Shown: positions 1 to 64,000, counted from the stretch's first letter. The stretch: 64,000 bases of DNA from Candidatus Omnitrophota bacterium (GCA_003141835.1 PLNR01000010.1:3768-67767); one strand, 5' to 3'. Notes: a model not told the origin generated them from the letters alone. Numbers and translations are program-made.

Positions 1-1
1 A

Positions 2-331
2 TTCACCAACGATAAGCTTGCCGAGGAGTACAGGTATAAATCCGACAGCCCCTACCAGAATGCCGTGCTGCTGCCTTTCTACCTCCGCCGGGTCGACAAC
101 CTGAAAGTAGGATGGAGCATGGTCGTGCGCCTACAGGAAGTTTTTACCGTCACTTTGGTAGGCATCGAAGACGTGAAGGTGAACGATAATAAGATAACGG
201 CCTACCACTTCACCAGCAAGCCCGATAAGTTCGAGGTATGGATCAGCAAAGACAAGGACCGCCTGCCTGTCCTTATCAAGGGGACAGTCGGCTGCAGCAT
301 GTCGATGCAAAGTCACACAGCCGGACTGTGA
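2..331 (+). CDS. 5'-truncated CDS (C-terminal fragment of a hypothetical protein); the frame is open from the window edge
   Basis: The frame is open from position 2 to the stop at 331. The ORF track shows only the GTG-initiated part at 65..331. No recognisable motif. Confidence 0.35.
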   Translation, partial: FTNDKLAEEYRYKSDSPYQNAVLLPFYLRRVDNLKVGWSMVVRLQEVFTVTLVGIEDVKVNDNKITAYHFTSKPDKFEVWISKDKDRLPVLIKGTVGCSMSMQSHTAGL

Positions 332-344
332 AACGACCCCTAAT

Positions 345-388
345 CCCCAAAAATCCTTGATATAATAAGATATTATCCTTATAATAAC
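345..388 (+). promoter_or_regulatory. Promoter cassette copy 1: CCCCAAAAATCC-TTGATA-17bp-TATAAT; ATG at 397 lies 11 nt after the -10
   Basis: TTGATA at 357-362, 17-nt spacer TAATAAGATATTATCCT, TATAAT at 380-385. The same cassette recurs at 15438, 10802 and 26328. Confidence 0.6.
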
Positions 389-396
389 TATAAAAT

Positions 397-2094
397 ATGA
401 AAAGAATATCCGGTCTGTTGCTGTGGATGGTATTTGCGGTCAACGCCGCTAACGCCTGGGCCCTTCAAGACAAAGCCGATATTATCTACATAGGCGGCGA
501 TATCGTTACGATGAACGATGTCCAGCCTGCGGCTGAAGCAGTCGCGGTCAAAGACGGCAAGATCCTCTCCGTCGGCAAAAAGGCGGATATTTTAGCCCTT
601 AAAGACAGTTCCACTAAGATCGTCGACCTCGGGGGCAGGACAATGCTTCCGGGATTTATCGATGCCCACAGCCATTTGACCATGGCTTTTATCTATCTGC
701 AGGCGGCGAACGTCTCCCCGGTACCGATCGGCACAGTGACCGACATCCCCAGCCTTAAAAACATTATCAAGGATTTTATAGCCAAAAATAAGGTCCCCAA
801 AGGCGAATGGGTCCTCGCGTGGGGTTATGACAACTCCGCGCTCAAGGAAAACCGCCACATCACTTGTGAAGACCTTGATCCCGTCACTCCGGATAACCCG
901 ACAGTAGTCGTGCATTGTTCCGCCCATGGCGCGGTGATCAATTCGCTGGCGCTCGCGCAATGGGGGATCACCGACAAGACCCCGACGCCTCCCGGCGGGA
1001 CTATCGGGCGTTTTCCCGGGACGAACCGGCCGAACGGCCTGTTGATGGAAGCCGCATGGCTCCCGTGCGAAGGGAAATTGCCGCGGCCTTCGCCGGATAA
1101 ACTGCTGGGAATGATACCACAGGCGCAGCAATTGTACGCGCAAAACGGCTACACCACGGCCGCTGAAGGGGCCACAGGATATGATGATTACAAATTGCTC
1201 TTTGCCGCTGCCCAAAAAGGCCTTTTATACCTCGATATCCGTTCGTTGCCCGTTTATTGGGACCTGGATAAATTCGATGCTGACAAGAGCGTTGTCTTCG
1301 GCAAAGACTATAACCATTTGAAACTGGCCGGAGTGAAATTCCTGATAGACGGTTCGCCGCAAGGGCTTACGGCTTTGATGTCGAAGCCTTACCTGGTCCA
1401 GGGGCCGAACGGAGAGGCGAATTGGCACGGCCTGCAGTCTGTTACCACAGACGATTTTAACAAACTCGTCAAGAAGGTAGTCGACCGCGGCATCCCGGTC
1501 TATACGCATTGCAACGGGGACGCCTCCATCGACATCGTAATAGCCGGGCTAAAGGCCGCCGGGGTTACCGCAAGCCAGGACCGGCGAGACGTGGTCGTGC
1601 ATTCCCAGTTCATGCGTCCCGAACAATTGGATGAATACGTCAAGCTAGGTGTTTTTCCCTCGTTCTTCACCAACCACGCCTTTTACTGGGGTGACACGCA
1701 CATAAGGAATTTCGGAAAAGACCGCGCATTTTTCTTGAGCCCGATGAAAAGCGCGAAAGCCAAGGGCATTCGCTTCAGCAATCACACCGATTTCCTTGTC
1801 ACCCCGCTTAACCCGATGATGCCGCTTTGGACCGCGGTGGCGCGCAGATCGAAATCCGGTGTGATCGTCGGGCCGAATGAGCGTATCGGCGTGATGGATT
1901 CGCTCAAGGCGCTGACGATCAACGGGGCTTATCAATACCATGAAGAGAATATCAAGGGTTCGATCGAACCGGGTAAACTGGCCGACTTTGTCATCCTGGA
2001 CCGTAACCCGCTGAAAGTTAAGACCGGCGACCTGAAGGGGCTTAAGGTGACGGAGACGATCAAGGAAAGCCGGATGGTCTATAAACTTAATTAG
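397..2094 (+). CDS. Secreted metal-dependent amidohydrolase (Amidohydrolase_3 / YtcJ-like TIM-barrel hydrolase)
   Basis: N-terminal signal peptide. GFIDAHSHL metal-binding HxH motif. Length 565 aa and a C-terminal GxxADFxxLD motif typical of the Amidohydrolase_3 family. Confidence 0.8.
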   Translation: MKRISGLLLWMVFAVNAANAWALQDKADIIYIGGDIVTMNDVQPAAEAVAVKDGKILSVGKKADILALKDSSTKIVDLGGRTMLPGFIDAHSHLTMAFIYLQAANVSPVPIGTVTDIPSLKNIIKDFIAKNKVPKGEWVLAWGYDNSALKENRHITCEDLDPVTPDNPTVVVHCSAHGAVINSLALAQWGITDKTPTPPGGTIGRFPGTNRPNGLLMEAAWLPCEGKLPRPSPDKLLGMIPQAQQLYAQNGYTTAAEGATGYDDYKLLFAAAQKGLLYLDIRSLPVYWDLDKFDADKSVVFGKDYNHLKLAGVKFLIDGSPQGLTALMSKPYLVQGPNGEANWHGLQSVTTDDFNKLVKKVVDRGIPVYTHCNGDASIDIVIAGLKAAGVTASQDRRDVVVHSQFMRPEQLDEYVKLGVFPSFFTNHAFYWGDTHIRNFGKDRAFFLSPMKSAKAKGIRFSNHTDFLVTPLNPMMPLWTAVARRSKSGVIVGPNERIGVMDSLKALTINGAYQYHEENIKGSIEPGKLADFVILDRNPLKVKTGDLKGLKVTETIKESRMVYKLN

Positions 2095-2104
2095 AGAGGT
2101 TAAT

Positions 2105-4003
2105 ATGCCGAAGGCAAAGATTTCCATCGCTTTATTATCACTCTGTTTTTTTACGGCGCAGGCTTTTGCCCAGACTTTTTCATTGAGTTCTTTAGGAGAG
2201 GTGTTCGCGCCGCGGGATAAGACGACGGTCTATGTCGCGAAGAAGATAATAACGATGGAAGACAGTAAGCCGTCTGCCTCGGCGGTCGCGGTCACCGGGG
2301 ACCGAATAGTCGCTGTCGGCACCCTCGACGAGGTCAAGAACGCCCTGAACGGGCAGGATTTTACCGTAGATAACCGTTTTGCCGGCAAGGTGATCATGCC
2401 TGGGCTGATAGACCCCCACCTCCATGTCTTCCTGCTCGCGTTCCTCGCGCCGACGACCTTCATCACGCCTGACGATTGGGATTTCCCCTGGGCGCAGATA
2501 AAGGGGGTCACCGGCCATGACGCCTATATGAAAAAGCTGGTTGAGTCCGAAAAGGCGATGAAGGACAAAAAAGAATGGTTTATCACGTGGGGCTATCACC
2601 AGTATTTCCACGGCAAGATCTCGCGAAAGGACCTCGACGCGGTCTCAATGACCCGTCCGATCGTGGTCTGGCACCGTTCCTTCCATGAGATATATTTGAA
2701 CACCGCCGCGATCAACGCCATGAAGATCACTGACGAGAATATGAAAGGGCACGGCCATGCGAGCGAGCAGATAGACCTCCCGAACGGCCATTTTTGGGAA
2801 GCAGGGTTCATCTATCTCGGCAATAATTACCTTATGAAACACCTGGCCTCGCCGCTCCGTTTTTATAAGGGGCTGAAGATGTTCAAGGAATATGTCAGCG
2901 CAAGCGGGATGACCACTGTCGCCGATCCCGGCATAGAGCTCCCAAATTCCGCCATGGAGATGATAAGGCTGGTGCTCGATAATGACAATACGCCGTTCCG
3001 GAGCTGTTTGATCGCCAACGGCCAGACGATGTATGAGACTTACGGCGCGGCCAAAGCGCTGGAGGAGACGGAAAAACGCCTCCGGAAGAACGGCCATCGC
3101 GTTTATTACATGCCGAAACAGGTAAAATTTTATTGTGACGGCGCCGCTTTTTCGCAGAATATGCAGCTAAAGGACGGTTATACGGACGGCCATACCGGCT
3201 CCTGGATCCAGCCGCCGGATGAGATCGAGGCATGCACTAAACTGTACTGGGACGCGGGTTACCAGATCCGCGTACACGTCAACGGCGATGAGGGCAATGA
3301 CGTGCTCATCAACGACCTTGATAAATTGATGAAAGAGAACCCGCGCAAGGACCATCGTTTCACATTCGACCATTACTGCGTCTCCACGCCGGAACAGGCC
3401 AAGCAGATCGCCCAGCTCGGCGGGCTCGTCAGCGTCAATCCTTATTATGTATATGTGCTGAGCGACTTGTATTCCCAGTTCGGCCTGGGGCCGGAGCGGG
3501 GGCAATACATGGTGCGTTGCAATACTTTGCTTAAAAATAATATACCGTTATCCCTGCATTCCGATTGCACAATGGCGCCGGCAAGGCCGTTGACGCTGGC
3601 ATGGTGCGCGGTTAACCGCCTGACCATGTCCGGCAAGGTCGCGGGACCCGAAGAAAAGATCGGCGTGAATGACGCTCTCAAGGCCGTTACCATTAATGCT
3701 GCTTATGTCCTGCAGAAAGAAAAAGAGATCGGCAGCATCGCTCCGGGAAAGACCGCCGACTTTACTATCCTTGAGCAGGATCCCTTATCGGTAAAACCGG
3801 AACAATTAAAGGATATCGCCGTGTGGGGGAACATCTTTGAAGGGAAGGTCTACCGGAATAAATATAAAAGCAAGGTTTCTATGTACACGGGCAGGGAATC
3901 GGAAATATTAGGGAATGGACCGTCCGGTTTAAACAGCCGGGGCCATGACGATCTTTGCATGCTTAACCAGATCCTGCAAGAGTCAATGAGGAGGGGAGAA
4001 TGA
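2105..4003 (+). CDS. Secreted amidohydrolase, second paralog (Amidohydrolase_3 family)
   Basis: Signal peptide. GLIDPHLHV motif. C-terminal PGKTADFTIL motif. Paralogous to the upstream gene. RBS GAGAGG upstream. Confidence 0.8.
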   Translation: MPKAKISIALLSLCFFTAQAFAQTFSLSSLGEVFAPRDKTTVYVAKKIITMEDSKPSASAVAVTGDRIVAVGTLDEVKNALNGQDFTVDNRFAGKVIMPGLIDPHLHVFLLAFLAPTTFITPDDWDFPWAQIKGVTGHDAYMKKLVESEKAMKDKKEWFITWGYHQYFHGKISRKDLDAVSMTRPIVVWHRSFHEIYLNTAAINAMKITDENMKGHGHASEQIDLPNGHFWEAGFIYLGNNYLMKHLASPLRFYKGLKMFKEYVSASGMTTVADPGIELPNSAMEMIRLVLDNDNTPFRSCLIANGQTMYETYGAAKALEETEKRLRKNGHRVYYMPKQVKFYCDGAAFSQNMQLKDGYTDGHTGSWIQPPDEIEACTKLYWDAGYQIRVHVNGDEGNDVLINDLDKLMKENPRKDHRFTFDHYCVSTPEQAKQIAQLGGLVSVNPYYVYVLSDLYSQFGLGPERGQYMVRCNTLLKNNIPLSLHSDCTMAPARPLTLAWCAVNRLTMSGKVAGPEEKIGVNDALKAVTINAAYVLQKEKEIGSIAPGKTADFTILEQDPLSVKPEQLKDIAVWGNIFEGKVYRNKYKSKVSMYTGRESEILGNGPSGLNSRGHDDLCMLNQILQESMRRGE

Positions 4004-5058
4004 TCGCGTTGCGAAAGAGCATAATTTTTGCTTTGATTGTCTTCTGCGTTTGCCCGGCCGCATATGCCGCGAACATGGGCCATTACAGCCCCGATGACAA
4101 CGGTGTCAGGGATTACGTTATGCCGCATAAGAAGGGATTATCGGTAACCGTCGATAATACGTATTTCACCAGCAATACGTTCAAGGGGACGGACGGCGGC
4201 AAATTAAATTCACTCTCCGCTACGCGCACAGAGACAAAATACATAAAGCTCTTCGATAAAACGATACCCGTTACCCGCACCGAAAGCGCCACAGTCGACA
4301 TTGATTTCAACAATAATACTTTTTACCAGACATGGGACCTGACATACAAGCCCGACGTGAAATTGCTGGGCGCGGATTACGCTTTTTCCGTATCCCCTAC
4401 ATGGGGATACGCCATGTTTGAGGCAAAATTAAAGGCGGATGCGAGATGCACCGTTTCCATAGGCGACATAAGGAAAACCCTTACCGCCGCTATTTCGGAT
4501 ACTATCAAGGAAGAGAATACCGGTTTCGGCGACCTGTATGTCCAGCCGCTCTGGTTCGCCTGGCGCGGCAAGCATTATGACGCGGGCTTAAGTTACGGTT
4601 TCTACGCCCCGACCGGCCAGCATGACAAGAACGGCCTGGCGAACATCGGATACGGCTTCTGGACCCAGCAGGTCCAGGCGAACCTCTATTACTTCCCGTT
4701 CAAGAGCCAGGGTACCGCCTTGGTGCTCCGGCCTACCTATGAGTGGAACTCCGAGAGAATAGATGAAGATGTAACTCCGGGCCAGACCATCAGCATCGAA
4801 TACGGCGTGTCGCAGATCGTTTTTTCACAGGCAGAATTGGCCGTCCTCGGATATGAGCAGATCCAATTGTCCGGGGAAAAAGGGGACAACGTGACCGGCA
4901 AGCATCCGATAAGCGGCACCAGAGGAATAGGCGGCCAGATAAAGGGCTGGGTCGTGAAGGATAAGTGTTCCATAGCCGCCAAGTACAGTGCGGAATATGG
5001 CACGAAAATGAATTTTGAAGGCAGCTCCTGGTCGCTTAACCTGAGTTGGATCTTTTGA
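4000..5058 (+). CDS. Outer-membrane beta-barrel channel protein (MetA-pathway / phenol-degradation-like putative OM transporter family)
   Basis: Signal peptide ending AYA. Alternating amphipathic beta-strand pattern. C-terminal WIF with terminal Phe, typical of OM beta-barrels. ATGA start/stop overlap with the upstream amidohydrolase. Confidence 0.55.
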   Translation: MIALRKSIIFALIVFCVCPAAYAANMGHYSPDDNGVRDYVMPHKKGLSVTVDNTYFTSNTFKGTDGGKLNSLSATRTETKYIKLFDKTIPVTRTESATVDIDFNNNTFYQTWDLTYKPDVKLLGADYAFSVSPTWGYAMFEAKLKADARCTVSIGDIRKTLTAAISDTIKEENTGFGDLYVQPLWFAWRGKHYDAGLSYGFYAPTGQHDKNGLANIGYGFWTQQVQANLYYFPFKSQGTALVLRPTYEWNSERIDEDVTPGQTISIEYGVSQIVFSQAELAVLGYEQIQLSGEKGDNVTGKHPISGTRGIGGQIKGWVVKDKCSIAAKYSAEYGTKMNFEGSSWSLNLSWIF

Positions 5059-5149
5059 AGTAAGGGGACATGCCCCGTTAAACCCGGATTCCTTGATGCG
5101 CTTAAAAAAGGCTCGGGAAGGGATAAATAACCTGACTTTTATAGATTAC

Positions 5150-5178
5150 TTGCAAATCCGGACAGTATTTGGTATAAT
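5150..5178 (+). promoter_or_regulatory. Sigma70-like promoter TTGCAA-17-TATAAT upstream of the ABC-F gene
   Basis: TTGCAA 5150-5155, 17-nt spacer, TATAAT 5173-5178. Confidence 0.5.
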
Positions 5179-5212
5179 AACCTGACAAATAAAAAATCGG
5201 GTTAGTTAAATT

Positions 5213-5242
5213 CGGCCCTGTTTGATGACGGGGCCTTTTTTT
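5213..5242 (+). terminator. Short GC hairpin plus U7 tract inside the ABC-F leader (terminator/attenuator candidate)
   Basis: GGCCC...GGGCC 5-bp stem followed by TTTTTTT at 5236-5242. It lies downstream of the promoter and upstream of the ATG at 5268. Confidence 0.35.
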
Positions 5243-5267
5243 CTGCCGATATTAAGGATCCCAAAAG

Positions 5268-6860
5268 ATGATCTCAGCAAACGGTTTATCATTGCATTTT
5301 GGCTCGCGCAAACTTTTTTCCGGCGTTAATATAATTTTTTCGCCGGGGAATTGTTACGGGCTGATAGGGGCTAACGGCTCGGGGAAATCCACGTTCTTGA
5401 AGATACTCTCCGGTGAGATCGATTCCACGGCCGGCGAGGTGGCGGTAACTCCGGGCGAACGGATCGCGGTCTTAAAGCAGGACCAGTTCGCTTTTGACGG
5501 ATTCACGGCCCTGACCACCGTCATCATGGGCCATAAGAGGCTCTATGATATCATAGAGAAAAAGGAAGCGCTCCACGCAAAAAAGGATTTTACCGATAAG
5601 GACGGGATGGACCTTTCCGAGCTTGAGGCCGAGTTCTCGGTCCTGGACGGGTGGAACGCCGAATCCGACGCGGCAAAATTGTTAAGCGACCTTGGGATCG
5701 AGGAACAGTTCCAAGGGGTAAAGATGAAGGATTTGGAAGAGGGCCAGAAGGTGCGCGTGCTGCTGGCCCAGGCCTTGTTCGGCAACCCGGATATCCTTCT
5801 GCTCGACGAGCCCACGAACCACCTTGATATCGAGAATTGCATATGGCTTGAAGGGTTCCTGTCCAATTTCAAGAATACCGCTATCGTGGTCTCACACGAC
5901 CGCCATTTCCTGGATAAGGTCTGCACGCATATCGCGGACATCGATTACGGCAAGATCCAGCTCTATCCGGGCAATTTCAGTTTCTGGCTTGAGTCCAGCC
6001 AACTTATCCTCAGGCAGCGGATGGAGGCCAATAAAAAGATCGAGAAGAAGAGGGAGGAGCTGAAAAGTTTTATCGCCCGTTTCAGCGCCAACGCGTCCAA
6101 GGCAAAGCAGGCGACCAGCCGCAAGAAGATCCTGGAAAAACTTACCCTTGAGGACATCAAGCCTTCTTCGAGGAGGAGCCCGTATATAAATTTCGAACAG
6201 GCGCGCGAAGCAGGGAACAATGTCCTGGCTATCGACCGCTTATCCAGGTCGCTTAACGGCGAGCCCATGTTCAAGGGCCTTACATTTACGGTTGAGAAGG
6301 GCGATAAGATCGCTTTTGTCGGTTCCGATGACCTCGCTAATACGACCCTGTTCCAGGTGCTGGCCGGGGAGGCGCGGGCTGATAGCGGCAATTTCAAATG
6401 GGGCGCTTCGGTCAACCTGGCGTATTATCCAAAGGATAATACCAAATATTTTGACGTGGACTGCGACATTATCGAATGGCTCCTCCGGCAATCGAAGAGC
6501 ACCGACGTAAGTTTTGCGCGCGGATTTTTGGGCCGGATGCTTTTTTCCGGGGATGAATCCTTAAAACAGGTCAGGGTCTTATCCGGCGGCGAGCGGGTCA
6601 GGTGCATGCTGTCGCGCATGATGCTTGCCCAGCCGAATGTAATGATCCTGGACCAGCCGACCAACCATCTTGACCTGGAATCGATCGAAGCCCTGAACAA
6701 GGGCCTGGAGAAGTATGAAGGGACACTGCTGTTCGCTTCGCATGACCATCAGCTGATCCAGACCGTGGCTAACCGCATTGTCGAGATCACGCCAAACGGT
6801 TTTATAGACCGCCCCGGCATAACCTTTGATGAGTATTTATCCGCAGAGATCCTCGCCTGA
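5268..6860 (+). CDS. ABC-F family ATPase with two ABC domains and no TMD (YbiT/EttA-like translation factor)
   Basis: Two Walker A motifs (GANGSGKST, and a degenerate GSDDLANTT in the second domain). Two LSGGE signature motifs. Short inter-domain linker. 530 aa. Confidence 0.85.
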   Translation: MISANGLSLHFGSRKLFSGVNIIFSPGNCYGLIGANGSGKSTFLKILSGEIDSTAGEVAVTPGERIAVLKQDQFAFDGFTALTTVIMGHKRLYDIIEKKEALHAKKDFTDKDGMDLSELEAEFSVLDGWNAESDAAKLLSDLGIEEQFQGVKMKDLEEGQKVRVLLAQALFGNPDILLLDEPTNHLDIENCIWLEGFLSNFKNTAIVVSHDRHFLDKVCTHIADIDYGKIQLYPGNFSFWLESSQLILRQRMEANKKIEKKREELKSFIARFSANASKAKQATSRKKILEKLTLEDIKPSSRRSPYINFEQAREAGNNVLAIDRLSRSLNGEPMFKGLTFTVEKGDKIAFVGSDDLANTTLFQVLAGEARADSGNFKWGASVNLAYYPKDNTKYFDVDCDIIEWLLRQSKSTDVSFARGFLGRMLFSGDESLKQVRVLSGGERVRCMLSRMMLAQPNVMILDQPTNHLDLESIEALNKGLEKYEGTLLFASHDHQLIQTVANRIVEITPNGFIDRPGITFDEYLSAEILA

Positions 6861-6925
6861 CCCCATAGCCGTTGTTAATAATTTTGATTTATGGTAGAAT
6901 CAAAAAAATTGGAAGATATAAGGTT

Positions 6926-9900
6926 ATGAGAGCGCGTTATTTAAAATTTTTCAAATTTTCCGGCCTTTTTGTTTTTGTCCTGCTTTCACTTTTTAGCCCA
7001 CCCGCAGCTACAGCCGAAACCTTTGATCAGGCATGCGCTAATGCCCTGGCCAATATCAAGGCAGTATCGGGTTCCAACGCTTTCGTCCCCGATCCCAATG
7101 CCATCCCTGCCAGGGGCAACAAGGCGATCATTACGATACAGGGCACTCCGGCCTCTGAGAATCCTGCTTTCGGCCTTACATATAACAGTAATTTTGGCGG
7201 CGGCACGAACTATTTAGTGGTCAGGACATTGACTAATAACGGGTTTTATAACAATAGCAGCGGAAACCTGCGGAACGGGGTGGGAGACTACACCACTTTC
7301 AACGACGGGACCGGGATCCATAGCGCCTCGTGGATGACTACCGGCAATGAAATGACTAAGGTTATTGATGCCAGCCACACTCTCCCCGGTGATATAGTGA
7401 CGACTTTGGAGCGGTCGCTTGGTATTAATACCGACCCGGCAAAGGGCGGTAATTCGCATACCGCGATAGTGGAATACGGCGTGATCCCCGATCTCAATCA
7501 TTTGATCCGGCCTACCAACCTGCTTTTGATCAAGAGTTATTCTCCAGATCACGCCGATTACACATATAACACCCCTCTTTTTAACCCGGTGCAGCCCCCG
7601 CTCGCGGATATGGGCCAGGCTGTCTTTGATCACGCAAAGGCTTACCTTCAATACTGGCAAACCACTCAGTTGGATGCCGGTGTTTTTCCTTGGACCGAGC
7701 TGGGGTATACGTATTACTGGGGGCAGAGCGGCATAACCCTTAATGATATACAGGGTTCAAGCGAGTTCATCATTTTGGGCGGCACCAATGTTAAGATCAT
7801 CGGCATGTATTCGCCGCAATCTTATATGTATACCAAAAACAAGAATGGCGCCTTCAGCAGCGACGCAGACGCCGAATACGGCAACGGTTTCGGAAGTTTC
7901 AATGTAACGGATACCTGCGATACTATCTGGGCAGGCAATGCTTTCCAGAAGAATGCCGGCAATGACCCTAATAATCCTAACCAGATAATTTTAGCCGCCT
8001 TACCCGGCGTCCCGACTGTTTCAGGGGGGCAGGGGCTGCTGGTCTGGTCGACGAACTATACCGTTACCAATAACGGCACCATAAGCGGAGCGACCGTTAA
8101 CAAATTAAAAGATGCCACTGCCGGTGCAGGTAAGAATAATCCGGGGATGGACGGCACCGCAAATATCGCCGTACTTTTTTTAGGTAATACCAGTTACGGA
8201 GATCCAGGCGGCAAAAATATACTCATTAACTCAGGGGAGATCTCCAGCGATCCCGCCAACGCCAGTACTGCCGTAGAGGCTGATGCGGGAACCACCGAGA
8301 TAACCAATAATACCGGCGGAATAATTTCCGGATATAAATACGGCATCCATTTTTTGAGCGGCACCAACAGGATCACTAATATGGGGACCATTTCCGCGAC
8401 CGGACCCGCGGCAGGTAATCCCGCGGCGATCCGGATCGACGGAGGAACTACCGCTATCGACAGTACCGGCGGGACTATCAACGGGAATGTGGTCGTGGCA
8501 TCCGGGGCCTCGCTTGATGTCGGCGCGTCCACATTGAATGTTAACGGCAAGTATGTACAGGATAACAGCTCAACCCTCAAGGTGACCGTTGCCGACCCGT
8601 CCTCATCCGGTAAAATAATATCCAACACCGATACGACCGTATCCGCGGCGAGCAATGTCAATGTTACGGTTGCGAACAGTACCTTCATCCCGAATAATAC
8701 CACATTCACGGTAGTAGACGCTGCAGGCGCCGCCGACGTAAATGTACCCGGCATGATCGCGTCAAGCGACCCCCGCATCACGTTCTCAGGCGTAAGCTCA
8801 AACGGCGGCCTCATTTTAACAGCGAGCCGCGCAACGAGCGGTTTCTCCAGTTTAGGCACAAATTCCAATACCTCTGCCGTCGGCGGTGTCCTGGATAACA
8901 TCTCAAGCCCGTCAGGCGATATGACAACCGTCTTAAATACACTCGAAGGACTGAGTAATTCGCAAACAGAATCGGCCCTTGCCACTGTCGTCCCGATAGT
9001 AGACAGCGGAGTGACCAACGTCAGCAATACTACCATTAACCAGTTCATCGGGACCAGTACCGATAGGCTGGGAGGCCTCTTCGCCCAGGCGCAACAAGAG
9101 GAAGAGACAGGCGTCTCTACCGGCAGTAAGGAAAAAAGCGGTTTCGAGGCATGGGGCAGGGGATTCGGCGAAGCCGCCCACCAAGACCCCAGAGGCTTAA
9201 GTAACGGCTATACCGCCACCATCTGGGGGACAGCATTAGGCGGCGACTTCCCCATATTTAACGACAAGGTAAGGCTCGGCGCCAGCGGCGGTTATGCCTT
9301 TAGCGACGTCAACTCAAAGGATAACTCCGGAGCAACAGACATCAACAGCTACCAAGCTACATTCTACGGCGGATACATAAACCCCGAGAAGCCCTACTAC
9401 ATAAACGGTGCCTTCTCATTCGCCTATAATACCTACAAAGGCAAAAGAAACATCGATATAGGCACGATTAGAAGGATTGCCAGCTCAAGCTATAAGGGCC
9501 AGCAGTACTCTGTCTTATTTGACGGCGGATATACCTTTAAGACCAAGAACATAAACATAACGCCTATCGCATCATTACAGTACCTGCGCCTAAACCTCCA
9601 GATCTACACCGAGACAGGGGCAGATGCCCTCAACCTAAGTGTCAAAGGCCAAGGCTACAATCTATTGGAATCCGGCCTGGGCGCAAGGTTCGACCGTCCC
9701 TTTGAGGGCAGCTACGGCACCTTGATCCCCGAGGTGCACGTAAAGTGGTTCTACGATATCATAACCGACAAGCAGGCCGCCACTTCGACTTTCTCAGGCG
9801 GCGGCGGCTCATTCGCCACCAACGGTTTTAGTCCCGCGCGCAATGCCTTAAACGCCGGCGGGCGTCTTGCGCTGATAACGAAAGGCAACTGGAGCTTCGA

Positions 9901-9976
9901 TGCCAACTACGACTTCGAATACAAACAGGACTTTACCTCCCATACGGGTTGGGCTGATATCAGGTACAAGTTTTAG
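6926..9976 (+). CDS. Autotransporter: Gly/Thr/Asn-rich beta-helical passenger plus C-terminal autotransporter beta-barrel domain
   Basis: Signal peptide. Repetitive GTxxxxG beta-helix-like passenger. C-terminal roughly 280 aa with alternating aromatic strands ending RYKF. ATG 6926 with upstream GGAAGA is preferred over the TTG at 6872 used by the ORF track. Confidence 0.7.
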   Translation: MRARYLKFFKFSGLFVFVLLSLFSPPAATAETFDQACANALANIKAVSGSNAFVPDPNAIPARGNKAIITIQGTPASENPAFGLTYNSNFGGGTNYLVVRTLTNNGFYNNSSGNLRNGVGDYTTFNDGTGIHSASWMTTGNEMTKVIDASHTLPGDIVTTLERSLGINTDPAKGGNSHTAIVEYGVIPDLNHLIRPTNLLLIKSYSPDHADYTYNTPLFNPVQPPLADMGQAVFDHAKAYLQYWQTTQLDAGVFPWTELGYTYYWGQSGITLNDIQGSSEFIILGGTNVKIIGMYSPQSYMYTKNKNGAFSSDADAEYGNGFGSFNVTDTCDTIWAGNAFQKNAGNDPNNPNQIILAALPGVPTVSGGQGLLVWSTNYTVTNNGTISGATVNKLKDATAGAGKNNPGMDGTANIAVLFLGNTSYGDPGGKNILINSGEISSDPANASTAVEADAGTTEITNNTGGIISGYKYGIHFLSGTNRITNMGTISATGPAAGNPAAIRIDGGTTAIDSTGGTINGNVVVASGASLDVGASTLNVNGKYVQDNSSTLKVTVADPSSSGKIISNTDTTVSAASNVNVTVANSTFIPNNTTFTVVDAAGAADVNVPGMIASSDPRITFSGVSSNGGLILTASRATSGFSSLGTNSNTSAVGGVLDNISSPSGDMTTVLNTLEGLSNSQTESALATVVPIVDSGVTNVSNTTINQFIGTSTDRLGGLFAQAQQEEETGVSTGSKEKSGFEAWGRGFGEAAHQDPRGLSNGYTATIWGTALGGDFPIFNDKVRLGASGGYAFSDVNSKDNSGATDINSYQATFYGGYINPEKPYYINGAFSFAYNTYKGKRNIDIGTIRRIASSSYKGQQYSVLFDGGYTFKTKNINITPIASLQYLRLNLQIYTETGADALNLSVKGQGYNLLESGLGARFDRPFEGSYGTLIPEVHVKWFYDIITDKQAATSTFSGGGGSFATNGFSPARNALNAGGRLALITKGNWSFDANYDFEYKQDFTSHTGWADIRYKF

Positions 9977-10805
9977 CCTTTTTATTTCGGCCTTATCCGT
10001 TTCTTTGTGCCTGTGCGGATGCGCCACGACATCCTATGATCCGGGATACGAGAACGGATTCATAAAAACTCTTATCCCCGGGCGTAATTTCACCCTTCTT
10101 TCGTATACCAGGATCAAAGAAACAGGTAAGCCGCTTGTAATTTACATCGAAGGGGATGGATTGGCATGGAAATCCCGTTCCCGTGTCTCTTCCGACCCCA
10201 CCCCAACGGACCCTCTCGTTATGCGTCTCACCGCCTTGGATCCTTCGCCGAATGTCGCGTACCTTGCCCGTCCGGGACAATATCCTTCCCTGGGAGCGTC
10301 CCGATGCGACCCGAAATACTGGACAGGAAGTCGGTTCTCGCGGGAAGTTATAGAAAATATGGATACGGCTGTCAGCCGGTTGCGCGAAAAAGCCAAGGCG
10401 CCGTCGGTGTCGCTAGTCGGTTATTCCGGGGGAGCCGCTGTTGCGGTCCTTATTTCAGCGAGGCGCGATGACATTACGGGCCTGCGCACTATCGCCGGGA
10501 ATCTTGATTGCGATGCCGTCAGCAGATGGAATGAAGTAAGTCCGCTCAAAGATTCGTTGAATCCTATTGATGTTGCGGCCAAGATCAGCGCTGTCCCCCA
10601 GCGCCACTTTATTGCGTCCGGCGACAAAGTCGTCCCTTCCTACGTCGCAGAATCATTTGCCGGGAATTGCGGCGATGAAAAATATAAGAGCATCACGACA
10701 GTCAAGGGCGCTACGCATTATTCAGGATGGGAAGATAAATGGGCCGGCCTGCTCAAGGTCCCGTTATATGATAAAAACGAGGCGCTGCTTCCCGAAACTC
10801 CTTGA
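9900..10805 (+). CDS. Lipoprotein alpha/beta-hydrolase (esterase/lipase-like, GYSGG nucleophile elbow)
   Basis: Lipobox L-C-G-C after a hydrophobic stretch. GxSxG motif VGYSGGAAV. The predicted start overlaps the autotransporter 3' end by 77 nt, so the start is uncertain. Confidence 0.6.
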   Translation: MPTTTSNTNRTLPPIRVGLISGTSFSLFISALSVSLCLCGCATTSYDPGYENGFIKTLIPGRNFTLLSYTRIKETGKPLVIYIEGDGLAWKSRSRVSSDPTPTDPLVMRLTALDPSPNVAYLARPGQYPSLGASRCDPKYWTGSRFSREVIENMDTAVSRLREKAKAPSVSLVGYSGGAAVAVLISARRDDITGLRTIAGNLDCDAVSRWNEVSPLKDSLNPIDVAAKISAVPQRHFIASGDKVVPSYVAESFAGNCGDEKYKSITTVKGATHYSGWEDKWAGLLKVPLYDKNEALLPETP

Positions 10806-10830
10806 TATAGTAAGACATTACCTCTATAAT
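10802..10830 (+). promoter_or_regulatory. Promoter cassette variant: TTGATA-17-TATAAT, 9 nt before ATG 10840
   Basis: TTGATA 10802-10807, spacer TAGTAAGACATTACCTC, TATAAT 10825-10830. Related to the cassette at 345-388. Confidence 0.55.
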
Positions 10831-10839
10831 AATAAAATT

Positions 10840-11586
10840 ATGAAAACCCTAAAAGCGATAATGCTACCGGTTTTAGCCTGCTTATTTGTTTTTATAATAT
10901 GCCTAAGTTCCTATGCGGACGATGGGCAAGACCTGATAAATGCCGCCCAGACAGGTAATATCCTGGCTGTCAAAGCGCTTCTCGCCAAAGGCGCAGATGT
11001 AAATGCGAAAACTAAGTATGGCATGACCGCCTTGATGGCGGCATCGGAAGAAGGACACCTCGATATAGTACAGGCGCTCATCGCCAAAGGCGCTGACGTT
11101 AATTCGAAAACTAACGATGGCGGGACCGCCTTGATGCGGGCCGGGCGTCTCGATGTAGTACAGGAACTTCTTGTCAAGGGCGCAGACGTGAACGCGAAAG
11201 CCAAGTATGGCATAACCGCTTTAATGCAGGCATCTTCAGCCGGCCACCTCGATATAGTACAGGCGCTCATCGCCAAAGGCGCTGACGTTAATGCGAAGAC
11301 TAACGATGGCATGGCCGCTTTAATGCAGGCATCTTCAGCCGGCCACCTCGATATAGTACAGGCGCTCATCGCCAAAGGCGCTGACGTGGGCGCGAAGGCT
11401 AACGATGGCTGGACCGCCTTGATGGCGGCATCGGAAGAAGGACATCTTGATATAGCACAAACTCTCCTTGCCAAAGGCGCAGACGTTAATGCGAAGACTA
11501 ACGATGGCGGGACCGCATTAAGCGCAGCTAAAAGAAACGGGCATAATGAAATAGCCTGGGTGCTTATCAACAGCGGGGCAAGGTAG
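10840..11586 (+). CDS. Secreted or membrane-anchored ankyrin-repeat protein (about 7 ANK repeats)
   Basis: N-terminal hydrophobic signal/anchor. Repeated 33-aa units GxTALMxASxxGHLDIVQALIAKGADVNAKT. The start is taken at the ATG after the promoter rather than the upstream in-frame ATG at 10567. Confidence 0.85.
   Translation: MKTLKAIMLPVLACLFVFIICLSSYADDGQDLINAAQTGNILAVKALLAKGADVNAKTKYGMTALMAASEEGHLDIVQALIAKGADVNSKTNDGGTALMRAGRLDVVQELLVKGADVNAKAKYGITALMQASSAGHLDIVQALIAKGADVNAKTNDGMAALMQASSAGHLDIVQALIAKGADVGAKANDGWTALMAASEEGHLDIAQTLLAKGADVNAKTNDGGTALSAAKRNGHNEIAWVLINSGAR
10924..11577 (+). repeat. Tandem 99-bp DNA repeats encoding the ANK units; some copies are identical over at least 60 bp
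   Basis: The string ttaatgcaggcatcttcagccggccacctcgatatagtacaggcgctcatcgccaaaggcgctgacgt occurs twice, at about 11221 and 11320. Confidence 0.8.
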
Positions 11587-11620
11587 TAAAATATTACTAA
11601 TAAATAACAAGTCTGTTTAC

Positions 11621-11649
11621 TTGACAAATGTGTGATTAGGGCGTAAACT
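11621..11649 (+). promoter_or_regulatory. Putative promoter TTGACA-17-TAAACT with an approximately 65-nt leader
   Basis: TTGACA 11621-11626. The leader ends with a GGGGGG RBS before the GTG at 11716. Confidence 0.35.
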
Positions 11650-11715
11650 TTTATAGATTATCTGCCCTAGTGGGCAAAGTAACGGACGAACACAAAACGA
11701 AGGGGGGTTAAGTAA

Positions 11716-12333
11716 GTGAAGAAGTTATTCTTTCTCGGGTTAGTCGCGGTATCAGCCCTGTTTTTATCTCCTGCAGCGAACGCCGCTAATGAAGATATGC
11801 CGAAAGCCCTGTCTATGGGGGCCGAAGGTACTTTGACAGTCGCAGATTTTAACAGTTGGGATGACACTAACAACTTGGGCGGCGCGTTCGGCGGCTGGGC
11901 CAAAAACCCGGACGATCCTACCCAGCAGTGCCTGATAGAGATCACGGATGAGGATAAGGTGGGGGATAAGGGTAATTCGCTGAAGTTAAACTACCGGGTC
12001 GATTCCCCAACGCCGGCTTATAACGGTTTCTGGATGAAGCTCCAAGACAGCGATTTTTCACCTTACAGGTATTTAGTCATATCAGTCAAAGGTGTCGCGG
12101 ACGCGGGTTTTACGCCCCGCTTTAAGATCGAGATCAAGAACAAGCAAAAAGAAGCCGGGCACTATATCCTTACCGGCATAACGGATAAGTGGCAGCAGTT
12201 CGTAATCCCGCTGAAGGATTTCGGTCTTTCCGATATGCAGCAGATGAACGAATTTGTTATCGTCTTCGACGACATACGCTGCAGGCCGAAGGTGGGTTCT
12301 ATCTATATCGATGACATTTACGTTTCGAAGTAG
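11716..12333 (+). CDS. Secreted standalone CBM-like beta-sandwich domain protein
   Basis: Signal peptide with AANA cleavage site. The domain is paralogous to the N-terminus of the next gene and to 58525..59160. Conserved C-terminal motif xxIYIDDIxV. GTG start after a strong RBS. Confidence 0.6.
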   Translation: MKKLFFLGLVAVSALFLSPAANAANEDMPKALSMGAEGTLTVADFNSWDDTNNLGGAFGGWAKNPDDPTQQCLIEITDEDKVGDKGNSLKLNYRVDSPTPAYNGFWMKLQDSDFSPYRYLVISVKGVADAGFTPRFKIEIKNKQKEAGHYILTGITDKWQQFVIPLKDFGLSDMQQMNEFVIVFDDIRCRPKVGSIYIDDIYVSK

Positions 12334-15300
12334 CGCGTCTTATGCCGCCGTCCTGCTGGCATTAAGTTTCGCGGTCCAAACCGGCCTTCCGGCGAAGGAA
12401 AGCCAAAGCATCACACTCCTTGTTGATGACTTTGAGGCGAAGAAGGACAAAAACCTGCTTGACGGCATGTCTTCCGCATGGGCCGGTAATCCGAATGACC
12501 CCAGCGCCGCTTGCACCGCGTCTTTTGTTGATCTCATCCGTGATGGCGGGAACACGAGCGTCCTGAAACTTAAGTACGGCCTGGCCGATCCCAAGTATAT
12601 CACCTATTACTACAGCGAAACCCAGGCGCGGTATAAGCTCAATCCCAAAGCCATCGACCCGCTCGCCCTTTCCGAAACCAAGGCTCGCACGAAAGCGATC
12701 GACGTGCAGGCCTTGCGGTATTACCAGAACAAGCTGCAGCAAGGGTACGCCGCCGCCAAAGCCGCGTCCAAAGCCGCGGATAAGAAAAAACTCTTGGCCT
12801 CATCCGTCTATTCGAGGTACATCCCCGGCTCAAGTAATCTCGACTACAGCAGGTATTATAAGAAGCCGGATTATTCAAAATATATTCCCGGTCCCAAAGC
12901 CGTAGATTACAGCAAATATTACACCAAGCCCTATTACAGTAGGTCTACCTCCGCCAGCGATATTGACTACAGTAAATATTACATCAAACCTGACTACTCA
13001 AAGTATATCAAGACTTCCGGCAACGTTGATTACAGCAAATACTATGCCAAGCAGGTCGGACCGGACGGCCGCGCGAAACAGTACGTCGGGCTGAAATTCC
13101 GGCTCGGCGGCGACGTCGACTACAACGGATATTACACCAAGCTAAACGGCCTCGACCTCCGCCCGTATCAGTATCTCACTTTCTGGGTCAAGCGCGGCGA
13201 AGGGACTTATCCCGACTCATTCAAGATCGAGCTTAAATGCGGCCCGTACCTCGCCGCCCACCGTTATCGTATTCCTACGTCCGCGGACCAATGGATCTAT
13301 GCAAAGATCCCGTTGGCCGACTTCACGAATTTCGACAGCGAGAAATGGGACCGGTCCAGTGAAATGACTTTTGTATTCGAAGGCGGACAGACCAGGCCTG
13401 TCTCCGGCGTCCTTTATCTGGATGATATCGGCTTTTCTGCGGACACGGAATACTTCCAGCGCGAGAAGGCGCTGGTCGCAGAGGACACCGAAAAGACACG
13501 GGAAGAGATGCGCCGGATCGCTGCCCTGCCGGAAGACGAGCTGCTCGACCTTATTGAACGTAAGACATTCGATTATTTCTGGCTTGAGGCAAGCCCGAGC
13601 ACGGGTTTGACAAAGGACAGGAGCATGGTCTACGGCGCGGCCAGCACAGGCGCGGCCGGTTTCGGGTTGACCGCGATGTGCATCGGCGCGGAACGGAAAT
13701 GGATCACCCAGAAGGAAGCCTACGACCGGGTCTATAAGACCTTGAAAGCGCTCAGGGATATCGTCGCCAAGGAACACGGGTTCTTCTGTCACTGGATCAA
13801 TGGCCGCACGGGAGAGCGCGACGGAAAGTCGGAGTATAGTTCTGTAGATACGGCGCTGCTCATCGGAGGAGTCCTGACGGCCCGGGAATATTTTTCCCAG
13901 CCGGAAATAAAACAGCTGGCGGATGAGATCTACCAGGATTTGGACTGGCCGTGGATGCTGGACGGCAGCCCGGAAACCGGCCTTTTATCGATGGGATGGG
14001 ACCCTGAAAAGGGGTTCACCGGATATATCAAGTGGGATATGTTCGCCGAAGACATGATGATGTACCTATTGGCTATCGGCTCGCCCACCCATCCGCTTCC
14101 CGCGAAGTCGTGGGACGCCTTCAGGCGCCCCGTAAAGGAGTACGCCGGCCAGACCTATATCTTTCACGAAGGCGAATCGATGTTTGTTTATACCTATTCC
14201 CAGGCGTGGGTGGATTTCCGGGATAAACACGACGCTTACGCCGATTACTGGAAGAATTCGGTCGCGGCTATCACGGCGAATTATGAGCGTTGTAAAGAGA
14301 ATGCCAGTAACTTCAGGACATACAAGGAAGGTTACTGGGGGATCTCGGCCTCGGACGGGCCGGACGGGTATTCCGCTTTCGGGGCTACGGCCATACTCGG
14401 CATGCATAACGGCACTATACCGCCCTATTCCCTTTGCGCGGCCGTTCCTTTTGTGCCCCAGCTAGCTATCCCGGCTATCCGCTCGCTCTTGGCGAATTAC
14501 GGCGACAGGGTCTGGGGCAGATACGGGTTCGTGAGCGCTTTCAACCTGGACCGGAACTGGTTCTCGACCGAATATATCGGGATCGACGAAGGAGATATCC
14601 TTTTGATGCTGGAGAATTACCGCACCGGTTTCGTCTGGAAGACGTTCATGAAGAACCCATATATCAATCGGGGGATGGAGGTGGCGGGATTCCAGCCGGG
14701 CACAAAGGAGCTGGATGTGGCGTTACTGAAGAAACTGGAAGACGAACGCGCAAAAGAACTTGAGAAGGCAGGCGGTAGCGCCACGAAGAAGTTTACGATA
14801 GCCCGCTCCAAAAATAAGATCGATGTTGACGGGACGCTGCAGCAATGGGACAAGAATAAATTCGAAAAGTACGATATTGAGAAAGACCTGGAATCCGGGA
14901 AGATCTCAGGCCCGGCGGAGCTGTCCGGAGCCTTCGGTTTCCAATGGGATGACGAGAACCTTTATTTCGCCATTGACGTGACGGACGGTGGTGAGATCGT
15001 TGCCAAGGAGAAACAGAAGGAGATCTATAAAGGCGATTGCGTTGAGATCTATCTGGATTTCATGACGCAAGGAAAAAATTTCATCTGGGGCGACAAGAAG
15101 AACTTCCAGATAGGCTTGGCGCCGGACTGCGCGACCGGCGGCCCTGCCGCGTATGCGTGGTTCCAGGATACTGACCCGAAGGATAACGTCAAGCTGGCCG
15201 TCAAAAAGACCGAGAAAGGTTATCGCATGGAGGCGGCCATCAAGTGGTCGTTCTTGAACCAGAAACCGCAGCCGGGCATGGTATTCGGGCTTTCGGTCGC

Positions 15301-15400
15301 TCTTCACGATCTTGGCGGCGGTAAGGAAAAGAAGCTGAACTGGTACTTCAAACAACAGCCGGGAAGGATCAGGTTAGGAGAAGCCGCTCTCGGCGAATAG
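12311..15400 (+). CDS. Large secreted multidomain protein: N-terminal CBM-like domain, Tyr-rich repeats, (alpha/alpha)6 toroid glycoside-hydrolase-like core (putative glucoamylase/GH144-like), C-terminal CBM9-like domain
   Basis: Signal peptide MTFTFRSSASYAAVLLALSFAV. The N-terminal domain aligns by eye with the 11716 gene (GVLYLDDIGFS). The central region has an FDYFWLEASPSTGL...AGFGLTAMCIG pattern consistent with alpha/alpha toroid GH families. The C-terminal DG.LQQWD...FGFQWDDENLYFAIDV segment matches a CBM9-like domain. Confidence 0.5.
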   Translation: MTFTFRSSASYAAVLLALSFAVQTGLPAKESQSITLLVDDFEAKKDKNLLDGMSSAWAGNPNDPSAACTASFVDLIRDGGNTSVLKLKYGLADPKYITYYYSETQARYKLNPKAIDPLALSETKARTKAIDVQALRYYQNKLQQGYAAAKAASKAADKKKLLASSVYSRYIPGSSNLDYSRYYKKPDYSKYIPGPKAVDYSKYYTKPYYSRSTSASDIDYSKYYIKPDYSKYIKTSGNVDYSKYYAKQVGPDGRAKQYVGLKFRLGGDVDYNGYYTKLNGLDLRPYQYLTFWVKRGEGTYPDSFKIELKCGPYLAAHRYRIPTSADQWIYAKIPLADFTNFDSEKWDRSSEMTFVFEGGQTRPVSGVLYLDDIGFSADTEYFQREKALVAEDTEKTREEMRRIAALPEDELLDLIERKTFDYFWLEASPSTGLTKDRSMVYGAASTGAAGFGLTAMCIGAERKWITQKEAYDRVYKTLKALRDIVAKEHGFFCHWINGRTGERDGKSEYSSVDTALLIGGVLTAREYFSQPEIKQLADEIYQDLDWPWMLDGSPETGLLSMGWDPEKGFTGYIKWDMFAEDMMMYLLAIGSPTHPLPAKSWDAFRRPVKEYAGQTYIFHEGESMFVYTYSQAWVDFRDKHDAYADYWKNSVAAITANYERCKENASNFRTYKEGYWGISASDGPDGYSAFGATAILGMHNGTIPPYSLCAAVPFVPQLAIPAIRSLLANYGDRVWGRYGFVSAFNLDRNWFSTEYIGIDEGDILLMLENYRTGFVWKTFMKNPYINRGMEVAGFQPGTKELDVALLKKLEDERAKELEKAGGSATKKFTIARSKNKIDVDGTLQQWDKNKFEKYDIEKDLESGKISGPAELSGAFGFQWDDENLYFAIDVTDGGEIVAKEKQKEIYKGDCVEIYLDFMTQGKNFIWGDKKNFQIGLAPDCATGGPAAYAWFQDTDPKDNVKLAVKKTEKGYRMEAAIKWSFLNQKPQPGMVFGLSVALHDLGGGKEKKLNWYFKQQPGRIRLGEAALGE
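12800..13060 (+). repeat. In-frame tandem repeat of about 14-15 codons encoding (V/I)DYSKYYxKPDYSKYI
   Basis: The protein segment YSRYIPGSSNLDYSRYYKKPDYSKYIPGPKAVDYSKYYTKPYYSRSTSASDIDYSKYYIKPDYSKYIKTSGNVDYSKYYAKQ. Confidence 0.8.
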
Positions 15401-15437
15401 ATAAACAAAGTTGCAAATTCCTCTGTAATGGCACCTT

Positions 15438-15480
15438 CCCCAAAATTCCTTGATATAATAAGATATTACCTTTATAATAA
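15438..15480 (+). promoter_or_regulatory. Promoter cassette copy 2 (CCCCAAAATTCC-TTGATA-17-TATAAT), here followed by an SD-led 27-nt leader
   Basis: TTGATA 15450-15455, spacer TAATAAGATATTACCTT, TATAAT 15473-15478. Only 2 mismatches over about 44 bp relative to copy 1. Confidence 0.6.
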
Positions 15481-15505
15481 AATCAGGTAAACAAGAAAGG
15501 AAAAG

Positions 15506-15886
15506 ATGAAGAAGACTAAGAAGATCGATTGCTTGAAATGCAAAGAGCAGCATGCCTGCTGTGATTTCGGGGCATGGGTGGACCTGGAGCTGGCTAAAAA
15601 AATATTATCCCTTAAATTAAAAGGGGATTTTTTCCATCTTGAGAAGGACAAGGATTTTCCCTCCGGGTATAAAGTCGGGACGAGCATTGAAGATGAGCGC
15701 TGCTCTTTCATTACGCCGGACGGGTTATGCTCCATCCACAAAGTGAACTATAGTTTGAAGCCGGCCCATTGCAAGGAATTCCCGTATGAAAAAGGGAAAT
15801 TATCGCCGTACGCAGACGTGTTGTGCGTGCGGGTAAAATCAAAAAAGAAAGAAAAGGCAAAAGGAGGGAATGTTGGCAAGAGATAA
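15506..15886 (+). CDS. YkgJ/UPF0153-family Cys-rich putative Fe-S/zinc-chelating protein with a Lys-rich tail
   Basis: CxxCx5CC at the N-terminus. CSFITPDGLCSIHKVNYSLKPAHCKEFPY resembles the YkgJ core CRF...C.IY..RP..CREFP. RBS GAAAGGAAAAG. Confidence 0.6.
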   Translation: MKKTKKIDCLKCKEQHACCDFGAWVDLELAKKILSLKLKGDFFHLEKDKDFPSGYKVGTSIEDERCSFITPDGLCSIHKVNYSLKPAHCKEFPYEKGKLSPYADVLCVRVKSKKKEKAKGGNVGKR

Positions 15887-16097
15887 TTACTCGTTTAAAA
15901 AATACCAGAGAGAAATGGCGAATAAAAAGAAGAAAGAAGAAAAAAACCAACGCAAGCTGGAAAAAAAGAATTCGCAGGACAAAACTGAGCCCGAGAAGGC
16001 CCCGGACGGGGAAACCCCCGTAGTATAAGGTTCCTCCGGCAACGGCAGTGAGCCGTATTTATGCCCCAAGAGGGGTATTTTATGTTATAATATCCCC

Positions 16098-17543
16098 GTG
16101 AAATACAAGCACGCCTTGTTCCTGAATCCCTATATCGAAAGCAGCAATACAAGCGTCATGAAACTCTTCCCGCCGACCGGCCTTGAGTACGTCGCGAGCA
16201 GCGCCGAAGGTCTTGTCGAGAAACTGACGCTCATCGATCTTAGGTACGAAAAAGAGCTCTCCGATCCGGCGAAGCTGCTGGATTTTATAGCAAAAGAGAT
16301 CGATATCGTCTGCGTAAGTATCGGCTGGGACCGCCAGTTCAAGGAGATATGCGAGCTCCTTAACCGTTTCCCGGCCAATATACCAGTGGTCGTCGGAGGG
16401 TATAAGGCGACGGAGATGGCGGATGAGTTTTTCAAGATCTGCCCGAATGTCACTATTGTCGTCCGCGGGGAAGGGGAGGCGACGATACGGGAGATACTCA
16501 AAGGCCTGCCCCTGAAAGACATCCTCGGCATCTCTTACGCGGAAAAAGGCGTCGTGGTCCATAATAAGAACAGGCCCCTGCTCAACATAGAGGATATGCC
16601 TGCCCCGCGCCGCTCTTTAAGGAATAATAAATACAGCCTGGCAGTGAACGGGATCGAGATGATGAACCTGACGTTTGATTCGATCCTATCCGCGAGGGGT
16701 TGCCCCCACAACTGCAAATTCTGCACGTTCAACCTGAACCCCCTCGGCCAAAAGAGGACTTATACGGCGCGCAGCGTCGACTCGGTGATCAGGGAGCTGG
16801 AAGGGATAACCGCCAAGATAGTACTATTCAGCGACGATAACCTTTTTGCCGACGCCGGCAGGGCGGAAAAGATATGCGACGAGATAATAAAGCGCAAGAT
16901 AAAGAAGCGTTTTATCGCACAGGCCCGGATCGAGTTATTCAAGCACCCCCGCCTGCTGGGGAAGATGGTAAAGGCGGGATTTAAGGCGTTGCTGGTCGGC
17001 ATAGAGTCCCCGCACGACCGTATATTGACGCAGCTGAACAAGGGTTTTGATTCCGCCACGGTCAGGGAGGCGTTCAAGGTACTGACAAAATACCCGATCT
17101 TTTATAACGGTTATTTCATCTACGGCAATATAGGCGAGAGTAAAGAAGAGATGCTCTACATACCCGAATTTGCCAAAGAGATAGGGCTGGATTTTATCTC
17201 CTGCAACAAGCTCAGGATAGAGAAGTATTCCCCTATGAGGGAACTGGCCGAGAAGACGCAGGGTTACCATATTACCGAAAAGGGAGAGCTATATTCCGAT
17301 ACATACGACTATCCGGCGCTAAAGAAGATAGGCAGGACGATAAAGTTCTCTTTCTACACACCGCAGCGCTATTTTAAGATATTCTTTAAGGGTGCTTTTC
17401 AAAACAGGGTTTTAACCATCGGAGAGGTAGTTTCGTTCATTTGCGTAATGCCCCGCCTGCTTGCCGGCGTCTTCGCGAGGGAGATAAAAAGGGGCAGGCT
17501 GATGGATTCGCTTAAAAGGACATTCATAGTTAACAGGGCTTGA
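16098..17543 (+). CDS. B12-binding domain radical SAM protein (class B rSAM)
   Basis: N-terminal ALFLNPY...PPTGLEYV B12-domain pattern. CPHNCKFCTF CxxxCxxC motif. Start is uncertain: GTG 16098 sits 6 nt after a TGtTATAAT extended -10, and the next ATG is at 16158. Confidence 0.75.
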   Translation: MKYKHALFLNPYIESSNTSVMKLFPPTGLEYVASSAEGLVEKLTLIDLRYEKELSDPAKLLDFIAKEIDIVCVSIGWDRQFKEICELLNRFPANIPVVVGGYKATEMADEFFKICPNVTIVVRGEGEATIREILKGLPLKDILGISYAEKGVVVHNKNRPLLNIEDMPAPRRSLRNNKYSLAVNGIEMMNLTFDSILSARGCPHNCKFCTFNLNPLGQKRTYTARSVDSVIRELEGITAKIVLFSDDNLFADAGRAEKICDEIIKRKIKKRFIAQARIELFKHPRLLGKMVKAGFKALLVGIESPHDRILTQLNKGFDSATVREAFKVLTKYPIFYNGYFIYGNIGESKEEMLYIPEFAKEIGLDFISCNKLRIEKYSPMRELAEKTQGYHITEKGELYSDTYDYPALKKIGRTIKFSFYTPQRYFKIFFKGAFQNRVLTIGEVVSFICVMPRLLAGVFAREIKRGRLMDSLKRTFIVNRA

Positions 17544-17708
17544 TCAACCATAAGGAGTAAATATCAAAAAAGTAAGGACTTCGTCTAAAGGCAGGAAATG
17601 CAAATACCTGCATTGTAAACAGATCTTAAGCATCTATAACCATGAGGGTTATTGCCATGTCCACCTCGGACAGGTGCCTCAAGAGCAGAGGGCAAAGGTT
17701 TAAAAGCC

Positions 17709-18953
17709 ATGATGACACATAAAATAAGCAATAATAATGATAACCTGCCGCAGCCGGTAAAAAACAGTTCCGACGGTTTTTACGGCCTGGGCATCGCGCC
17801 CAAGATACTCGATATCCTGGAAAAGATCAAGTTCAAGGTGCCGACGCCTATCCAGCTGAAAGCTATCCCGATAGCGATACAGGGCAAAGATATAGTCGGC
17901 GTCGCCCAGACCGGCACCGGCAAGACCCATTCATTCGCCATACCGATGGTGCAGATCCTCGCGCAGAAGAAGGGGTCCGGGCTGGTGCTGGCGCCTACCA
18001 GGGAACTGGCCCTGCAGATAGACGAGGCCTTCCAGGCGATAGTTCGCCCGTTCGGGATGCGGACGGCATGCCTCATAGGAGGAGCTTCCATGCACGAGCA
18101 GATACAGGCCCTGCGCAGGAGCCCGCGCATTATCATCGCTACGCCGGGCAGGCTAATCGACCATGTCGAGCAGCGCTACGTAACGCTCGGCGGGGTCGCG
18201 ATGCTGGTACTCGACGAGGCTGATCGCATGCTGGATATGGGATTCGCGCCGCAGGTCGATAAGATACTGCGTTTCGTCCCGAAAGATAGGCAGACGATGC
18301 TCTTTTCCGCGACCATCCCGAGGGAAGTCATGGCAATAGCTTCCAAATACATGAAACTCCCCATGAGCATAGAGATCGCCCCTTCAGGGACAATGGCGGA
18401 GCACGTTACCCAGGAGTTGTTCGTCGTCAGGAAAGACGCGAAATCTCAGCTTCTCCGCAAACTGCTCGCGCAATATCACGGAGCGGTGTTGTTATTCTCC
18501 CGTACCAAGCATAACGCGAAGAAGATCGCGCACTCGATAAGGGATATGGGGTATACCGCGGCAGAAATGCATTCGGACCGCTCATTGGGCCAGCGCCGCG
18601 AAGCGCTCGGCGGGTTCAAGTCCGGAAAATATAAGGTGCTAGTCGCTACCGATATAGCCGCTAGGGGAATAGACGTGACCGGGATCGAGCTGGTCATCAA
18701 TTATGACCTGCCTGATGACGCGCAGAACTACGTGCACCGCATCGGCCGCACGGGCCGGGCGGGCCATAAAGGGCACGCGATCTCATTCGCCACTCCGGAC
18801 CAGAGCAGTGATGTCCGGAGCATCGAAAAGCTGATCAGGGTTTCGCTTCCTATCGCGAAGCATCCGGAGATCCCACAGGAGCAGTTCGACAAATCTTCAG
18901 GCCTGGGGAGATCATATCATTTCGCGCCGAGGCGCCGCCACGGCCGCAGGTGA
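17709..18953 (+). CDS. DEAD-box ATP-dependent RNA helicase (RhlE/DeaD-like) with a basic C-terminal tail
   Basis: Q-motif, AQTGTGKT, DEAD, SAT and HRIGRTGRAG motifs. Start taken at ATG 17709 after a GAGGGCAAAGG RBS. A roughly 165-nt upstream leader contains hairpins. Confidence 0.85.
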   Translation: MMTHKISNNNDNLPQPVKNSSDGFYGLGIAPKILDILEKIKFKVPTPIQLKAIPIAIQGKDIVGVAQTGTGKTHSFAIPMVQILAQKKGSGLVLAPTRELALQIDEAFQAIVRPFGMRTACLIGGASMHEQIQALRRSPRIIIATPGRLIDHVEQRYVTLGGVAMLVLDEADRMLDMGFAPQVDKILRFVPKDRQTMLFSATIPREVMAIASKYMKLPMSIEIAPSGTMAEHVTQELFVVRKDAKSQLLRKLLAQYHGAVLLFSRTKHNAKKIAHSIRDMGYTAAEMHSDRSLGQRREALGGFKSGKYKVLVATDIAARGIDVTGIELVINYDLPDDAQNYVHRIGRTGRAGHKGHAISFATPDQSSDVRSIEKLIRVSLPIAKHPEIPQEQFDKSSGLGRSYHFAPRRRHGRR

Positions 18954-18992
18954 TCACAGTTGCCGGCTGAACACAGGAGAACCCGACCCCCC

Positions 18993-21900
18993 ATGTATAT
19001 GCAAAACTTAAACCTGAAATCCAGCCTCTTATTGGCGGCCTTCCTTTTATTTTTTCCTTCCGGCGGATTTTCTTCGGAAATAAAGATAACGGCTTCCTCA
19101 TCCGAAGCCGCGTTAAGCCCTGAGAACGTATTTGACGGCAACATGGCCACCCGGTGGAGCAGCAAATTCTCCGACAAAGAGTGGCTTGAGATAGACCTCG
19201 GTGAAGCAAAAGAGATATCCGGCCTGACGCTGTTCTGGGAGGCTGCTTACGCGTCCTCTTACGAGGTCCTGGTATCAGCTGACGAAAAAGACTGGAAGAG
19301 CGTCTATAAGCAGGATAAGGGCCCCTGCGGAAGCGAAGAGGTCTCGTTCGAGAAGACCGTGGCAAGATATATAAAGCTGGTCTTTAATAAGAGGGCCACA
19401 AAATGGGGATATTCGCTGTTTGAGATCTCGATAGACGGAGCCGGCATAAATGATACCGGGAAAATAAACGCGAAGGAGATAATACCTCTCGAGGATAAAT
19501 GGGATTTTAAGACAGACCCCCGGAACGTAGGGGTTAAAGAAATGTGGTTTACCCCTGCCGGCGCTCCTAAAGATTGGGGCAAGATAGAGACCGGGCGGTT
19601 CTGGGAAGACCAGGGTTTTCCCAATTACGACGGGTACGCCTGGTATAAAAAAGATATTATGATACCCGCGGCCTGGAATGACGGCAAGGCCGTTTTGATG
19701 ATCGGCGGAGTCGACGACGCTTACGAGTTGTACGTTAACGGCCGGTTCGTCGCCGGATACGGCCCCAGGGTCACGAACTCGACTATACCCCGCAGCGTAA
19801 ACCAGACCCTGACCTTACCACAGGTCGGGAAATACCTGGTGCCGGGCGAACCGAATAATTTTACTTTCCGCGTCTTCGATGATTGGGGCAACGGCGGGAT
19901 ATCCAAACCCCCTATGGTGCTCATGCAGAACGAAGACGCAGTCCCGCAGATAAAAAAACGGCTGGACGCGCAAAGTTATTACCAGTTGAAAGCGAGGCCT
20001 TCGGAAAGGAAATATTATCCCGAATGGATAGGGGGCCGCCAGGCCTACTGGACCGTGGTCGGCGTAGAAGGGGATAAGGCGGAGAGCTGTTTTTGCGAAG
20101 ACGGGCAGGTCCAGTTGTACAACTGGGGCCCTTCCCTGATGCCCTTCATTTACACGGACAATAAACTCCTTACCCGCGAGGATTTCAGGGTCTCCCAGTC
20201 CCTCGAAAAAGGTTATCTTCCCATGCCTGAAGTGGTTTGGGAGAACAATGACCTGGTTTTTTCCCAGAGGCTGTTCGGTTATGGTAAACCGGATGAGGCC
20301 CTTACCTGCCTCAAATATACGTTAAAAAATAAAAGCGAAAAAAAACTGGCCGGCAAACTCTTCCTTACCGTAAGGCCTTTCCAGGTCTATCCCGCATGGC
20401 AGTGGAGCGGCGGGATGGCGATGATAAGGAACCTGGAATATGATACGGCGGGCGGGCATACGCTAAGGATAGACGGGAAAGACCGCCTGGTATCGCTCCG
20501 GGTCCCGGACAGGTTCGGCGGTTCTACGTATATGGAAGACGGCCTCGTCGCCGCGTTGAAGAGCGGGAATATCACCGCCAGGCCGTCGATCAACGATCCT
20601 TTCGACTATGCCTCAGGCGTCCTGGAATATGATTTCAGCATCGCTCCGAAGGCCGAAAAAGAATATTTCTTCCTCATACCTCTGCATGGCGCTGGAACGG
20701 CATTAAAAGTATTGGACAGCGCAGGCCCGGAAAAGGATCTTGAAGTAATGCGGGTGAAGACGAGGGAGTTTTGGGAAGAAAAATTAAACCGGGTACAGGT
20801 GAATATCCCGGATAAAGAGATGTCGGATGCCGTTAAGACCAGCCTGGCATATATGCTCATCAATAAGAACGGGCCGATGCTGCAGGCCGGCTCAGGCGCC
20901 TACAAGAAGTCGTGGATACGCGACGCATGTTCGGCTTCAGCCGCAATGATGAGGATGGGCCTTACCGAAGAGGTGAAGGAATATATCGATTGGTTTACCG
21001 GATGCATAAAGCCAAACGGCAAGGTCCCGCCCATCATGATCTCCGAGACCTCGGCCGAGCCCGCGTGGGAAAGGGAATTCGAAGAGTATGACAGCCAGGG
21101 CCAATACGTCTACTCCGTGCTTGAATATTACCGGTTTACCGGGGACAAGGAATGGCTCAAAGGCAAACTTCCCGCCGTAAAACGCGTCCTCGATTTCACC
21201 GAGGCCCTGAGGAAGAAAGAGGCAGGCGGCATATTCCCGCGCTCTGTCAGCCACGAGGGTTATTTCCCTGCGCCGGGCGTCCATAGTTACTGGGATGATT
21301 TCTGGGGTATCAAGGGATGGAAAGACGCCGCCTCCATCGCGGATATCCTGGGGGATAAGGAGCTGGCCGCCCGCGCTGAAAAAGAAACGGAAGATTTCAG
21401 GAGGTGCGTCAACGATTCCATTAAGGCCGTCCAGGCATCAAAGAAGATAGATTTTATACCGGGATCGGTCGAAAAGGCCGACCTTGACGCGCCGTCAACG
21501 GCTATCGCCGTCTGGCCGACCGAGGAATCGAAATACCTGCCGCAGCCTTCCCTGGATAATACTTTCGGGATATTCTGGAAGAAGCAGTTCCTGCCGAGCC
21601 TGGCGAGCGGGCCGAAGTGGTCGTATTCGCCGTATGCCTTCAGGATATCCCAGGTATTCGTCATCTCCGGCCAGAGGGATAATGCCGTAAAGATGCTTGA
21701 GGAGTTCATGAGGATGCGCAGGCCGCTTGCCTGGAACCAGTGGGCGGAGGGGTTTTTGGCAGATGACCGCAGGCCGTGGTTCGTCGGTGACTTGCCCCAC
21801 ACCTGGGTAGCCTCAATATTCATAAACGCGTTCAGGAGTTTATTTGTGTATGAAGATGATGGTATGCTCATTCTTGGTGGTGGCATACCAGAAAAATGGC

Positions 21901-22097
21901 TCTCGGACAAAGAGGGCGTATCGATAGGCAATTTCCCGACATTTTACGGTAATATCAGTTATTCCGTTAAGCAGGAGAACGGTGTTTTGAAGATCGAGGC
22001 TTCGGGTACTGCGCGCCCTCCGAAGGGTTTCGTTTTCAGGGGTCCTTCCGGAGGAGAGGTGGCTTTCCAGAGCCTGCCGTTCAGTTATGCGCCTTGA
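18993..22097 (+). CDS. Secreted multidomain glycoside hydrolase: F5/8 type C (discoidin/CBM32-like), GH2-type sugar-binding jelly-roll, and a six-hairpin (alpha/alpha)6 catalytic-like domain
   Basis: Signal peptide MYMQNLNLKSSLLLAAFLLFF. The FDGNMATRWSS...EWLEIDLGE segment matches a discoidin domain. The GYAWYKKDIMIPAAWNDGKAVLMIGGVDDAYELYVNG segment matches a GH2 N-terminal domain. The C-terminal half has a WIRDA...YVYSVLEYYRFTGD six-hairpin pattern. RBS AGGAGA 13 nt upstream. Confidence 0.6.
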   Translation: MYMQNLNLKSSLLLAAFLLFFPSGGFSSEIKITASSSEAALSPENVFDGNMATRWSSKFSDKEWLEIDLGEAKEISGLTLFWEAAYASSYEVLVSADEKDWKSVYKQDKGPCGSEEVSFEKTVARYIKLVFNKRATKWGYSLFEISIDGAGINDTGKINAKEIIPLEDKWDFKTDPRNVGVKEMWFTPAGAPKDWGKIETGRFWEDQGFPNYDGYAWYKKDIMIPAAWNDGKAVLMIGGVDDAYELYVNGRFVAGYGPRVTNSTIPRSVNQTLTLPQVGKYLVPGEPNNFTFRVFDDWGNGGISKPPMVLMQNEDAVPQIKKRLDAQSYYQLKARPSERKYYPEWIGGRQAYWTVVGVEGDKAESCFCEDGQVQLYNWGPSLMPFIYTDNKLLTREDFRVSQSLEKGYLPMPEVVWENNDLVFSQRLFGYGKPDEALTCLKYTLKNKSEKKLAGKLFLTVRPFQVYPAWQWSGGMAMIRNLEYDTAGGHTLRIDGKDRLVSLRVPDRFGGSTYMEDGLVAALKSGNITARPSINDPFDYASGVLEYDFSIAPKAEKEYFFLIPLHGAGTALKVLDSAGPEKDLEVMRVKTREFWEEKLNRVQVNIPDKEMSDAVKTSLAYMLINKNGPMLQAGSGAYKKSWIRDACSASAAMMRMGLTEEVKEYIDWFTGCIKPNGKVPPIMISETSAEPAWEREFEEYDSQGQYVYSVLEYYRFTGDKEWLKGKLPAVKRVLDFTEALRKKEAGGIFPRSVSHEGYFPAPGVHSYWDDFWGIKGWKDAASIADILGDKELAARAEKETEDFRRCVNDSIKAVQASKKIDFIPGSVEKADLDAPSTAIAVWPTEESKYLPQPSLDNTFGIFWKKQFLPSLASGPKWSYSPYAFRISQVFVISGQRDNAVKMLEEFMRMRRPLAWNQWAEGFLADDRRPWFVGDLPHTWVASIFINAFRSLFVYEDDGMLILGGGIPEKWLSDKEGVSIGNFPTFYGNISYSVKQENGVLKIEASGTARPPKGFVFRGPSGGEVAFQSLPFSYAP

Positions 22098-22122
22098 CAC
22101 GGGGGTGATAAAGATTTAATAT
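22094..22122 (+). promoter_or_regulatory. Promoter TTGACA-17-TAATAT; the -35 overlaps the stop codon of the upstream gene; ATG 22134 is 11 nt after the -10
   Basis: TTGACA 22094-22099, spacer CGGGGGTGATAAAGATT, TAATAT 22117-22122. Confidence 0.5.
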
Positions 22123-22133
22123 AGTGCCTTGAG

Positions 22134-22511
22134 ATGGCCGACGAGAAGAAGACGATACTTATAATTGAGGACGAACCCCTGAACATGAGATTGACCGTTG
22201 ATCTCCTTGAGATCAACGGTTTTAATACGTTAAGCTGCTGTGACGGAATTGCCGCGCTCGAGACTTTAAAGAAGACCATCCCCGACCTTATCCTCCTCGA
22301 TATCAATATGCCTAAAATGAACGGATACGAAGTCCATGAAAATATCAGGAAAGACAGCCGCCTCGACCGCGTCAAGGTCCTCGCGCTTTCCGCGTCGGTC
22401 ATGAAAGAGGACGAGGAGAGGATAAGAAAAGCGGGTTTTAACGATTTTATCCCGAAGCCGATCGACACCAAAGGGCTGGTAAAAAAGATAAGGGAATATT
22501 TGTCCATATGA
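22134..22511 (+). CDS. Single-domain response regulator receiver (CheY-like)
   Basis: DEP...LILLDINMP phospho-acceptor Asp context, Lys near the C-terminus, 125 aa. Confidence 0.85.
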   Translation: MADEKKTILIIEDEPLNMRLTVDLLEINGFNTLSCCDGIAALETLKKTIPDLILLDINMPKMNGYEVHENIRKDSRLDRVKVLALSASVMKEDEERIRKAGFNDFIPKPIDTKGLVKKIREYLSI

Positions 22512-23632
22512 GCCGGGACGAACTCGACATACAATACCGCGATATCGTAGAGAACGCCAACAGCATCATCCTGCGCATGGACATGAACGGCGATGTCACC
22601 TATTTCAACAGGTTCGCCCAGAATTTCTTCGGTTACAGGCAGGAGGAGATCCTCGGCAAGAACGTCGTCGGCACGATAGTGGCCCCGACCGATTCCTCGG
22701 GCCGCGACCTCAAGGCAATGATAGACGACATGGCGCTCCACCCGTCGAGCTATGTGAGCAACGAGAACGAGAACGTGATGAAGAACGGCAGGCGCGCGTG
22801 GATCGCCTGGACGAACAAGTCTATCCTCGACGAGGACGGCCGGGTCAGGGAGATACTTTGCATCGGCAACGACATAACCAGGCTTAAGGAAGCCGAGGAA
22901 GAGATAATCAAGGCGAAGGAGGCCGCAGAGAGCGCCAATAAGGCGAAGAGCTCGTTCCTCGCGAACATGTCGCATGAGCTGAGGACGCCGCTTAACGCGA
23001 TAATAGGTTTTTCCGAGCTGATGAAGGACGATAGCGTCGGCCCGCTGACCGATAAGCAGAAGGAATACCTCGATTACGTCTGGGAGAGCGGCAAGCACCT
23101 GCTCTCGCTGATAAACGACATACTCGACCTCTCAAAAGTGGAAGCCGGGAAGATGGAGCTCGAGCTTAGCGAGTTCGACCTGAAAGAGCTTTTAAAGAAG
23201 AGTTTTATCTTTATACAGGAAAAAGCGGTGAAACACGGCATCGCGCTTTCCGCGGATATAAAAGAAGGCATAGGGACCGTAAAAGCGGACCAGAGGAAAG
23301 TGAAACAGGTCATTTTTAACCTCCTCTCGAATGCGGTAAAATTTACCCCGGACGGCGGCAAGATCGGCATAACCGCCGAAAAAACCGGCAAAGGTGAGAT
23401 CCTGGTCTGCGTCTCGGATACAGGCATAGGGATAGAGGCCAAGGACAGCGGCAGGGTATTTTCGGAATTCGAGCAGATCGACAGCGAATATTCGCGCAAA
23501 TACGCCGGCACCGGGCTGGGTATGCCCTTAAGCAAAAAATTTGTCGAGCTCCACGGCGGGAAGATGTGGTTCGAGAGCGAAAAGGGTAAAGGCACGCATT
23601 TTTATTTCACGCTGCCGCTTAACGTCGGTTAA
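22508..23632 (+). CDS. Cytoplasmic sensor histidine kinase (PAS, HisKA, HATPase_c)
   Basis: No TM segment. PAS-like N-terminus. SHELRTPLNAIIGF H-box. N, G1 and G2 boxes (GTGLGM). ATGA overlap with the upstream receiver. Confidence 0.85.
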   Translation: MSRDELDIQYRDIVENANSIILRMDMNGDVTYFNRFAQNFFGYRQEEILGKNVVGTIVAPTDSSGRDLKAMIDDMALHPSSYVSNENENVMKNGRRAWIAWTNKSILDEDGRVREILCIGNDITRLKEAEEEIIKAKEAAESANKAKSSFLANMSHELRTPLNAIIGFSELMKDDSVGPLTDKQKEYLDYVWESGKHLLSLINDILDLSKVEAGKMELELSEFDLKELLKKSFIFIQEKAVKHGIALSADIKEGIGTVKADQRKVKQVIFNLLSNAVKFTPDGGKIGITAEKTGKGEILVCVSDTGIGIEAKDSGRVFSEFEQIDSEYSRKYAGTGLGMPLSKKFVELHGGKMWFESEKGKGTHFYFTLPLNVG

Positions 23633-23647
23633 AAAGAGGAGGCTGCA

Positions 23648-24022
23648 ATGGCGAAGATCCTGATGATAGACGATGACGCGATGGTGTTAAAACTCTATTC
23701 GGAGATATTATCGAAAGAGGGGTTCGAGGTCCTGACTTCCAGCGACGCGAAAAATGGTTTTGACCTGGCTGTTTCGCAGGCCCCGGACCTGGTCCTCCTC
23801 GATATCATGATGCCGACCGTAGACGGGACCCGGGTGCATGAGGCCCTCTCGCAGAACGATAAGACGAAGGACGTCCCGGTCGTTTTCCTGACGGCGCTCG
23901 TGAGAGAAGAGGAAGTGGCGGAAAGCGGCGGGAAGATCGGCGGCCTGGATTACATATCCAAATCCACGCCCAAGGATAGATTTGTCAAACAGGTCAAGGA
24001 TATCCTGGCCAGGAAGAAATAG
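23648..24022 (+). CDS. Second single-domain response regulator receiver
   Basis: MAKILMIDDD...LVLLDIMMP pattern, 124 aa. RBS AGAGGAGG. Confidence 0.85.
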   Translation: MAKILMIDDDAMVLKLYSEILSKEGFEVLTSSDAKNGFDLAVSQAPDLVLLDIMMPTVDGTRVHEALSQNDKTKDVPVVFLTALVREEEVAESGGKIGGLDYISKSTPKDRFVKQVKDILARKK

Positions 24023-24034
24023 GGCTATACGATA

Positions 24035-25162
24035 TTGAGCGCGGAGTCCGGGTTTAAGGTAAAGATCGCGAGGAAGATCGAAGATATCCCCGTTGCCGAC
24101 TGGAATAAGCTGATGCCGGCGACCGGGGAGAACTATTATTTCTTCAAGACCCTCGACGAATCCGGCATGTCCCAGTTCTCGTTCTTTTATATTTTAGTGT
24201 ATGACAAGGATGCCCCGGTCGGGGCTGCCAGCTGCTTTATAATGAACTTCGGCCTGGATTTCGGAGTTACCGGTGTTCTCAAAGGGTTCACGGGATGCCT
24301 TAAGAAGATATTCCCTTATATCTTGGACCCGAGGATCCTGGTCTGCGGCCTGCCTAACGGCCAGGGAAAGATAGGGATCGCGGCAGATCCGGGCACGGTC
24401 ATCAAGGCCATATGCGAAGCGATGGAGCAGATAGCGAAGGAAAATAAGGCGGAGATCATCGTGTTCAAGGATTTCAGTTTCAGGTACCAGGATACGCTGG
24501 ATAAGTGCCTTGATGCCGGTTTTTTCAAGGTAGGGTCCCTGCCTTACATGGAGATGGATGTCCGCTTCCCGGACTTTGACGGGTACTTGAACACGTTAAG
24601 CTACATATCGAGGAGCGGGTTGAGGAGGAAGTTCAGGAAGATAGAAAAGGAAGTCAAGTTAGGCCTGGAAGTGAAGGGCAGGCTGGAAGAAGACGAATTG
24701 AAGGATGCGTACGCGCTCTATCTCCAGACGTACGGTAAGAAAGAGGTTGGGCTCGAGAAAGTGCCTGTGGATTTTTTCAGGAACATAGCGAAGAACATGC
24801 CTGAAGAGACGAAATTTTTCATTTGGCGGGTAGACAAAAAGATGGTCGCGTTCAGTTACTGCCTGGCCTCGGGGGGCCGTTTCCTTGATTATTACCTCGG
24901 GTTCGATTATTCGATCGCCTATAACTACCACCTTTATTTTATAAGGTTCCGCGACCAACTGGAGTGGTGTATCAAAAATAATATCAGGCTGTATGAATTC
25001 GGGCCTACCGGGTATGAATCGAAGAGGAGGCTGGGCTTCAGGCTTGCGTCGCTGCATAATTACGTAAGGCACCGTAACAGGTTCCTGAACCCGGTCTTCA
25101 AGGGCTTCAGCCGGCGCCTGGTGCAAAAATTATTAAAGTTTTTTTCGAAACGGGAAAGATGA
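24035..25162 (+). CDS. FemAB-like / DUF482 (PF04339-type) putative aminoacyl- or acyl-transferase with a GNAT-like fold
   Basis: N-terminal W..L....YFF..L..SG pattern and a length near 375 aa, typical of the family. The call is by pattern recognition only. Confidence 0.45.
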   Translation: MSAESGFKVKIARKIEDIPVADWNKLMPATGENYYFFKTLDESGMSQFSFFYILVYDKDAPVGAASCFIMNFGLDFGVTGVLKGFTGCLKKIFPYILDPRILVCGLPNGQGKIGIAADPGTVIKAICEAMEQIAKENKAEIIVFKDFSFRYQDTLDKCLDAGFFKVGSLPYMEMDVRFPDFDGYLNTLSYISRSGLRRKFRKIEKEVKLGLEVKGRLEEDELKDAYALYLQTYGKKEVGLEKVPVDFFRNIAKNMPEETKFFIWRVDKKMVAFSYCLASGGRFLDYYLGFDYSIAYNYHLYFIRFRDQLEWCIKNNIRLYEFGPTGYESKRRLGFRLASLHNYVRHRNRFLNPVFKGFSRRLVQKLLKFFSKRER

Positions 25163-26307
25163 TGGTATACATCAGGAAAAATCCCGGCGCGGAAGAGCGA
25201 CTTTCGATATTATCGAACGATTCCCGGTATGACCTCGCCTGCGCCTGCGGCACCAACGATGATGAGCATCGCCGCCGCTCAAAAGAGGGCAAATGGATAT
25301 ATCCGGTCGTGCTGCCCAACGGGGGGACCACATATCTATTTAAGACGCTGCTTTCCAACGAGTGCGTAAATAATTGCAAATATTGCCCGCTCAGGGCGGG
25401 TTCGGATACTGATCGCTGCGCCCTCAGCCCGGAAGAATTGGCCGGGGCTTTTATCTCTTATTATAACGCCCGCAGGGTCAGCGGGCTTTTCCTCAGCAGC
25501 GCTGTGACCGGCAGCCCGGACATCACTATGGAACGGATAAACCGCTCGGCGCTCAACCTGCGCAGGGCCGGGTTCAGGGGCTACATACACTTAAAGGTCA
25601 TCCCCGGCGCGTCCGAGGCTGCTATCCGCCAGAGTCTCTCCCTGGCGAACGCCGTTTCGTTGAATATAGAGACCGCAGGCGAGAATAATTTCAAGCATCT
25701 CAGCACGACAAAAGATTACCTCCGCGACATCATCCGGCCGATAGAGATGATAAGCCGCCTAACCGCGAAGGGGTCCCGTTACGCGGGGGTCAAACAGACC
25801 ACCCAATTTGTCGTCGGCGCTTCCGGAGAGACCGACAAGGAGATCATAAGCTATTCCTGGAGGCTGTATAAGGAATTGGGCCTTAACAGGGTCTATTTCA
25901 GCGCTTACCAGCGCGGCGCCGGGTCGCCGGAACTTCCCGGCGAGCGTTCGGGCCTGGCTAACAGTACTAGCAGGGATCTGCTAGTACGCGAGCACCGCCT
26001 ATACCAGACCGATTGGCTCATCCGCAAGTACGGGTTCAGGGCGGACGAGATACCCCTGGACCGGGACGGTAACCTCTCCCTCGGGACCGACCCTAAAGAG
26101 ATGTGGGCGAAGTCGCATCCCGAGTTTTTCCCGGTAAATATCAACAGGGATGACAGGGGCCGTTTGTTGCGCGTTCCCGGCTTGGGGCACGTGATGGTCG
26201 AACGGATACTTTCATTGCGGAAGAACGGGGCAAGGGTAGGCTCTATTGAAAAACTGGGAAGGCGGAATAAGCTTCTTACGAAGGCCGAGCGGTACCTGGC
26301 GTTTTAG
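25159..26307 (+). CDS. Putative DNA modification/repair radical SAM protein (TIGR03916-like) with a C-terminal helix-hairpin-helix
   Basis: ERLSILSNDSRYDLACACG N-terminal signature. CVNNCKYC CxxxCxxC motif. C-terminal RVPGLGHVMVERIL HhH motif. ATGA overlap with the upstream gene. Confidence 0.6.
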   Translation: MMVYIRKNPGAEERLSILSNDSRYDLACACGTNDDEHRRRSKEGKWIYPVVLPNGGTTYLFKTLLSNECVNNCKYCPLRAGSDTDRCALSPEELAGAFISYYNARRVSGLFLSSAVTGSPDITMERINRSALNLRRAGFRGYIHLKVIPGASEAAIRQSLSLANAVSLNIETAGENNFKHLSTTKDYLRDIIRPIEMISRLTAKGSRYAGVKQTTQFVVGASGETDKEIISYSWRLYKELGLNRVYFSAYQRGAGSPELPGERSGLANSTSRDLLVREHRLYQTDWLIRKYGFRADEIPLDRDGNLSLGTDPKEMWAKSHPEFFPVNINRDDRGRLLRVPGLGHVMVERILSLRKNGARVGSIEKLGRRNKLLTKAERYLAF

Positions 26308-26327
26308 GCGGCGGCGCATCAAAATCC

Positions 26328-26357
26328 TTGTTATAATAAGGCATAATCCCCTATAAT
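26328..26357 (+). promoter_or_regulatory. Promoter cassette variant (CAAAATCC-TTGTTA-18-TATAAT); ATG 26365 is 7 nt after the -10, i.e. leaderless
   Basis: TTGTTA 26328-26333, TATAAT 26352-26357. Confidence 0.55.
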
Positions 26358-26364
26358 AGTATAG

Positions 26365-27288
26365 ATGAAGATAAAGACGGTACTATTGGCTGCTGCCCTT
26401 ATTTTTGCGGGCGCGATATTGTTCTTTTCATACAGGAACTATTTCGGGTCCCCGGAGGCCGGAAGCAATCGGGTCTCCTTACAGGCCAGGGAGAAAGCGT
26501 GGCAGGGGCTGAAAAAGGACCTGGAGAAGAAGGTCGCGCGTTTCAACGGCACGGTCGGCCTTGTGGTCAAGGACCTGGACACGGGCCGCGAGATCGACTT
26601 CAACAAAGATGCCTCGATCCCATCCGCCAGCCTGGTTAAGATCCCCATTATGCTCTCCTGCTATTACGCAGCCCAGGACGGTAAGATAAATTTGAACGAC
26701 CCTGTGCGGCTAAGGTACGCCGACAGGGTGGAAGGATCGAAGGTACTGGGGAATAAGCCGGTCGGTTCGGTCTTTACGGTAGAGCAGCTGCTCCATCCCA
26801 TGATAACGCAGAGCGACAACGCCGCCGCAAACCTTCTCATCGAATACGTGGGATTCGACACCTTGAACGCTTATTTCAGGAAGATGGGCTTAAGGGATAC
26901 CAATTTAGCGCGCAAGATGATGGATTTCAAGGAGCGGAGGGAGGGCGAGGAGAACTATACGACTGCGGCGGACATGGCCGACCTCCTCGAGGAGCTGTAC
27001 CGGAAAAAATTCTTGAGTAACGAAATATCAGACAAATGCCTCGACCTGCTGGGAGAGCAGAAGATAAACGACAGGATACCCAGGAAACTTCCGAGGGACG
27101 GGACTTTCATCGCCCATAAGACGGGGTTGGAGAGGCACATCTGCCACGATGTCGGGATCGTATTTACCAACAACGGCGATTTCCTGATATGCGTCCTGGT
27201 CAAGCACCAGAACAGGTTCGCGATACCCGCCAAGAGGCTTATTTCAGATATCGCGTTATTGACTTATAATTATTACCGGAACCTTTAA
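26365..27288 (+). CDS. Class A beta-lactamase-family serine hydrolase
   Basis: SxxK (SLVK), SDN, ExxxN (EGEEN) and KTG motifs in canonical order. N-terminal signal/anchor. Confidence 0.75.
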   Translation: MKIKTVLLAAALIFAGAILFFSYRNYFGSPEAGSNRVSLQAREKAWQGLKKDLEKKVARFNGTVGLVVKDLDTGREIDFNKDASIPSASLVKIPIMLSCYYAAQDGKINLNDPVRLRYADRVEGSKVLGNKPVGSVFTVEQLLHPMITQSDNAAANLLIEYVGFDTLNAYFRKMGLRDTNLARKMMDFKERREGEENYTTAADMADLLEELYRKKFLSNEISDKCLDLLGEQKINDRIPRKLPRDGTFIAHKTGLERHICHDVGIVFTNNGDFLICVLVKHQNRFAIPAKRLISDIALLTYNYYRNL

Positions 27289-27303
27289 AAAAGGGGGATA
27301 GGG

Positions 27304-28083
27304 ATGTCTATCACACAGCGGTTGTTGACGATGTTCCCTCCGTATTTATTAGGCCCGCTCGTCGTCGGGGTTTTCATCTTATTCTCGGTAACGGGGCTGC
27401 TGGTCGTCCGGCATTTCGTCCCGCATAGCAGGCTAAAGATCCATCATGATGTAGCCGACCCTATCCTCGGCGCCGTCGGCGCGGTCTATGCAGTGCTTAT
27501 AGCTTTCGTCGTGGTGACCGTATGGCAGACTTTTGACAAATCGAATTCCAACGTGGAGATGGAGGCTAATTACATGGCCGACATCTACAGGGACGCCGAG
27601 GCTTTCTCCCCGGATTTCAGGCAGAAGGTGGGTGACCTGATGCGGGAATACCGGCAGGCTGTCGTAGACGTTGAATGGCCGGCGATGCAGAGGGGCCAGA
27701 TGAGCCCAAAGGTGGAAAATATAATGAGGCGGATCTGGACGCTCTATACGTCTTACCAGCCGAAGACCGTTACCGAGCAATCTTTTTTTGACGAATCGGT
27801 AAGGAAATTGAATTCTTTCCGGGAGTTAAGGAGGCAGCGGCTGATGGACTCCAGGACCGGGATCGAGCCGCTGTTATGGTTCGTCCTGGTAGGGGGAGCG
27901 GTAGCCACCATCTCTTTCACATTTTTGTTCGGCGCGGAAAACGTAAAAGCCCAGATCATAATGGTGGTAATACTTTCAGCGATGATATCATTGATACTCT
28001 TTACTATTATGGAACTGGACTACCCTTTCACCGGGGCAGTTTCGATATCTTCAGGGCCGTTCAAAGAAACGTTATTGGATTAG
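27304..28083 (+). CDS. Integral membrane protein, 2+2 TM topology (DUF4239-like)
   Basis: Two N-terminal and two C-terminal hydrophobic helices flank a soluble region. No catalytic motif recognised. Confidence 0.4.
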   Translation: MSITQRLLTMFPPYLLGPLVVGVFILFSVTGLLVVRHFVPHSRLKIHHDVADPILGAVGAVYAVLIAFVVVTVWQTFDKSNSNVEMEANYMADIYRDAEAFSPDFRQKVGDLMREYRQAVVDVEWPAMQRGQMSPKVENIMRRIWTLYTSYQPKTVTEQSFFDESVRKLNSFRELRRQRLMDSRTGIEPLLWFVLVGGAVATISFTFLFGAENVKAQIIMVVILSAMISLILFTIMELDYPFTGAVSISSGPFKETLLD

Positions 28084-28098
28084 GGAACAGGCGATAGG

Positions 28099-28968
28099 AT
28101 GCCGGACCGCGGATTACGGGAAAAAATACTAGACGCCCAGAAAAACGAGCTCACCGAGCATATCGTATACAAAAAGCTTGCCGCCGCCGTAAAAAATAAA
28201 GCGCAGGCCGAAGTCCTGGAGAAGATATCCCGCGAGGAGTTGGACCATTACGAGCTCTTCAAGGCTTTCACGAAGAAGGATGTCGACCCGAAGAATTTCA
28301 AGGTATTTATTTATGTGTTCATATCGAAAGTATTAGGATTGAACTTCGGGTTGAAGCTGATGGAAAACGGGGAATGCCTCGCCCAGGACGTCTATACCGG
28401 GTTAAAGACGGCCCTGCCCGGGATAGAAAAAACGATCGAAGATGAGCAGAAGCATGAGTCCGCGCTGCTTGCGCTGGTCAACGAAGACCGCCTGAAATAC
28501 GCAAGTTCTGTAGTCCTCGGCCTGAATGACGCTTTGATAGAATTCACGGCTAGCCTGGCCGGTTATACTTTGGCATTGCAGCACGCGAGGCTCATAGGTA
28601 TAGTGGGCCTGATAACGGGAATAGCCGCTTCCACCTCTATGGCCGCTTCGGAATACCTGTCGGTGAAGCATGAAGAAACAGGGAAAGAGCCCATTAAGGC
28701 CAGTATCTACACCGGGGTTGCATATGTCATAGTGGTAACGCTGATGGTTTTGCCGTATTTCCTGTTCGATAACGTCTTCATCAACCTGGGGCTGGTGGTC
28801 GCTGTTTCGCTTTTGGTAATATTAGTCTTCACTTTTTACATCTCGACGGCCAAGGGGCTTGATTTCAGGAAGAGGTTCCTGGAGATGGCCGGTTTAAGCC
28901 TTGCCACGGCCGCTCTGACGTTCCTTATCGGGCTTGCGATAAGAAAGATATTCGGTTTCGATGTTTAA
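28099..28968 (+). CDS. mbfA: Membrane-bound ferritin-like protein: erythrin (ferritin-like) domain fused to a VIT1/CCC1 iron-transporter domain (MbfA-like)
   Basis: N-terminal ExxH diiron-type helices (ELTEHIVY..., REELDHYELF). C-terminal VIT1-type TM bundle with acidic residues. Confidence 0.6.
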   Translation: MPDRGLREKILDAQKNELTEHIVYKKLAAAVKNKAQAEVLEKISREELDHYELFKAFTKKDVDPKNFKVFIYVFISKVLGLNFGLKLMENGECLAQDVYTGLKTALPGIEKTIEDEQKHESALLALVNEDRLKYASSVVLGLNDALIEFTASLAGYTLALQHARLIGIVGLITGIAASTSMAASEYLSVKHEETGKEPIKASIYTGVAYVIVVTLMVLPYFLFDNVFINLGLVVAVSLLVILVFTFYISTAKGLDFRKRFLEMAGLSLATAALTFLIGLAIRKIFGFDV

Positions 28969-28997
28969 TAAAATAGGAATATAAGGAGGTAACCTGT

Positions 28998-29618
28998 ATG
29001 TCATTGTTCCAGGGGGTCATCAGCGGCGGTTTTGTCATATTAATCCTTGTCGGCTGCTCTATCTTGTCGCTCGCGATAATAATAGAAAGGTGTTTTTATT
29101 ATAAAAGCAGGTCCAGGGTGAAAAGAAGGGATTTTATGGATGAGGTAAGCGCGGAATTGAAGAGGGACCGCCTCATGAACGCTTTGGATATCTGCGAGAA
29201 CACCAAGACCCCTTTCTCCAGCGTCGTCCACTCGGGGCTGAAGCTCTTCGGCCACAATGAATCCGTGATATCCAACGCCATGGAAAGGGAAGTCACGATA
29301 GAGACCACGAAATTGGAACAGTATACAAGTGTAGTCGGCACAATCGCGAGCACCGCGGTCTATATCGGCCTCTTCGGGACCGTCCTGGGTATAATAAGGG
29401 CCTTCCACGATATAGCCCAGAGCGCCGGGTCCGGCGGGATAAATGTAGTCATCAACGGCATAGCCGAAGCGCTGATATGCACGGCGGCCGGCCTCTGCGT
29501 GGCAGTCCCTGCGGTCATAGCGTATAATTATTTCATCAAGAGGATAGATAAGTTCGTCGTCGATATGGACCTGGTCGTTTCCGAGACCATGGACCTGATC
29601 GCCGCAAAACACAGATGA
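28998..29618 (+). CDS. exbB: MotA/TolQ/ExbB-family proton channel
   Basis: Three TM segments with the conserved pattern GLxGTVxGI...AxxxTAxGL. RBS AGGAGG. Confidence 0.8.
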   Translation: MSLFQGVISGGFVILILVGCSILSLAIIIERCFYYKSRSRVKRRDFMDEVSAELKRDRLMNALDICENTKTPFSSVVHSGLKLFGHNESVISNAMEREVTIETTKLEQYTSVVGTIASTAVYIGLFGTVLGIIRAFHDIAQSAGSGGINVVINGIAEALICTAAGLCVAVPAVIAYNYFIKRIDKFVVDMDLVVSETMDLIAAKHR

Positions 29619-30040
29619 AAAGAGAATCCAGGAGACAAAGGCTGGTCGCGGAAATAAACATAACGCCGTTCACCGACGTTATCCTTGTCCTGCTGGTCAT
29701 ATTCATGATAGCGACCCCGCTCATATCCCAGACGAGCCTTAAGATAAGGCTGCCTGAGGCCAAGAGCGGGCAGCCGCTTGAGGCCCCGAAAAAAGCGCAG
29801 GTTTATGTCACGATAATGAAAGACGGCTCGACCTATCTTGATAAGGACCAAGTGACGAAGAAGGAATTAAGGGCCAAGATCAACGCCCTGCACGGCAGCA
29901 ATCCCGACTTAAGCGTAATCGTCCATTCAGACAGGATGACGCCTTTCAAGGATGTGGTCAGCGTCCTCGACGTCCTGAACGAACTGGGAGTGAACAGGCT
30001 GAGCATAGGGGCGATGACCGAGAGGGAGATCAACAAGTAA
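29615..30040 (+). CDS. exbD: ExbD/TolR-family biopolymer transport protein
   Basis: INITPFTDVILVLLVIFM single N-terminal TM. 141 aa. ATGA coupling to exbB. Confidence 0.8.
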   Translation: MKRESRRQRLVAEINITPFTDVILVLLVIFMIATPLISQTSLKIRLPEAKSGQPLEAPKKAQVYVTIMKDGSTYLDKDQVTKKELRAKINALHGSNPDLSVIVHSDRMTPFKDVVSVLDVLNELGVNRLSIGAMTEREINK

Positions 30041-30080
30041 AATAGCCCATTCCCAAAAGATAATATCGAAAGGGGGCGGA

Positions 30081-30704
30081 ATGAAAAAATTACTGCACAT
30101 AATAGCGACGCCGAGAGGGGAAGAATCCAGGACATTGGCGGTGACCGGCGCCTTTCTCGAGGCCTTCAGGAAGGGCCATCCCGACTGGGCAGTCGAGGAG
30201 TTCGATCTTTCAAAGGAAGACCTGCCCTCGCTTACGGTAAAGAGGGTAGACGGCAAATATGTCCTCTTGTCAGGCAAAGACCTCTCCGGAGACCTGAAAG
30301 CTGCATGGGAAGAGATCGTAAAGCATATAGAAAGGTTCCTGTCGGCAGACGGTTACCTGATAAGCACGCCGATGTGGAATTTCAGCGTCCCGTACACGCT
30401 CAAGCATTATATAGACGTCATAATCCAGCCGAAGTACATGTTCCGTTATACGGCGACCGGGGCAGAGGGGCTCGTGAAGGGCAAAAAAATGGTCATCGTA
30501 GCCAGCCGCGGCGGTGATTACAGCTCTAAGGAAACCCGCGCTGCCGACTTCCAGGAGCCTTACCTGCGCGCGATATTCGGCCTTGTGGGCATCACCGACA
30601 TTTCTTTTGTCGTTGCCCAGCCCATGGACATGGGGCCCGACCTGCAGAAGCAAAAGATAGGCGAAGCCCAGCAGGCCGCCAGGCTTGCGGCCGGCAAATT
30701 CTGA
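30081..30704 (+). CDS. azoR: FMN-dependent NADH-azoreductase / quinone reductase (AzoR family)
   Basis: Collinear with E. coli AzoR by eye: PMWNFSVPYTLKHYIDVI and GKKMVIVASRGG. Confidence 0.8.
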   Translation: MKKLLHIIATPRGEESRTLAVTGAFLEAFRKGHPDWAVEEFDLSKEDLPSLTVKRVDGKYVLLSGKDLSGDLKAAWEEIVKHIERFLSADGYLISTPMWNFSVPYTLKHYIDVIIQPKYMFRYTATGAEGLVKGKKMVIVASRGGDYSSKETRAADFQEPYLRAIFGLVGITDISFVVAQPMDMGPDLQKQKIGEAQQAARLAAGKF

Positions 30705-30718
30705 CAAGGGAGAAGATA

Positions 30719-32446
30719 TTGCGGGATGAACTGACTATAAAGATCGCCGGGGACGCGGGCCAGGGAATGCAGACGGTAAGTACGGTCCTGGCCAAGGCAT
30801 TCAAGAAAGCCGGCCTGCATATATTTGTTAACCAGGATTTCATGTCGAGGATACGCGGCGGCAACAACTTTTCCCAGTTAAGGGTCGCGGCAAAGCCAGT
30901 TTTTGCCCCGAGGGAGAGGACTGATATCATCGTATCCCTTGACAAGGAAAGCGCAAGCCTTCATAGCGCTTCCGTCGCAAACGAAGGCATAATGATCCTG
31001 GACAGGCAAAAGACCGGGATAACCGGTAACGAGCCGTCATATTTTGACGTCCCGTTTTACGACATGGCGAAGAAGGCCGGCGGCAGCGAGCTCTACGCCA
31101 ATTCCGCGGCAAGCGGCATCCTTGCCGGGATAACGCGCCTCGATTTCCGCCATGTTGAAGAAGCGTTGAAAGAGACGTTCGGCGACAAGTCTGCGGACGT
31201 GATAAAGATAAATATAGACGCGGCTCGCCTGGGATATGACTTCGCGAAGGATAATTTCAAGCCGGATATGTTCGCGATCAAAGAAAGCGGACCGAACGGC
31301 AATTTGTTGATGAACGGCAACGACGCGATCGCGCTTGGCGCCATAAGGGCCGGCTGCAAATTTTATTCCGCGTACCCGATGTCCCCTTCCACTAGCATAA
31401 TGGAGAATATAAGCCGTTACGCGAAGGATTTCGGCATCATCGTCGAACAGGCCGAGGACGAGATCGCGGCGATAAACATGATAATAGGGGCTTCGTTCGC
31501 CGGCGTACGTTCGATGTGCGCCACATCCGGCGGCGGGTTCGCCCTGATGGCCGAAGGGCTAAGCCTTGCCGGTATGCTGGAGACGCCTATTGTCGCGGTT
31601 GACGCGCAGAGGCCGGCTCCGGCGACCGGATTCCCGACCCGCACGGAGCAGGCCGACCTCGATTTTATCATCCATGCGGGCCACGGCGAATTCGCGAGGG
31701 CGGTATTTGCCCCGGGGACGGCAGAGCAGGCTTTTTACCTTACCGTAAAGGCGTTCAACCTCGCGGAAAAATTCCAGGTGCCGGTCATTATCCTGACCGA
31801 CCAGCATCTCGCCGATTCTTCGCGCGATATAGGGGCCTTCGACCTGGGTAATGCCAGGGTGGAGCGCCATATCATCTCGAAAGAGGACTCGAAGAAGGTC
31901 GCAGGATACAAACGCTACCAGATCACTAAGACGGGCATTTCGCCTATGGCAGTGCCTTCATGGATAGACGACGTGATCTACGCGGACAGCGACGAACATA
32001 CCGAAGAGGGGCACATCACCGAGGACGCGCATATAAGGGTCTCGATGGTGGAAAAGCGGTTATATAAGAAGATGGAACTTCTCTCGCAGGAGATCGAAGA
32101 GCCGGCCAGGTTCAATATTGAAAGCGCCGATACTATACTGGTCGGGTTCGGCTCGACTTACGGGGTCATGAAAGAGGCCTGCGACGCGATCCCGCGCGGG
32201 AAAACCGGATTTGTGCACCTTTCGCAGGTGTGGCCGTTCCCTTCGAGGCAATTGGCCGCGTTATTGAAAGGAAATAAGAAGATCCTCACGGTAGAGAACA
32301 ACGCCGGCGCGCAACTCGCCGGCCTCATCCGCCGTTTTACCGGCATCGAGGCCGACGGTTCGATATTGAAATATGACGGGCGGCCCTTTGATGTCGATTT
32401 CCTCGTAGAGAGGGTCTCGGAGGTCACAAGCCATGGCAGACGTTAA
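30719..32446 (+). CDS. 2-oxoacid:ferredoxin oxidoreductase, fused gamma-alpha subunit
   Basis: N-terminal gamma-type domain (IAGDAGQGMQ) followed by an alpha domain. TTG start with an AAGGGAGAAG RBS. Confidence 0.8.
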   Translation: MRDELTIKIAGDAGQGMQTVSTVLAKAFKKAGLHIFVNQDFMSRIRGGNNFSQLRVAAKPVFAPRERTDIIVSLDKESASLHSASVANEGIMILDRQKTGITGNEPSYFDVPFYDMAKKAGGSELYANSAASGILAGITRLDFRHVEEALKETFGDKSADVIKINIDAARLGYDFAKDNFKPDMFAIKESGPNGNLLMNGNDAIALGAIRAGCKFYSAYPMSPSTSIMENISRYAKDFGIIVEQAEDEIAAINMIIGASFAGVRSMCATSGGGFALMAEGLSLAGMLETPIVAVDAQRPAPATGFPTRTEQADLDFIIHAGHGEFARAVFAPGTAEQAFYLTVKAFNLAEKFQVPVIILTDQHLADSSRDIGAFDLGNARVERHIISKEDSKKVAGYKRYQITKTGISPMAVPSWIDDVIYADSDEHTEEGHITEDAHIRVSMVEKRLYKKMELLSQEIEEPARFNIESADTILVGFGSTYGVMKEACDAIPRGKTGFVHLSQVWPFPSRQLAALLKGNKKILTVENNAGAQLAGLIRRFTGIEADGSILKYDGRPFDVDFLVERVSEVTSHGRR

Positions 32447-33293
32447 AGATTTCATGAGCAATGATCCGATAGCATGGTGCCCGGGATGCGGGGATTACGG
32501 CATCCTGAACGCATTGAAAGCGGCGCTAGTAAAACTGGGGCGGAAACCCAAGGATATAGTCATTGCCTCGGGGATAGGTCAGGCCGCTAAATTGCCGCAT
32601 TATATAAAATGCAATTGCATAAACGGGCTCCACGGAAGGTCCCTCTCATACGCGGCCGCGGTCAAGATCGTCAATCGTGAATTGACCGTCATCGTCACCA
32701 CAGGCGACGGCGATTGCTACGGCGAAGGCGGTAACCATTTCATACACAATATCAGGCGCAATACGGATATTACCGTGATAGTCCACAATAACCAGATCTA
32801 CGGCCTCACCAAGGGACAGGCCTCGCCCACGACCGATGAGGGTTATGTCACTAAGGTGCAGCCCCAGGGAGTGATCTTGGAGCCGATCCGCGCGCTGGAG
32901 ATGGCGATAGCCCTCGGCGCGGGTTTTGTGGGCCGCGGTTATTCCGCGAATATGGAACATCTTTCATGGTTGATCGTCGAAGCGATCAATCACAAGGGGT
33001 TCTCACTCGTAGAGGTATTGCAGCCGTGCGTCTCGTTCAACAAAAAAAATACCCACGAATGGTATTCGAAGAGGGTATATAAGGTCAACGACGACCCGGC
33101 ATACGATCCCGGGAATTTTGCCGCGGCGTTCCAGAAGGCCTCGGAATGGGGCGACAGGATCCCGACAGGCATAATATACAGGACCGAGAAACCTTCATAC
33201 GGGGAGAAGAGCGGCCTCGATAAAATGCCGCCGCTGGTCGACAGCAAGATAGACGATATCGACATAACAAGCATTTTAAAAGAATACGCATAA
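32433..33293 (+). CDS. 2-oxoacid:ferredoxin oxidoreductase beta subunit (TPP-binding)
   Basis: WCPGCGDYGI motif and TPP-binding GDG...N region. Overlaps the alpha subunit 3' end. Confidence 0.8.
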   Translation: MADVKDFMSNDPIAWCPGCGDYGILNALKAALVKLGRKPKDIVIASGIGQAAKLPHYIKCNCINGLHGRSLSYAAAVKIVNRELTVIVTTGDGDCYGEGGNHFIHNIRRNTDITVIVHNNQIYGLTKGQASPTTDEGYVTKVQPQGVILEPIRALEMAIALGAGFVGRGYSANMEHLSWLIVEAINHKGFSLVEVLQPCVSFNKKNTHEWYSKRVYKVNDDPAYDPGNFAAAFQKASEWGDRIPTGIIYRTEKPSYGEKSGLDKMPPLVDSKIDDIDITSILKEYA

Positions 33294-33327
33294 ATTAACC
33301 GTACTGCCCGAAAAATAGGAGGGACCG

Positions 33328-33723
33328 ATGGCACAGTTAAAGGAACTTTTTCAGGACGCGGACTGGAAGGCTGAGAAGCACGTGCCGGTAATAGAAGCGC
33401 CGGTTAAGGCCAAAAAACAGGAACCTATCCCGGTCACAGTGACCGTGGGGAAAGAGATACCCCATCCGAACACTACCGAGCACCATATCCGCTGGATAGA
33501 GGTATATTTCCAGCCTAAGGGCGAGAAATTCCCTTACCAGGTAGGCCGGTTCGAGTTCACCGCCCACGGCGAATCTGTCCAGGGGATGAATACGAGCACT
33601 GTATACACACAGCCCTCGGTCAAGCTGAGTTTCAGGACGGAAAAGCCCGGGACCATCCTCGCTTCCTCTTATTGCAACATACACGGCCTGTGGGAAAACT
33701 CCCAGGAATTGGACGTAGAATGA
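33328..33723 (+). CDS. Superoxide reductase (1Fe-SOR / neelaredoxin type)
   Basis: AEKHVPVIE and CNIHGLW iron-ligand motifs. 131 aa. RBS AGGAGGG. Confidence 0.8.
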   Translation: MAQLKELFQDADWKAEKHVPVIEAPVKAKKQEPIPVTVTVGKEIPHPNTTEHHIRWIEVYFQPKGEKFPYQVGRFEFTAHGESVQGMNTSTVYTQPSVKLSFRTEKPGTILASSYCNIHGLWENSQELDVE

Positions 33724-34550
33724 CGATGAGGACCGTGACTTTTAAAGGAACCCCGGTAACCCTGGTCGGAAGGGCCTTGAAGATCGACGCCGCGGCGCCG
33801 AATTTCCGGCTGACTTCGGGCAGCCTGGAAGAGGTCAGGCTGGGGAATTTCAAGGGAAAGACGAAGGTGATAACTTCTTTCCCTTCGATAGACACTCCCG
33901 TTTGCGACCTGCAGGTGAAGGAATTCAACAAACGCGCCGCCGGGCTTTCCCGGGACGCGGTCATCATAGGGGTAAGCAAGGACCTGCCCTTCGCGCAGAA
34001 GAGGTTCTGCGAATCCTTCGACATAAACGATATAACCCTATTGTCGGACTATAAGACCTCGTCTTTCGGGATAAATTACGGGCTTTTGATAAAAGAGATG
34101 AACTTGTTGGCAAGATCCATAACAATATTGGATAAAAATGATATCATAAGATACATCCAAATAGTGCCCGAATTGGCCACTCCCCCGGATTATCGAGCGG
34201 CCCTGACTGAGCTAGATTTGATTTTAAAAAGTCAAGCCGCGAAGACCCCGTCCGGTGACGGGGTGATGCTAGCGCCAAAAGAGAAAGCGGATAAGCTGGC
34301 AGCCATGCATAGCGGCTGGCAGCTGGTCGAAGATAAAAAAATAGAGAAGGAGTTTAAATTCAAGGATTTTATCGAGGCAAAATATTTTCTCGACCTTATA
34401 AGCGTCATCGCCGAAGAGGAAGGCCATCATCCAAGCATGACATTGGCCTATAATAAACTGAAAGTCACGCTAACGACCCACGCGGCCGGCGGGCTGACCG
34501 AAAACGATTTTATCATGGCCGGCCATATAGATAGCCTTGGGATGGGTTAA
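33720..34550 (+). CDS. Fusion protein: thiol peroxidase (Tpx, atypical 2-Cys peroxiredoxin) plus C-terminal pterin-4a-carbinolamine dehydratase (PCD/DCoH) domain
   Basis: N-terminal 165 aa are collinear with E. coli Tpx ([20 protein letters not shown]). The C-terminal 95 aa carry the PCD signature [23 protein letters not shown]. The ATG at 33720 overlaps the SOR stop (ATGA). Confidence 0.75.
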
Positions 34551-34551
34551 C

Positions 34552-35616
34552 ATGGAGAAACTAGCCCTGGTTACCGGTTCGGCCGGCCTGGTAGGTTCAG
34601 AATGCGTCAAATTTTTTTCCGGGAAGGGTTTCAGCGTCATCGGCGTCGACAACAATATGAGGAAGACCTTCTTCGGCGACGCCGCTTCGGTGGAATGGAA
34701 CAAGGACCTTCTCCTAAAGACAGCCCCGGATTACGTCCACTATGACTTCGATATACGGGATAAAGCGGCTATCGAAGGTCTTTTTATAAAATATAAGTTC
34801 GACCTGATAATCCATGCCGCGGCGCAACCCTCGCATGACTGGGCCGCGAAAGAACCTTCCACGGATTTCGACATCAATGCCGGCGGGACGCAGACGATGC
34901 TGGAGAATTTCAGGCTGCATGCCCCCGAAGCGGTCTTCATATTCCTTTCCACGAATAAAGTCTACGGAGACAATCCCAACAGGCTCCCCTTAGTCGAGCT
35001 CGAAAAAAGGTTCGAACTTCCGGAGGGCCACAAGTTTTACGGCGGGATAGACGAATCGTTCAGCATTGATAACTGCCTCCACAGCCTTTTCGGCGCCTCA
35101 AAAGCCGCCGCAGACCTGCTCGTCCAGGAATACGGCAGGTATTTCGGCCTCAAGACCGCGGCGTTCAGGTGCGGATGCATAACAGGGCCGTACCATTCCG
35201 GGGCCGAGCTGCACGGTTTCTTGTCGTACCTGGTGAAATGCTGCATCTCCGGGAAGAAATACACTATCTTCGGATATAAAGGAAAACAGGTGCGCGATAA
35301 CATCCATTCCCGCGACCTCGTTGAGGCGTTCTACAGGTTCTATCTCAAGCCCCGCCCGGGAGAGGTCTATAACATGGGAGGGGGCAGGGACGCAAGCGTC
35401 TCGGTCCTTGAGGCGATAGGGCTTTGCGAGGCGGTCACCGGCAGGAAGATGTCCTATGAGTACGCCGACCGCAACAGGATAGGCGACCATATCTGGTGGA
35501 TATCCGGCCTCTCGAAATTCAAGTCGCATTATCCCGGGTGGAAGATCTCCTATGATGCCCGCGGCCTCATCGAGGATATATTCGTCCAGCAAGAAAAATT
35601 AACCGGAAATAAATGA
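34552..35616 (+). CDS. NAD-dependent epimerase/dehydratase (extended SDR) for nucleotide-sugar metabolism
   Basis: GSAGLVGSE Rossmann motif. YxxxK (ASKAAAD region). 355 aa. Confidence 0.75.
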
Positions 35617-36875
35617 AAAGATCCGCGACCTTCAATATTTTTTTCTGGACGGCCGTCTCCATTGCCGTCATAGCTACGGGCATCTCCCTTTCCATGAGGG
35701 GCGGCAGGGACCTTAAGGTGGGGTTGTACGGGGTCGACCAGGTGCTGCACGGCAAGTCGCCGTATGATAACATCTCCGACGCGAACCGCCCGCTCTTCCG
35801 TTACGCCCCCGGCATGACGATCATCCAATATCCTTTTATGCTGAAAAGCAAGATAGTCGAACCGTCGCCCACAGAGCCTTTGGATTTCAAAGGCATGCTG
35901 CCTTCCGTATTCGCCTGGTACCTGGCCGAACTGATCGCGGTAGCGCTTAGCGGATTGATGTTACTCCGGCTTATCCCGCCCAGGACCAAAGAAGAGGGGA
36001 TGCGGAACCTTAAGATAAGCCTGCTTCTGGCTTTTCCTTTCCTGCTCTATGAATTATCCAACAGCCAGAACAAGCTCGTCGCCCTGTTCTTCCTGCTGAC
36101 AGCCCTTTTATTGTTCAAGGAAAAAAGGTCGTTCTTTTCGGCCGTCTATTTCTGCCTCGCCTTGACCGTATACAGCCCGTTACTGGTCTTTATCCTGTAT
36201 TTTATGATAAAAAGCAGGGGGAGATACATCTTCAGCTTCATCGCCGGGGTCTTCATCGTTTTTTTCCTCGTCCCTTCCGCGGTATTCGGGATAGGGTTCA
36301 ATAACTTCCTGCTGAAAGAATGGTTCGACCGCGCCATCAAACCGTTCTCTGCCGCCGGTTCTTACGCGGCCTACCTCGACCTCAGGGTCAGCAACCAGTC
36401 GCTGCCCGGAGCCATAGGGAGGCTGCTTGCGCCGGGAGGGACCACGAATTTCCATTACATTATTTCACCGGAATCGATCCACCTGGTCATTAGGGTGCTC
36501 TCTGTGGCGATCGTCCTGTTATCGTGTTTCGTAGTCTGGAAGACTACGGTCTGGAAGAGTGCAGTCTGGAGAGGTCCGAAAGATTCCCGGGCCGGCCTCG
36601 CGTATCCGGTCTTTTTGATGCTCGCGCTCTTGCTTCCGCAATATTGCATTTATTATACCTGGGCGTGGACGTTCGTCTTTTATTTTGCCGCGCTCGATTA
36701 TGCCGGCCGCGCCGATCTCCCGCCCGCCGGCAAGAGGTTATTACTCACGGCCTCAGCGATCTTATTCATTTCAACCTGCCTGGTATTCATACCTGCCTTA
36801 AAGGTTATTTCCGTTATTTCGTGGTCTACGTTGTTCTTGTGGGCGGCCATGGTGAAGGTTTCATATGAAAAATAA
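35613..36875 (+). CDS. Polytopic membrane protein, GT-C-like glycosyltransferase candidate (DUF2029/GT87-like)
   Basis: At least 10 predicted TM helices. Translationally coupled between the epimerase and a GT2 polyprenol-phosphate sugar synthase. Confidence 0.4.
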
Positions 36876-37596
36876 TCTCTCGGCCGTTTTGATAGCCCAT
36901 AACGAAGAAGGGAATATCGGCAGGATGATAGAAGGCCTGCTGGAAAATTATCACGATGAGCTCCTCGAGATCATCGTGGTCAGCGATTCCAGCACCGACA
37001 GGACATCGGATATCGTCCGGAAATGGATGGCCCGCGACAACAAGGTCAGGCTTATAGAGAAAGGCAAACCGAGCGGGGCAGGGCTCGCCTTGAGGGCGGG
37101 TTTTAAGAACGTCAGCCCCAAGGCGGATTATGTCCTGACGATGGATTCGGATTTTACGGAGAATATAAAAGAGGTCCGCTCGCTTATCGGGGCCGCGGAA
37201 AGGGAAGGGTTTGACGGGGCGATAGGCTCGCGTTATATGGAAGGCGGGAAGCTCGTCAACTATCCGCTCATGAAGAAGATAATGAACCGCGGATTCCATT
37301 TTATCGTCAAGGCGCTCTTCCGCATAAAACAGGAAGACCTTACCAATAATTTCAAGCTTTATAAAGCCGGGATAATCAGGACACTCCCGTGGGAGAGCGA
37401 CGATTTCGCGATAAACGCCGAGACAGGCATATTCCCGATCGTGGCCGGATATAATATCGCCGAAGTCCCCGTATCGTGGATACAGAGGGGGGAGGGGCAA
37501 GGCAAATCAAAGTTCCGCCTCTTCAAGGTGGGCAGGAGTTACATTAAAGTGATCGGGCGCGCCTGGGCGCTTTCACGAGGGAAAAAGACTTCCTGA
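36865..37596 (+). CDS. GT2 family glycosyltransferase, dolichol/polyprenol-phosphate mannose (or glucose) synthase-like
   Basis: AVLIAHNEEGNI, DSDFTEN (DxD) and GSRY motifs. Confidence 0.75.
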   Translation: MKNNLSAVLIAHNEEGNIGRMIEGLLENYHDELLEIIVVSDSSTDRTSDIVRKWMARDNKVRLIEKGKPSGAGLALRAGFKNVSPKADYVLTMDSDFTENIKEVRSLIGAAEREGFDGAIGSRYMEGGKLVNYPLMKKIMNRGFHFIVKALFRIKQEDLTNNFKLYKAGIIRTLPWESDDFAINAETGIFPIVAGYNIAEVPVSWIQRGEGQGKSKFRLFKVGRSYIKVIGRAWALSRGKKTS

Positions 37597-39331
37597 GCGA
37601 TTCAACGAATATGATTATCACGAGCGCCAGCATTATTATCGAAAGCCCCGCGTTAAGGTTCCCCTGGAAGGTATGTTTCGGCAGGTAATTTATGATAATG
37701 TTCTCTATCGCCGCCCAAAAAGTCGTGACAAACATGAACAGTGACGGCAGGAAGGTTATCAGGCAGTAATATTTTTTCTTTGAATGCCTCAGTATGTAGA
37801 CCGTCCCGATGCATAACGCCAGCGTCGCCAGCAGCTGGTTCGCCACGCCGAACATCGGCCAGATAGTAGAGATATCCCCGTTATAGACCAGGTATCCCCA
37901 CAGGAAACTTATTGCCGCACCGCTTATTATCATGCCGGGTATCGGGTTGCCCCTGCCTGCCCTCGGGTTGACGAACTTGGCCATCTCCTGCAGTATGTAA
38001 CGGGCCACGCGCGTGCCGGTGTCCACGGTTGTCAGGATAAAGAGCGCCTCGAACATTATCGCGAAATGGTACCAGTAGCCCATCAGGTGCGCCATCCCTT
38101 TTATCGATGAGAGGATCAGCGACATGCCTGCGGCGAGGGAGACGGCTCCGCCTGTCCTTCCGGCCAGCGTCTCGCCGGTCATCTGCTCCAGTCCTTTCAA
38201 GTCCGTGATATGCATCCCCAATTTCGCGAAGATGTCAGGCGGGACGTTTATCGCGAAGTAATCGCCGGGCAGCAGGACCGTCGCGGCGATGAGCGCCATT
38301 ATCGAAACTACCGCCTCGATCAGCATCGCGCCAAAACTTATGAAACGTATCTCAGATTCGTTATTTATCATCTTCGGGGTTGTGCCGGAGGCGATGAGGC
38401 TGTGGAACCCGCTTATCGCGCCGCAGGCGATCGTGATGCAGACGAACGGCCAGACCTTCCCGGGTATTATCGGCCCGCCGCCGTGTATGTAAGGGGTTAT
38501 CGCCGGCATCCGGATGACGGGGTTTACGATGAATATCCCCACGACGAGAAGCACTATCGTGCCGATCTTCATATACGAACTTAAGTAATCACGCGGGCAG
38601 AGCAGGAGCCAGACCGGAAGGGTGGAGGCGATGAAGCCGTAGACAGGAAGCATGACCGAAAGCGCCGGTTTTGAGAAGATGAAGTAATTTCCGAAACTTG
38701 TTTTAGAGAGCGGCTCGCCGAATACGACGCCCAATATGACTATCGTCACGCCTATGAGCGAGGCCTCGACTATCCTGCCCGGCCTTAATTTATACATATA
38801 GAGCGCCACGATGAGCGCCGCCGGGATGGTCATAGCGATAGTGAATGTGGCCCACGAGCTTTCGCTCAACGCGTTTACCACGACGAGCGCCAGCCCCGCG
38901 AGGGCGGTCACTATTATGAAGAGGATAGCTATGCCTGTGGCGATGCCGGCCGTAGAGCCGATATGTTTCTTCGCGAGGCGGGTCAGGGACTGCCCTTTCA
39001 TCCTGACCGATGCGAAGAGTATGACCATGTCGTGCACCGCGCCGCCGAGGACGGCGCCGATAAGGATCCACAAGAAACCGGGGAGGAAACCGAACTGCGC
39101 TGCCAGGACCGGCCCTACCAGCGGACCGGCGCCGGATATCGCGGCGAAATGATGGCCGAAAAGCACGAACTTGTTAGTCGGATGGTAATCCTTGCCATCG
39201 CGCAGGGTATGGGCAGGGGTAGTCCTGGACGGGTCGGCTATCAGGACCTTAGTGATTATGAACTTCGCGTAGAACCTGTAAGCGAGCGCGAATATTAAAA
39301 GACTAGTTATGATGAGGGTTAGTGCGTGCAT
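37544..39331 (-). CDS. cstA: Carbon starvation protein CstA (peptide/pyruvate transporter family)
   Basis: The N-terminus MHALTLIITSLLIFALAYRFYAKFI...FGHHFAAISGAGPLVGPVLAAQ is diagnostic for CstA. 595 aa, polytopic. Its 3' end overlaps the convergent GT2 gene by 53 nt. Confidence 0.85.
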   Translation of the reverse strand: MHALTLIITSLLIFALAYRFYAKFIITKVLIADPSRTTPAHTLRDGKDYHPTNKFVLFGHHFAAISGAGPLVGPVLAAQFGFLPGFLWILIGAVLGGAVHDMVILFASVRMKGQSLTRLAKKHIGSTAGIATGIAILFIIVTALAGLALVVVNALSESSWATFTIAMTIPAALIVALYMYKLRPGRIVEASLIGVTIVILGVVFGEPLSKTSFGNYFIFSKPALSVMLPVYGFIASTLPVWLLLCPRDYLSSYMKIGTIVLLVVGIFIVNPVIRMPAITPYIHGGGPIIPGKVWPFVCITIACGAISGFHSLIASGTTPKMINNESEIRFISFGAMLIEAVVSIMALIAATVLLPGDYFAINVPPDIFAKLGMHITDLKGLEQMTGETLAGRTGGAVSLAAGMSLILSSIKGMAHLMGYWYHFAIMFEALFILTTVDTGTRVARYILQEMAKFVNPRAGRGNPIPGMIISGAAISFLWGYLVYNGDISTIWPMFGVANQLLATLALCIGTVYILRHSKKKYYCLITFLPSLFMFVTTFWAAIENIIINYLPKHTFQGNLNAGLSIIMLALVIIIFVESLRKSFSLVKAPRRARSL

Positions 39332-39340
39332 AGATTCTAT

Positions 39341-39368
39341 TTGCTATTATACATTATATGGGTATAAT
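39341..39368 (+). promoter_or_regulatory. Promoter TTGCTA-16-TATAAT lying inside the cstA 5' end; ATG 39375 is 6 nt after the -10 (leaderless)
   Basis: TTGCTA 39341-39346, TATAAT 39363-39368. Confidence 0.45.
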
Positions 39369-39374
39369 ATTTCC

Positions 39375-40778
39375 ATGGAAAACAGCCAGTTTTTTTTCGG
39401 GAGTTTCCGCTCAAAGATCACGGTGGCCCTCGTCCTTTCGCTCTTCCTGGTCGCCGCGATCAGCAGTCTCCTCATATATCAGTTCAGCTACAAAATGCAG
39501 TTCGAGCAGTTCAGGGAACAGCTCAAGATGGTCGCTCAGACCGCCGCCCTGTCCGTCGACCCGGACGTCCTCTTGCAGGTCCCGCTCAACCGCGAAGGCG
39601 CAAAAAGTTTACAGTATGACGCCATCGCCGAAAAATTATCGCAGATCAAGAAAGCGAACCCCAAGATACTTTTCATTTATACCATGGGCCGGAGCGCCAC
39701 CGGCATATGGCAGTTCATAGTGGATCCCGAACCCAGGGCGCAGAGCAAGGGCGAAGCCGGCCCCACCTCGTATCCCGGGGATAAATATGATGTCTCCAGG
39801 TTCCCCGAGATGCAAAAAGCTATAGCAGGCCCTTCCGCCGACAAGGAACTAATGGTCGATGAATGGGGCGCCACGCTTTCGGGTTACGCGCCGGTCCGGG
39901 GCAAAGACGGCAAGGCTATAGCCATACTCGGCATCGATATCAGCGCGCAGGATGTCTACGGCATACAAAAGGAACTTTTACGCCGCGCTGTTTTAGTGCT
40001 GGGCGTAGGTATGCTGATCTCCATAGCCCTGGGCGTGTGGGTCTCAAAGAGGGCGACCGATCCGGTCAAGGAACTCGAGGAAGCGACCATGCATTTTGCC
40101 TCCGGGGACCTTAATTACAGGGTCCATATAAGGGGAAGGGACGAGATAGGGCGCCTGGGGGAGTCCTTTAATAAGATGGCGGAGAGCCTCGTCGCGTCAA
40201 AAGAGGCCCTGCAGGATTATTTCTACCGCATCGTCCAATCGCTGGTGCGGGGGCTTGAAGCGAAAGACAGTTACACGAGCGGCCATTCGGACAGGGTCTC
40301 CGAGTACGCGCGCGCCCTTGCAATCGAGATGGGGATCTCCGAAAAAGAAGCCGACATGCTCAAAAAGGTCACCGAGCTCCACGATATAGGGAAGTTAGGC
40401 ATTGATGAGAGGGTATTGAACAAGGTGGAAAAACTGACAGATGAGGAATGGAGGACGGTCAAGGAGCACCCGATCACGGGGGAAGAGATACTCGGGCCGG
40501 TCTTCCTCGACAAGCGGATGCTGGCTATCGTAAGGTCGCATCACGAGCGTTATGACGGGAGCGGTTATCCGGACGGGCTTAAGGGCGATGAGATCGATAT
40601 ACTGGTCCAGATCGTCTCCGTCGCGGACGCTTACGATGCCATGACCACCACACGCGCGTACAGGGGCCCGCTGAGCAAACAGGCGGCCATAGAGGAATTA
40701 AAGAGGAACAGCGGCACGCAATTCAATCCGCGCATAGTCGACGCCTTCCTCAAGGTATTGAGCAAGATGGTGGCATAA
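39375..40778 (+). CDS. Membrane sensor HD-GYP phosphodiesterase (periplasmic Cache-like domain, HAMP, HD-GYP)
   Basis: Two TM segments flank a periplasmic domain. HAMP region. HDIGK and HHERYDGSGYP motifs. Confidence 0.8.
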   Translation: MENSQFFFGSFRSKITVALVLSLFLVAAISSLLIYQFSYKMQFEQFREQLKMVAQTAALSVDPDVLLQVPLNREGAKSLQYDAIAEKLSQIKKANPKILFIYTMGRSATGIWQFIVDPEPRAQSKGEAGPTSYPGDKYDVSRFPEMQKAIAGPSADKELMVDEWGATLSGYAPVRGKDGKAIAILGIDISAQDVYGIQKELLRRAVLVLGVGMLISIALGVWVSKRATDPVKELEEATMHFASGDLNYRVHIRGRDEIGRLGESFNKMAESLVASKEALQDYFYRIVQSLVRGLEAKDSYTSGHSDRVSEYARALAIEMGISEKEADMLKKVTELHDIGKLGIDERVLNKVEKLTDEEWRTVKEHPITGEEILGPVFLDKRMLAIVRSHHERYDGSGYPDGLKGDEIDILVQIVSVADAYDAMTTTRAYRGPLSKQAAIEELKRNSGTQFNPRIVDAFLKVLSKMVA

Positions 40779-40797
40779 CCACAAGGAGACCTATAAA

Positions 40798-41751
40798 GTG
40801 TTCAGGGAAAAGATAAAGGTATTGGATTGCACGATAAGGGACGGCGGGCTCATAAACAAGCACGACTTCGATTTCAAGTTCGTCCGCGCGGTCTATAAGG
40901 CGCTCTCCGAAGCCAAGATAGATTATATGGAGATAGGGTACAAGAACTCCAAGAAGCTCTTCTCGGAGAAAGAATATGGGCAATGGAAGTTCTGCGACGA
41001 TGAGCATATAAAGAAGGTCATCGACGGCATCGAGTCGCAGACGAAGATCTCAGTCATGGTCGACGTCGACCGCGTCGACGTAGAGGACGTGAAGCCGCGC
41101 AAAGAGAGCCCGGTCTCGATGATCCGGGTGGCTTGTTACGTGAAAGATATAGACAAAGCCATATTCCTCGTCAACCAGTTCGCCGACAAGGGCTACGAGA
41201 CCACGGTCAATATCATGGCGATATCGAAGGCGATGGATACCGAGCTTACCGAGGCCTTCCACCAGCTTGAGGAGGAATGCAAGGCAGGCGTGATCTACCT
41301 GGTCGACAGTTACGGCTCGCTGTACCAGGAGTCGACCGAATATCTCGTGAAGAAGGCCAAGAGCATAATAAAGAGCAAGGAGATCGGCATACACGCCCAC
41401 AACAACCAGCAGCTCGCTTTCGGCAACACGATAGAGGCGATAATCCACAACGCGAATTATGTCGACGGGACCGTCTACGGCCTGGGAAGGGCCGCAGGCA
41501 ACTGCCCGCTCGAACTCATACTAGGGTTCCTAAAGAACCCGAAATTCGACATACGCCCCGTGCTTGACCTCATATCGAAAGAGTTCATACCGTTAAGGGA
41601 AAAGATGGAGTGGGGCTACATCATACCGTACGCGATAACAGGTATCCTTGACGAGCATCCCCGCGCCGCCATGGCCCTGCGCGACAGCGACAAGAAAGAG
41701 AATTACAGGGAGTTTTACGAAAGCCTCGTAGGAAGCGGGGAAGCACAGTAA
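40798..41751 (+). CDS. HMGL-like / pyruvate carboxyltransferase TIM-barrel aldolase-synthase family protein
   Basis: KVLDCTIRDGG N-terminal DRE-TIM motif. HAHNN metal-binding motif. 317 aa without a regulatory domain. GTG start. Confidence 0.55.
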   Translation: MFREKIKVLDCTIRDGGLINKHDFDFKFVRAVYKALSEAKIDYMEIGYKNSKKLFSEKEYGQWKFCDDEHIKKVIDGIESQTKISVMVDVDRVDVEDVKPRKESPVSMIRVACYVKDIDKAIFLVNQFADKGYETTVNIMAISKAMDTELTEAFHQLEEECKAGVIYLVDSYGSLYQESTEYLVKKAKSIIKSKEIGIHAHNNQQLAFGNTIEAIIHNANYVDGTVYGLGRAAGNCPLELILGFLKNPKFDIRPVLDLISKEFIPLREKMEWGYIIPYAITGILDEHPRAAMALRDSDKKENYREFYESLVGSGEAQ

Positions 41752-41764
41752 AAGAAGGTATCGG

Positions 41765-42790
41765 ATGCTCTCCAGAAAGATCAGGAATAACCTTAAGAAG
41801 GCGCCGTTCTTCCTAATAGTCGCCGCCATCGTGGCCACTATCTGGTATCTCGCCTGGCAGAACCATAATCACTTTGAGAACGCGATGGTCAGGCAGTCGC
41901 AGAACCAGCTTACCATAATAGCCCGTTCCGAAGCCCAGAGCATAGAAAAATATGTCGGCGATATAGACGAGGAGGTTTCAGGCCTTGCTGCCGATCCGCG
42001 GCTGGCCGGCCTGATGGCCTCGGGAGAGAAAGGCGAAGACAAGTATCTTGGCCTGCTTAAGGCATCGTACGGCGAGATCTCGAAGCTTGCGGATTACCTT
42101 TGCCTTACTGATGACAAAGGCATCGTGATGGCGGCGGCCCCGTCCACAGGCCTTCCGGCCGGAGCCGATATTTCCGGACTGCCCGATATTAAGGCTATGC
42201 TTGCCGGGCGGAAGCCGTTCACGAGCGGTTTGTTTGAAGGCATTTCCGGGAATAAGGAAATATCCAACCTGCATCCGGTCTTTTCCGGGGGAAAGCTGAT
42301 CGGGATCCTCCGTGCGGTCATATTCGTCGACAGGATAAACAACCTTATCGGGCATATTAACAGGGAGGACGGCGTCTCTGCCGCGGTCATAGACGATGAG
42401 GACAATGTCCTCAGTTCTTCCGAGGCCAAGAACATCGGCATGAAAGGCGCAGGGCTGGTAAGCCGTATGGAGCTTACGATGCTCGTCTCGCGCGTCCCGA
42501 TGAAGATAGGGCCGGAGAATTGGTCGATCGCGGTCGCCATGGACTACGGCTCGATAACAGGGCCCATCAACAGGAATGCCCGGGATAACCTCGTCTTTGT
42601 CGCTTTCATTTTAATTATCTTCCTGGCCTCAGGGGTAATATTTTACAGGTACGAAAAGAAGAACGCCGAGCTGTCCATATCAAAGACCTGCCTCGACCTT
42701 ATCAACAAACAGCTGCACATTGAGATAGAGACGCGCAAGGATATCGAGAAGAACCTCAAAGAATGCCTCAGGAACGGTGAAAAAAGATGA
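41765..42790 (+). CDS. Membrane protein with a periplasmic Cache-like sensor domain, no recognisable output domain, short C-terminal coiled coil
   Basis: TM1 FFLIVAAIVATIWYLAW. About 250-aa periplasmic region. TM2 LVFVAFILIIFLASGVIFY. About 40-aa charged C-terminal tail. Confidence 0.4.
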   Translation: MLSRKIRNNLKKAPFFLIVAAIVATIWYLAWQNHNHFENAMVRQSQNQLTIIARSEAQSIEKYVGDIDEEVSGLAADPRLAGLMASGEKGEDKYLGLLKASYGEISKLADYLCLTDDKGIVMAAAPSTGLPAGADISGLPDIKAMLAGRKPFTSGLFEGISGNKEISNLHPVFSGGKLIGILRAVIFVDRINNLIGHINREDGVSAAVIDDEDNVLSSSEAKNIGMKGAGLVSRMELTMLVSRVPMKIGPENWSIAVAMDYGSITGPINRNARDNLVFVAFILIIFLASGVIFYRYEKKNAELSISKTCLDLINKQLHIEIETRKDIEKNLKECLRNGEKR

Positions 42791-43698
42791 GGATAGGCGC
42801 TGCCGGGATGAGATTGATCGAAAAGGGGATCAGGGTCTCCGATTCGAAGATGTTCGAAGAAGATAAGATCTGGGCTAAGTACAGCAAGGATAAGGTCGAC
42901 AGCGGCGAGAAACTCGAAGAGGTGATCAGGGTCCTCTGCAAGGAGTTCCCGCTGGACAAGCCCCTGGCCGCCCTCTCGGTCGGTTCCAGCAACGAGCCGC
43001 AATTCAGGATACTCGAGGCCGTCTTCCGCGGAGGCCTTTTTCTCTTGGACATAGAAAAGAGGTCGCTCGGCCTGGTCGATGAGCGCATCAAGAGGCAGTC
43101 GCTCGACCACGTGAAGACTATCGTCGGCGATTACAACAGGATATTTTCCTCCCCTGGCGGAACCGGCCGTTTTTTGGAAGGCCGCCTCGGACGGAGGCGG
43201 ATGAACCTCATCATGCTGCACCATTCGCTCTATTATTGCCAGGAGCCGGAATGGGACCGTCTTTTCGAAAACCTTTACCGCGGAATACTTGCTGCGCAGG
43301 GAGCCATCCATGCTATAATGATGGCATCGAAGAGCGGTGGGGAATCCACGACCAGCTGGCTCTATGGCCACTTCGCCGGGAAATTCTTCAGCTGCCATAA
43401 TGACCAGGACCTGCGGCATTTCAGGAGCGAGCTCGATAAGGACCCCGTATTCAGGACGGCAAAAGTATTGATGAAAAGGAGCCGCGTGAATTTCTTCGTA
43501 GATGATTTCGAGGAATTCATGTCGGTGATCTGGATGATAATGCTCTATCCTAATGTCCATAAATACAGCGTTGCGCAAAGGGAAGAGATCGCCGAATTCG
43601 TATATAAAAAATTCTGGCTTCCGAAGAAGCCTCTCATACAACTGCAGGACCACCTGGTCTTATTTCGCGGCATAAAAATTTTACCTAAAACCCTTTAA
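42787..43698 (+). CDS. Hypothetical protein, possible class I SAM-methyltransferase-like fold
   Basis: ALSVGSSNEP (degenerate motif I), LLDIEKRS (acidic beta2 end) and TIVGDYNRI. ATGA-coupled to the upstream Cache protein. Low-confidence fold guess. Confidence 0.25.
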   Translation: MRIGAAGMRLIEKGIRVSDSKMFEEDKIWAKYSKDKVDSGEKLEEVIRVLCKEFPLDKPLAALSVGSSNEPQFRILEAVFRGGLFLLDIEKRSLGLVDERIKRQSLDHVKTIVGDYNRIFSSPGGTGRFLEGRLGRRRMNLIMLHHSLYYCQEPEWDRLFENLYRGILAAQGAIHAIMMASKSGGESTTSWLYGHFAGKFFSCHNDQDLRHFRSELDKDPVFRTAKVLMKRSRVNFFVDDFEEFMSVIWMIMLYPNVHKYSVAQREEIAEFVYKKFWLPKKPLIQLQDHLVLFRGIKILPKTL

Positions 43699-43712
43699 AG
43701 GAGGGACCTAAA

Positions 43713-44699
43713 ATGTCGAAAAGGATGGTCGTCAGATGCGCATTGATCGCCCTGGTCATCTTGACCGCGCCGTCGCTGTTCGCCACAAGCCTTTTCATGA
43801 GCAAAGAGGAGAAAAAGGCCAACCGCGAGACCGAGATGCAGGATCTGCAAAAGCAATTCCAGTGGTGGCCCACCGACGCGAAGCCTGCGCCGATAAAAGA
43901 TGCCGATATGGGAGGATACTGGTGGTGGCCGAAGGGGCCCGGCACTGCTGCGCCCGGCGCGACCGCGCTGTGGGGGAACAGGGGCTACATATACATGTAT
44001 AAGATAATATTCGATTATAAATCGGAAGAGCTGCCGCCGCCCAAGCCGCAGGAATTGAGGCCGTCGTTGCTCATCAAGAACATAAAAAAGAACGTCAAGA
44101 TCTACTTTGATTATAACAAATCCTATCTGCGGGTTGACGTCAAGAAGATCCTCAATGAGGCCGTCTGGACTTTAAAGCATAATCCCGAATGTAGCATCCT
44201 TATAACCGGCAACTGCGATATCCGCGGGACGGAAAAATACAATCAAAAACTCGGAAGGCAGCGCGCCGACGCGGTAAAGGATTTCATGCTCAAGAACGGC
44301 ATACCTGACGGCCGTATCAAGATAGTTAGCCGCGGAAAACTCGATGCCGTCGCGCCGGTCACCGACCTGGTCGGGATGCAGAAGGACCGCAACGCCCAGT
44401 TCATGATAGCCGAGGTCGAAGAGGTGATGATCCCGGTCCCGGGTGAGGCGCAGCTCGAACAGGCCACGAAGGTGGAAGAGGGGAAATATGTCATCGACGA
44501 AGAGAAGAACGTCGAGAGCAAGATAAAGGTCTCTACAAGGGTATATACCGTAAAGGCGGGCGATACGTTTTCTTCCATCGCGAGGAAGGAACTCGGCAAT
44601 CCCGGGAGGTGGAAGAACCTTTACGAGCTCAACAAGGAGAAGGTGAAGGACCCGAATAAGTTGAAGACCGGCATCAATATCCTCATCCCTATCGAATAA
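43713..44699 (+). CDS. OmpA-family peptidoglycan-binding protein with a Trp-rich N-terminal region and a C-terminal LysM domain
   Basis: Signal peptide. OmpA-like NCDIRGTEKYNQKLGRQRADAV. LysM YTVKAGDTFSSIARKELGNPGRWKNLYELN. Confidence 0.75.
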   Translation: MSKRMVVRCALIALVILTAPSLFATSLFMSKEEKKANRETEMQDLQKQFQWWPTDAKPAPIKDADMGGYWWWPKGPGTAAPGATALWGNRGYIYMYKIIFDYKSEELPPPKPQELRPSLLIKNIKKNVKIYFDYNKSYLRVDVKKILNEAVWTLKHNPECSILITGNCDIRGTEKYNQKLGRQRADAVKDFMLKNGIPDGRIKIVSRGKLDAVAPVTDLVGMQKDRNAQFMIAEVEEVMIPVPGEAQLEQATKVEEGKYVIDEEKNVESKIKVSTRVYTVKAGDTFSSIARKELGNPGRWKNLYELNKEKVKDPNKLKTGINILIPIE

Positions 44700-44703
44700 T
44701 TCT

Positions 44704-46182
44704 TTATAGGATGAGTTTGGGGTTTTTGAGGAGGGGATTGCCCTTTATTTCGCCGGTGATCTTTTCGGGGAGGCCCGGCTTGCCGAGTTTGTAATACATA
44801 TAGTTCTTGTATCCCTCTACGCCGGGCTGGTCGAAGGCGTTGACCCCAAGGAGTTCCCCCTCGAAAGCCGTAGCCATCTCGAAGAAGAATAATAGCGCGC
44901 CCCAGTTATAAGCCGAGGCCTCGGGCATTATTATAGTGCAGTTCGGCCTCGATTCCCTCACGAGCGCCCACTCCGTAGCTTCCTGGGCGAGCGTTATCAT
45001 CTCCGAGAACTTCTTCCCTGCCAAGATGCCGCTTTCCGGCCCCGACGGGACCTCGATCTCATTATTGAATTTTTCCACACGGATGAAGGTAACGACTTTA
45101 TTGTTCATCCCCTCGATATTGTTCTGCTGGATAGAATGGAGGTCGTTCGTCCCGCGCGCCGATATAGGCGTGCGCCCGGCATTGACTACGCGGCCGGTGT
45201 CATTTATCCATTCCTCGCGCCCGTCTTTAGACCTGTTTATCTTACGTGCATATTTTTTGCCGAGGCTCTCTGCTAGCATCTGTATGTACCAGTCGGCCGT
45301 GGATTTCAAAGTCTCGGAGAATGGCATGACTATGGCTATATCCTTGCCTTTCATCCTGTAGAGTATCGTGTGCAGGGCCGCGTACATATACGCGGGATTT
45401 TTGGAGAGGTCCGGCGCAGAGCATCTTTTGTGCATATCCGCTGCGCCATCAAGGACGTTCTCTATATCTACTCCGATCACCGCGAGATGGAGGAGGCCCA
45501 TATTGAATTCCGAGAATCTTCCGCCCACGCCTTTCATCAGCGGGAGGTTCCGGAAACTGAGAGCGTCTTTCTCCTGGTGCCGGTCTACGGTCTTGCGCAG
45601 GCTCCCCGATTCAGGGTCGGTTATCGCGAATACCTGCCTGCCGTAATCCTTGCCCGCGCCTTTCTTGAGCCAATTCTCGACGGCGATAAACGCGGCCTTC
45701 GTCTCGGTCGTCTCGCCCGATTTTGAGATGACGATGACGAAGGTCTTTTTCGGGTTTAAATTCTTGAGCAGCGCCGACAAGGTGTCAGGGTCCAGGTTAT
45801 TCCCCTCGAAATATACCCTCGGCCGTTTATTCCTGGCGCCTGCGAATTCGTTGTAATAAGGGGGGCAGAGCGCGTCCTGCGCCGCCTTCAGGCCGAGGTA
45901 CGAGCCGCCTATGCCCAGGGATATCACGTTATCGTATTTCTTCGCTATCTCGTCCCCGAGCTTCTGTATGCGCTTGATCTCCTTTTTGTCCTGGAAGGGC
46001 AGGCGCGTCCATTCGAGCCCCAACTTCACCCTGTTGCGGCCGTCGGCCAGCACCGACGCCAGGTGGTCATGCGCCTCTTTAACGGAGTAGGAGAGGGCGT
46101 TTAATTCCGCTTCCCCGACGCCGTGCTCTTTCCCGACATTGAAACCGAACATGTTATTGAAATCGAATTTTAGCCCTTTCAT
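44704..46182 (-). CDS. pgi: Glucose-6-phosphate isomerase
   Basis: GIGGSYLG and ISKSGETTET SIS-domain motifs. 492 aa. Confidence 0.85.
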   Translation of the reverse strand: MKGLKFDFNNMFGFNVGKEHGVGEAELNALSYSVKEAHDHLASVLADGRNRVKLGLEWTRLPFQDKKEIKRIQKLGDEIAKKYDNVISLGIGGSYLGLKAAQDALCPPYYNEFAGARNKRPRVYFEGNNLDPDTLSALLKNLNPKKTFVIVISKSGETTETKAAFIAVENWLKKGAGKDYGRQVFAITDPESGSLRKTVDRHQEKDALSFRNLPLMKGVGGRFSEFNMGLLHLAVIGVDIENVLDGAADMHKRCSAPDLSKNPAYMYAALHTILYRMKGKDIAIVMPFSETLKSTADWYIQMLAESLGKKYARKINRSKDGREEWINDTGRVVNAGRTPISARGTNDLHSIQQNNIEGMNNKVVTFIRVEKFNNEIEVPSGPESGILAGKKFSEMITLAQEATEWALVRESRPNCTIIMPEASAYNWGALLFFFEMATAFEGELLGVNAFDQPGVEGYKNYMYYKLGKPGLPEKITGEIKGNPLLKNPKLIL

Positions 46183-46280
46183 CGCCGCAGGCCCCTTTCT
46201 GTTTTTGGTTTGCCTATTTTACTACTCTTTGATACAATAAATCAACAGAATCCAACCTTTCCTTAATAAGGAGGCACGCC

Positions 46281-46955
46281 ATGCGAAGGAACGTCACCAT
46301 CAAGGATGATTTCACGCAGGAGGATACCTGGCGGATATTCAGGATAATGTCCGAGTTCGTCGACGGTTTCGAGACCCTCTCCAAGGCCGGCCAGGCCGTG
46401 TCGATATTCGGTTCCAGCCGTTTCAAGCCCGGCAATAAATATTACAAGATGGCCGAGGAGACCGCCTACCTCCTCGCCAAGGAAGGGTACGCTATCATAA
46501 CCGGCAGCGGCCCGGCGATAATGGAGGCCGCGAATAAAGGCGCCAAAAGGGCAAAAGGCCACTCGATAGGCCTGAATATCCAGATACCGTCCGAACAAAA
46601 ATCCAACAAATACGTGGACACCCTCCTTGATTTCCGCTATTTCTTCGTCAGGAAAGTCATGTTCGTGAAATACGCAAAGGCCTTCATAATAATGCCCGGC
46701 GGATACGGCACGCTCGACGAATTCTACGAGGCCATCAACCTTATCCAGACCCAGCGCATCCAGAAATTCCCGGTAGTCATGATGGGGAGCGAGTACTGGA
46801 AGGGGATGATCGACTGGCTCAAATCGACGGTCCTTAAGAGCGGGGCCATATCAAAAGAGGACCTTGCGCTCTTCACGGTCGTCGATGAGCCGAAAGACGT
46901 CGTCAGGGCGATCAGGAAATTTTATGAGAAGCAGGAGAGAGAAAAATTAGGGTGA
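46281..46955 (+). CDS. LOG family protein (cytokinin riboside 5'-monophosphate phosphoribohydrolase / TIGR00730)
   Basis: PGGYGTLDE signature. GSG...ME.A..GA pattern. RBS AAGGAGG. Confidence 0.8.
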   Translation: MRRNVTIKDDFTQEDTWRIFRIMSEFVDGFETLSKAGQAVSIFGSSRFKPGNKYYKMAEETAYLLAKEGYAIITGSGPAIMEAANKGAKRAKGHSIGLNIQIPSEQKSNKYVDTLLDFRYFFVRKVMFVKYAKAFIIMPGGYGTLDEFYEAINLIQTQRIQKFPVVMMGSEYWKGMIDWLKSTVLKSGAISKEDLALFTVVDEPKDVVRAIRKFYEKQEREKLG

Positions 46956-47497
46956 TAACGATAAAGCTTAAGCCCGTAAACGTCACCGAGAAGATACTCC
47001 TGCTACTCGAGAAGAAGGGCCTGATAAGGACGCTCAGGCCTACGGCTAAGGTATCGCGCAGGACCGCGAAGCACGGCCTTGTCGATACCATCTATTCGTC
47101 GCCGGGCGGGTACGGCACCCACAAGCTTATCTGCGTCAGGTCGGATAACGACGGCAAGATCAACCTCAACTCGCATCCCCATAACGAGGAGTTCATGCTG
47201 ATAAATAATACCGGCCTGAAATTAAAACCGGTATTGATGGTCATAGCCCTCTCTAAATACGGGGATATAGAGAGGAAGGCAAAAAGCGGGAAGCTGGCCC
47301 CGAAAGATTTCCTTTTCCTCCGGCTCAAATACAACGACCACAAGACATGCGTCTTCTCGATGCTTAAGGACACGCCGCATTGCGAAATATCGGAACCGGG
47401 CAGGGGCAGGGCATCCATCTTTTTCGTGAGCGAGCCCGCAAACCTGCCGATGAGATACGTCGACATGACCGGATATATATTCGACTTACAGGGATAA
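46952..47497 (+). CDS. Hypothetical protein (181 aa), translationally coupled to LOG
   Basis: GTG start overlapping the LOG stop. Contains SPGGYGTHKL, which echoes the LOG PGGYGT motif but in a different position. No known domain recognised. Confidence 0.4.
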   Translation: MITIKLKPVNVTEKILLLLEKKGLIRTLRPTAKVSRRTAKHGLVDTIYSSPGGYGTHKLICVRSDNDGKINLNSHPHNEEFMLINNTGLKLKPVLMVIALSKYGDIERKAKSGKLAPKDFLFLRLKYNDHKTCVFSMLKDTPHCEISEPGRGRASIFFVSEPANLPMRYVDMTGYIFDLQG

Positions 47498-47503
47498 GAG
47501 ACC

Positions 47504-48208
47504 GTGACTTTCGATATCTTAAAAATAACGGAAATAATAAAACAGGGGTCGCCCTGGACTTTCGTCGTCGTCTTCTGGGCGGCCGCGGTACTCAGCCTCG
47601 CCTCCTGCACCATAGTCAGGATTCCGGTGCTGGTCGGCCTTATCGGCGGCGCTTCCACGTCCAAAAAGAAGGCGTTCCTGCTGACGCTGTCTTTCGTATC
47701 CGCCCTCGTCCTGAGTTATACGCTTATGGGCGTCATGTTCTCCCTTATAGGCACGCTTGCCGGCCATATGATGAAGTTAAGCCGGTGCTTTTATTATTTC
47801 GCGGCCGTGATCATCCTGCCGGTCGGCCTGCAAATGGCGGGGCTTATTAAGTTCAGGTTCTTTGAGGATGCCGTATCTCGGGTTTTCCAGATACGGCACG
47901 GCGGAATGATCGGCGCTTTCCTGTTCGGGCTCGTCTTTGTCCTGTTCGAGGCGCCGACGTGCCCGGTCTGCGGCCCGTTCCTCCTGGTCATCGCGAGCCT
48001 CGGGATCCTGAAGCAGAACATAATCTATTGCATCCTGCTGTTCTTCACCTACGCGCTCGGCCAGTCGTTCCCGATAATACTGGTCGGCGTATTCAGCGGT
48101 ATCGTCAAATATATCAGCCCCAAAGTGGAGGCTGTGGAGAAGGTCGCCTCGATAATAGGCGGAAATATACTCATAGTGCTGGGCATATTCCTGTTCATAC
48201 TGGGATGA
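47504..48208 (+). CDS. CcdA/DsbD-like thiol:disulfide interchange transmembrane protein
   Basis: About 6 TM segments. Cys pairs in TM regions (CTIVRIP...; CPVCGP). About 230 aa. Confidence 0.5.
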   Translation: MTFDILKITEIIKQGSPWTFVVVFWAAAVLSLASCTIVRIPVLVGLIGGASTSKKKAFLLTLSFVSALVLSYTLMGVMFSLIGTLAGHMMKLSRCFYYFAAVIILPVGLQMAGLIKFRFFEDAVSRVFQIRHGGMIGAFLFGLVFVLFEAPTCPVCGPFLLVIASLGILKQNIIYCILLFFTYALGQSFPIILVGVFSGIVKYISPKVEAVEKVASIIGGNILIVLGIFLFILG

Positions 48209-48696
48209 CCATGATAGAGATAGGAAAAAAAAGAAATTATATCATAAGCGCGGTGATCATCGCGGTATCGTTCATCGCGCTGAGGCCGGCGCTCGCGTAC
48301 CTCCTTTACAGGCGGGCGGGGGATTATATGAGCGCGAGGATCGTACCCGACGCGGCGAGGAGTTATGAGAAGGCGATCGCCTTTAACGGAAAAGACGTCG
48401 ACTCCAGGAACTGGCTGGCGTATTGCTACAGCCTCATGGGCCGCGACGATAAGGCCTTAGTCGAATACAAGAAAGCGATAGAGCTTGACCCCGACGATGC
48501 CGTCGCCCTTTTCGACGCCGGGATGATCTATAAAAAGGCCGGGGACTTAAAGTCGGCGAAGGAATATCTCTCGAAAGCGGCGGTTGCGGAGAAAAGCCCG
48601 AATGTCACCGACCAGAATTACAAGTTTTTCACTAAGTCCGCCGGGACGATGCTGGAGATCATAGCGAAGGCGGAAAAGAAACGCGCCGCCCCGTAG
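48205..48696 (+). CDS. Membrane-anchored TPR-repeat protein
   Basis: N-terminal TM (YIISAVIIAVSFIAL) then TPR-like AxxYxxAIxxxP repeats. The ATG overlaps the ccdA-like stop. Confidence 0.6.
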   Translation: MTMIEIGKKRNYIISAVIIAVSFIALRPALAYLLYRRAGDYMSARIVPDAARSYEKAIAFNGKDVDSRNWLAYCYSLMGRDDKALVEYKKAIELDPDDAVALFDAGMIYKKAGDLKSAKEYLSKAAVAEKSPNVTDQNYKFFTKSAGTMLEIIAKAEKKRAAP

Positions 48697-48700
48697 CGGC

Positions 48701-48729
48701 TTGACAGGCCTCCGGCGGTATGATATATT
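48701..48729 (+). promoter_or_regulatory. Promoter TTGACA-17-TATATT for the hnd operon
   Basis: TTGACA 48701-48706, TATATT 48724-48729, about 57-nt leader. Confidence 0.5.
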
Positions 48730-48786
48730 AGCATTCCTAGTTTCCCACCGGGGGCCTTTAACCAAACTTCGGAGACAAAAACCAAG

Positions 48787-49269
48787 ATGCGCGAAGAGAA
48801 ACTATCCGTCGATATCGAGAATATCGTCAAGAAATGGGAGGGCAAGAAGGGCAGCCTGATCATGATCCTGCACGATATCCAGAACCTCTACGGATACGTC
48901 CCGCGCGCGACGTCGCTCCAGCTTTCGAACTACCTCGAGGTCCCGCTCGCCAGGATATACGAAGTCATCACCTTTTACCATTTCTTCAAACTTGAGCCGC
49001 CCGGCAAGCACCTGATACAGGTCTGCATGGGCACGGCCTGCTATCTCAAGGGCGCCTCGGACCTGCTCCATGAATTGCGCGATATACTCGGCGTCAGGGA
49101 AGGGACAACCACCAAAGACGGGCTTTTCCGCCTCGAGGTCGTAAGGTGCCTCGGCTGCTGCGGGCTCGCCCCGGTCGTAAAGGTAGACAGCAAGGTCTAC
49201 AGCAAGGTCACGAAAGACCGCGTTGCGGACATACTCTCCGAATATGAACAGGAAGCGGCCGTCAAATGA
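48787..49269 (+). CDS. hndA: [FeFe]-hydrogenase NuoE-like [2Fe-2S] subunit (HndA/HydC type)
   Basis: Thioredoxin-like 2Fe-2S pattern CMGTACYLKG...CLGCCGLAP. Confidence 0.8.
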   Translation: MREEKLSVDIENIVKKWEGKKGSLIMILHDIQNLYGYVPRATSLQLSNYLEVPLARIYEVITFYHFFKLEPPGKHLIQVCMGTACYLKGASDLLHELRDILGVREGTTTKDGLFRLEVVRCLGCCGLAPVVKVDSKVYSKVTKDRVADILSEYEQEAAVK

Positions 49270-49628
49270 GCAAGATAACAAAAGAAGAACTTGATAATAT
49301 AGCGAAACAGCCGAAAAAAGAAGATAAGGACTGGATAAAGGTCGGGATGTCGAGCTGCGGCATCGCGGCCGGCGCCGAAGAGGTCTTCAAGACGCTCACC
49401 GAAGAGGTGAAGAAGAGGAACATCCAGGTCGCGATAAAGAAATGCGGCTGCGTCGGGATGTGCTCGGTCGAGCCGCTCGTCGAGGTGAACGTCGAGGGGA
49501 TGCCGCAGGTTACCTACGGCAAGGTGGACAAGGACGTCGCGATACAGATATTGGACGACCACATACACAACCACAGGCTGGTCAACGACCATATTTACGA
49601 TATACAGGTAAAGAAGGCTGATGGATAA
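49266..49628 (+). CDS. hndB: Small thioredoxin-like [2Fe-2S] ferredoxin subunit (HndB type)
   Basis: MSSCGIAAGA...KCGCVGMC Cys pattern. 120 aa. Sits between the NuoE-like and NuoF-like genes. Confidence 0.65.
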   Translation: MSKITKEELDNIAKQPKKEDKDWIKVGMSSCGIAAGAEEVFKTLTEEVKKRNIQVAIKKCGCVGMCSVEPLVEVNVEGMPQVTYGKVDKDVAIQILDDHIHNHRLVNDHIYDIQVKKADG

Positions 49629-51360
49629 GAAGATAGTATTCATAAAGGATACCGGGATATCGCTGCCGGAGAGGACAAAGGACGTCTACGCGGCCTTCCT
49701 TAACGGCCTCCGCGACCGCGGCATGCAGGATTCGGTGATGGCCGTTCGCGTCGCCGATATCGGCGCCTATAGCCAGGGCGTGGTGATAAAGGTCCTCCCG
49801 GACACGACTTATTACAACGTCAAAGACGCGGATATCAACCGCATCATAGATTCCATAAAAGAGGGCAAGGCCGTCCAGGACCTCGCAACGCGCAAGGAAG
49901 CCAAACAATTAAGGATAGTCCTGAGGAACTGCGGCGTTGTCGACCCGGATAATATCGACGATTATCTCGCAAGGGACGGTTACCAGTCGATAAAGAAAGT
50001 CCTCTTTGAATTAAAGACGCAGGAAAAAGTTATAGACGAGATAAAGAAGAGCGGCCTTCGCGGCAGGGGCGGCGCAGGATACCCGACGTGGATGAAGTGG
50101 AATTTCGCGAAACAGATGGCCGCAGACCAGAAATACGTCATCTGCAACGGCGATGAGGGCGACCCGGGCGCTTACATGGACAGGAGCGTGCTCGAGGGCG
50201 ACCCGTACTCGGTAGTCGAGGGGATGATGATCGCCGGTTTTTCTATCGGGGCCACAAAAGGATATTTTTATATCAGGGCGGAATACCCGCTCGCTGTCGA
50301 CAGGATCCAGAATGCCATTGACCGCTGTTACGAGCGCGGGCTCCTGGGCAACAATATATTAGGAAGCAGTTTTAATTTCGACCTCGAGATAAGGCTCGGC
50401 GCCGGCGCTTTCGTCTGCGGCGAGGAGACGGCGCTCATAGCGTCGATCGAGGGGAGGAGAGGAACGCCTCATCCGCGTCCCCCGTATCCTTCGGTAAAGG
50501 GCCTCTGGGGCAGCCCGACGGTAATAAATAACGTCGAGACGCTCGCCAACGTCCCTTATATCATACTTAAAGGCGGAGATGTATTCGCCCGCGTCGGCAC
50601 GGCGACATCGAAAGGCACGAAAGTCTTCGCGCTGACAGGCAAGATAAAAAATTCCGGGCTCGTCGAGGTCCCCATGGGCACGACTATCCGCGAGATAGTA
50701 TTCGATATAGGCGGCGGCATATTCAATAACAAGGCGATCAAGGCGATACAGACAGGCGGCCCGTCCGGCGGCGTTATCCCTAAGGATTTTCTCGATACGC
50801 CGGTAGATTACGAGAACCTCCAGAAGCTCGGCTCCATAATGGGCTCAGGCGGCATGATAGTCATGGACGAGGACGACTGCATGGTCGATATCGCGAGGTT
50901 CTACCAGAGGTTCTGCTTTGAAGAGTCGTGCGGCAAGTGCTCGCCCTGCAGGATCGGCACGGCGCAGATGCTCAACACCTTGAGCAAGATCGCGGAGGGC
51001 CTGGGAGAATTGAGCGACCTTGATAATTTACGGAGGATATCGCAGGCGATGCAGAAAGCCGCGCTCTGCGGCCTCGGCCAGACCGCGCCGAACCCGGTCG
51101 TCTCAACGCTAAGATATTACCAGGACGAATACGAAGTCCATATCATCAACAAGAAATGCCCGTCGAAGAAATGCCGCAACCTTTTGAGCTATAAGATCAT
51201 CCCCGAGAAATGCAAGAAGTGCTCGGTCTGCATGATGAACTGCGAGGCGAAGGCGATAACCGGCAACAAAGACGACGGCTATACCATAGACATGAACAAA
51301 TGCGTCCGCTGCGGAAAATGTTTCGAGGTCTGCAAGTTCAAGGCGGTATCAAAGGAATAA
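49621..51360 (+). CDS. hndC: NuoF-like NAD(P)H-binding flavoprotein subunit with N-terminal 2Fe-2S and C-terminal 2x[4Fe-4S] domains (HndC type)
   Basis: GRGGAGYPT FMN/NADH site. ESCGKCSPCR 4Fe-4S motif. C-terminal CxxCxxCxxxC repeated twice. Confidence 0.85.
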   Translation: MDKKIVFIKDTGISLPERTKDVYAAFLNGLRDRGMQDSVMAVRVADIGAYSQGVVIKVLPDTTYYNVKDADINRIIDSIKEGKAVQDLATRKEAKQLRIVLRNCGVVDPDNIDDYLARDGYQSIKKVLFELKTQEKVIDEIKKSGLRGRGGAGYPTWMKWNFAKQMAADQKYVICNGDEGDPGAYMDRSVLEGDPYSVVEGMMIAGFSIGATKGYFYIRAEYPLAVDRIQNAIDRCYERGLLGNNILGSSFNFDLEIRLGAGAFVCGEETALIASIEGRRGTPHPRPPYPSVKGLWGSPTVINNVETLANVPYIILKGGDVFARVGTATSKGTKVFALTGKIKNSGLVEVPMGTTIREIVFDIGGGIFNNKAIKAIQTGGPSGGVIPKDFLDTPVDYENLQKLGSIMGSGGMIVMDEDDCMVDIARFYQRFCFEESCGKCSPCRIGTAQMLNTLSKIAEGLGELSDLDNLRRISQAMQKAALCGLGQTAPNPVVSTLRYYQDEYEVHIINKKCPSKKCRNLLSYKIIPEKCKKCSVCMMNCEAKAITGNKDDGYTIDMNKCVRCGKCFEVCKFKAVSKE

Positions 51361-51361
51361 A

Positions 51362-53113
51362 ATGGCAAAATCCATACAAGCGAAGATAAACGACATATTC
51401 ATCAAAGTCCCCGAGGGGACGACAATACTCGAGGCGGCCAAGAGCGTCCAGATAAAGATACCGACGCTGTGCAAGCATCCCGACCTGCCGCCGTCAGCTT
51501 CGTGCGGCATCTGCGTGGTAAAGGCGAAGGGCTCGAACAAGATGCTCAGGGCCTGCTGCACGCCTCTCGACGAGGGCATGGAGATAACGACCCACGATCC
51601 CGAAATAGTCGCGATAAGGAGGAGCGTCCTCGAACTGATACTTTCGAACCATCCCAACGACTGCCTTATCTGCGGACGCAACAATAACTGCGAACTCCAG
51701 AAGATAGTCGCGGATTTCGGCATCTCGGAAGAATATTTCCCGAAGATAAAGCGCGACCTTCCGATGGATGACTCGACCAAGGCCGTCGTCCTCGAGCCGG
51801 AAAAATGCATTTTGTGCGGCAGGTGCATCTATGTCTGCCAGGATATGCAGGATGTATGGGCGCTCTCGTTCCTCCAGCGCGGCATAAAGACAAGGTTCTC
51901 CCCGGCCGGCGATATAACGTTGGCCGAGTCGCCGTGCATAAAGTGCGGCCAGTGCTCGGCGCATTGCCCGACCGGCGCTATCGTCGAATACTTCGACGTG
52001 CCGAAGGTCTGGAAGGCGCTCGAGAATCCCGATAAATATTGCGTAGTGCAGATCGCCCCGGCTGTCAGGGCCTCCATAGGTGAGGCGTTCGGGGTCGCGG
52101 GAAAAAATTTCACGGGGAAATTATACGCGTTATTGAGGAGGCTCGGTTTCAAGGCGGTATTCGATACGAGCTTCGCGGCCGATGTCACTATCATGGAAGA
52201 GGCGAGCGAGTTCGAGCAGAGGTTCGTGAAGGGCACAAAGCCGCTTCCGTTGATCACGACCTGCTGCCCGTCGTGGGTGGATTTCATGGAGAAGTTCCAC
52301 ACCGACATGATCGAACATTTCTCGTCCTGCAAGTCTCCGCACGAGATCCTCGGCGTGCTCTCTAAGACATACTACGCCTCGAAAAACAACATTGACCCTT
52401 CGAAGATAGTAATGGTCTCGGTAATGCCCTGCACCGCAAAGAAATACGAGATAACCAGGACCGACGAGATGTCTGCCTCGGGATATCAGGACGTCGACAT
52501 CGTCATGACGACAAGGGAGCTCGCGCTGATGATAAAACAGGCGGGCATAGATTTCATGAACCTTCCCGATGAAGAATCGGACACGATACTCGGCGAATAC
52601 GCCGGCGCCGGAGTCATCTTCGGTTCGACCGGCGGCGTCATGGAAGCCGCGTTAAGGACAGCGAATTATTTCATAACCGGCGAAGAGTTGAAGAAAGTCG
52701 ACCTTGATGTAGTCAGGGGCCTTAAGAGGGTAAAAGAGGGCGAGATCGAAGTCGGCGGCAAGAAAGTCCGCGTTGCGGTCGCGCACGGCATGGCGAACGT
52801 CGAATATGTTTTAAATAAAGTAAGGGAAGCGAAGAAGGCGGGCAAGGAATTGCCCTACCATTTTATCGAAGTAATGGCATGCCCGGGCGGCTGCGTCGGA
52901 GGCGGCGGGCAGCCGTACATGGTAACCGACGAGGTCAGGACTCTCAGGGCCGCGGCGCTATATGAAGACGACAAGACCAAAGCGGTGCGGTGCTCGCACC
53001 AGAACCCGTATATAAAGAGGCTTTACAAGGAATTCCTGGAGAAGCCGTTGAGCGAAAAATCCGAGAAACTTCTCCACACGACCTACAAAGGCCGTCCCAT
53101 CTACAAGAGATAG
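51362..53113 (+). CDS. hndD: [FeFe]-hydrogenase catalytic subunit (HndD/HydA type): N-terminal 2Fe-2S and 4Fe-4S domains, then the H-cluster domain
   Basis: H-cluster motifs L1 TTCCPSW, L2 MPCTAKKYE, L3 EVMACPGGCVGGGGQP. Confidence 0.9.
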   Translation: MAKSIQAKINDIFIKVPEGTTILEAAKSVQIKIPTLCKHPDLPPSASCGICVVKAKGSNKMLRACCTPLDEGMEITTHDPEIVAIRRSVLELILSNHPNDCLICGRNNNCELQKIVADFGISEEYFPKIKRDLPMDDSTKAVVLEPEKCILCGRCIYVCQDMQDVWALSFLQRGIKTRFSPAGDITLAESPCIKCGQCSAHCPTGAIVEYFDVPKVWKALENPDKYCVVQIAPAVRASIGEAFGVAGKNFTGKLYALLRRLGFKAVFDTSFAADVTIMEEASEFEQRFVKGTKPLPLITTCCPSWVDFMEKFHTDMIEHFSSCKSPHEILGVLSKTYYASKNNIDPSKIVMVSVMPCTAKKYEITRTDEMSASGYQDVDIVMTTRELALMIKQAGIDFMNLPDEESDTILGEYAGAGVIFGSTGGVMEAALRTANYFITGEELKKVDLDVVRGLKRVKEGEIEVGGKKVRVAVAHGMANVEYVLNKVREAKKAGKELPYHFIEVMACPGGCVGGGGQPYMVTDEVRTLRAAALYEDDKTKAVRCSHQNPYIKRLYKEFLEKPLSEKSEKLLHTTYKGRPIYKR

Positions 53114-53208
53114 CCTGGGGGACGTCCCATTGGGGGACACCCCATTTTATACCTGCGGTGAAGAGCGACAACGCTCTGAGGCCAAGGGGCTGAAAGTAGC
53201 ATATATTA

Positions 53209-53236
53209 GCCCGGCTTCGCCATGCCGGGCTTTTTT
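53209..53236 (+). terminator. Rho-independent terminator GCCCGGC-loop-GCCGGGC followed by T6
   Basis: Perfect 7-bp GC stem at 53209-53215 / 53224-53230, then TTTTTT. It directly abuts the RBS of the next gene. Confidence 0.7.
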
Positions 53237-53250
53237 AATGCGGAGGAAAA

Positions 53251-53502
53251 ATGAACAAGAGGCTGGGATTTATGGGGATAATAGTGACTGACAGGAACAA
53301 GCAGGCCGGCGAGGTCAATAAGATCCTCTCCGAGTTCGGGAATATTATCCAAGGAAGGATGGGTATCCCGTACAAAGAGAGGAATTGCTCGATAATAACG
53401 CTCATCGTAGACGCATCGACCGACGATGTCGGCGCGCTGACCGGAAGGCTTGGGCTGATACCCGGCGTATCGGTAAAATCGGCGCTAAGCAAAGGTAAAT
53501 AA
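53251..53502 (+). CDS. TM1266-like small protein (putative iron-only hydrogenase system regulator family)
   Basis: 83 aa, MNKRLGFMGIIVTDR...IITLIVDAS pattern. Position immediately upstream of the hyd maturase genes. Confidence 0.55.
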   Translation: MNKRLGFMGIIVTDRNKQAGEVNKILSEFGNIIQGRMGIPYKERNCSIITLIVDASTDDVGALTGRLGLIPGVSVKSALSKGK

Positions 53503-54883
<1,381 letters not shown>

Positions 54884-54900
<17 letters not shown>

Positions 54901-56137
54901 ATCGTTAAGGTTGCAGATAGGCATCTTCGGCCGGACGAACGTCGGCAAATCGAGCTTCCTTAATATGGTAGCCGGCCAGGACGTGGCGATAACCTCGCCG
55001 GTCGCCGGCACGACGACTGATGTGGTCGAGAAATCGATGGAGCTTTTGCCGGTCGGCCCGGTGGTTTTCCTCGATACTGCCGGCCTCGACGATAAGTCCG
55101 AGCTCTCTTCGGCGCGCCTCAGCAAAACGAAGAAGATCTTCGACCGTTCGGATGTCGTGATACTCATAATCGAGCCGGGGATATGGACCGATTATGAGGA
55201 CGCGGTCCTGGCTGAGGCGAATAAACGCAAGATACCGGTTATCGCGGCTATAAATAAGATCGACCTCGGGATGCCGGCGGCCGCATTCGTCAATAATATC
55301 ATTAAAAAGATAAACAGGGTCATCCTCTGTTCGAGCGTGAACGGCAAGGGCAGGGACAAGAGCGTAAATGAATTAAAAAAATACCTGCTCGAGGCCTGCC
55401 CCGAAGATTTCTTTAATCCGGCCGCGCTTATCGGCGATCTGCTCCCGGCAGGCGGGCTCGCAGTCCTCATCGTCCCGATAGACCTGCAGGCGCCGAAAGG
55501 CCGTCTCATACTTCCGCAGGTCCAGACGATACGCGACGCGCTCGACAACGATTCGTCCGCGCTCGTCGTGAAAGAGAGAGAATACGCGTCCGCGCTCGCC
55601 AGGCTAAAATCGCCGCCGGATATAGTTGTCTGCGATTCTCAGGTCGTATTAAAGATGGTCGCGGATACGCCGCCGTCAATTAAATGCACGACATTTTCTA
55701 TTTTATTTTCCCGGTATAAAGGCGACCTCATCGAGGCGGCAAAGGGAGCCGCGGCCATAGGAACGCTGAAGCCCGGAGATAAGGTATTGATCGCCGAAGC
55801 TTGCAGCCACCACGCGATAGAAGACGACATCGGCCGCGTGAAGATCCCGCGCTGGCTAAGGCAATACGTCGGCGGAGACCTGACGGTCGATATCTGTTCG
55901 GGCCGCGATTACCCTGATAACCTGAAGGAATATAAACTGGTGATCCATTGCGGCGGCTGCATGATAACGCGCCGCGAGATGCTCAGCCGTATAGAAAAAG
56001 CGAAAGAGGCGGGTGTGCCGATAACAAATTACGGGCTCGCCATATCCGTTTCACAGGGCGTGGTAAAAAGGGTGCTCTCGCCGTTCCCGGCGGCCCTCGA
56101 CGCTTTTGAAATAATGACGAAAAAGGAGAAGAGATGA
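54884..56137 (+). CDS. hydF: [FeFe]-hydrogenase maturation GTPase HydF
   Basis: N-terminal GTPase (GRTNVGKSS G1, DTAG G3, NKID G4). C-terminal CxH...HC cluster-binding pattern (EACSHH...HCGGC). Confidence 0.85.
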
Positions 56138-57516
56138 AATACATAGACAATAACAGGATACAGGACCTGCTCAACAACGCGGGCAAGGCCGGCGAAGATA
56201 AGATCGAGGAGATGCTGAAGAAATCCCGCTCGCTCAAGCGACTTTCGCTCGAGGAGACGGCCGCGCTTTTGGCGGTCAACGACCCGCGCCTGGTAAAAAA
56301 GATACACGAGGCCGCGGCTTACGTCAAGAACGCCATCTACGGCAACCGCGTTGTCCTGTTCGCCCCACTTTATATCTCTAATTTTTGCGCGAACAAGTGC
56401 GTCTACTGCGCGTTCCAGTCCGGGAATGCCGAATTAAAAAGGAAATACCTTAACGCCGCCGAGATCCGCGAGCAGGTCGAGTGGCTGTTGAAGAGAGGGC
56501 ACAAGCGCATCCTCGTAGTCGCCGGCGAGTCGGGCGTCCCGGGGAAAACCGCCATCGAATATTATACCGAGGCGGTCGAGGCCGCGTATTCGGCGCGCGT
56601 CGGCCCGCACTATATAAAGAGGGTGAATATAAATTGCGCGCCCCTTTCCGTAGAGGATTTTAAAAAACTCAAGGCCGCGAACATCGGCACATTCCAGTTA
56701 TTCCAGGAGACCTATCACGACGAGACATACAGGAAATGCCACATTAAAGGGCCGAAGAGCGACCCTGACAACCGCCTCGACGCCATCGACCGCGCTTTCG
56801 CGGCCGGAATCGACGACGTCGGCATAGGGCCGCTTTACGGGCTTTACGATTACAGGTTCGAGACTCTGGCGATGATGATGCATATCGAGCACCTCGAGAA
56901 AAAATTCAACGTCGGCCCGCACACGATATCGGTTCCGCGCATCGAGCCTGCGGTGGGGTCAGAGTTTTCACTCCATCCCCCATACCAGGTCTCAGATGAC
57001 GATTTCAAGAAACTCGTCGCCGTCATCCGCCTGTCGGTCCCGTATACCGGGATGATACTTACGACGAGGGAGACGGCAGAGATGAGGGACCAGGTCATAA
57101 GCCTCGGCATTTCGCAGATAAGCGCCGGATCGAAGACCTCGCCCGGCGGATATTCAGACAGCGAGAAATGGGACGGACAGTTTGCCACGAGCGACAAGCG
57201 CAACCTTGAAGAGCTCGTCGGAATGCTCATTGAGAAAAATTATATCCCGAGCTTCTGCGCCGCCTGCTACCGCAGGGAGAGGACAGGGGAGAACTTCATG
57301 AGCCTGGCAAAGCCCGGCCTCATCAAGGGCATGTGCAGCATCAACGCGCTCGTGACGCTCAAGGAATACCTCGCCGACTTCGCCTCGCCAAAAGTAAAAG
57401 AAGCGGGCTATAAACTTATCGAGCGCGAGACCGCCAAGCTCGACGAAAAATCCCGCGCGCAAATATCAAAGTTATTCTCCGCGGTCGATGCGGGCATGCG
57501 TGATGAATATGTATGA
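56134..57516 (+). CDS. hydG: [FeFe]-hydrogenase maturase HydG (radical SAM tyrosine lyase)
   Basis: CANKCVYCAF CxxxCxxC motif. C-terminal auxiliary cluster motif CAACYRRERTGE. 460 aa. Confidence 0.85.
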   Translation: MKYIDNNRIQDLLNNAGKAGEDKIEEMLKKSRSLKRLSLEETAALLAVNDPRLVKKIHEAAAYVKNAIYGNRVVLFAPLYISNFCANKCVYCAFQSGNAELKRKYLNAAEIREQVEWLLKRGHKRILVVAGESGVPGKTAIEYYTEAVEAAYSARVGPHYIKRVNINCAPLSVEDFKKLKAANIGTFQLFQETYHDETYRKCHIKGPKSDPDNRLDAIDRAFAAGIDDVGIGPLYGLYDYRFETLAMMMHIEHLEKKFNVGPHTISVPRIEPAVGSEFSLHPPYQVSDDDFKKLVAVIRLSVPYTGMILTTRETAEMRDQVISLGISQISAGSKTSPGGYSDSEKWDGQFATSDKRNLEELVGMLIEKNYIPSFCAACYRRERTGENFMSLAKPGLIKGMCSINALVTLKEYLADFASPKVKEAGYKLIERETAKLDEKSRAQISKLFSAVDAGMRDEYV

Positions 57517-58480
57517 TGCAAAGGAGATCGAACGGCTGCTTTCGCTCGAGGATGAAAAGTCGCTTCAGGAGCTTTATGAAGCGGCCGATAAAGTCCGTCA
57601 TGAATACGTAGGCGACGCGATACTCCTGCGCGGGCTTGTCGAGTTCTCAAATTATTGCGGAAAACATTGTTACTATTGCGGGCTCAACGCGACTAACAGG
57701 TCTCTCGAAAGATACCGCCTGACAAAAGAGGAGATACTTGAGAGCATCGAGCGGATCGCCGCCGCAAATATCAAGACCGTCGTCCTGCAGTCGGGCGAGA
57801 ATCCTACGCTGAGGCCCGAGTGGCTTGCCGGCCTCATTAAAGATATAAAATCAAGATATGAGATCGCGGTGACTCTATCCGTAGGCGAGAGGCCGCGGGA
57901 AGATTATAAATTATGGAAGGATGCCGGCGCTGACAGGTATCTTCTTAAGATCGAGACCTCGGAGAAGGCGCTTTACAATTCCCTGCACTATGGCATGGAT
58001 TTCGAGAACCGCCTGCGCTGCCTGCGCGACCTGAAAGGCCTGGGTTACGAGACCGGCTCCGGCATAATGGTCGGCCTTCCCGGGCAGACCTTGCATTCCA
58101 TAGCGAATGACATATTATTTTTCAAAAAATGGGATTTTGACATGATAGGCATAGGGCCTTTCATCCCTCACGGTAAAACGCCGTTCGCGGACAAGCAGGC
58201 CGGCGGTGTGAACCTCGTCCTTAAAACGCTGGCGCTCACCCGCATCGCCGTGAAAAGGGCGAACCTCCCGGCTACCACCGCGCTCGGCAGTTTAGGAAAG
58301 GATTTCAGGGTAGAGGGGCTGAAGGCCGGCGCCAACGTGCTCATGCCTAATTTCACGCCCGCGCCTTACAAGAAATTATACGAGATCTACCCCAATAAAA
58401 GATGCATCAGCGAATCGACCGGCGCCTGCGGCCCGTGCATGGAGTCCATCGCCGCCTCGATAGGCCGTACTGTTGCCTGA
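57503..58480 (+). CDS. hydE: [FeFe]-hydrogenase maturase HydE (radical SAM, biotin-synthase-like)
   Basis: Collinear by eye with Thermotoga HydE (FSNYCGKHCYYCGL, GYETGSGIMVGLPGQT, IPATTALGS). The start overlaps the hydG 3' end. Confidence 0.85.
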   Translation: MNMYDAKEIERLLSLEDEKSLQELYEAADKVRHEYVGDAILLRGLVEFSNYCGKHCYYCGLNATNRSLERYRLTKEEILESIERIAAANIKTVVLQSGENPTLRPEWLAGLIKDIKSRYEIAVTLSVGERPREDYKLWKDAGADRYLLKIETSEKALYNSLHYGMDFENRLRCLRDLKGLGYETGSGIMVGLPGQTLHSIANDILFFKKWDFDMIGIGPFIPHGKTPFADKQAGGVNLVLKTLALTRIAVKRANLPATTALGSLGKDFRVEGLKAGANVLMPNFTPAPYKKLYEIYPNKRCISESTGACGPCMESIAASIGRTVA

Positions 58481-58524
58481 ATTTTGTGCTATAATCTATC
58501 CATAACTTACAGGAGGGGGATAAG

Positions 58525-59160
58525 ATGAACAAGACGGTGCTTGTCGCGGTGATTTTGTTCGGTTTTGCATTAGTCGGCGCGGCCGGAATAGCGCGCGCCG
58601 CTTCATCGGATTTTTTCACGGACACCATAGAAGATTCCAGCGGCCAGTATATGTATTCCTATGGCGGCGGGACGACTTTCGATATAGAGAAGGCCGGCGC
58701 CCACTCAGGCGAAGCGTGCCTGAAAGCGGTTTTCGATTGCACAACATGGTCGGGAGTGGTCGTAGGGCACAATCCCCTGATCCCGCTGGTCGACCTGACA
58801 AAGCTCAATAAAGCCGCGGTCGAGTTCTGGGTCAAAGGCGCCGAGGGCGGAGAGAATTTTGAGGTACAATTGGTCGATTCCGATGATACCGACCACAACA
58901 AGACCGAAGTAGGCGTGATGGCCACACCGACTTACGTCAAGACAACCAAAGATTGGCAGAAAGTCACCATACCGGTTAACGCGTTTCCCAAGAAAGGGCA
59001 GTACTGGGATGGCGAGAAGAACAAGATGGTAACGAACGTCGATTTCAATCCCGCCGAGCTTAAAGAGATAAAATTCGCGGTCGGGCCCAAATATAACGCG
59101 GGCAAGTCCTCGGTAACGATTTACATCGACGACCTGAAGATCGTCGAACTGCCGTTATAA
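58525..59160 (+). CDS. Secreted standalone CBM-like beta-sandwich domain protein (third paralog)
   Basis: Signal peptide with ARA cleavage site. C-terminal SVTIYIDDLKIV motif shared with 11716..12333 and the N-domain of 12311..15400. Extended -10 TGCTATAAT and AGGAGGGGG RBS upstream. Confidence 0.6.
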   Translation: MNKTVLVAVILFGFALVGAAGIARAASSDFFTDTIEDSSGQYMYSYGGGTTFDIEKAGAHSGEACLKAVFDCTTWSGVVVGHNPLIPLVDLTKLNKAAVEFWVKGAEGGENFEVQLVDSDDTDHNKTEVGVMATPTYVKTTKDWQKVTIPVNAFPKKGQYWDGEKNKMVTNVDFNPAELKEIKFAVGPKYNAGKSSVTIYIDDLKIVELPL

Positions 59161-59175
59161 TTTTAGTATAAATCG

Positions 59176-59209
59176 GGGACGTTTCATTGTAAAAGCGTCC
59201 CTGATTTTT
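59176..59209 (+). terminator. Intrinsic terminator GGGACG(TTT)...(AAAAG)CGTCCC followed by a T-rich tract
   Basis: Stem of 6-9 bp, then TGATTTTT. Confidence 0.5.
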
Positions 59210-59212
59210 AAC

Positions 59213-59240
59213 TTGACAAATGATACCATTGTGGTATCAT
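59213..59240 (+). promoter_or_regulatory. Promoter TTGACA-16-TATCAT containing the perfect inverted repeat GATACCA-TTG-TGGTATC (putative Rrf2 operator)
   Basis: TTGACA 59213-59218. Palindrome 59222-59238. -10 at 59235-59240, immediately before the ATG. Confidence 0.5.
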
Positions 59241-59241
59241 T

Positions 59242-59658
59242 ATGGCCATGAGCATAAGGTTGATAAACAGGAATACGGATTACGCCGTGAGGGCGCTGTG
59301 CTACATGGCGAGGAAAAAAGAGGGGCTGACGTCGGTGCCGGAGCTTGTGAAGAGCCTAAGGATACCGCGGCCGTTCCTCAGGAAGATACTGCAGGTACTG
59401 CATAATAAAGAGCTTCTTATTTCCCAGAAAGGCGCTGGCGGCGGATTCAAACTGGCGCGCGAGCCGAAGAAGATATCCTTACTGGAAGTCGTCAAGGTAT
59501 TCCAGGGTCCCATCAAATTAAGCGAATGCGTACTTCAAAAGGAGGCATGCCCGAACAAAAAGAATTGCTTTTTAAGGAGGAGGCTCGGTACAATAGAGCA
59601 GTTCATAAACATCCAACTGAAACCGATAACAATAGAGGGGATGATCCATGGAAACTAA
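59242..59658 (+). CDS. Rrf2-family transcriptional regulator (NsrR/IscR-like, 3-Cys cluster ligands)
   Basis: N-terminal wHTH (TDYAVRALCYMA). C-terminal C-x8-C-x5-C (ECVLQKEACPNKKNC). The second ATG at 59248 is the likelier leaderless start. Confidence 0.8.
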   Translation: MAMSIRLINRNTDYAVRALCYMARKKEGLTSVPELVKSLRIPRPFLRKILQVLHNKELLISQKGAGGGFKLAREPKKISLLEVVKVFQGPIKLSECVLQKEACPNKKNCFLRRRLGTIEQFINIQLKPITIEGMIHGN

Positions 59659-61315
59659 AATGTTCTGTAGGCAATGCGAGCAGACCGCGCAGGGTTCGGG
59701 CTGCACCATGCAGGGAGTCTGCGGGAAAGACCCGACGACGGCGACGCTCCAGGACCTCCTCATATACGCGATGAAAGGCATCGCGGTCTACGGCAACATG
59801 GCGCGCGAGCTCGGCATAAAGGATAAAGAGGCCGATCTCTTCCTGAAAGAAGGGCTTTTTACTACCGTAACGAACGTTGATTTCGACCCGGAGCGGCTCA
59901 AGCAATTCCTGACGCGCGCGTATGAGGCCAAGGAAAAGATGAAGGGGCTCTTCCTCCGGGAATATAAGAAGAAATACGGCAAGGATTTCATGACACGGCT
60001 TCCGGCCGCGACCGACTGGAAACCCGCGAACTCGATAGAAGGGCTTGTAGACCAGGGCAGGCAGGTGGGCGTGCTTTCATGGCCTGCGACAGATGAGGAT
60101 TCACGCAGCCTGCAGGAACTCCTGCTGTTAGGCCTTAAAGGCATGGCGGCCTACGCCGACCACGCCGCGATCCTCGGGCTTGAGGACGAGGAAGTGGACG
60201 CGTATTTCCACAAGGGGCTCGCGAAACTCGCCGAAGACAACCTCTCGGTCGAAGAGGCCCTCGCGTTGAATATGGAGTTCGGGAAGGTGAATTTCAAGTG
60301 CCTCGAGCTCCTTGATAAGGCCAACACAGGGCATTTCGGCAACCCGTCCCCGACCAGGGTGAAACTGGGCTTAAAGAAGGGCCCGGCGATAATCGTCACG
60401 GGCCATGACCTCCTCGACCTCGAAATGCTGCTGAAGCAGACAGAGGGGGAAGGAATAAATATTTACACGCACGGCGAGATGCTGCCGGCGCACGGATATC
60501 CTGCTTTCCATAAATATAAACACTTCGCCGGGCATTTCGGGACCGCGTGGCAGAACCAGCAGAAGGAATTTGACGGCGTGCCTGCCGCGTTCCTGTTCAC
60601 GACAAACTGCATCCAGAAGCCGCGCGACTCCTATAAGGCGCGGGTATTCACGACCGGGCTGGTCGCGTGGCCGGGCGTCACCCATATCCCAGGGTTCGAC
60701 GATAAAGATTTTTCGCCGGTCATCAGGAAGGCGCTCGAGCTCGATTGGCTCAAAGCGGATAAGATCGAAAAGGAAATAGTCGTCGGCTTTGGCCATAACG
60801 CGGTCCTGGGCGTCGCCGACAGGATCGTCGGATCCGTAAAAGAGAACAGGATACGCCGTTTCTTCCTCATCGGCGGATGCGACGGCGCGAAGCCCGGCAG
60901 GAATTATTATACCGAGCTCGCCGAGAAAGTCCCGAAAGACTGCGTGATACTTACGCTTGCCTGCGGAAAATTCCGCTTCAACACGCTCGAATTCGGCGAT
61001 ATCGGCGGCATCCCGCGGCTGCTCGATGTGGGACAGTGCAACGACTCGTATTCGGCGATAAAGATCGCCCTGGCGCTCGCCGGCGCGTTCAACTGCGGCG
61101 TCAACGACCTCCCGCTTTCGATAATACTTTCCTGGTATGAGCAGAAGGCGGTCTGCATCCTGATCACGCTTCTTTCACTGGGCGTGAAGAACATAAGGAT
61201 AGGTCCGTCGCTGCCGGCATTCGTGTCGCCGAACGTCCTCAACGTCCTCGTCGAGAAATTCGGCGTGAAACCAATTACGACGCCCGAGGCGGACTTGAAG
61301 GAGATTTTGGGATAA
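59648..61315 (+). CDS. hcp: Hybrid cluster protein / hydroxylamine reductase
   Basis: Collinear by eye with E. coli Hcp from MFCRQCEQT through the C-terminus. Alternative start at ATG 59660, matching the E. coli MFCxQCEQT start. Confidence 0.9.
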   Translation: METKMFCRQCEQTAQGSGCTMQGVCGKDPTTATLQDLLIYAMKGIAVYGNMARELGIKDKEADLFLKEGLFTTVTNVDFDPERLKQFLTRAYEAKEKMKGLFLREYKKKYGKDFMTRLPAATDWKPANSIEGLVDQGRQVGVLSWPATDEDSRSLQELLLLGLKGMAAYADHAAILGLEDEEVDAYFHKGLAKLAEDNLSVEEALALNMEFGKVNFKCLELLDKANTGHFGNPSPTRVKLGLKKGPAIIVTGHDLLDLEMLLKQTEGEGINIYTHGEMLPAHGYPAFHKYKHFAGHFGTAWQNQQKEFDGVPAAFLFTTNCIQKPRDSYKARVFTTGLVAWPGVTHIPGFDDKDFSPVIRKALELDWLKADKIEKEIVVGFGHNAVLGVADRIVGSVKENRIRRFFLIGGCDGAKPGRNYYTELAEKVPKDCVILTLACGKFRFNTLEFGDIGGIPRLLDVGQCNDSYSAIKIALALAGAFNCGVNDLPLSIILSWYEQKAVCILITLLSLGVKNIRIGPSLPAFVSPNVLNVLVEKFGVKPITTPEADLKEILG

Positions 61316-61361
61316 TTATGGCGTATAATATATAGACACTAAAAAAAGGAGGGCGTGTACC

Positions 61362-61643
61362 ATGATGAGAATGATGGGTGTGCTGGTCCTGATCCCTGCA
61401 TCCGCGTTGCTTACAGCAAGCTTTTTTGTATTGTTCGCGCTCGAAAGAGCAAAAGAGAAGGGCTTGAAGAACTTCGGAAAAGTAGTTGCCGTTGTCTTGA
61501 TCGTCGTGTCCGCGCTGCTATATGCGAAAGGCATTTATACCATCGCGACAGGCAAATGCCCGATGATGCAGGACATGCAGGGGATGTGCCCGATGGGTAA
61601 AGGAATGGGCGGAATGCCCGGCAGGATGCCCGGAGGGAAATAA
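61362..61643 (+). CDS. Small membrane protein with a Met/Cys-rich C-terminal tail (putative metal-binding)
   Basis: Two TM segments, then GKCPMMQDMQGMCPMGKGMGGMPGRMPGGK. RBS AAGGAGGG. Confidence 0.45.
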   Translation: MMRMMGVLVLIPASALLTASFFVLFALERAKEKGLKNFGKVVAVVLIVVSALLYAKGIYTIATGKCPMMQDMQGMCPMGKGMGGMPGRMPGGK

Positions 61644-61669
61644 GTAATTTAGAAGGGACGTTTCATTTA

Positions 61670-61713
61670 GGGACACTTCACTTTTTCAGGTAATGGTGAA
61701 GTGTCCTTTTTTT
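61670..61713 (+). terminator. Rho-independent terminator: perfect 11-bp stem GGACACTTCAC / GTGAAGTGTCC plus T7
   Basis: Stem at 61670-61681 and 61696-61706, TTTTTTT at 61707-61713. Confidence 0.8.
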
Positions 61714-61790
61714 GAAGCGCCCCCTGTTTTTTGCGTAAACCTTTCGGGCCGGGAAACGTCTAACTATGATAATAAGCATAAATATTAATG

Positions 61791-61842
61791 TTGACATCTC
61801 CGTATGTATGATATATCATACAAATCATACAATTCATACAAT
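61791..61842 (+). promoter_or_regulatory. Promoter TTGACA-17-TATCAT overlapped by three tandem 9-bp repeats TCATACAAW
   Basis: TTGACA 61791-61796, -10 at 61814-61819. Repeats at 61816-24, 61825-33 and 61834-42. SD GGAGG before ATG 61863. Confidence 0.5.
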
Positions 61843-61862
61843 AACACATTACGGAGGTTAAG

Positions 61863-62102
61863 ATGAAGACTGAATTCAAGGGCGGCCCGGGCGGCGGGTT
61901 CCACAGCGTGGTGACTGTAGGTGAGAGGGGACAAGTGGTGGTTCCCGCGGACATAAGGAAGACGTTCAAGATAAAGTCCGGCGATAAGCTTGTCGTCTTC
62001 GCCAAACCGGACGGCATGATCGGGCTTATACAGGCCGATGAGTTCAACCGTTTCCTTAATGAGGCGAAAAAGGTGCTTTCCAAACTAAAGGGCAAATTCT
62101 GA
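61863..62102 (+). CDS. AbrB/MazE/SpoVT-family swapped-hairpin DNA-binding protein
   Basis: GERGQVVVPADIRKTFKIKSGDKLVVF matches the SpoVT/AbrB domain pattern. 79 aa. Confidence 0.65.
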   Translation: MKTEFKGGPGGGFHSVVTVGERGQVVVPADIRKTFKIKSGDKLVVFAKPDGMIGLIQADEFNRFLNEAKKVLSKLKGKF

Positions 62103-62106
62103 CACT

Positions 62107-63465
62107 GTGAACAAAAATATTTTCATATATGCTTTTTGTTTTATCCTGCTGCTGAGCGCACCGGCTCCGGCGGAAGAAGCGCCGGCGGCTCCGAATCCCG
62201 CAACTCCCATGACGTGGGACGACTGCGTCAAGGAAGCCGCGAAGAATAATCCCGGCCTCGTCTCAGCCCAGCAGTCCATAAAGAGTTCCCAGGCCGATAA
62301 GACGATAACCGCAAGCGGCCTATACCCGCAGATAAGCACTGATCTTAATGCTACCAGGTCAAGAAGTTCGGGCGGAACCCAGTCAAGCGGGTCCAGCAGC
62401 ACCAGTGGCACCGGCAGCACCGCCGGTTTGTCAGGCAGCTCTAATAATGCCGTCAATAATTATAATTACGGTGTCACCGGCAACCAGCTCCTATTCGACG
62501 GTTTCCAGACTATAAATAAGGTGAACGCGGCCGGGGAAAACATCAAAGCCGCCCAACAGAGCTATAATTTTACGTCCTCGCAGGTCCGGCAGCGCCTCCG
62601 CACGGCTTTCGTTAATTTGCTCAAGGCCCAGGAATCGGTCAAGATAAGCCAGGAGATCTATGAGCGCCGCCGCCAGAATTATGAACTGGTGACCCTGCGC
62701 TATGAGAGCGGCAGGGAAAATAAAGGTTCTCTCCTTACCGAGGGGGCGAACGTCAGGCAGGCCCAGTATGACATCTCCGTGGCGAAAAGGAATATCGACC
62801 TCGCGCGGCGCCAGTTGACAAAAGAGATGGGCCTCCTGCAGCTTGTGCCTGTGGAAGCGAAAGGCGATTTTATCGTCAACGATTCCGCGCGCGAGAAACC
62901 GGATTTTATCGCGCTCTCCTCGAACCACCCCTCGCTCCAACAGCTTATAGCCCAGAAGAACGCCGCGGCTTATAACGTGAAAACGGCCAAGGGCGAATTT
63001 TTCCCGACGATCAGCGCGCAGGGCAGCGCCAATAAAAACGATACGCGGTGGCCTCCCGAAGGCAACCAGTGGAGCATAGGCGCGGCGGTCTCATTCCCGA
63101 TATTCGAGGGCTGGAAGCGCGTAGCTGATGTCTCCAAAGCCAACGCCCTGCTGACAAAAGCGGAAGCGGACGAAAGGAACTCCAGAGACGGTATAATACA
63201 GAGCCTCACCGACGCGTGGACGAGCCTGCAGAACGCCCTGGAAAACGTCGACGTCCAAAACCAATTCCTGACCGCGAACGAAGAGCGCACCAAGATAACC
63301 GAGGCGCAATATTCCATAGGATTTGTGTCGTTCAACGACTGGATAATTATCGAGAATAATCTTGTTTCGGCGAAGCAATCATATTTAAACGCCGAGGCCC
63401 TGGCCCTGACAGCAGAGGCCAACTGGATACAGGCGAAAGGAGAAACTCTTGAAAATGTTCAATAA
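62107..63465 (+). CDS. TolC-family outer membrane efflux protein
   Basis: Signal peptide. Two-repeat OEP architecture with Q/A-rich coiled coils. Ser/Gly-rich insert. Confidence 0.75.
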   Translation: MNKNIFIYAFCFILLLSAPAPAEEAPAAPNPATPMTWDDCVKEAAKNNPGLVSAQQSIKSSQADKTITASGLYPQISTDLNATRSRSSGGTQSSGSSSTSGTGSTAGLSGSSNNAVNNYNYGVTGNQLLFDGFQTINKVNAAGENIKAAQQSYNFTSSQVRQRLRTAFVNLLKAQESVKISQEIYERRRQNYELVTLRYESGRENKGSLLTEGANVRQAQYDISVAKRNIDLARRQLTKEMGLLQLVPVEAKGDFIVNDSAREKPDFIALSSNHPSLQQLIAQKNAAAYNVKTAKGEFFPTISAQGSANKNDTRWPPEGNQWSIGAAVSFPIFEGWKRVADVSKANALLTKAEADERNSRDGIIQSLTDAWTSLQNALENVDVQNQFLTANEERTKITEAQYSIGFVSFNDWIIIENNLVSAKQSYLNAEALALTAEANWIQAKGETLENVQ

Positions 63466-64000
63466 GAATTGGAAGGTGTTCCTCGTCATGATCATCGTTA
63501 TCGGAGTCGCGGCATTCTTCTATATGAGGTCGAAGTCCGGTTCCGCGTCTAAGGAAGAGAGCAAGGAGATAACGCCCACCGTAGATTTTATCGAGAGTTA
63601 TGTCACGACGACAGGCACGGTCCTCCCGCAGAACCGCCTTGCGCTTAAGCCGCCGGTTGCCGGCCGCGTCGAGCAGATACTCGTCAAGGAAGGTGAGATG
63701 GTAAAGACGGGCCAGACGCTGGCGTGGATGAGTTCGACCGAGAGGGCGGCGGTATTGGATGCGGCCAGGGGCAAGGGGGAAGCCGAACTTAAATATTGGG
63801 AAGATGCCTATAAACCGATACCTATATTGTCGCCTATCGACGGTGAGGTTATAGTCGAGACGGTCCAGCCCGGGCAGACATTGACGACCGCCGATGCCGT
63901 GCTGGTATTGTCGGACCGCCTGATAGTAAGAGCGCAGGTAGATGAAACCGATATCGGTAAGGTCAAATTGCAGCAGCCCGCGATCATAAGCCTCGACGCC
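63455..64000 (+). CDS. Efflux periplasmic adaptor (membrane fusion protein, HlyD/RND-MFP family), 3'-truncated by the window end
   Basis: N-terminal TM anchor. LKPPVAGRVEQILVKEGEMVKTGQTLA lipoyl/beta-hairpin motif. The frame is open to position 64000. Confidence 0.7.
   Translation, partial: MFNKNWKVFLVMIIVIGVAAFFYMRSKSGSASKEESKEITPTVDFIESYVTTTGTVLPQNRLALKPPVAGRVEQILVKEGEMVKTGQTLAWMSSTERAAVLDAARGKGEAELKYWEDAYKPIPILSPIDGEVIVETVQPGQTLTTADAVLVLSDRLIVRAQVDETDIGKVKLQQPAIISLDA

Follow-up and report, generated by a model that had tools for sequence, protein, structure and literature searches.

Putative mobile promoters have been described as highly similar upstream regions that precede non-homologous genes within one genome, some of their families being common to several genera, and have been read as regulatory DNA open to reuse, by which genes, newly acquired ones among them, are rewired or activated (Matus-Garcia, Nijveen & van Passel 2012, PMC3488235). 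The families delineated in that study cover 50-100 nt at an identity of at least 80% and were interpreted as recent or conserved mobilization events. The window analyzed here, a 64,000-nt stretch of DNA from a Candidatus Omnitrophota bacterium, resembles them in having highly similar DNA upstream of non-homologous genes. Copies 1 and 2 of the window are 93% identical but share only about 44 nt, whereas in other genomes the shared length of full modules is 130-150 nt. Moreover, the Omnitrophota family spans the whole candidate phylum, and its copies are no more alike within a genome than between genomes. The conservation of this cassette falls mainly on the promoter core, spacer included, which speaks for functional constraint over a long time rather than for copying in the recent past.

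The Correia elements of Neisseria provide a second comparison: these short, intergenic, many-copy repeats have inverted-repeat ends and can supply sigma-70 promoters to their neighbors. They occur in both orientations within a single genus, with defined terminal inverted repeats and TA target duplications. In contrast, the Omnitrophota module is strictly co-oriented with the genes and has ragged 5' ends, no target duplication was seen, and the window copies are devoid of inverted repeats. A third set of precedents comprises sigma-70 promoters with an UP element, of the E. coli rrn type, and the leaderless genes of Actinobacteria and Deinococcus. The cassette is like these in combining TTGATA-17-TATAAT with an A-tract and in placing the -10 element 7-11 nt before an ATG with no Shine-Dalgarno (SD) sequence. 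However, the spacer sequence of ordinary promoters is not conserved, whereas the cassette has at least 10 near-invariant spacer positions across dozens of genes and genomes. In Chlamydia, a "spacer A/T region" is reportedly needed for high-level transcription, according to work from the Tan laboratory. The sigma-66 promoters of that genus have spacers of AT-rich composition (PMC2743672), and they offer a precedent within the PVC group for a role of the spacer in promoter recognition by the housekeeping polymerase. The chlamydial feature is a compositional bias or short element, as against a fixed 17-nt sequence at many genes in Omnitrophota, and the likeness implies no homology. We found no paper matching the cassette sequence itself.

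The four repeats in the window are real, homologous copies, about 44 nt long, of a putatively strong promoter sequence, and all lie where the initial annotation had placed them. An independent repeat finder groups them into one four-copy family (D2), with cores on the plus strand at 344-387 (copy 1), 10789-10832 (copy 3, 82%), 15437-15480 (copy 2, 93%) and 26315-26358 (copy 4, 64% ungapped). Copies 1-3 fit a 33-nt degenerate consensus with no more than three mismatches, against an expectation of 0.00 from 100 dinucleotide-preserving shuffles, and copy 4 fits a version one base longer, with 0 expected by chance. Copies 1-3 are also the top three sigma-70-type matches (11/12) in the first 20 kb of the window, and the remaining 38 kb yielded 0 additional copies. 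The -10 hexamer is a perfect TATAAT (6/6) in all four; relative to TTGACA, the -35 hexamer is TTGATA (5/6) in copies 1-3 and TTGTTA (4/6) in copy 4, and the spacers measure 17, 17, 17 and 18 nt. Hence, the description of the cassette as TTGATA with a 17-bp spacer applies to the first three copies but not to copy 4, and copies 1 and 2, thought to differ at about two positions, actually differ at three (41/44 identical).

Each copy stands directly upstream of the gene that had been named for it, and the identities of these genes are borne out by Pfam. Copy 1 (340..396, plus strand, like all features below) consists of a remnant of an upstream module block (CTAATCCCC, 340-348), an A-tract (349-353), the -35 element (357-362), the 17-nt spacer and the -10 element (380-385), followed by 11 nt lacking an SD and the ATG at 397 of an operon (397-5058) coding for two Amidohydro_3 proteins and a MetA-like outer-membrane protein. 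In copy 3 (10789..10839), the -35 element (10802-10807), 17-nt spacer and -10 element (10825-10830) are followed by 9 nt, likewise free of an SD, and the ATG of an ankyrin gene with a signal peptide (10840-11586). Its upstream arm is not purely intergenic: it codes for the six C-terminal residues (LLPETP) and the stop codon, a TGA within CCTTGA, of an ORF at 9900-10805. Copy 2 (15437..15505), which includes the A-tract, has its -35 element at 15450-15455, a 17-nt spacer and the -10 element at 15473-15478. The next 27 nt share homology with the beginning of the module leader (AAAATCAGGTAAACAAGAAAGG) and supply the SD GAAAGG (~15495-15500) for the ATG at 15506 of a CxxCxxCC/YkgJ-like gene, which in turn is followed by a B12-radical SAM gene (from 16098). 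The diverged copy 4 (26315..26364) combines a -35 element at 26328-26333, an 18-nt spacer and a -10 element at 26352-26357 with a gap of 7 nt to the ATG of a class-A beta-lactamase-related hydrolase (Beta-lactamase2, 26365-27288), with a bestrophin-like gene downstream (27304-28083). This variant recurs with the same spacings: in the related genomes L057 and L058, the orthologue is likewise preceded by an 18-nt spacer and a 7-nt gap, such that the gap is conserved in three bla orthologues.

Promoter activity, strength and start sites are predictions that draw on consensus and position: the holoenzyme of the housekeeping RNA polymerase would initiate ~7 nt past TATAAT, and the 7-nt gap kept at the bla orthologues is an indirect hint at such a start. 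The start codons are backed by signal peptides beginning at M1, and the sequence between the -10 element and the ATG in copies 1, 3 and 4 (11, 9 and 7 nt) is composed of A and T only and is without an SD; we therefore predict leaderless mRNAs for these three copies. The amidohydrolase, ankyrin and beta-lactamase-like transcripts would carry a 5' leader of 0-5 nt and be translated by leaderless initiation, and the ykgJ transcript would have a leader of roughly 20 nt with an SD derived from the module. To our knowledge, no leaderless initiation has been documented for Omnitrophota.

The cassette extends well beyond the window. Three further copies are found in the 10 kb upstream of it in the same genome, on a contig that is 100% identical to the window across 12 kb (L050, with the TTG at 1753, 5280 and 6011). 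Scanning one genome per species for the exact pattern returned 13 loci, 11 of them with an Omnitrophota-type context; two AT-rich matches in other phyla look like chance. A metagenome scan yielded 36 loci, most with conserved flanks, and a profile search brought the family to 61 non-redundant copies, up to 3-4 per 8-13 kb. Taken together, the pattern scans and profile search place these 61 copies on about 45 contigs, essentially all from Omnitrophota, with copy numbers and taxonomic range being lower bounds as the scans demanded an exact match at 21-22 positions. The primary matches are biased by the pattern, and this is mitigated by 19 secondary copies outside its selection. The four window and three L050 copies lie upstream of a co-oriented transcription unit, as do 53 of the 61 family copies, which have an ORF start within 450 nt; most of the others are at contig ends or before a terminator. 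Two copies (L036) lie between divergent genes, a position that calls for a promoter. The copies are intergenic and co-oriented with the next gene, and the set is not specific to this window or genome but belongs to a phylum-wide family. Its distribution is patchy, with some 21-kb Omnitrophota stretches free of any copy, and a search of viral sequences gave no match.

In most other genomes, the core is embedded in a conserved module of about 150 nt or more, comprising an upstream block (GCGAGGAAATCCCTCTCTAA), often preceded by a terminator-like hairpin further upstream, the promoter and a transcribed leader of ~55 nt (...AGAGAGGTTTCCCCTCG..GAGAGGGACCCC). The stretch conserved in full modules, ~ -50 to +20, equals the RNA polymerase footprint. 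Block E, upstream, and the first part of the leader are both copies of the palindromic GAGG-N5-CCTC; they flank the promoter and lie ~79 bp, or 7.5 helical turns, apart. The 5' boundaries of the modules are ragged (-55, -66, -87, -110 and -130), and homology between unrelated contexts stops sharply at +79..+84. Five loci (L009, L013, L015, L017 and L045) have in common an extension from +83 to about +200-300, and L006, L009 and L013 show an intrinsic terminator-like, sRNA-like hairpin ~100-130 nt downstream. In the lineage of the window, the copies are trimmed to the promoter core, both full flanking blocks and the inverted repeat being absent; the remnants of the upstream block in copy 1 and of the leader in copy 2 show their descent from the long module.

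Among 18 copies outside the pattern selection, the C-TTGATA positions are conserved at 83-100% and the -10 hexamer at 94-100%. The spacer elements TA, TAAG and TATT reach 71-100%, TATT being as invariant as the hexamers, and positions -16..-13 are variable. Accordingly, the proposal of a spacer conserved beyond the needs of sigma-70 is upheld, as is that of promoter-like cassettes before unrelated genes; the A-tract upstream of TTGATA-17-TATAAT lies at about -44..-39. Ordinary promoters serve the tRNA genes of L007, a genome that bears modules, as well as other genes of the window, and this, together with the near-invariance of the spacer, marks the cassette as a distinct promoter class. The spacer is not indispensable, since a degenerate member (L056, 10943-11017) keeps the -35, the -10 and the upstream block with an unrelated spacer. 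Given that cassette identity is no higher within genomes than between them (0.821 versus 0.815, genome fragments being compared), we interpret the family as old and under selection rather than as the product of a recent mobile burst. The four sites are, with a probability of about 0.75, homologous sigma-70-type promoters belonging to this old, selectively maintained, Omnitrophota-wide family. Judged from the sequence, recognition of the cassette most likely involves a further factor or RNA polymerase contact specific to the lineage, and co-regulation through a spacer-binding factor is possible.

That last possibility can be refined, tentatively and without excluding the promoter-family reading, into a regulon operator in which the -35/spacer segment binds one transcription factor that switches all cassette genes together. 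Besides the conserved spacer and the distinctness of the class from the ordinary promoters of the same genomes, two candidate symmetries are available, the imperfect 14-bp palindrome CTTGATATAnTAAG and the half-sites GATAT..GrTAT, 10 bp apart, and the type-2 consensus read from the alignment (CTTGATATATTAAG) is 12/14 self-complementary. However, the TTG of the -35 element and AT-richness by themselves impose part of the palindrome, and its outermost positions differ non-complementarily between the two subtypes (C..A versus T..G). The flanking GAGG-N5-CCTC copies also speak for an operator, but their separation of 7.5 turns makes looping unfavorable and both blocks are missing from the window copies. 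The downstream genes also have no common function, and the window copies have no linked regulator as a candidate.

It is unlikely that the cassette is read by a dedicated sigma or polymerase-associated factor rather than by the housekeeping sigma alone. The match of the conserved stretch to the polymerase footprint would fit such a factor, for which a candidate exists in a 150-aa ORF resembling sigma-70 region 2. It lies directly upstream of modules in L017, L040, L033 and L047 (twice), with a partial copy elsewhere in L022, and L017 and L040 share a region of 96% identity that takes in this ORF and runs to module position +83, and are unrelated beyond. Its similarity to sigma factors is weak (Pfam Sigma70_r2, E = 0.0026; NCBIfam SigY, 4.8e-5), the matches falling under curated thresholds, and it has no region 4. 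Furthermore, it was seen only in the low-GC subtype, a homologue is absent from both the window and L050, and the hexamers follow the canonical consensus of housekeeping promoters and are optimally spaced, for which a special sigma is not needed.

Turnover of the cassette at orthologous genes bears on whether it is a recently active miniature mobile element (MITE- or Correia-like, with an outward promoter) inserted at four sites. The ykgJ orthologues in the window, L010, L043 and L007 all have the cassette, and the window and L010 align at 85% nucleotide identity over 1.5 kb that begins at the cassette, takes in ykgJ and reaches into the radical SAM gene, the flanking DNA beyond the cassette being unalignable. 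Orthologous copies are retained between genomes at 84-86% protein identity. The cassette is absent from ykgJ in L014, from bla orthologues at 76/68/67% and from the 79% amidA orthologue, which has an SD instead; conversely, a full module precedes the 77% orthologue in L006 of the window gene at 18993-22097, which itself is without the cassette. At the cassette-less orthologues (67-79% protein identity), the intergenic DNA is not alignable. Such differences in presence and absence, a short repeat in unrelated contexts, the sharp homology end at +79..+84, an imperfect inverted repeat around the promoter in full modules (GAGGAAATCCCTCTCT ... AGAGAGGTTTCCCCTC) and the probable horizontal acquisition of the amidohydrolase operon would all suit an element of this kind. 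Recombination between dispersed repeats would give sharp boundaries too, and against recent activity stand the lack of excess identity within genomes, an orientation always that of the downstream gene in an always intergenic position, the ragged 5' boundaries, the window copies without any of the inverted repeat, the retention at orthologues, the lack of viral copies and the failure to see any target-site duplication, transposase or recombinase at any locus. We therefore regard recent mobility, raised in the initial annotation as a small mobile module, as quite improbable.

Least probable is that the repeat only resembles a promoter and is instead an RNA that is structured or regulates in cis, a switch that inverts, or a site of recombination or uptake: a conserved transcribed hairpin-like segment and inverted repeats around the core in full modules, the sRNA-like terminators and the shared +83 extension could be cited for it, but the window copies fold no better than shuffles (z-scores -0.3 to +1.5), the leader hairpin has 0 compensatory pairs and only -5 kcal/mol, Rfam 15 returned nothing at gathering thresholds for the window and 11 loci and nothing relevant at E <= 1 for 10 loci, all 61 of 61 copies keep one orientation relative to flanks and genes and an unsystematic look at the ORFs adjoining copies at mapped loci noticed no recombinase, both of which speak against an inverton, and it would otherwise be an extraordinary coincidence for start codons to be preceded, at 7-30 nt, by a perfect -10 element and, optimally spaced from it, a 5/6 match to the -35.

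Returning to the old promoter family, its genes are diverse. Exported proteins are enriched only about 2-fold, which does not sustain a restriction to secreted or host-interaction genes, and the cassette also precedes genes for pyruvate kinase, KatG, response regulators, antitoxins, a P-type ATPase and YkgJ. Its presence before different genes in different lineages supports recruitment at unrelated loci. We propose that it has been gained and lost before orthologous genes over time, including before the probably horizontally acquired amidohydrolase operon, and that it acts as a reusable promoter rather than as a currently active mobile element. These observations suggest that the uncultured Omnitrophota have a special, so far undescribed promoter class.

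The sequence reported to be shared by four genes in the window is real and as described, as judged by reading the sites, by repeat finding and by shuffling. All four copies lie on the forward strand and are grouped by the repeat finder as a single family, D2: TCCCCAAAAATCC-TTGATA-TAATAAGATATTATCCT-TATAAT-AA (copy 1, 344-387), TCCCCAAAATTCC-TTGATA-TAATAAGATATTACCTT-TATAAT-AA (copy 2, 15437-15480), TTCCCGAAACTCC-TTGATA-TAGTAAGACATTACCTC-TATAAT-AA (copy 3, 10789-10832) and CATCAAAATCC-TTGTTA-TAATAAGGCATAATCCCC-TATAAT-AG (copy 4, 26315-26358). An origin by chance or low complexity is ruled out by the shuffles, in which 0.00 matches to the degenerate consensus are expected; copies 1-3 are the top three sigma-70-type matches within the first 20 kb, and Hamming, regex and profile scans of the window found no fifth copy. 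The initial annotation correctly identified the downstream genes, namely the amidohydrolase operon behind copy 1 (397-5058, two Amidohydro_3 genes and a MetA-like outer-membrane protein), the ankyrin gene behind copy 3 (10840-11586), the ykgJ-like gene (15506) with the B12-radical SAM gene behind copy 2, and bla, a class-A beta-lactamase-related gene, behind copy 4 (26365-27288). It put the difference between copies 1 and 2 at about two positions where the actual figure is 3/44, and its 17-nt spacer holds for copies 1-3 but not for copy 4, which has 18 nt. Repeats of another kind occur within coding regions: 99-nt ankyrin units at 76-83% identity form an intragenic DNA tandem repeat at 10951-11521, and five 33-nt tandem units encoding a DYSKYY-KP-like motif (12842-13150) lie within a 1048-aa glucoamylase/CBM9 protein.

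The cassette represents a predicted phylum-wide promoter class of Omnitrophota, of which the window holds four trimmed members. An exact-pattern scan (CCTTGNTATANTAAGNNATNAN{4,5}TATAAT) of one genome per bacterial or archaeal species matched 13 loci. Eight carry an Omnitrophota or Omnitrophica label. Three more are labelled otherwise ('bacterium', 'Planctomycetia' bin, 'Chloroflexi' bin) yet share the conserved flanks, and L006 and L013 among them encode 75-88% orthologues of window genes. The other two, AT-rich matches in other phyla that fall within a shared coding sequence, are probably due to chance. Relaxing the pattern slightly and scanning JGI metagenome contigs brought up 36 loci, at least four of them AT-rich chance matches; a phage origin was rejected, none of the viral contigs scanned giving a match. 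A profile search spanning module positions -70 to +86 yielded 61 non-redundant copies, 19 of which fall outside selection by the scan pattern, with as many as 3-4 of them in 8-13 kb (as in contigs L008, L003, L043 and L047). The window itself belongs to Omnitrophota: the radical SAM protein encoded here shares 93% identity with its counterpart in MAG STB_86 (L010), window and L010 aligning at 85% nucleotide identity over 1.5 kb that run from the cassette across ykgJ and into the radical SAM gene, and the beta-lactamase-related protein has hundreds of homologues at 60-96% named Candidatus Omnitrophica or Omnitrophota. An 83% bla orthologue (P0005) has synteny like the window's. The initial idea of a reused promoter misjudged scale and specificity, the predicted class spanning the phylum rather than this window.

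The same genome contains further copies. An ENA contig retrieved via exact-protein look-up (ERZ19980002:c_000000003470, here L050) is 100% identical to the window across a 12-kb overlap, its position 9605 corresponding to window position 1. Three additional cassettes, all on the + strand, occupy the 10 kb preceding the window, with their TTG at L050 positions 1753 (followed by an ATG 11 nt past the -10 and a 264-aa exported protein), 5280 and 6011, the latter two preceding paralogous exported proteins of 182 and 183 aa. The tally for this genome is seven within 36 kb, then none across the next 38 kb. A cluster at 49621-61315, which has no cassette, encodes NADH-dependent [FeFe]-hydrogenase subunits, the HydE/F/G maturases, an Rrf2 regulator and a hybrid-cluster (prismane) protein.

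The chief feature that still calls for explanation is the near-invariant spacer. Among 17-18 copies found by the profile only and not by the scan pattern, C-TTGATA is 83-100% conserved, TA at -29/-28 88%, TAAG at -26 to -23 71-94%, TATT at -21 to -18 94-100% and TATAAT 94-100%, with positions -16 to -13 free. A plain sigma-70 promoter would not be expected to hold a spacer element as constant as its hexamers, and the suggestion of a reused promoter with a meaningful spacer was right in kind. We infer a factor that reads the spacer. An imperfect 14-bp palindrome in the -35 half (CTTGATATAnTAAG), or the recurrence of GATAT and GrTAT at a 10-bp distance, could be a putative protein site, neither symmetry being convincing alone. 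Compared by eye with the consensus of Fur, PerR, LexA, FNR, Pho-box and dif/Xer sites, neither the spacer nor the upstream blocks show a fit. One degenerate member (L056, 10943-11017) keeps the upstream block, A-tract, CTTGATA and TATAAT around an unrelated 17-nt spacer; 9 nt past its -10, an RsbW-like kinase gene starts with GTG.

A universal housekeeping promoter is ruled out, as the promoters at the tRNA genes of a module-bearing genome (L007) and elsewhere in the window are ordinary. Other good window promoters, such as those at 5150 (TTGCAA-17-TATAAT), 11621 (TTGACA-17-TAAACT), 39341 and 46210, have just the hexamers in common with the cassette, and entire 21-kb stretches of Omnitrophota genomes hold only 0-1 copies. 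The promoter at 5150 is of the extended -10 type (TTGCAA-17-TGgTATAAT) and is followed about 35 nt on by a GC-rich hairpin and T-run (5214-5245) immediately 5' of an ABC-F ATPase gene (ATG 5268); the whole (5150-5245) resembles the transcription attenuators described at ABC-F resistance genes. We found no description of the cassette class in Rfam or in the literature searchable by sequence strings or by Omnitrophota promoters.

In most other contigs, the core is embedded in a conserved block of about 150 nt with the consensus ...GCGAGGAAATCCCTCTCTAA(T/A)CCCCAAAAATC-CTTGATATA(G/T)TAAG(A/G)TATTAC(4 variable)-TATAAT-(AAAACCAGCTAAAT or TAGGCTAATAAAT)-AGAGAGGTTTCCCCTCG-loop-GAGAGGGACCCC. Many copies have further elements upstream, namely a terminator-like hairpin (TGTCCGCC..GGCGGACATTTTT), a partial palindrome and a direct repeat (CGGACAAAACGGACA). 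All-against-all BLAST between unrelated contexts gives a sharp 3' limit of homology at +79 to +84 past the C of CTTG and a ragged 5' limit at -55 to -130. There are two module subtypes that track host GC content, the window copies belonging to the 'CCCCAAAA / AAAACCAGC' subtype. These align to the core columns only of the module profile, and no other module blocks were found elsewhere in the window; copy 1 has a remnant of the upstream block (CTAATCCCC), and copy 2 retains the first 22 nt of the leader, from whose AGAGAGG its Shine-Dalgarno sequence GAAAGG is derived. The terminator-like hairpin, (A)TGTCCGCC..GGCGGACATTTTT, also recurs behind unrelated genes in many Omnitrophota contigs, often immediately 5' of the module (in the window's own genome, L050 5950-5990 and 9090-9130); sequence conservation of terminator stems is not normal.

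Several loci, all outside the window, extend the module by about 120-200 nt past +83 (L009 1047-1189 on the - strand, L013, L045, L015, L017, and also the L039 upstream region), adding a second conserved hairpin (UCUCCUC..GGGAGAG), an intrinsic terminator and more conserved sequence. The extended form looks like a cassette-driven small RNA of roughly 110-130 nt and has no Rfam match. At L002 1962-2175 (= L026), about 50 nt separate a full module from a downstream nhaA-I (Na+) riboswitch (Rfam 51 bits), behind which lies a membrane protein gene; a gene-specific riboswitch can therefore be combined with the generic leader. Directly 5' of modules in several low-GC contigs is an ORF of about 150 aa weakly similar to sigma-70 region 2 only (Pfam E = 0.0026; NCBIfam SigY 4.8e-5): L033 9139-9591 (-), L040 2576-3049 (-), L017 328-753 (+), two copies in L047, and L022 2-163. 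Between L017 and L040, identity is 96% from the ORF to module +83, past which the two contigs are unrelated. The ORF is possibly a trans factor, or just a neighbor, and has no homologue in the window.

Position and orientation argue for a promoter role of the cassette: a co-oriented ORF starts within 450 nt of 53 of the 61 copies, the rest lying mostly at contig ends or ahead of a terminator. Consecutive genes often each have their own cassette (L008, L003, L043), and in L036 two copies sit between divergent genes, where a promoter must exist. A structured RNA is ruled out for the window cassettes, which show no RNA fold (z -0.3 to +1.5), as is a known RNA family, neither cassette nor module matching Rfam. 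The module leader hairpin is weak with no compensatory changes at the predicted pairs, so conservation acts on the primary sequence; by eye, one unpaired C/A position turns A-U in three sequences, too little to count as covariation. Leader variants (CCACTT) co-vary with the local 3' arm, against long-range pairing with the upstream block. A mini-ORF within the leader has inconsistent starts among copies (GTG, ATG, TTG, GGC, GCG), and a reverse-strand small peptide (MSVLSG...) in the upstream region varies in length; both were rejected. For copies 1, 3 and 4, only A/T-rich sequence of 11, 9 and 7 nt, respectively, separates TATAAT from the start codon, each start being backed by a signal peptide or transmembrane N-terminus from M1. 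With transcription predicted to start about 7 nt past the -10, these mRNAs would be leaderless or near-leaderless. The copy 4 layout (18-nt spacer, 7-nt gap) is kept in L057 and L058 at a protein identity of 84%.

The family is old and selected, with turnover. Type-1 cores are 82.1% identical within the same genome versus 81.5% between genomes, and so give no indication of a recent burst or homogenization. Presence differs among orthologues, so the cassette has been set before different genes in different lineages. It precedes ykgJ in the window, L010, L043 and L007 (flanks not alignable) and is lacking at ykgJ in L014; it precedes bla in the window, L057 and L058 and is lacking at bla orthologues of 76%, 68% and 67%. 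The window glycosidase-like gene (18993-22097) lies 40 nt behind a helicase gene with no cassette, and a full module precedes the 77% orthologue in L006. The upstream arm of copy 3 encodes the last six codons and stop of ORF 9900-10805 (C-terminal tail …LLPETP*); the L012 orthologue ends nine residues shorter (…PLYGQ*), different genes follow it, and the cassette there precedes another gene. The window amidohydrolase has one close homologue (79%), the rest being at most 59% identical and from unrelated phyla (Methanosarcina, Shewanella, Limnocylindrales and others), which suggests that the operon was probably horizontally acquired. The 79% relative has an ordinary SD leader at the gene and no cassette in its 21.7 kb. 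These comparisons show that at least the amidohydrolase operon and bla gained the cassette within the window's own lineage. Placement in front of different genes per lineage fits the idea of 'promoter propagation' (PMC3488235). As a recently active element, the small mobile module initially proposed lacks support: the marks of an active MITE, namely terminal repeats, target duplications, occurrence in both orientations and greater similarity within genomes, are missing.

On a crude N-terminal criterion, 21 of the 50 cassette-driven genes appear to be exported, versus 51 of 248 other ORFs (odds ratio 2.8, p = 0.002). Further members of the set are pyruvate kinase (twice), KatG, a ferritin-like/SOD/MDH operon, response regulators, antitoxins, YkgJ, a P-type ATPase, and regulators of TetR-like and Fur-like type. 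A regulon of secreted genes only, or of host-interaction genes, is not supported; the four window genes show a common promoter type rather than a demonstrated common function.

Tentatively, with a probability of about 0.3, we propose that Omnitrophota own a second, phylum-specific 'promoter code', a 30-70 bp composite of upstream block, -35, fixed spacer, -10 and leader for which the reader would be a putative dedicated factor associated with RNA polymerase, or else an unusual contact of the polymerase. Such a code would mark many genes of mixed function, a good number of them exported or newly acquired, for a common expression mode, often with leaderless mRNAs, the four window copies being minimal members. 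For Omnitrophota, which are widespread nanobacteria, uncultured and possibly dependent on hosts, we know of nothing on transcription control; a promoter class with a spacer conserved like the hexamers is unusual among bacteria. Reused before dozens of unrelated genes across the phylum, the cassette lets transcription units and start sites be predicted in MAGs, hints at a missing trans-acting factor, suggests the use of leaderless translation in Omnitrophota, and offers a ready-made promoter, predicted to be strong, for later genetics.

What the first reader, a model, noticed from the sequence alone, without database searches (positions are those of the whole stretch)
30081..34550. Redox-stress island ending in an unusual Tpx-PCD fusion, ATGA-coupled to superoxide reductase
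AzoR, a two-subunit 2-oxoacid:ferredoxin oxidoreductase and a 1Fe superoxide reductase sit in a row. The last gene is a single ORF that fuses a complete thiol peroxidase to a complete pterin-4a-carbinolamine dehydratase/DCoH domain through a roughly 25-aa linker. There is no stop codon between the two halves. PCD is not a known partner of peroxiredoxins. The fusion may indicate a pterin- or quinonoid-linked reductant recycling route for peroxide detoxification in this anaerobe, or a DCoH-type dimerisation role.
Basis: seen in the sequence. Interest (0 to 1): 0.6.

Follow-up and report, generated by a model that had tools for sequence, protein, structure and literature searches.

The report
Conserved thiol peroxidase–pterin dehydratase fusion protein
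One gene in an anaerobe's oxygen-defence cluster really does join a complete peroxide-destroying enzyme to a complete pterin-recycling enzyme; the same joined protein is found in dozens of related uncultured bacteria, nobody appears to have studied it, and it hints that these cells repair oxidised pterin cofactors after oxygen exposure.

Summary
Window 33720-34550 (+) is one uninterrupted 276-aa ORF. It holds a canonical thiol peroxidase (Tpx, residues 3-165), a disordered linker of about 20 residues, and a canonical pterin-4a-carbinolamine dehydratase (PCD, residues 187-273). Its ATG overlaps the TGA of a 1Fe superoxide reductase gene.

It is not an assembly artefact. All 120 best database clusters, about 20 more distant cluster representatives and about 40 species-level genomes (mostly Candidatus Omnitrophota MAGs) carry the same architecture. 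In the 120-cluster core clade every catalytic residue of both halves is invariant, and the PCD half is more conserved than the Tpx half.

In other genomes the gene sits co-directionally inside anaerobe oxygen/ROS-defence clusters. These hold SOR, rubrerythrin, flavodiiron protein, rubredoxin, DJ-1/PfpI, ferritin/VIT1 and Grx with a TrxR-like gene.

Public records call it only "thiol peroxidase", and no paper on it was found.

The best reading is a bifunctional stress enzyme whose PCD half processes 4a-hydroxy-pterins formed when reduced pterins oxidise. Any coupling between the two halves is inferred, not shown.

The window's copy alone lacks a CxxC element that 119 of the 120 clusters have. 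It is a new variant of known kinds and of moderate interest.

The parts
33720..34550 (+). Tpx-PCD fusion gene (276 aa plus stop). Its start ATG overlaps the SOR stop (ATGA).
   Evidence: The identical protein P0001 is called on at least 4 contigs.
33726..34214 (+). Thiol peroxidase (atypical 2-Cys peroxiredoxin) domain, residues 3-165. Key residues: T59-P-V-C62 with the peroxidatic Cys at nt 33903-33905, the resolving Cys97 at nt 34008-34010, and Arg132.
   Evidence: NCBIfam PRK00522, 178 bits against a cut-off of 123. PDB Tpx chains match at E 1e-39 to 1e-26. Foldseek TMt 0.97, rmsd 1.0 A to 3p7x. T59, C62, C97 and R132 are invariant in 120/120 clusters.
34215..34277 (+). Interdomain linker, residues 166-186. 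It is variable and predicted disordered. Between L184 and A185 (nt 34271|34272) this copy lacks the ~18-residue CxxC segment present in 119/120 relatives.
   Evidence: AF2 pLDDT <50 for residues 173-185. Linker mean pairwise identity 0.50 with no invariant column. Linker alignment.
34278..34547 (+). Pterin-4a-carbinolamine dehydratase (PCD/DCoH) domain, residues 187-276. The catalytic signature is E232-x3-H236-H237-P238-x5-Y244-x9-H254-x8-D263, with HHP at nt 34425-34433.
   Evidence: Pfam PF01329, 97.1 bits. PDB PCD/DCoH chains match at E 7e-14 to 7e-11. H236, H237, P238, H254 and D263 are invariant in 120/120 clusters, and the domain's mean pairwise identity is 0.77.
33328..33723 (+). 1Fe superoxide reductase (neelaredoxin type, no desulforedoxin domain), probably translationally coupled to the fusion gene (inferred from the ATGA overlap).
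   Evidence: Pfam Desulfoferrodox, 119 bits. TIGR00332, 116.8 bits against a cut-off of 61.9. SOR lies within 6 kb of the fusion in 16/46 loci.
30719..32446 (+). 2-oxoacid:ferredoxin oxidoreductase alpha subunit (gamma-alpha fused; POR + POR_N + PFOR_II).
   Evidence: TIGR03710, 654 bits against a cut-off of 483. Pfam. An OFOR alpha/beta pair recurs beside the fusion in 6-7 of 46 loci.
32433..33293 (+). 2-oxoacid:ferredoxin oxidoreductase beta subunit (TPP-binding).
   Evidence: TIGR02177, 355.5 bits against a cut-off of 261.9. Pfam.
30081..30704 (+). AzoR-like flavodoxin-fold NAD(P)H:quinone/azo reductase. Family membership is at Pfam level only.
   Evidence: Pfam Flavodoxin_2, 155.8 bits. 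NCBIfam azoreductase models all below cut-off, best 119 against 188. Found next to the fusion only in this window, 1/46 loci.
28099..28968 (+). VIT1-family iron transporter with an N-terminal rubrerythrin/ferritin-like domain. It is the gene type that sits directly upstream of the fusion in many relatives.
   Evidence: Pfam VIT1 and Rubrerythrin. VIT1 lies 18-37 bp upstream of the fusion in L002-L005, L008, L009, L012, L014, L018 and L023.

Best explanation
The gene encodes a bifunctional oxidative-stress enzyme of a strict anaerobe, probably a member of Candidatus Omnitrophota.

The N-terminal half is an ordinary atypical 2-Cys thiol peroxidase. Cys62 attacks H2O2 or an organic hydroperoxide. 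The resulting sulfenic acid is resolved by Cys97. The disulfide is then re-reduced by a thioredoxin/glutaredoxin-type system, whose genes share the operon in many relatives.

The C-terminal half is a catalytically competent pterin-4a-carbinolamine dehydratase on a flexible tether. The organism is an anaerobe, and aromatic amino-acid hydroxylases, the usual source of the carbinolamine, need O2. The proposed substrate is therefore a 4a-hydroxy-tetrahydropterin formed non-enzymatically when reduced pterin cofactors (folate-type, or the molybdo/tungstopterin type) meet O2 or peroxide. Dehydrating it quickly to the quinonoid dihydropterin allows re-reduction and prevents rearrangement to dead-end isomers.

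The fusion guarantees equimolar co-expression of the two activities within the ROS-defence regulon.

Shown: the architecture, its conservation, catalytic-residue conservation in both halves, the disordered linker, and the operon context.

Inferred: both activities, the identity of the pterin, and any functional coupling between the halves.
For: - The architecture is real and widespread. All 120 of the best 90%-identity clusters are full-length fusions. About 20 further 50%-identity representatives span both domains, at 37-59% identity. About 40 species-level genomes carry it.
- Both catalytic sites are under purifying selection. T59, C62, C97, R132, H236, H237, P238, H254 and D263 are invariant in 120/120 clusters, while only 15-20% of columns are invariant overall. 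The PCD half (0.77 mean pairwise identity) is more conserved than the Tpx half (0.71) and the linker (0.50).
- Tpx membership passes NCBI's curated equivalog cut-off, and the modelled fold superposes on solved Tpx structures.
- The PCD core aligns end to end with solved, active PCDs 2ebb, 3jst and 1dch.
- The module is of the same long CxxC-bearing type as Pseudomonas aeruginosa PhhB, which sits next to phhA.
- AF2 gives two confident domains joined by a disordered linker.
- Context in 46 fusion loci: DJ-1/PfpI 18 (immediately downstream), rubredoxin 17, SOR 16, flavodiiron protein 16, rubrerythrin 15, Grx 13, TrxR-like 12, Rrf2 12, VIT1 11, ferritin 9, HCP 9. All are co-directional with the fusion.
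- The window also carries a bifurcating-type [FeFe]-hydrogenase with HydE/F/G, plus Rrf2 and HCP, which fits a strict anaerobe.
- Canonical PCD chemistry, and the formation of 7-substituted isomers when PCD is absent, are described in PMC9737128 and PMC10215290.
Against: - No enzymology exists for any member.
- No pterin, folate, molybdopterin or dihydropteridine-reductase gene was seen in the 64-kb window or in the flanks of 46 fusion loci.
- Eighty stand-alone PCD loci from metagenomes show no oxidative-stress neighbours. The stress context may therefore come from the Tpx half alone.
- About 9 of 22 divergent fusion lineages have lost one or more catalytic histidines yet keep the domain. That points to some non-catalytic value of the domain.
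- Several Omnitrophota relatives do without the PCD half altogether.
- The best NCBIfam PCD equivalog scores 79.0 against a cut-off of 80.
- Whether the genome has an aromatic amino-acid hydroxylase could not be checked.
Confidence: 0.5

Rival explanations
1. The PCD half is mainly a structural module, in the manner of DCoH or acRAF. Its dimer/tetramer-forming fold cross-links or stabilises Tpx dimers, or docks the peroxidase onto a partner. Dehydratase chemistry would be irrelevant.
For: - Divergent fusions keep a PCD-fold domain after losing catalytic residues. Examples: P0126 NHLP, P0127 GHYP, P0132 GSLP, P0136 DHYP, P0139 EIQP, P0140 CHYP, P0143 GYDP, P0146 QHYP. P0134, P0141 and L054 have fully degenerate tails.
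- A PCD-like protein without PCD activity is known as an assembly factor: 4low acRAF appears among the PDB hits (its function is from memory).
- No pterin genes lie in the neighbourhood.
- The window copy has lost the CxxC element.
Against: - In the clade that contains the window protein, all five signature residues of the active site are invariant in 120/120 clusters. Only about 15% of PCD columns are invariant overall. A purely structural role would not require that.
- From general knowledge, Tpx is already a constitutive dimer, so an extra dimeriser has no obvious benefit.
- The linker is long and disordered rather than forming a fixed interface.
Confidence: 0.25
2. Both halves are active but functionally unrelated. 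The fusion is a neutral or co-expression accident that became fixed in a lineage with compact genomes.
For: - Stand-alone PCDs are not found in stress clusters.
- Tpx-only relatives occupy similar stress-gene contexts (SOR, flavodiiron protein, rubredoxin).
- Gene spacing in the window is very tight, with many overlaps.
Against: - The fusion persists down to 37-45% identity and across many species.
- It has been built upon further, as rhodanese-Tpx-PCD and rubrerythrin-like-Tpx-PCD triple fusions.
- The PCD half is the most conserved part of the protein.
Confidence: 0.15
3. One reading: a tetrahydropterin serves as the reductant of the peroxidase, and the PCD half recycles the oxidised pterin.
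For: - Only the co-occurrence of the two domains supports this.
- A flavodoxin-fold NAD(P)H quinone reductase lies nearby in a few loci and could in principle reduce a quinonoid pterin. These are the AzoR-like gene in the window and a putative WrbA-like gene (judged from its sequence only, not scanned against Pfam) in L036, L041 and L042.
Against: - The resolving Cys97 of the ordinary dithiol cycle is invariant.
- Grx and TrxR-like genes sit in the same operon in 12-13 of 46 loci.
- Reduction of a sulfenic acid or disulfide by a tetrahydropterin would give the quinonoid form directly, not the 4a-carbinolamine that PCD acts on (chemical reasoning, not tested).
- The quinone reductases are not conserved neighbours: the AzoR-like gene occurs in 1/46 loci.
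Confidence: 0.05
4. An assembly or frameshift artefact has joined two separate genes.
For: None was found. One database entry (P0130) looks like a frameshifted copy, which shows that such errors occur in the opposite direction.
Against: - The same single-ORF architecture is seen in 120/120 best clusters, about 40 genomes including closed chromosomes (CP070684.1, CP070807.1, OY970323.1), and at least 4 independent assemblies of the identical protein.
Confidence: 0.01

Closest known systems
Thiol peroxidase Tpx (p20/scavengase), e.g. E. coli Tpx (1qxh, 3hvs) and S. aureus Tpx (3p7x)
   Same: - 35-43% identity over residues 3-165.
- Same fold: TMt up to 0.97.
- Same T-P-x-Cys peroxidatic motif, with the resolving Cys about 35 residues downstream and the conserved Arg.
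- Passes the NCBIfam equivalog cut-off.
   Different: All characterised and solved Tpx proteins are single-domain, about 165 aa. This one carries a C-terminal extension of about 110 residues that holds a second enzyme.
Pterin-4a-carbinolamine dehydratase: PhhB of Pseudomonas aeruginosa, mammalian PCD/DCoH (1dch), Geobacillus 2ebb, Brucella 3jst
   Same: - Full PCD core with the His-His-Pro...His...Asp signature.
- 35-45% identity to stand-alone bacterial PCDs.
- Relatives of the window protein also share PhhB's N-terminal CxxC.
   Different: - It is not a free ~100-aa protein.
- It is not next to a phenylalanine hydroxylase gene.
- It sits in an anaerobe's ROS-defence operon.
- The window copy has lost the CxxC element, so it resembles the short-form PCDs.
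Peroxiredoxin hybrid proteins fused to their reductant, e.g. the Haemophilus influenzae Prx-glutaredoxin hybrid (recalled from memory, not tested here)
   Same: A peroxiredoxin fused to a second functional domain in one polypeptide. Rhodanese-Tpx(-PCD) relatives found here may belong to that logic.
   Different: The fused partner here is a dehydratase with no thiol-disulfide chemistry. It cannot be the electron donor in the way glutaredoxin is.
Non-catalytic PCD-fold proteins: acRAF (4low) and plant RAF2 Rubisco assembly factors (function recalled from memory)
   Same: The divergent fusion lineages (P0132, P0139, P0143, P0134, P0141) resemble these in keeping the fold while losing the catalytic histidines.
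   Different: The window protein and its 120-cluster clade keep every catalytic residue.

Membership tests
Tpx subfamily of peroxiredoxins (atypical 2-Cys) | Score above the curated NCBIfam equivalog cut-off (NF001808 / PRK00522) | tested here: met
   178.2 bits against a cut-off of 123, residues 3-165 on profile positions 1-165 of 167.
Tpx subfamily of peroxiredoxins (atypical 2-Cys) | Peroxidatic Cys in a T-P-x-C motif, a resolving Cys about 35 residues downstream, and the conserved active-site Arg | tested here: met
   T59-P60-V61-C62, C97 and R132 are present and invariant in 120/120 relatives.
Tpx subfamily of peroxiredoxins (atypical 2-Cys) | Tpx fold | tested here: met
   The AF2 model (pLDDT 81) superposes on 3p7x_B with TMt 0.97 and rmsd 1.0 A over 164 columns.
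Tpx subfamily of peroxiredoxins (atypical 2-Cys) | Thioredoxin-dependent hydroperoxide reductase activity | not testable with these tools
   Needs an enzyme assay.
Pterin-4a-carbinolamine dehydratase (PF01329 / COG2154) | Pfam gathering threshold | tested here: met
   97.1 bits against a cut-off of 26, residues 186-273 on profile positions 5-91 of 91.
Pterin-4a-carbinolamine dehydratase (PF01329 / COG2154) | NCBIfam equivalog cut-offs for 4a-hydroxytetrahydrobiopterin dehydratase | tested here: inconclusive
   The best model, NF002017, scores 79.0 against a cut-off of 80. The other four models score 68-80 against cut-offs of 108-146. Those models were built on free-standing proteins.
Pterin-4a-carbinolamine dehydratase (PF01329 / COG2154) | Catalytic signature [EDKH]-x3-H-[HN]-[PCS]-x5,6-[YWF]-x9-[HW]-x8,15-D (motif recalled from Naponelli et al. 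2008; that paper is not held in the library) | tested here: met
   The regex matches EEEGHHP...Y...H...D in the window protein. H236, H237, P238, H254 and D263 are invariant in 120/120 clusters.
Pterin-4a-carbinolamine dehydratase (PF01329 / COG2154) | Dehydratase activity, or a partner pterin-dependent hydroxylase in the genome | not testable with these tools
   No hydroxylase lies in the 64-kb window. The whole genome could not be searched.
1Fe superoxide reductase (neelaredoxin) | Ferrous-iron SOR domain above the curated cut-off, with no desulforedoxin domain | tested here: met
   TIGR00332 scores 116.8 against a cut-off of 61.9. The 2Fe dfx model TIGR00320 scores only 40 against 147.
Two-subunit 2-oxoacid:ferredoxin oxidoreductase | Alpha (gamma-fused) and beta subunits above the curated subfamily cut-offs | tested here: met
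   TIGR03710 scores 654.3 against 482.75. TIGR02177 scores 355.5 against 261.9. Substrate specificity was not determined.
FMN-dependent NADH-azoreductase AzoR | NCBIfam azoreductase cut-offs | tested here: not met
   The best scores are 119.1 against a cut-off of 188 and 101 against 432. Only the broader Pfam Flavodoxin_2 family is met, at 155.8 bits.
Non-catalytic PCD-like proteins (DCoH-only / acRAF type) | Loss of the catalytic histidines | tested here: not met
   The histidines are retained and invariant in the window's clade. They are lost only in divergent lineages.

The most novel reading that the evidence does not exclude
The two halves act in sequence on one substrate, as a repair enzyme for oxidised pterin cofactors.

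1. A reduced pterin reacts with O2 and forms a 4a-hydroperoxy-tetrahydropterin, which is an organic hydroperoxide. The pterin could be tetrahydrofolate, 5-methyl-THF, or the pyranopterin of Mo/W enzymes.
2. The Tpx half reduces this hydroperoxide to the 4a-hydroxy form, so no H2O2 is released.
3. The tethered PCD half dehydrates the 4a-hydroxy form to the quinonoid dihydropterin, which is then re-reduced.

This would give PCD a defined job in organisms that lack aromatic amino-acid hydroxylases. It would also define a new class of peroxiredoxin substrate.
Probability: 0.15. Interest if true: 0.7.

Novelty: new variant of a known kind. Interest (0 to 1): 0.47.

Why it matters
Many bacteria have PCD genes but no pterin-dependent hydroxylase, and what PCD does there has been an open question since the 2008 COG2154 survey. 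That survey is cited in PMC9737128; I could not read the paper itself.

A conserved physical fusion of PCD to a hydroperoxide reductase, placed inside oxygen-defence operons of strict anaerobes, is a Rosetta-stone type clue. It suggests that PCD handles oxidatively damaged pterins, and it makes the idea directly testable with one recombinant protein.

The fusion also adds an unstudied component to the oxidative-stress equipment of Omnitrophota, a large uncultured phylum.

If the PCD half proves to be only structural, the finding shrinks to a domain-architecture curiosity.

Tried and rejected
- **Assembly artefact:** rejected.
- **Horizontally acquired 'island':** no GC or skew anomaly and no terminators above the shuffled expectation. 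The block is simply a dense co-directional gene row that runs on into sugar-epimerase, GT87 and GT2 genes.
- **CxxC before the PCD core as a fusion-specific redox relay for Tpx:**
  - The same CxxC occurs in free-standing PCDs, namely P. aeruginosa PhhB and Acetoanaerobium noterae.
  - The window copy lacks it.
  - I therefore treat it as an inherited PCD feature of unknown role.
  - A weak complementary pattern between loss of the resolving Cys and retention of CxxC in divergent members was not pursued, because the sample is too small.
- **Do stand-alone PCDs share the stress context?** Eighty metagenome loci show none of the panel genes and only one PhhA. Five have a putative PTR1/FolM-like short-chain reductase neighbour, judged by eye from its sequence motif and not scanned against any family library. 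PCD in general is therefore not a stress-operon gene.
- **Pterin/Moco genes near the fusion:** none in the window or in the clustered neighbours of 46 loci.
- **Calls that failed:**
  - Alignment A1 was too diverse for the search for related loci.
  - The Naponelli 2008 paper is not held.
  - Two encoding-contig look-ups failed because my start codons differed from the called genes.
  - The afdb50 fold library was unavailable.
- **Literature:** searches for a Tpx-PCD link, PCD with rubrerythrin, Omnitrophota with Tpx, and pterin hydroperoxide chemistry found nothing relevant. The search for Loosdrechtia was not informative.
- **Interdomain contacts:** not assessable, because no coordinates or PAE are returned and the 120 sequences are too similar for covariation analysis.

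Full report
**1. What is in the sequence**

The region 30081-34550 holds five co-directional genes on the + strand:
- 30081-30704: a flavodoxin-fold NAD(P)H reductase.
- 30719-32446 and 32433-33293: a two-subunit 2-oxoacid:ferredoxin oxidoreductase.
- 33328-33723: a 131-aa one-iron superoxide reductase.
- 33720-34550: a 276-aa protein.

The last ORF is uninterrupted. Its ATG at 33720-33722 overlaps the SOR stop codon TGA at 33721-33723. The mechanical ORF list extends it to a TTG at 33672. However, the closest homologues begin MATR.../MTPR..., which aligns with MTMR, and gene callers on independent contigs chose 33720. ATG 33726 remains a possible alternative start.

**2. Domain identity**

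Tpx half:
- Pfam places Redoxin/AhpC-TSA on residues 23-162.
- NCBIfam's thiol-peroxidase equivalog is passed: 178 bits against a cut-off of 123, residues 3-165.
- T59-P-V-C62 (peroxidatic Cys), C97 (resolving Cys) and R132 are all present.

PCD half:
- Pfam places Pterin_4a on residues 186-273, at 97 bits against a cut-off of 26.
- The NCBIfam PCD equivalogs fall just below or below their cut-offs. The best is 79.0 against 80.
- It carries the full signature E232-x3-H236-H237-P238-x5-Y244-x9-H254-x8-D263.

Solved structures:
- Thiol peroxidases match residues 3-166, at E 1e-39 to 1e-26. PCD/DCoH proteins match residues 179-273, at E 7e-14 to 7e-11. No solved chain covers both halves.
- An AlphaFold2 model built on 120 homologues has mean pLDDT 81. 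It shows two folded domains and a linker with pLDDT below 50 at residues 173-185.
- The Tpx half superposes on S. aureus Tpx with TMt 0.97 and rmsd 1.0 A.

Neighbours:
- The OFOR subunits and the SOR pass curated cut-offs.
- The 'AzoR' does not: 119 against 188. It is better called AzoR-like.

**3. The fusion is real and conserved**

- A search of 5.8 billion clustered proteins returned 2841 hits at E <= 1e-5. All 120 listed were 280-293-aa proteins covering 97-100% of the query, with the same Pfam architecture, at 63-100% identity. Where named, they are called only 'thiol peroxidase' or 'lipid hydroperoxide peroxidase', mostly from Candidatus Omnitrophota MAGs.
- The identical protein lies on at least four independently assembled contigs of about 100 kb.
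- An exhaustive HMMER scan of 1.84 billion 50%-identity representatives found about 20 more clusters that span both domains, at 37-59% identity.
Most are labelled Omnitrophota. Some are labelled Planctomycetes, Gammaproteobacteria GWE2_42_36, Spirochaetota, Chlamydiota or Candidatus Loosdrechtia. I did not verify those MAG labels.
- The window's own species is not in that genome collection; the best match there is 64-65% identical. Its assignment to Omnitrophota is an inference from its nearest named homologues.

**4. Selection on the two halves**

In the 120-cluster core clade:
- T59, C62, C97, R132, H236, H237, P238, H254, D263 and W200 are invariant in 120/120 clusters.
- Mean pairwise identity is 0.71 for the Tpx half, 0.50 for the linker and 0.77 for the PCD half.
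- Only 15-20% of columns are invariant, so finding all five PCD signature residues among them is unlikely without selection on the active site.

Deeper branches behave differently. Roughly 9 of 22 divergent representatives have lost one or more catalytic histidines but keep the domain. Some proteins have a fully degenerate PCD-like tail: P0134, P0141 and L054.

A rough neighbour-joining tree of Tpx domains, without support values, places Tpx-only Omnitrophota proteins and these degenerate forms inside the fused clade. That suggests secondary loss or decay of the PCD half.

**5. Genomic context**

I built a panel of 20 stress-related proteins from the first loci. I searched it against 46 loci with the full-length fusion; some of these are redundant copies of one genome region. 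The panel was also searched against 41 loci whose best match covered only the Tpx half, of which a few are truncated or frameshifted fusions.

Counts within 6 kb of the fusion, nearly always on the same strand (examples):

| Neighbour | Loci of 46 |
|---|---|
| DJ-1/PfpI (directly downstream, 5-27 bp, in nearly all) | 18 |
| Rubredoxin | 17 |
| SOR | 16 |
| Flavodiiron protein | 16 |
| FNR-like reductase | 16 |
| PNPOx-like flavoprotein | 16 |
| Rubrerythrin | 15 |
| Glutaredoxin | 13 |
| TrxR-like flavoprotein | 12 |
| Rrf2 regulator | 12 |
| VIT1 | 11 |
| Ferritin/Dps | 9 |
| Hybrid-cluster protein | 9 |
| Two-subunit OFOR | 6-7 |

About 25 of 38 species-level loci have at least one such neighbour.

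The direct SOR-fusion junction and the AzoR-like gene are peculiar to this window. The window also holds:
- a VIT1/ferritin-like gene at 28099-28968;
- a bifurcating-type [FeFe]-hydrogenase with HydE/F/G at about 48.8-58.5 kb;
- an Rrf2 regulator with a hybrid-cluster protein at 59.2-61.3 kb.

These fit a strict anaerobe. There is no compositional sign of a foreign island and no terminator excess.

No pterin, folate, molybdopterin or pteridine-reductase gene was seen in the window or around the fusions.

**6. The CxxC element**

In 119 of 120 core-clade clusters a C-x-P-C-E-G motif lies about 10 residues before the PCD core. The window protein is the single exception. Relative to its closest homologues (P0002-P0004) it lacks about 18 residues between L184 and A185, at nt 34271|34272.

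The motif is not specific to the fusion:
- Free-standing PCDs carry it, including P. aeruginosa PhhB next to phhA (MTALIQAHCEACRAD...) and the PCD of the anaerobe Acetoanaerobium noterae (...KKCEACSTG...).
- Solved short-form PCDs lack it.

Its loss therefore does not argue that the domain is inactive. Its role is unknown.

**7. How it most likely works**

Shown: architecture, conservation, intact catalytic residues in both halves, a flexible tether, and membership of an anaerobe ROS-defence cluster.

Inferred, at about 0.5 confidence: both halves are active.
- The Tpx half runs the ordinary Cys62/Cys97 cycle, fed by a Trx/Grx-type system.
- The PCD half dehydrates 4a-hydroxy-tetrahydropterins that arise non-enzymatically when reduced pterins oxidise during O2 exposure.
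- The usual enzymatic source, an O2-dependent hydroxylase, is unlikely in a hydrogenase-bearing anaerobe and is absent from the window.
- PCD's canonical reaction, and the formation of 7-substituted isomers when it is missing, are described in PMC9737128 and PMC10215290.

Rivals:
- A mainly structural PCD-fold module, about 0.25. It is supported by the degenerate lineages and opposed by active-site invariance in this clade.
- Two unrelated activities fused for co-expression, about 0.15.
It is opposed by the invariant resolving cysteine, by the Grx/TrxR-like neighbours, and by the fact that such a reaction would not yield a carbinolamine.
- An assembly artefact, about 0.01.

The most novel reading not excluded, at about 0.15, is a two-step repair. 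Tpx reduces a pterin 4a-hydroperoxide to the 4a-carbinolamine, and the tethered PCD dehydrates it.

One caution applies. Eighty free-standing PCD loci from metagenomes have no stress-gene neighbours, and only one has PhhA. The stress context therefore cannot be attributed to PCD in general.

**8. Comparison with what is known, and novelty**

Each half is a clear member of a well-known family: Tpx, and PCD/COG2154. The combination is in public databases but is named only after its first half. NCBIfam release 20 has no model for the full-length protein. Full-text searches found no paper that links the two.

It is therefore a new, uncharacterised variant of known kinds, not a new kind of system. 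It is widespread rather than unique to this contig.

Its value is as a Rosetta-stone clue to what PCD does in hydroxylase-free anaerobes, and as an unstudied part of Omnitrophota oxygen defence. I score interest at 0.47.

Noticed in passing
window 34215-34277 (junction nt 34271|34272): The window's copy is the only one of 120 core-clade clusters that lacks the conserved C-x-P-C-E-G (CxxC) element before the PCD core. This is an ~18-residue deletion relative to P0002-P0004. The same CxxC occurs in free-standing PCDs such as P. aeruginosa PhhB (L091 2489-2845) and Acetoanaerobium noterae (L090 4968-5309). Its function is unknown.
   Followed up: yes
P0122, P0135, L042 5656-6852, L043 5602-6846; P0123; P0142: Three-domain relatives exist: rhodanese-Tpx-PCD (398-414 aa, in MAGs labelled Gammaproteobacteria GWE2/GWF2) and rubrerythrin-like-Tpx-PCD (439 aa). 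There is also a rhodanese-Tpx protein without PCD.
   Followed up: partly
L050 6004-6561, L064 2091-2672, L073 5956-6546, L074 6001-6543: Tpx-only relatives from Omnitrophota and Planctomycete MAGs end in short glycine-rich tails carrying vicinal cysteines (…GGCVCGK, …GSCGCGGHH, …AGCGCGHSH, …GTCGCGGHH). This may be a redox or metal-binding tail.
   Followed up: no
L002 6851-7357; L008 6864-7373; 18 of 46 fusion loci: A DJ-1/PfpI-family gene follows the fusion gene, directly downstream (within 5-27 bp) in nearly all of these loci. It is the most frequent neighbour, yet it is absent from the window, where a sugar epimerase follows instead.
   Followed up: partly
window 30719-33293; L008 9609-12130; L009, L010, L013, L020, L025: A two-subunit (gamma-alpha fused plus beta, no delta) 2-oxoacid:ferredoxin oxidoreductase recurs inside or beside the ROS-defence cluster in several Omnitrophota. 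It may be a dedicated source of reduced ferredoxin for the detoxification enzymes.
   Followed up: partly
L036 6850-7677, L041 6882-7502, L042 4955-5605: In three loci that lack the usual stress-gene neighbours, a putative WrbA-like flavodoxin-fold NAD(P)H:quinone reductase lies next to the fusion. I judged its identity from the sequence only and did not scan it against Pfam. It echoes the AzoR-like gene of the window.
   Followed up: no
window ~48800-58480: A bifurcating-type [FeFe]-hydrogenase gene set: two 2Fe-2S thioredoxin-like subunits, a Complex1_51K subunit and the catalytic subunit at 51362-53113. It is followed by a fumarase-like gene and the maturases HydF, HydG/E-like radical-SAM proteins.
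   Followed up: partly
window ~59240-61315: A second redox-stress pair lies in the window: an Rrf2 regulator followed by a hybrid-cluster protein (Prismane, 555 aa). The same pair heads the fusion-containing operons in other Omnitrophota.
   Followed up: no
window 6872-9976 and 10567-11586: A 1034-aa autotransporter (beta-domain at the C-terminus) and a 339-aa protein made almost entirely of ankyrin repeats. Both are unusual in free-living bacteria, and both fit the host-associated lifestyle proposed for some Omnitrophota (that lifestyle claim is from memory).
   Followed up: no
P0149 (554 aa): A protein made of four tandem Pterin_4a domains (371 bits in total). Its origin and role are unknown.
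   Followed up: no
L028 5929-6849 (SOER01000001.1): A full-length fusion, followed by DJ-1, lies on a 294-kb contig of the anammox MAG 'Candidatus Loosdrechtia aerotolerans'. Either the family extends into Brocadiales or the contig is mis-binned.
   Followed up: no
L092-L171: Among 80 free-standing CxxC-type PCD loci from metagenomes, only one has a phenylalanine hydroxylase gene nearby. Five have a putative PTR1/FolM-like short-chain reductase next door, judged by eye from a TGxxRRIG-type motif and not scanned against any family library. Most PCD genes are therefore not linked to phhA.
   Followed up: partly
P0130 (265 aa): One database entry is a fusion whose sequence turns to low-complexity junk right after the conserved 'RGWQ'. 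It is probably a frameshifted assembly of a normal fusion gene. This shows that sequencing errors in this family break the fusion rather than create it.
   Followed up: no
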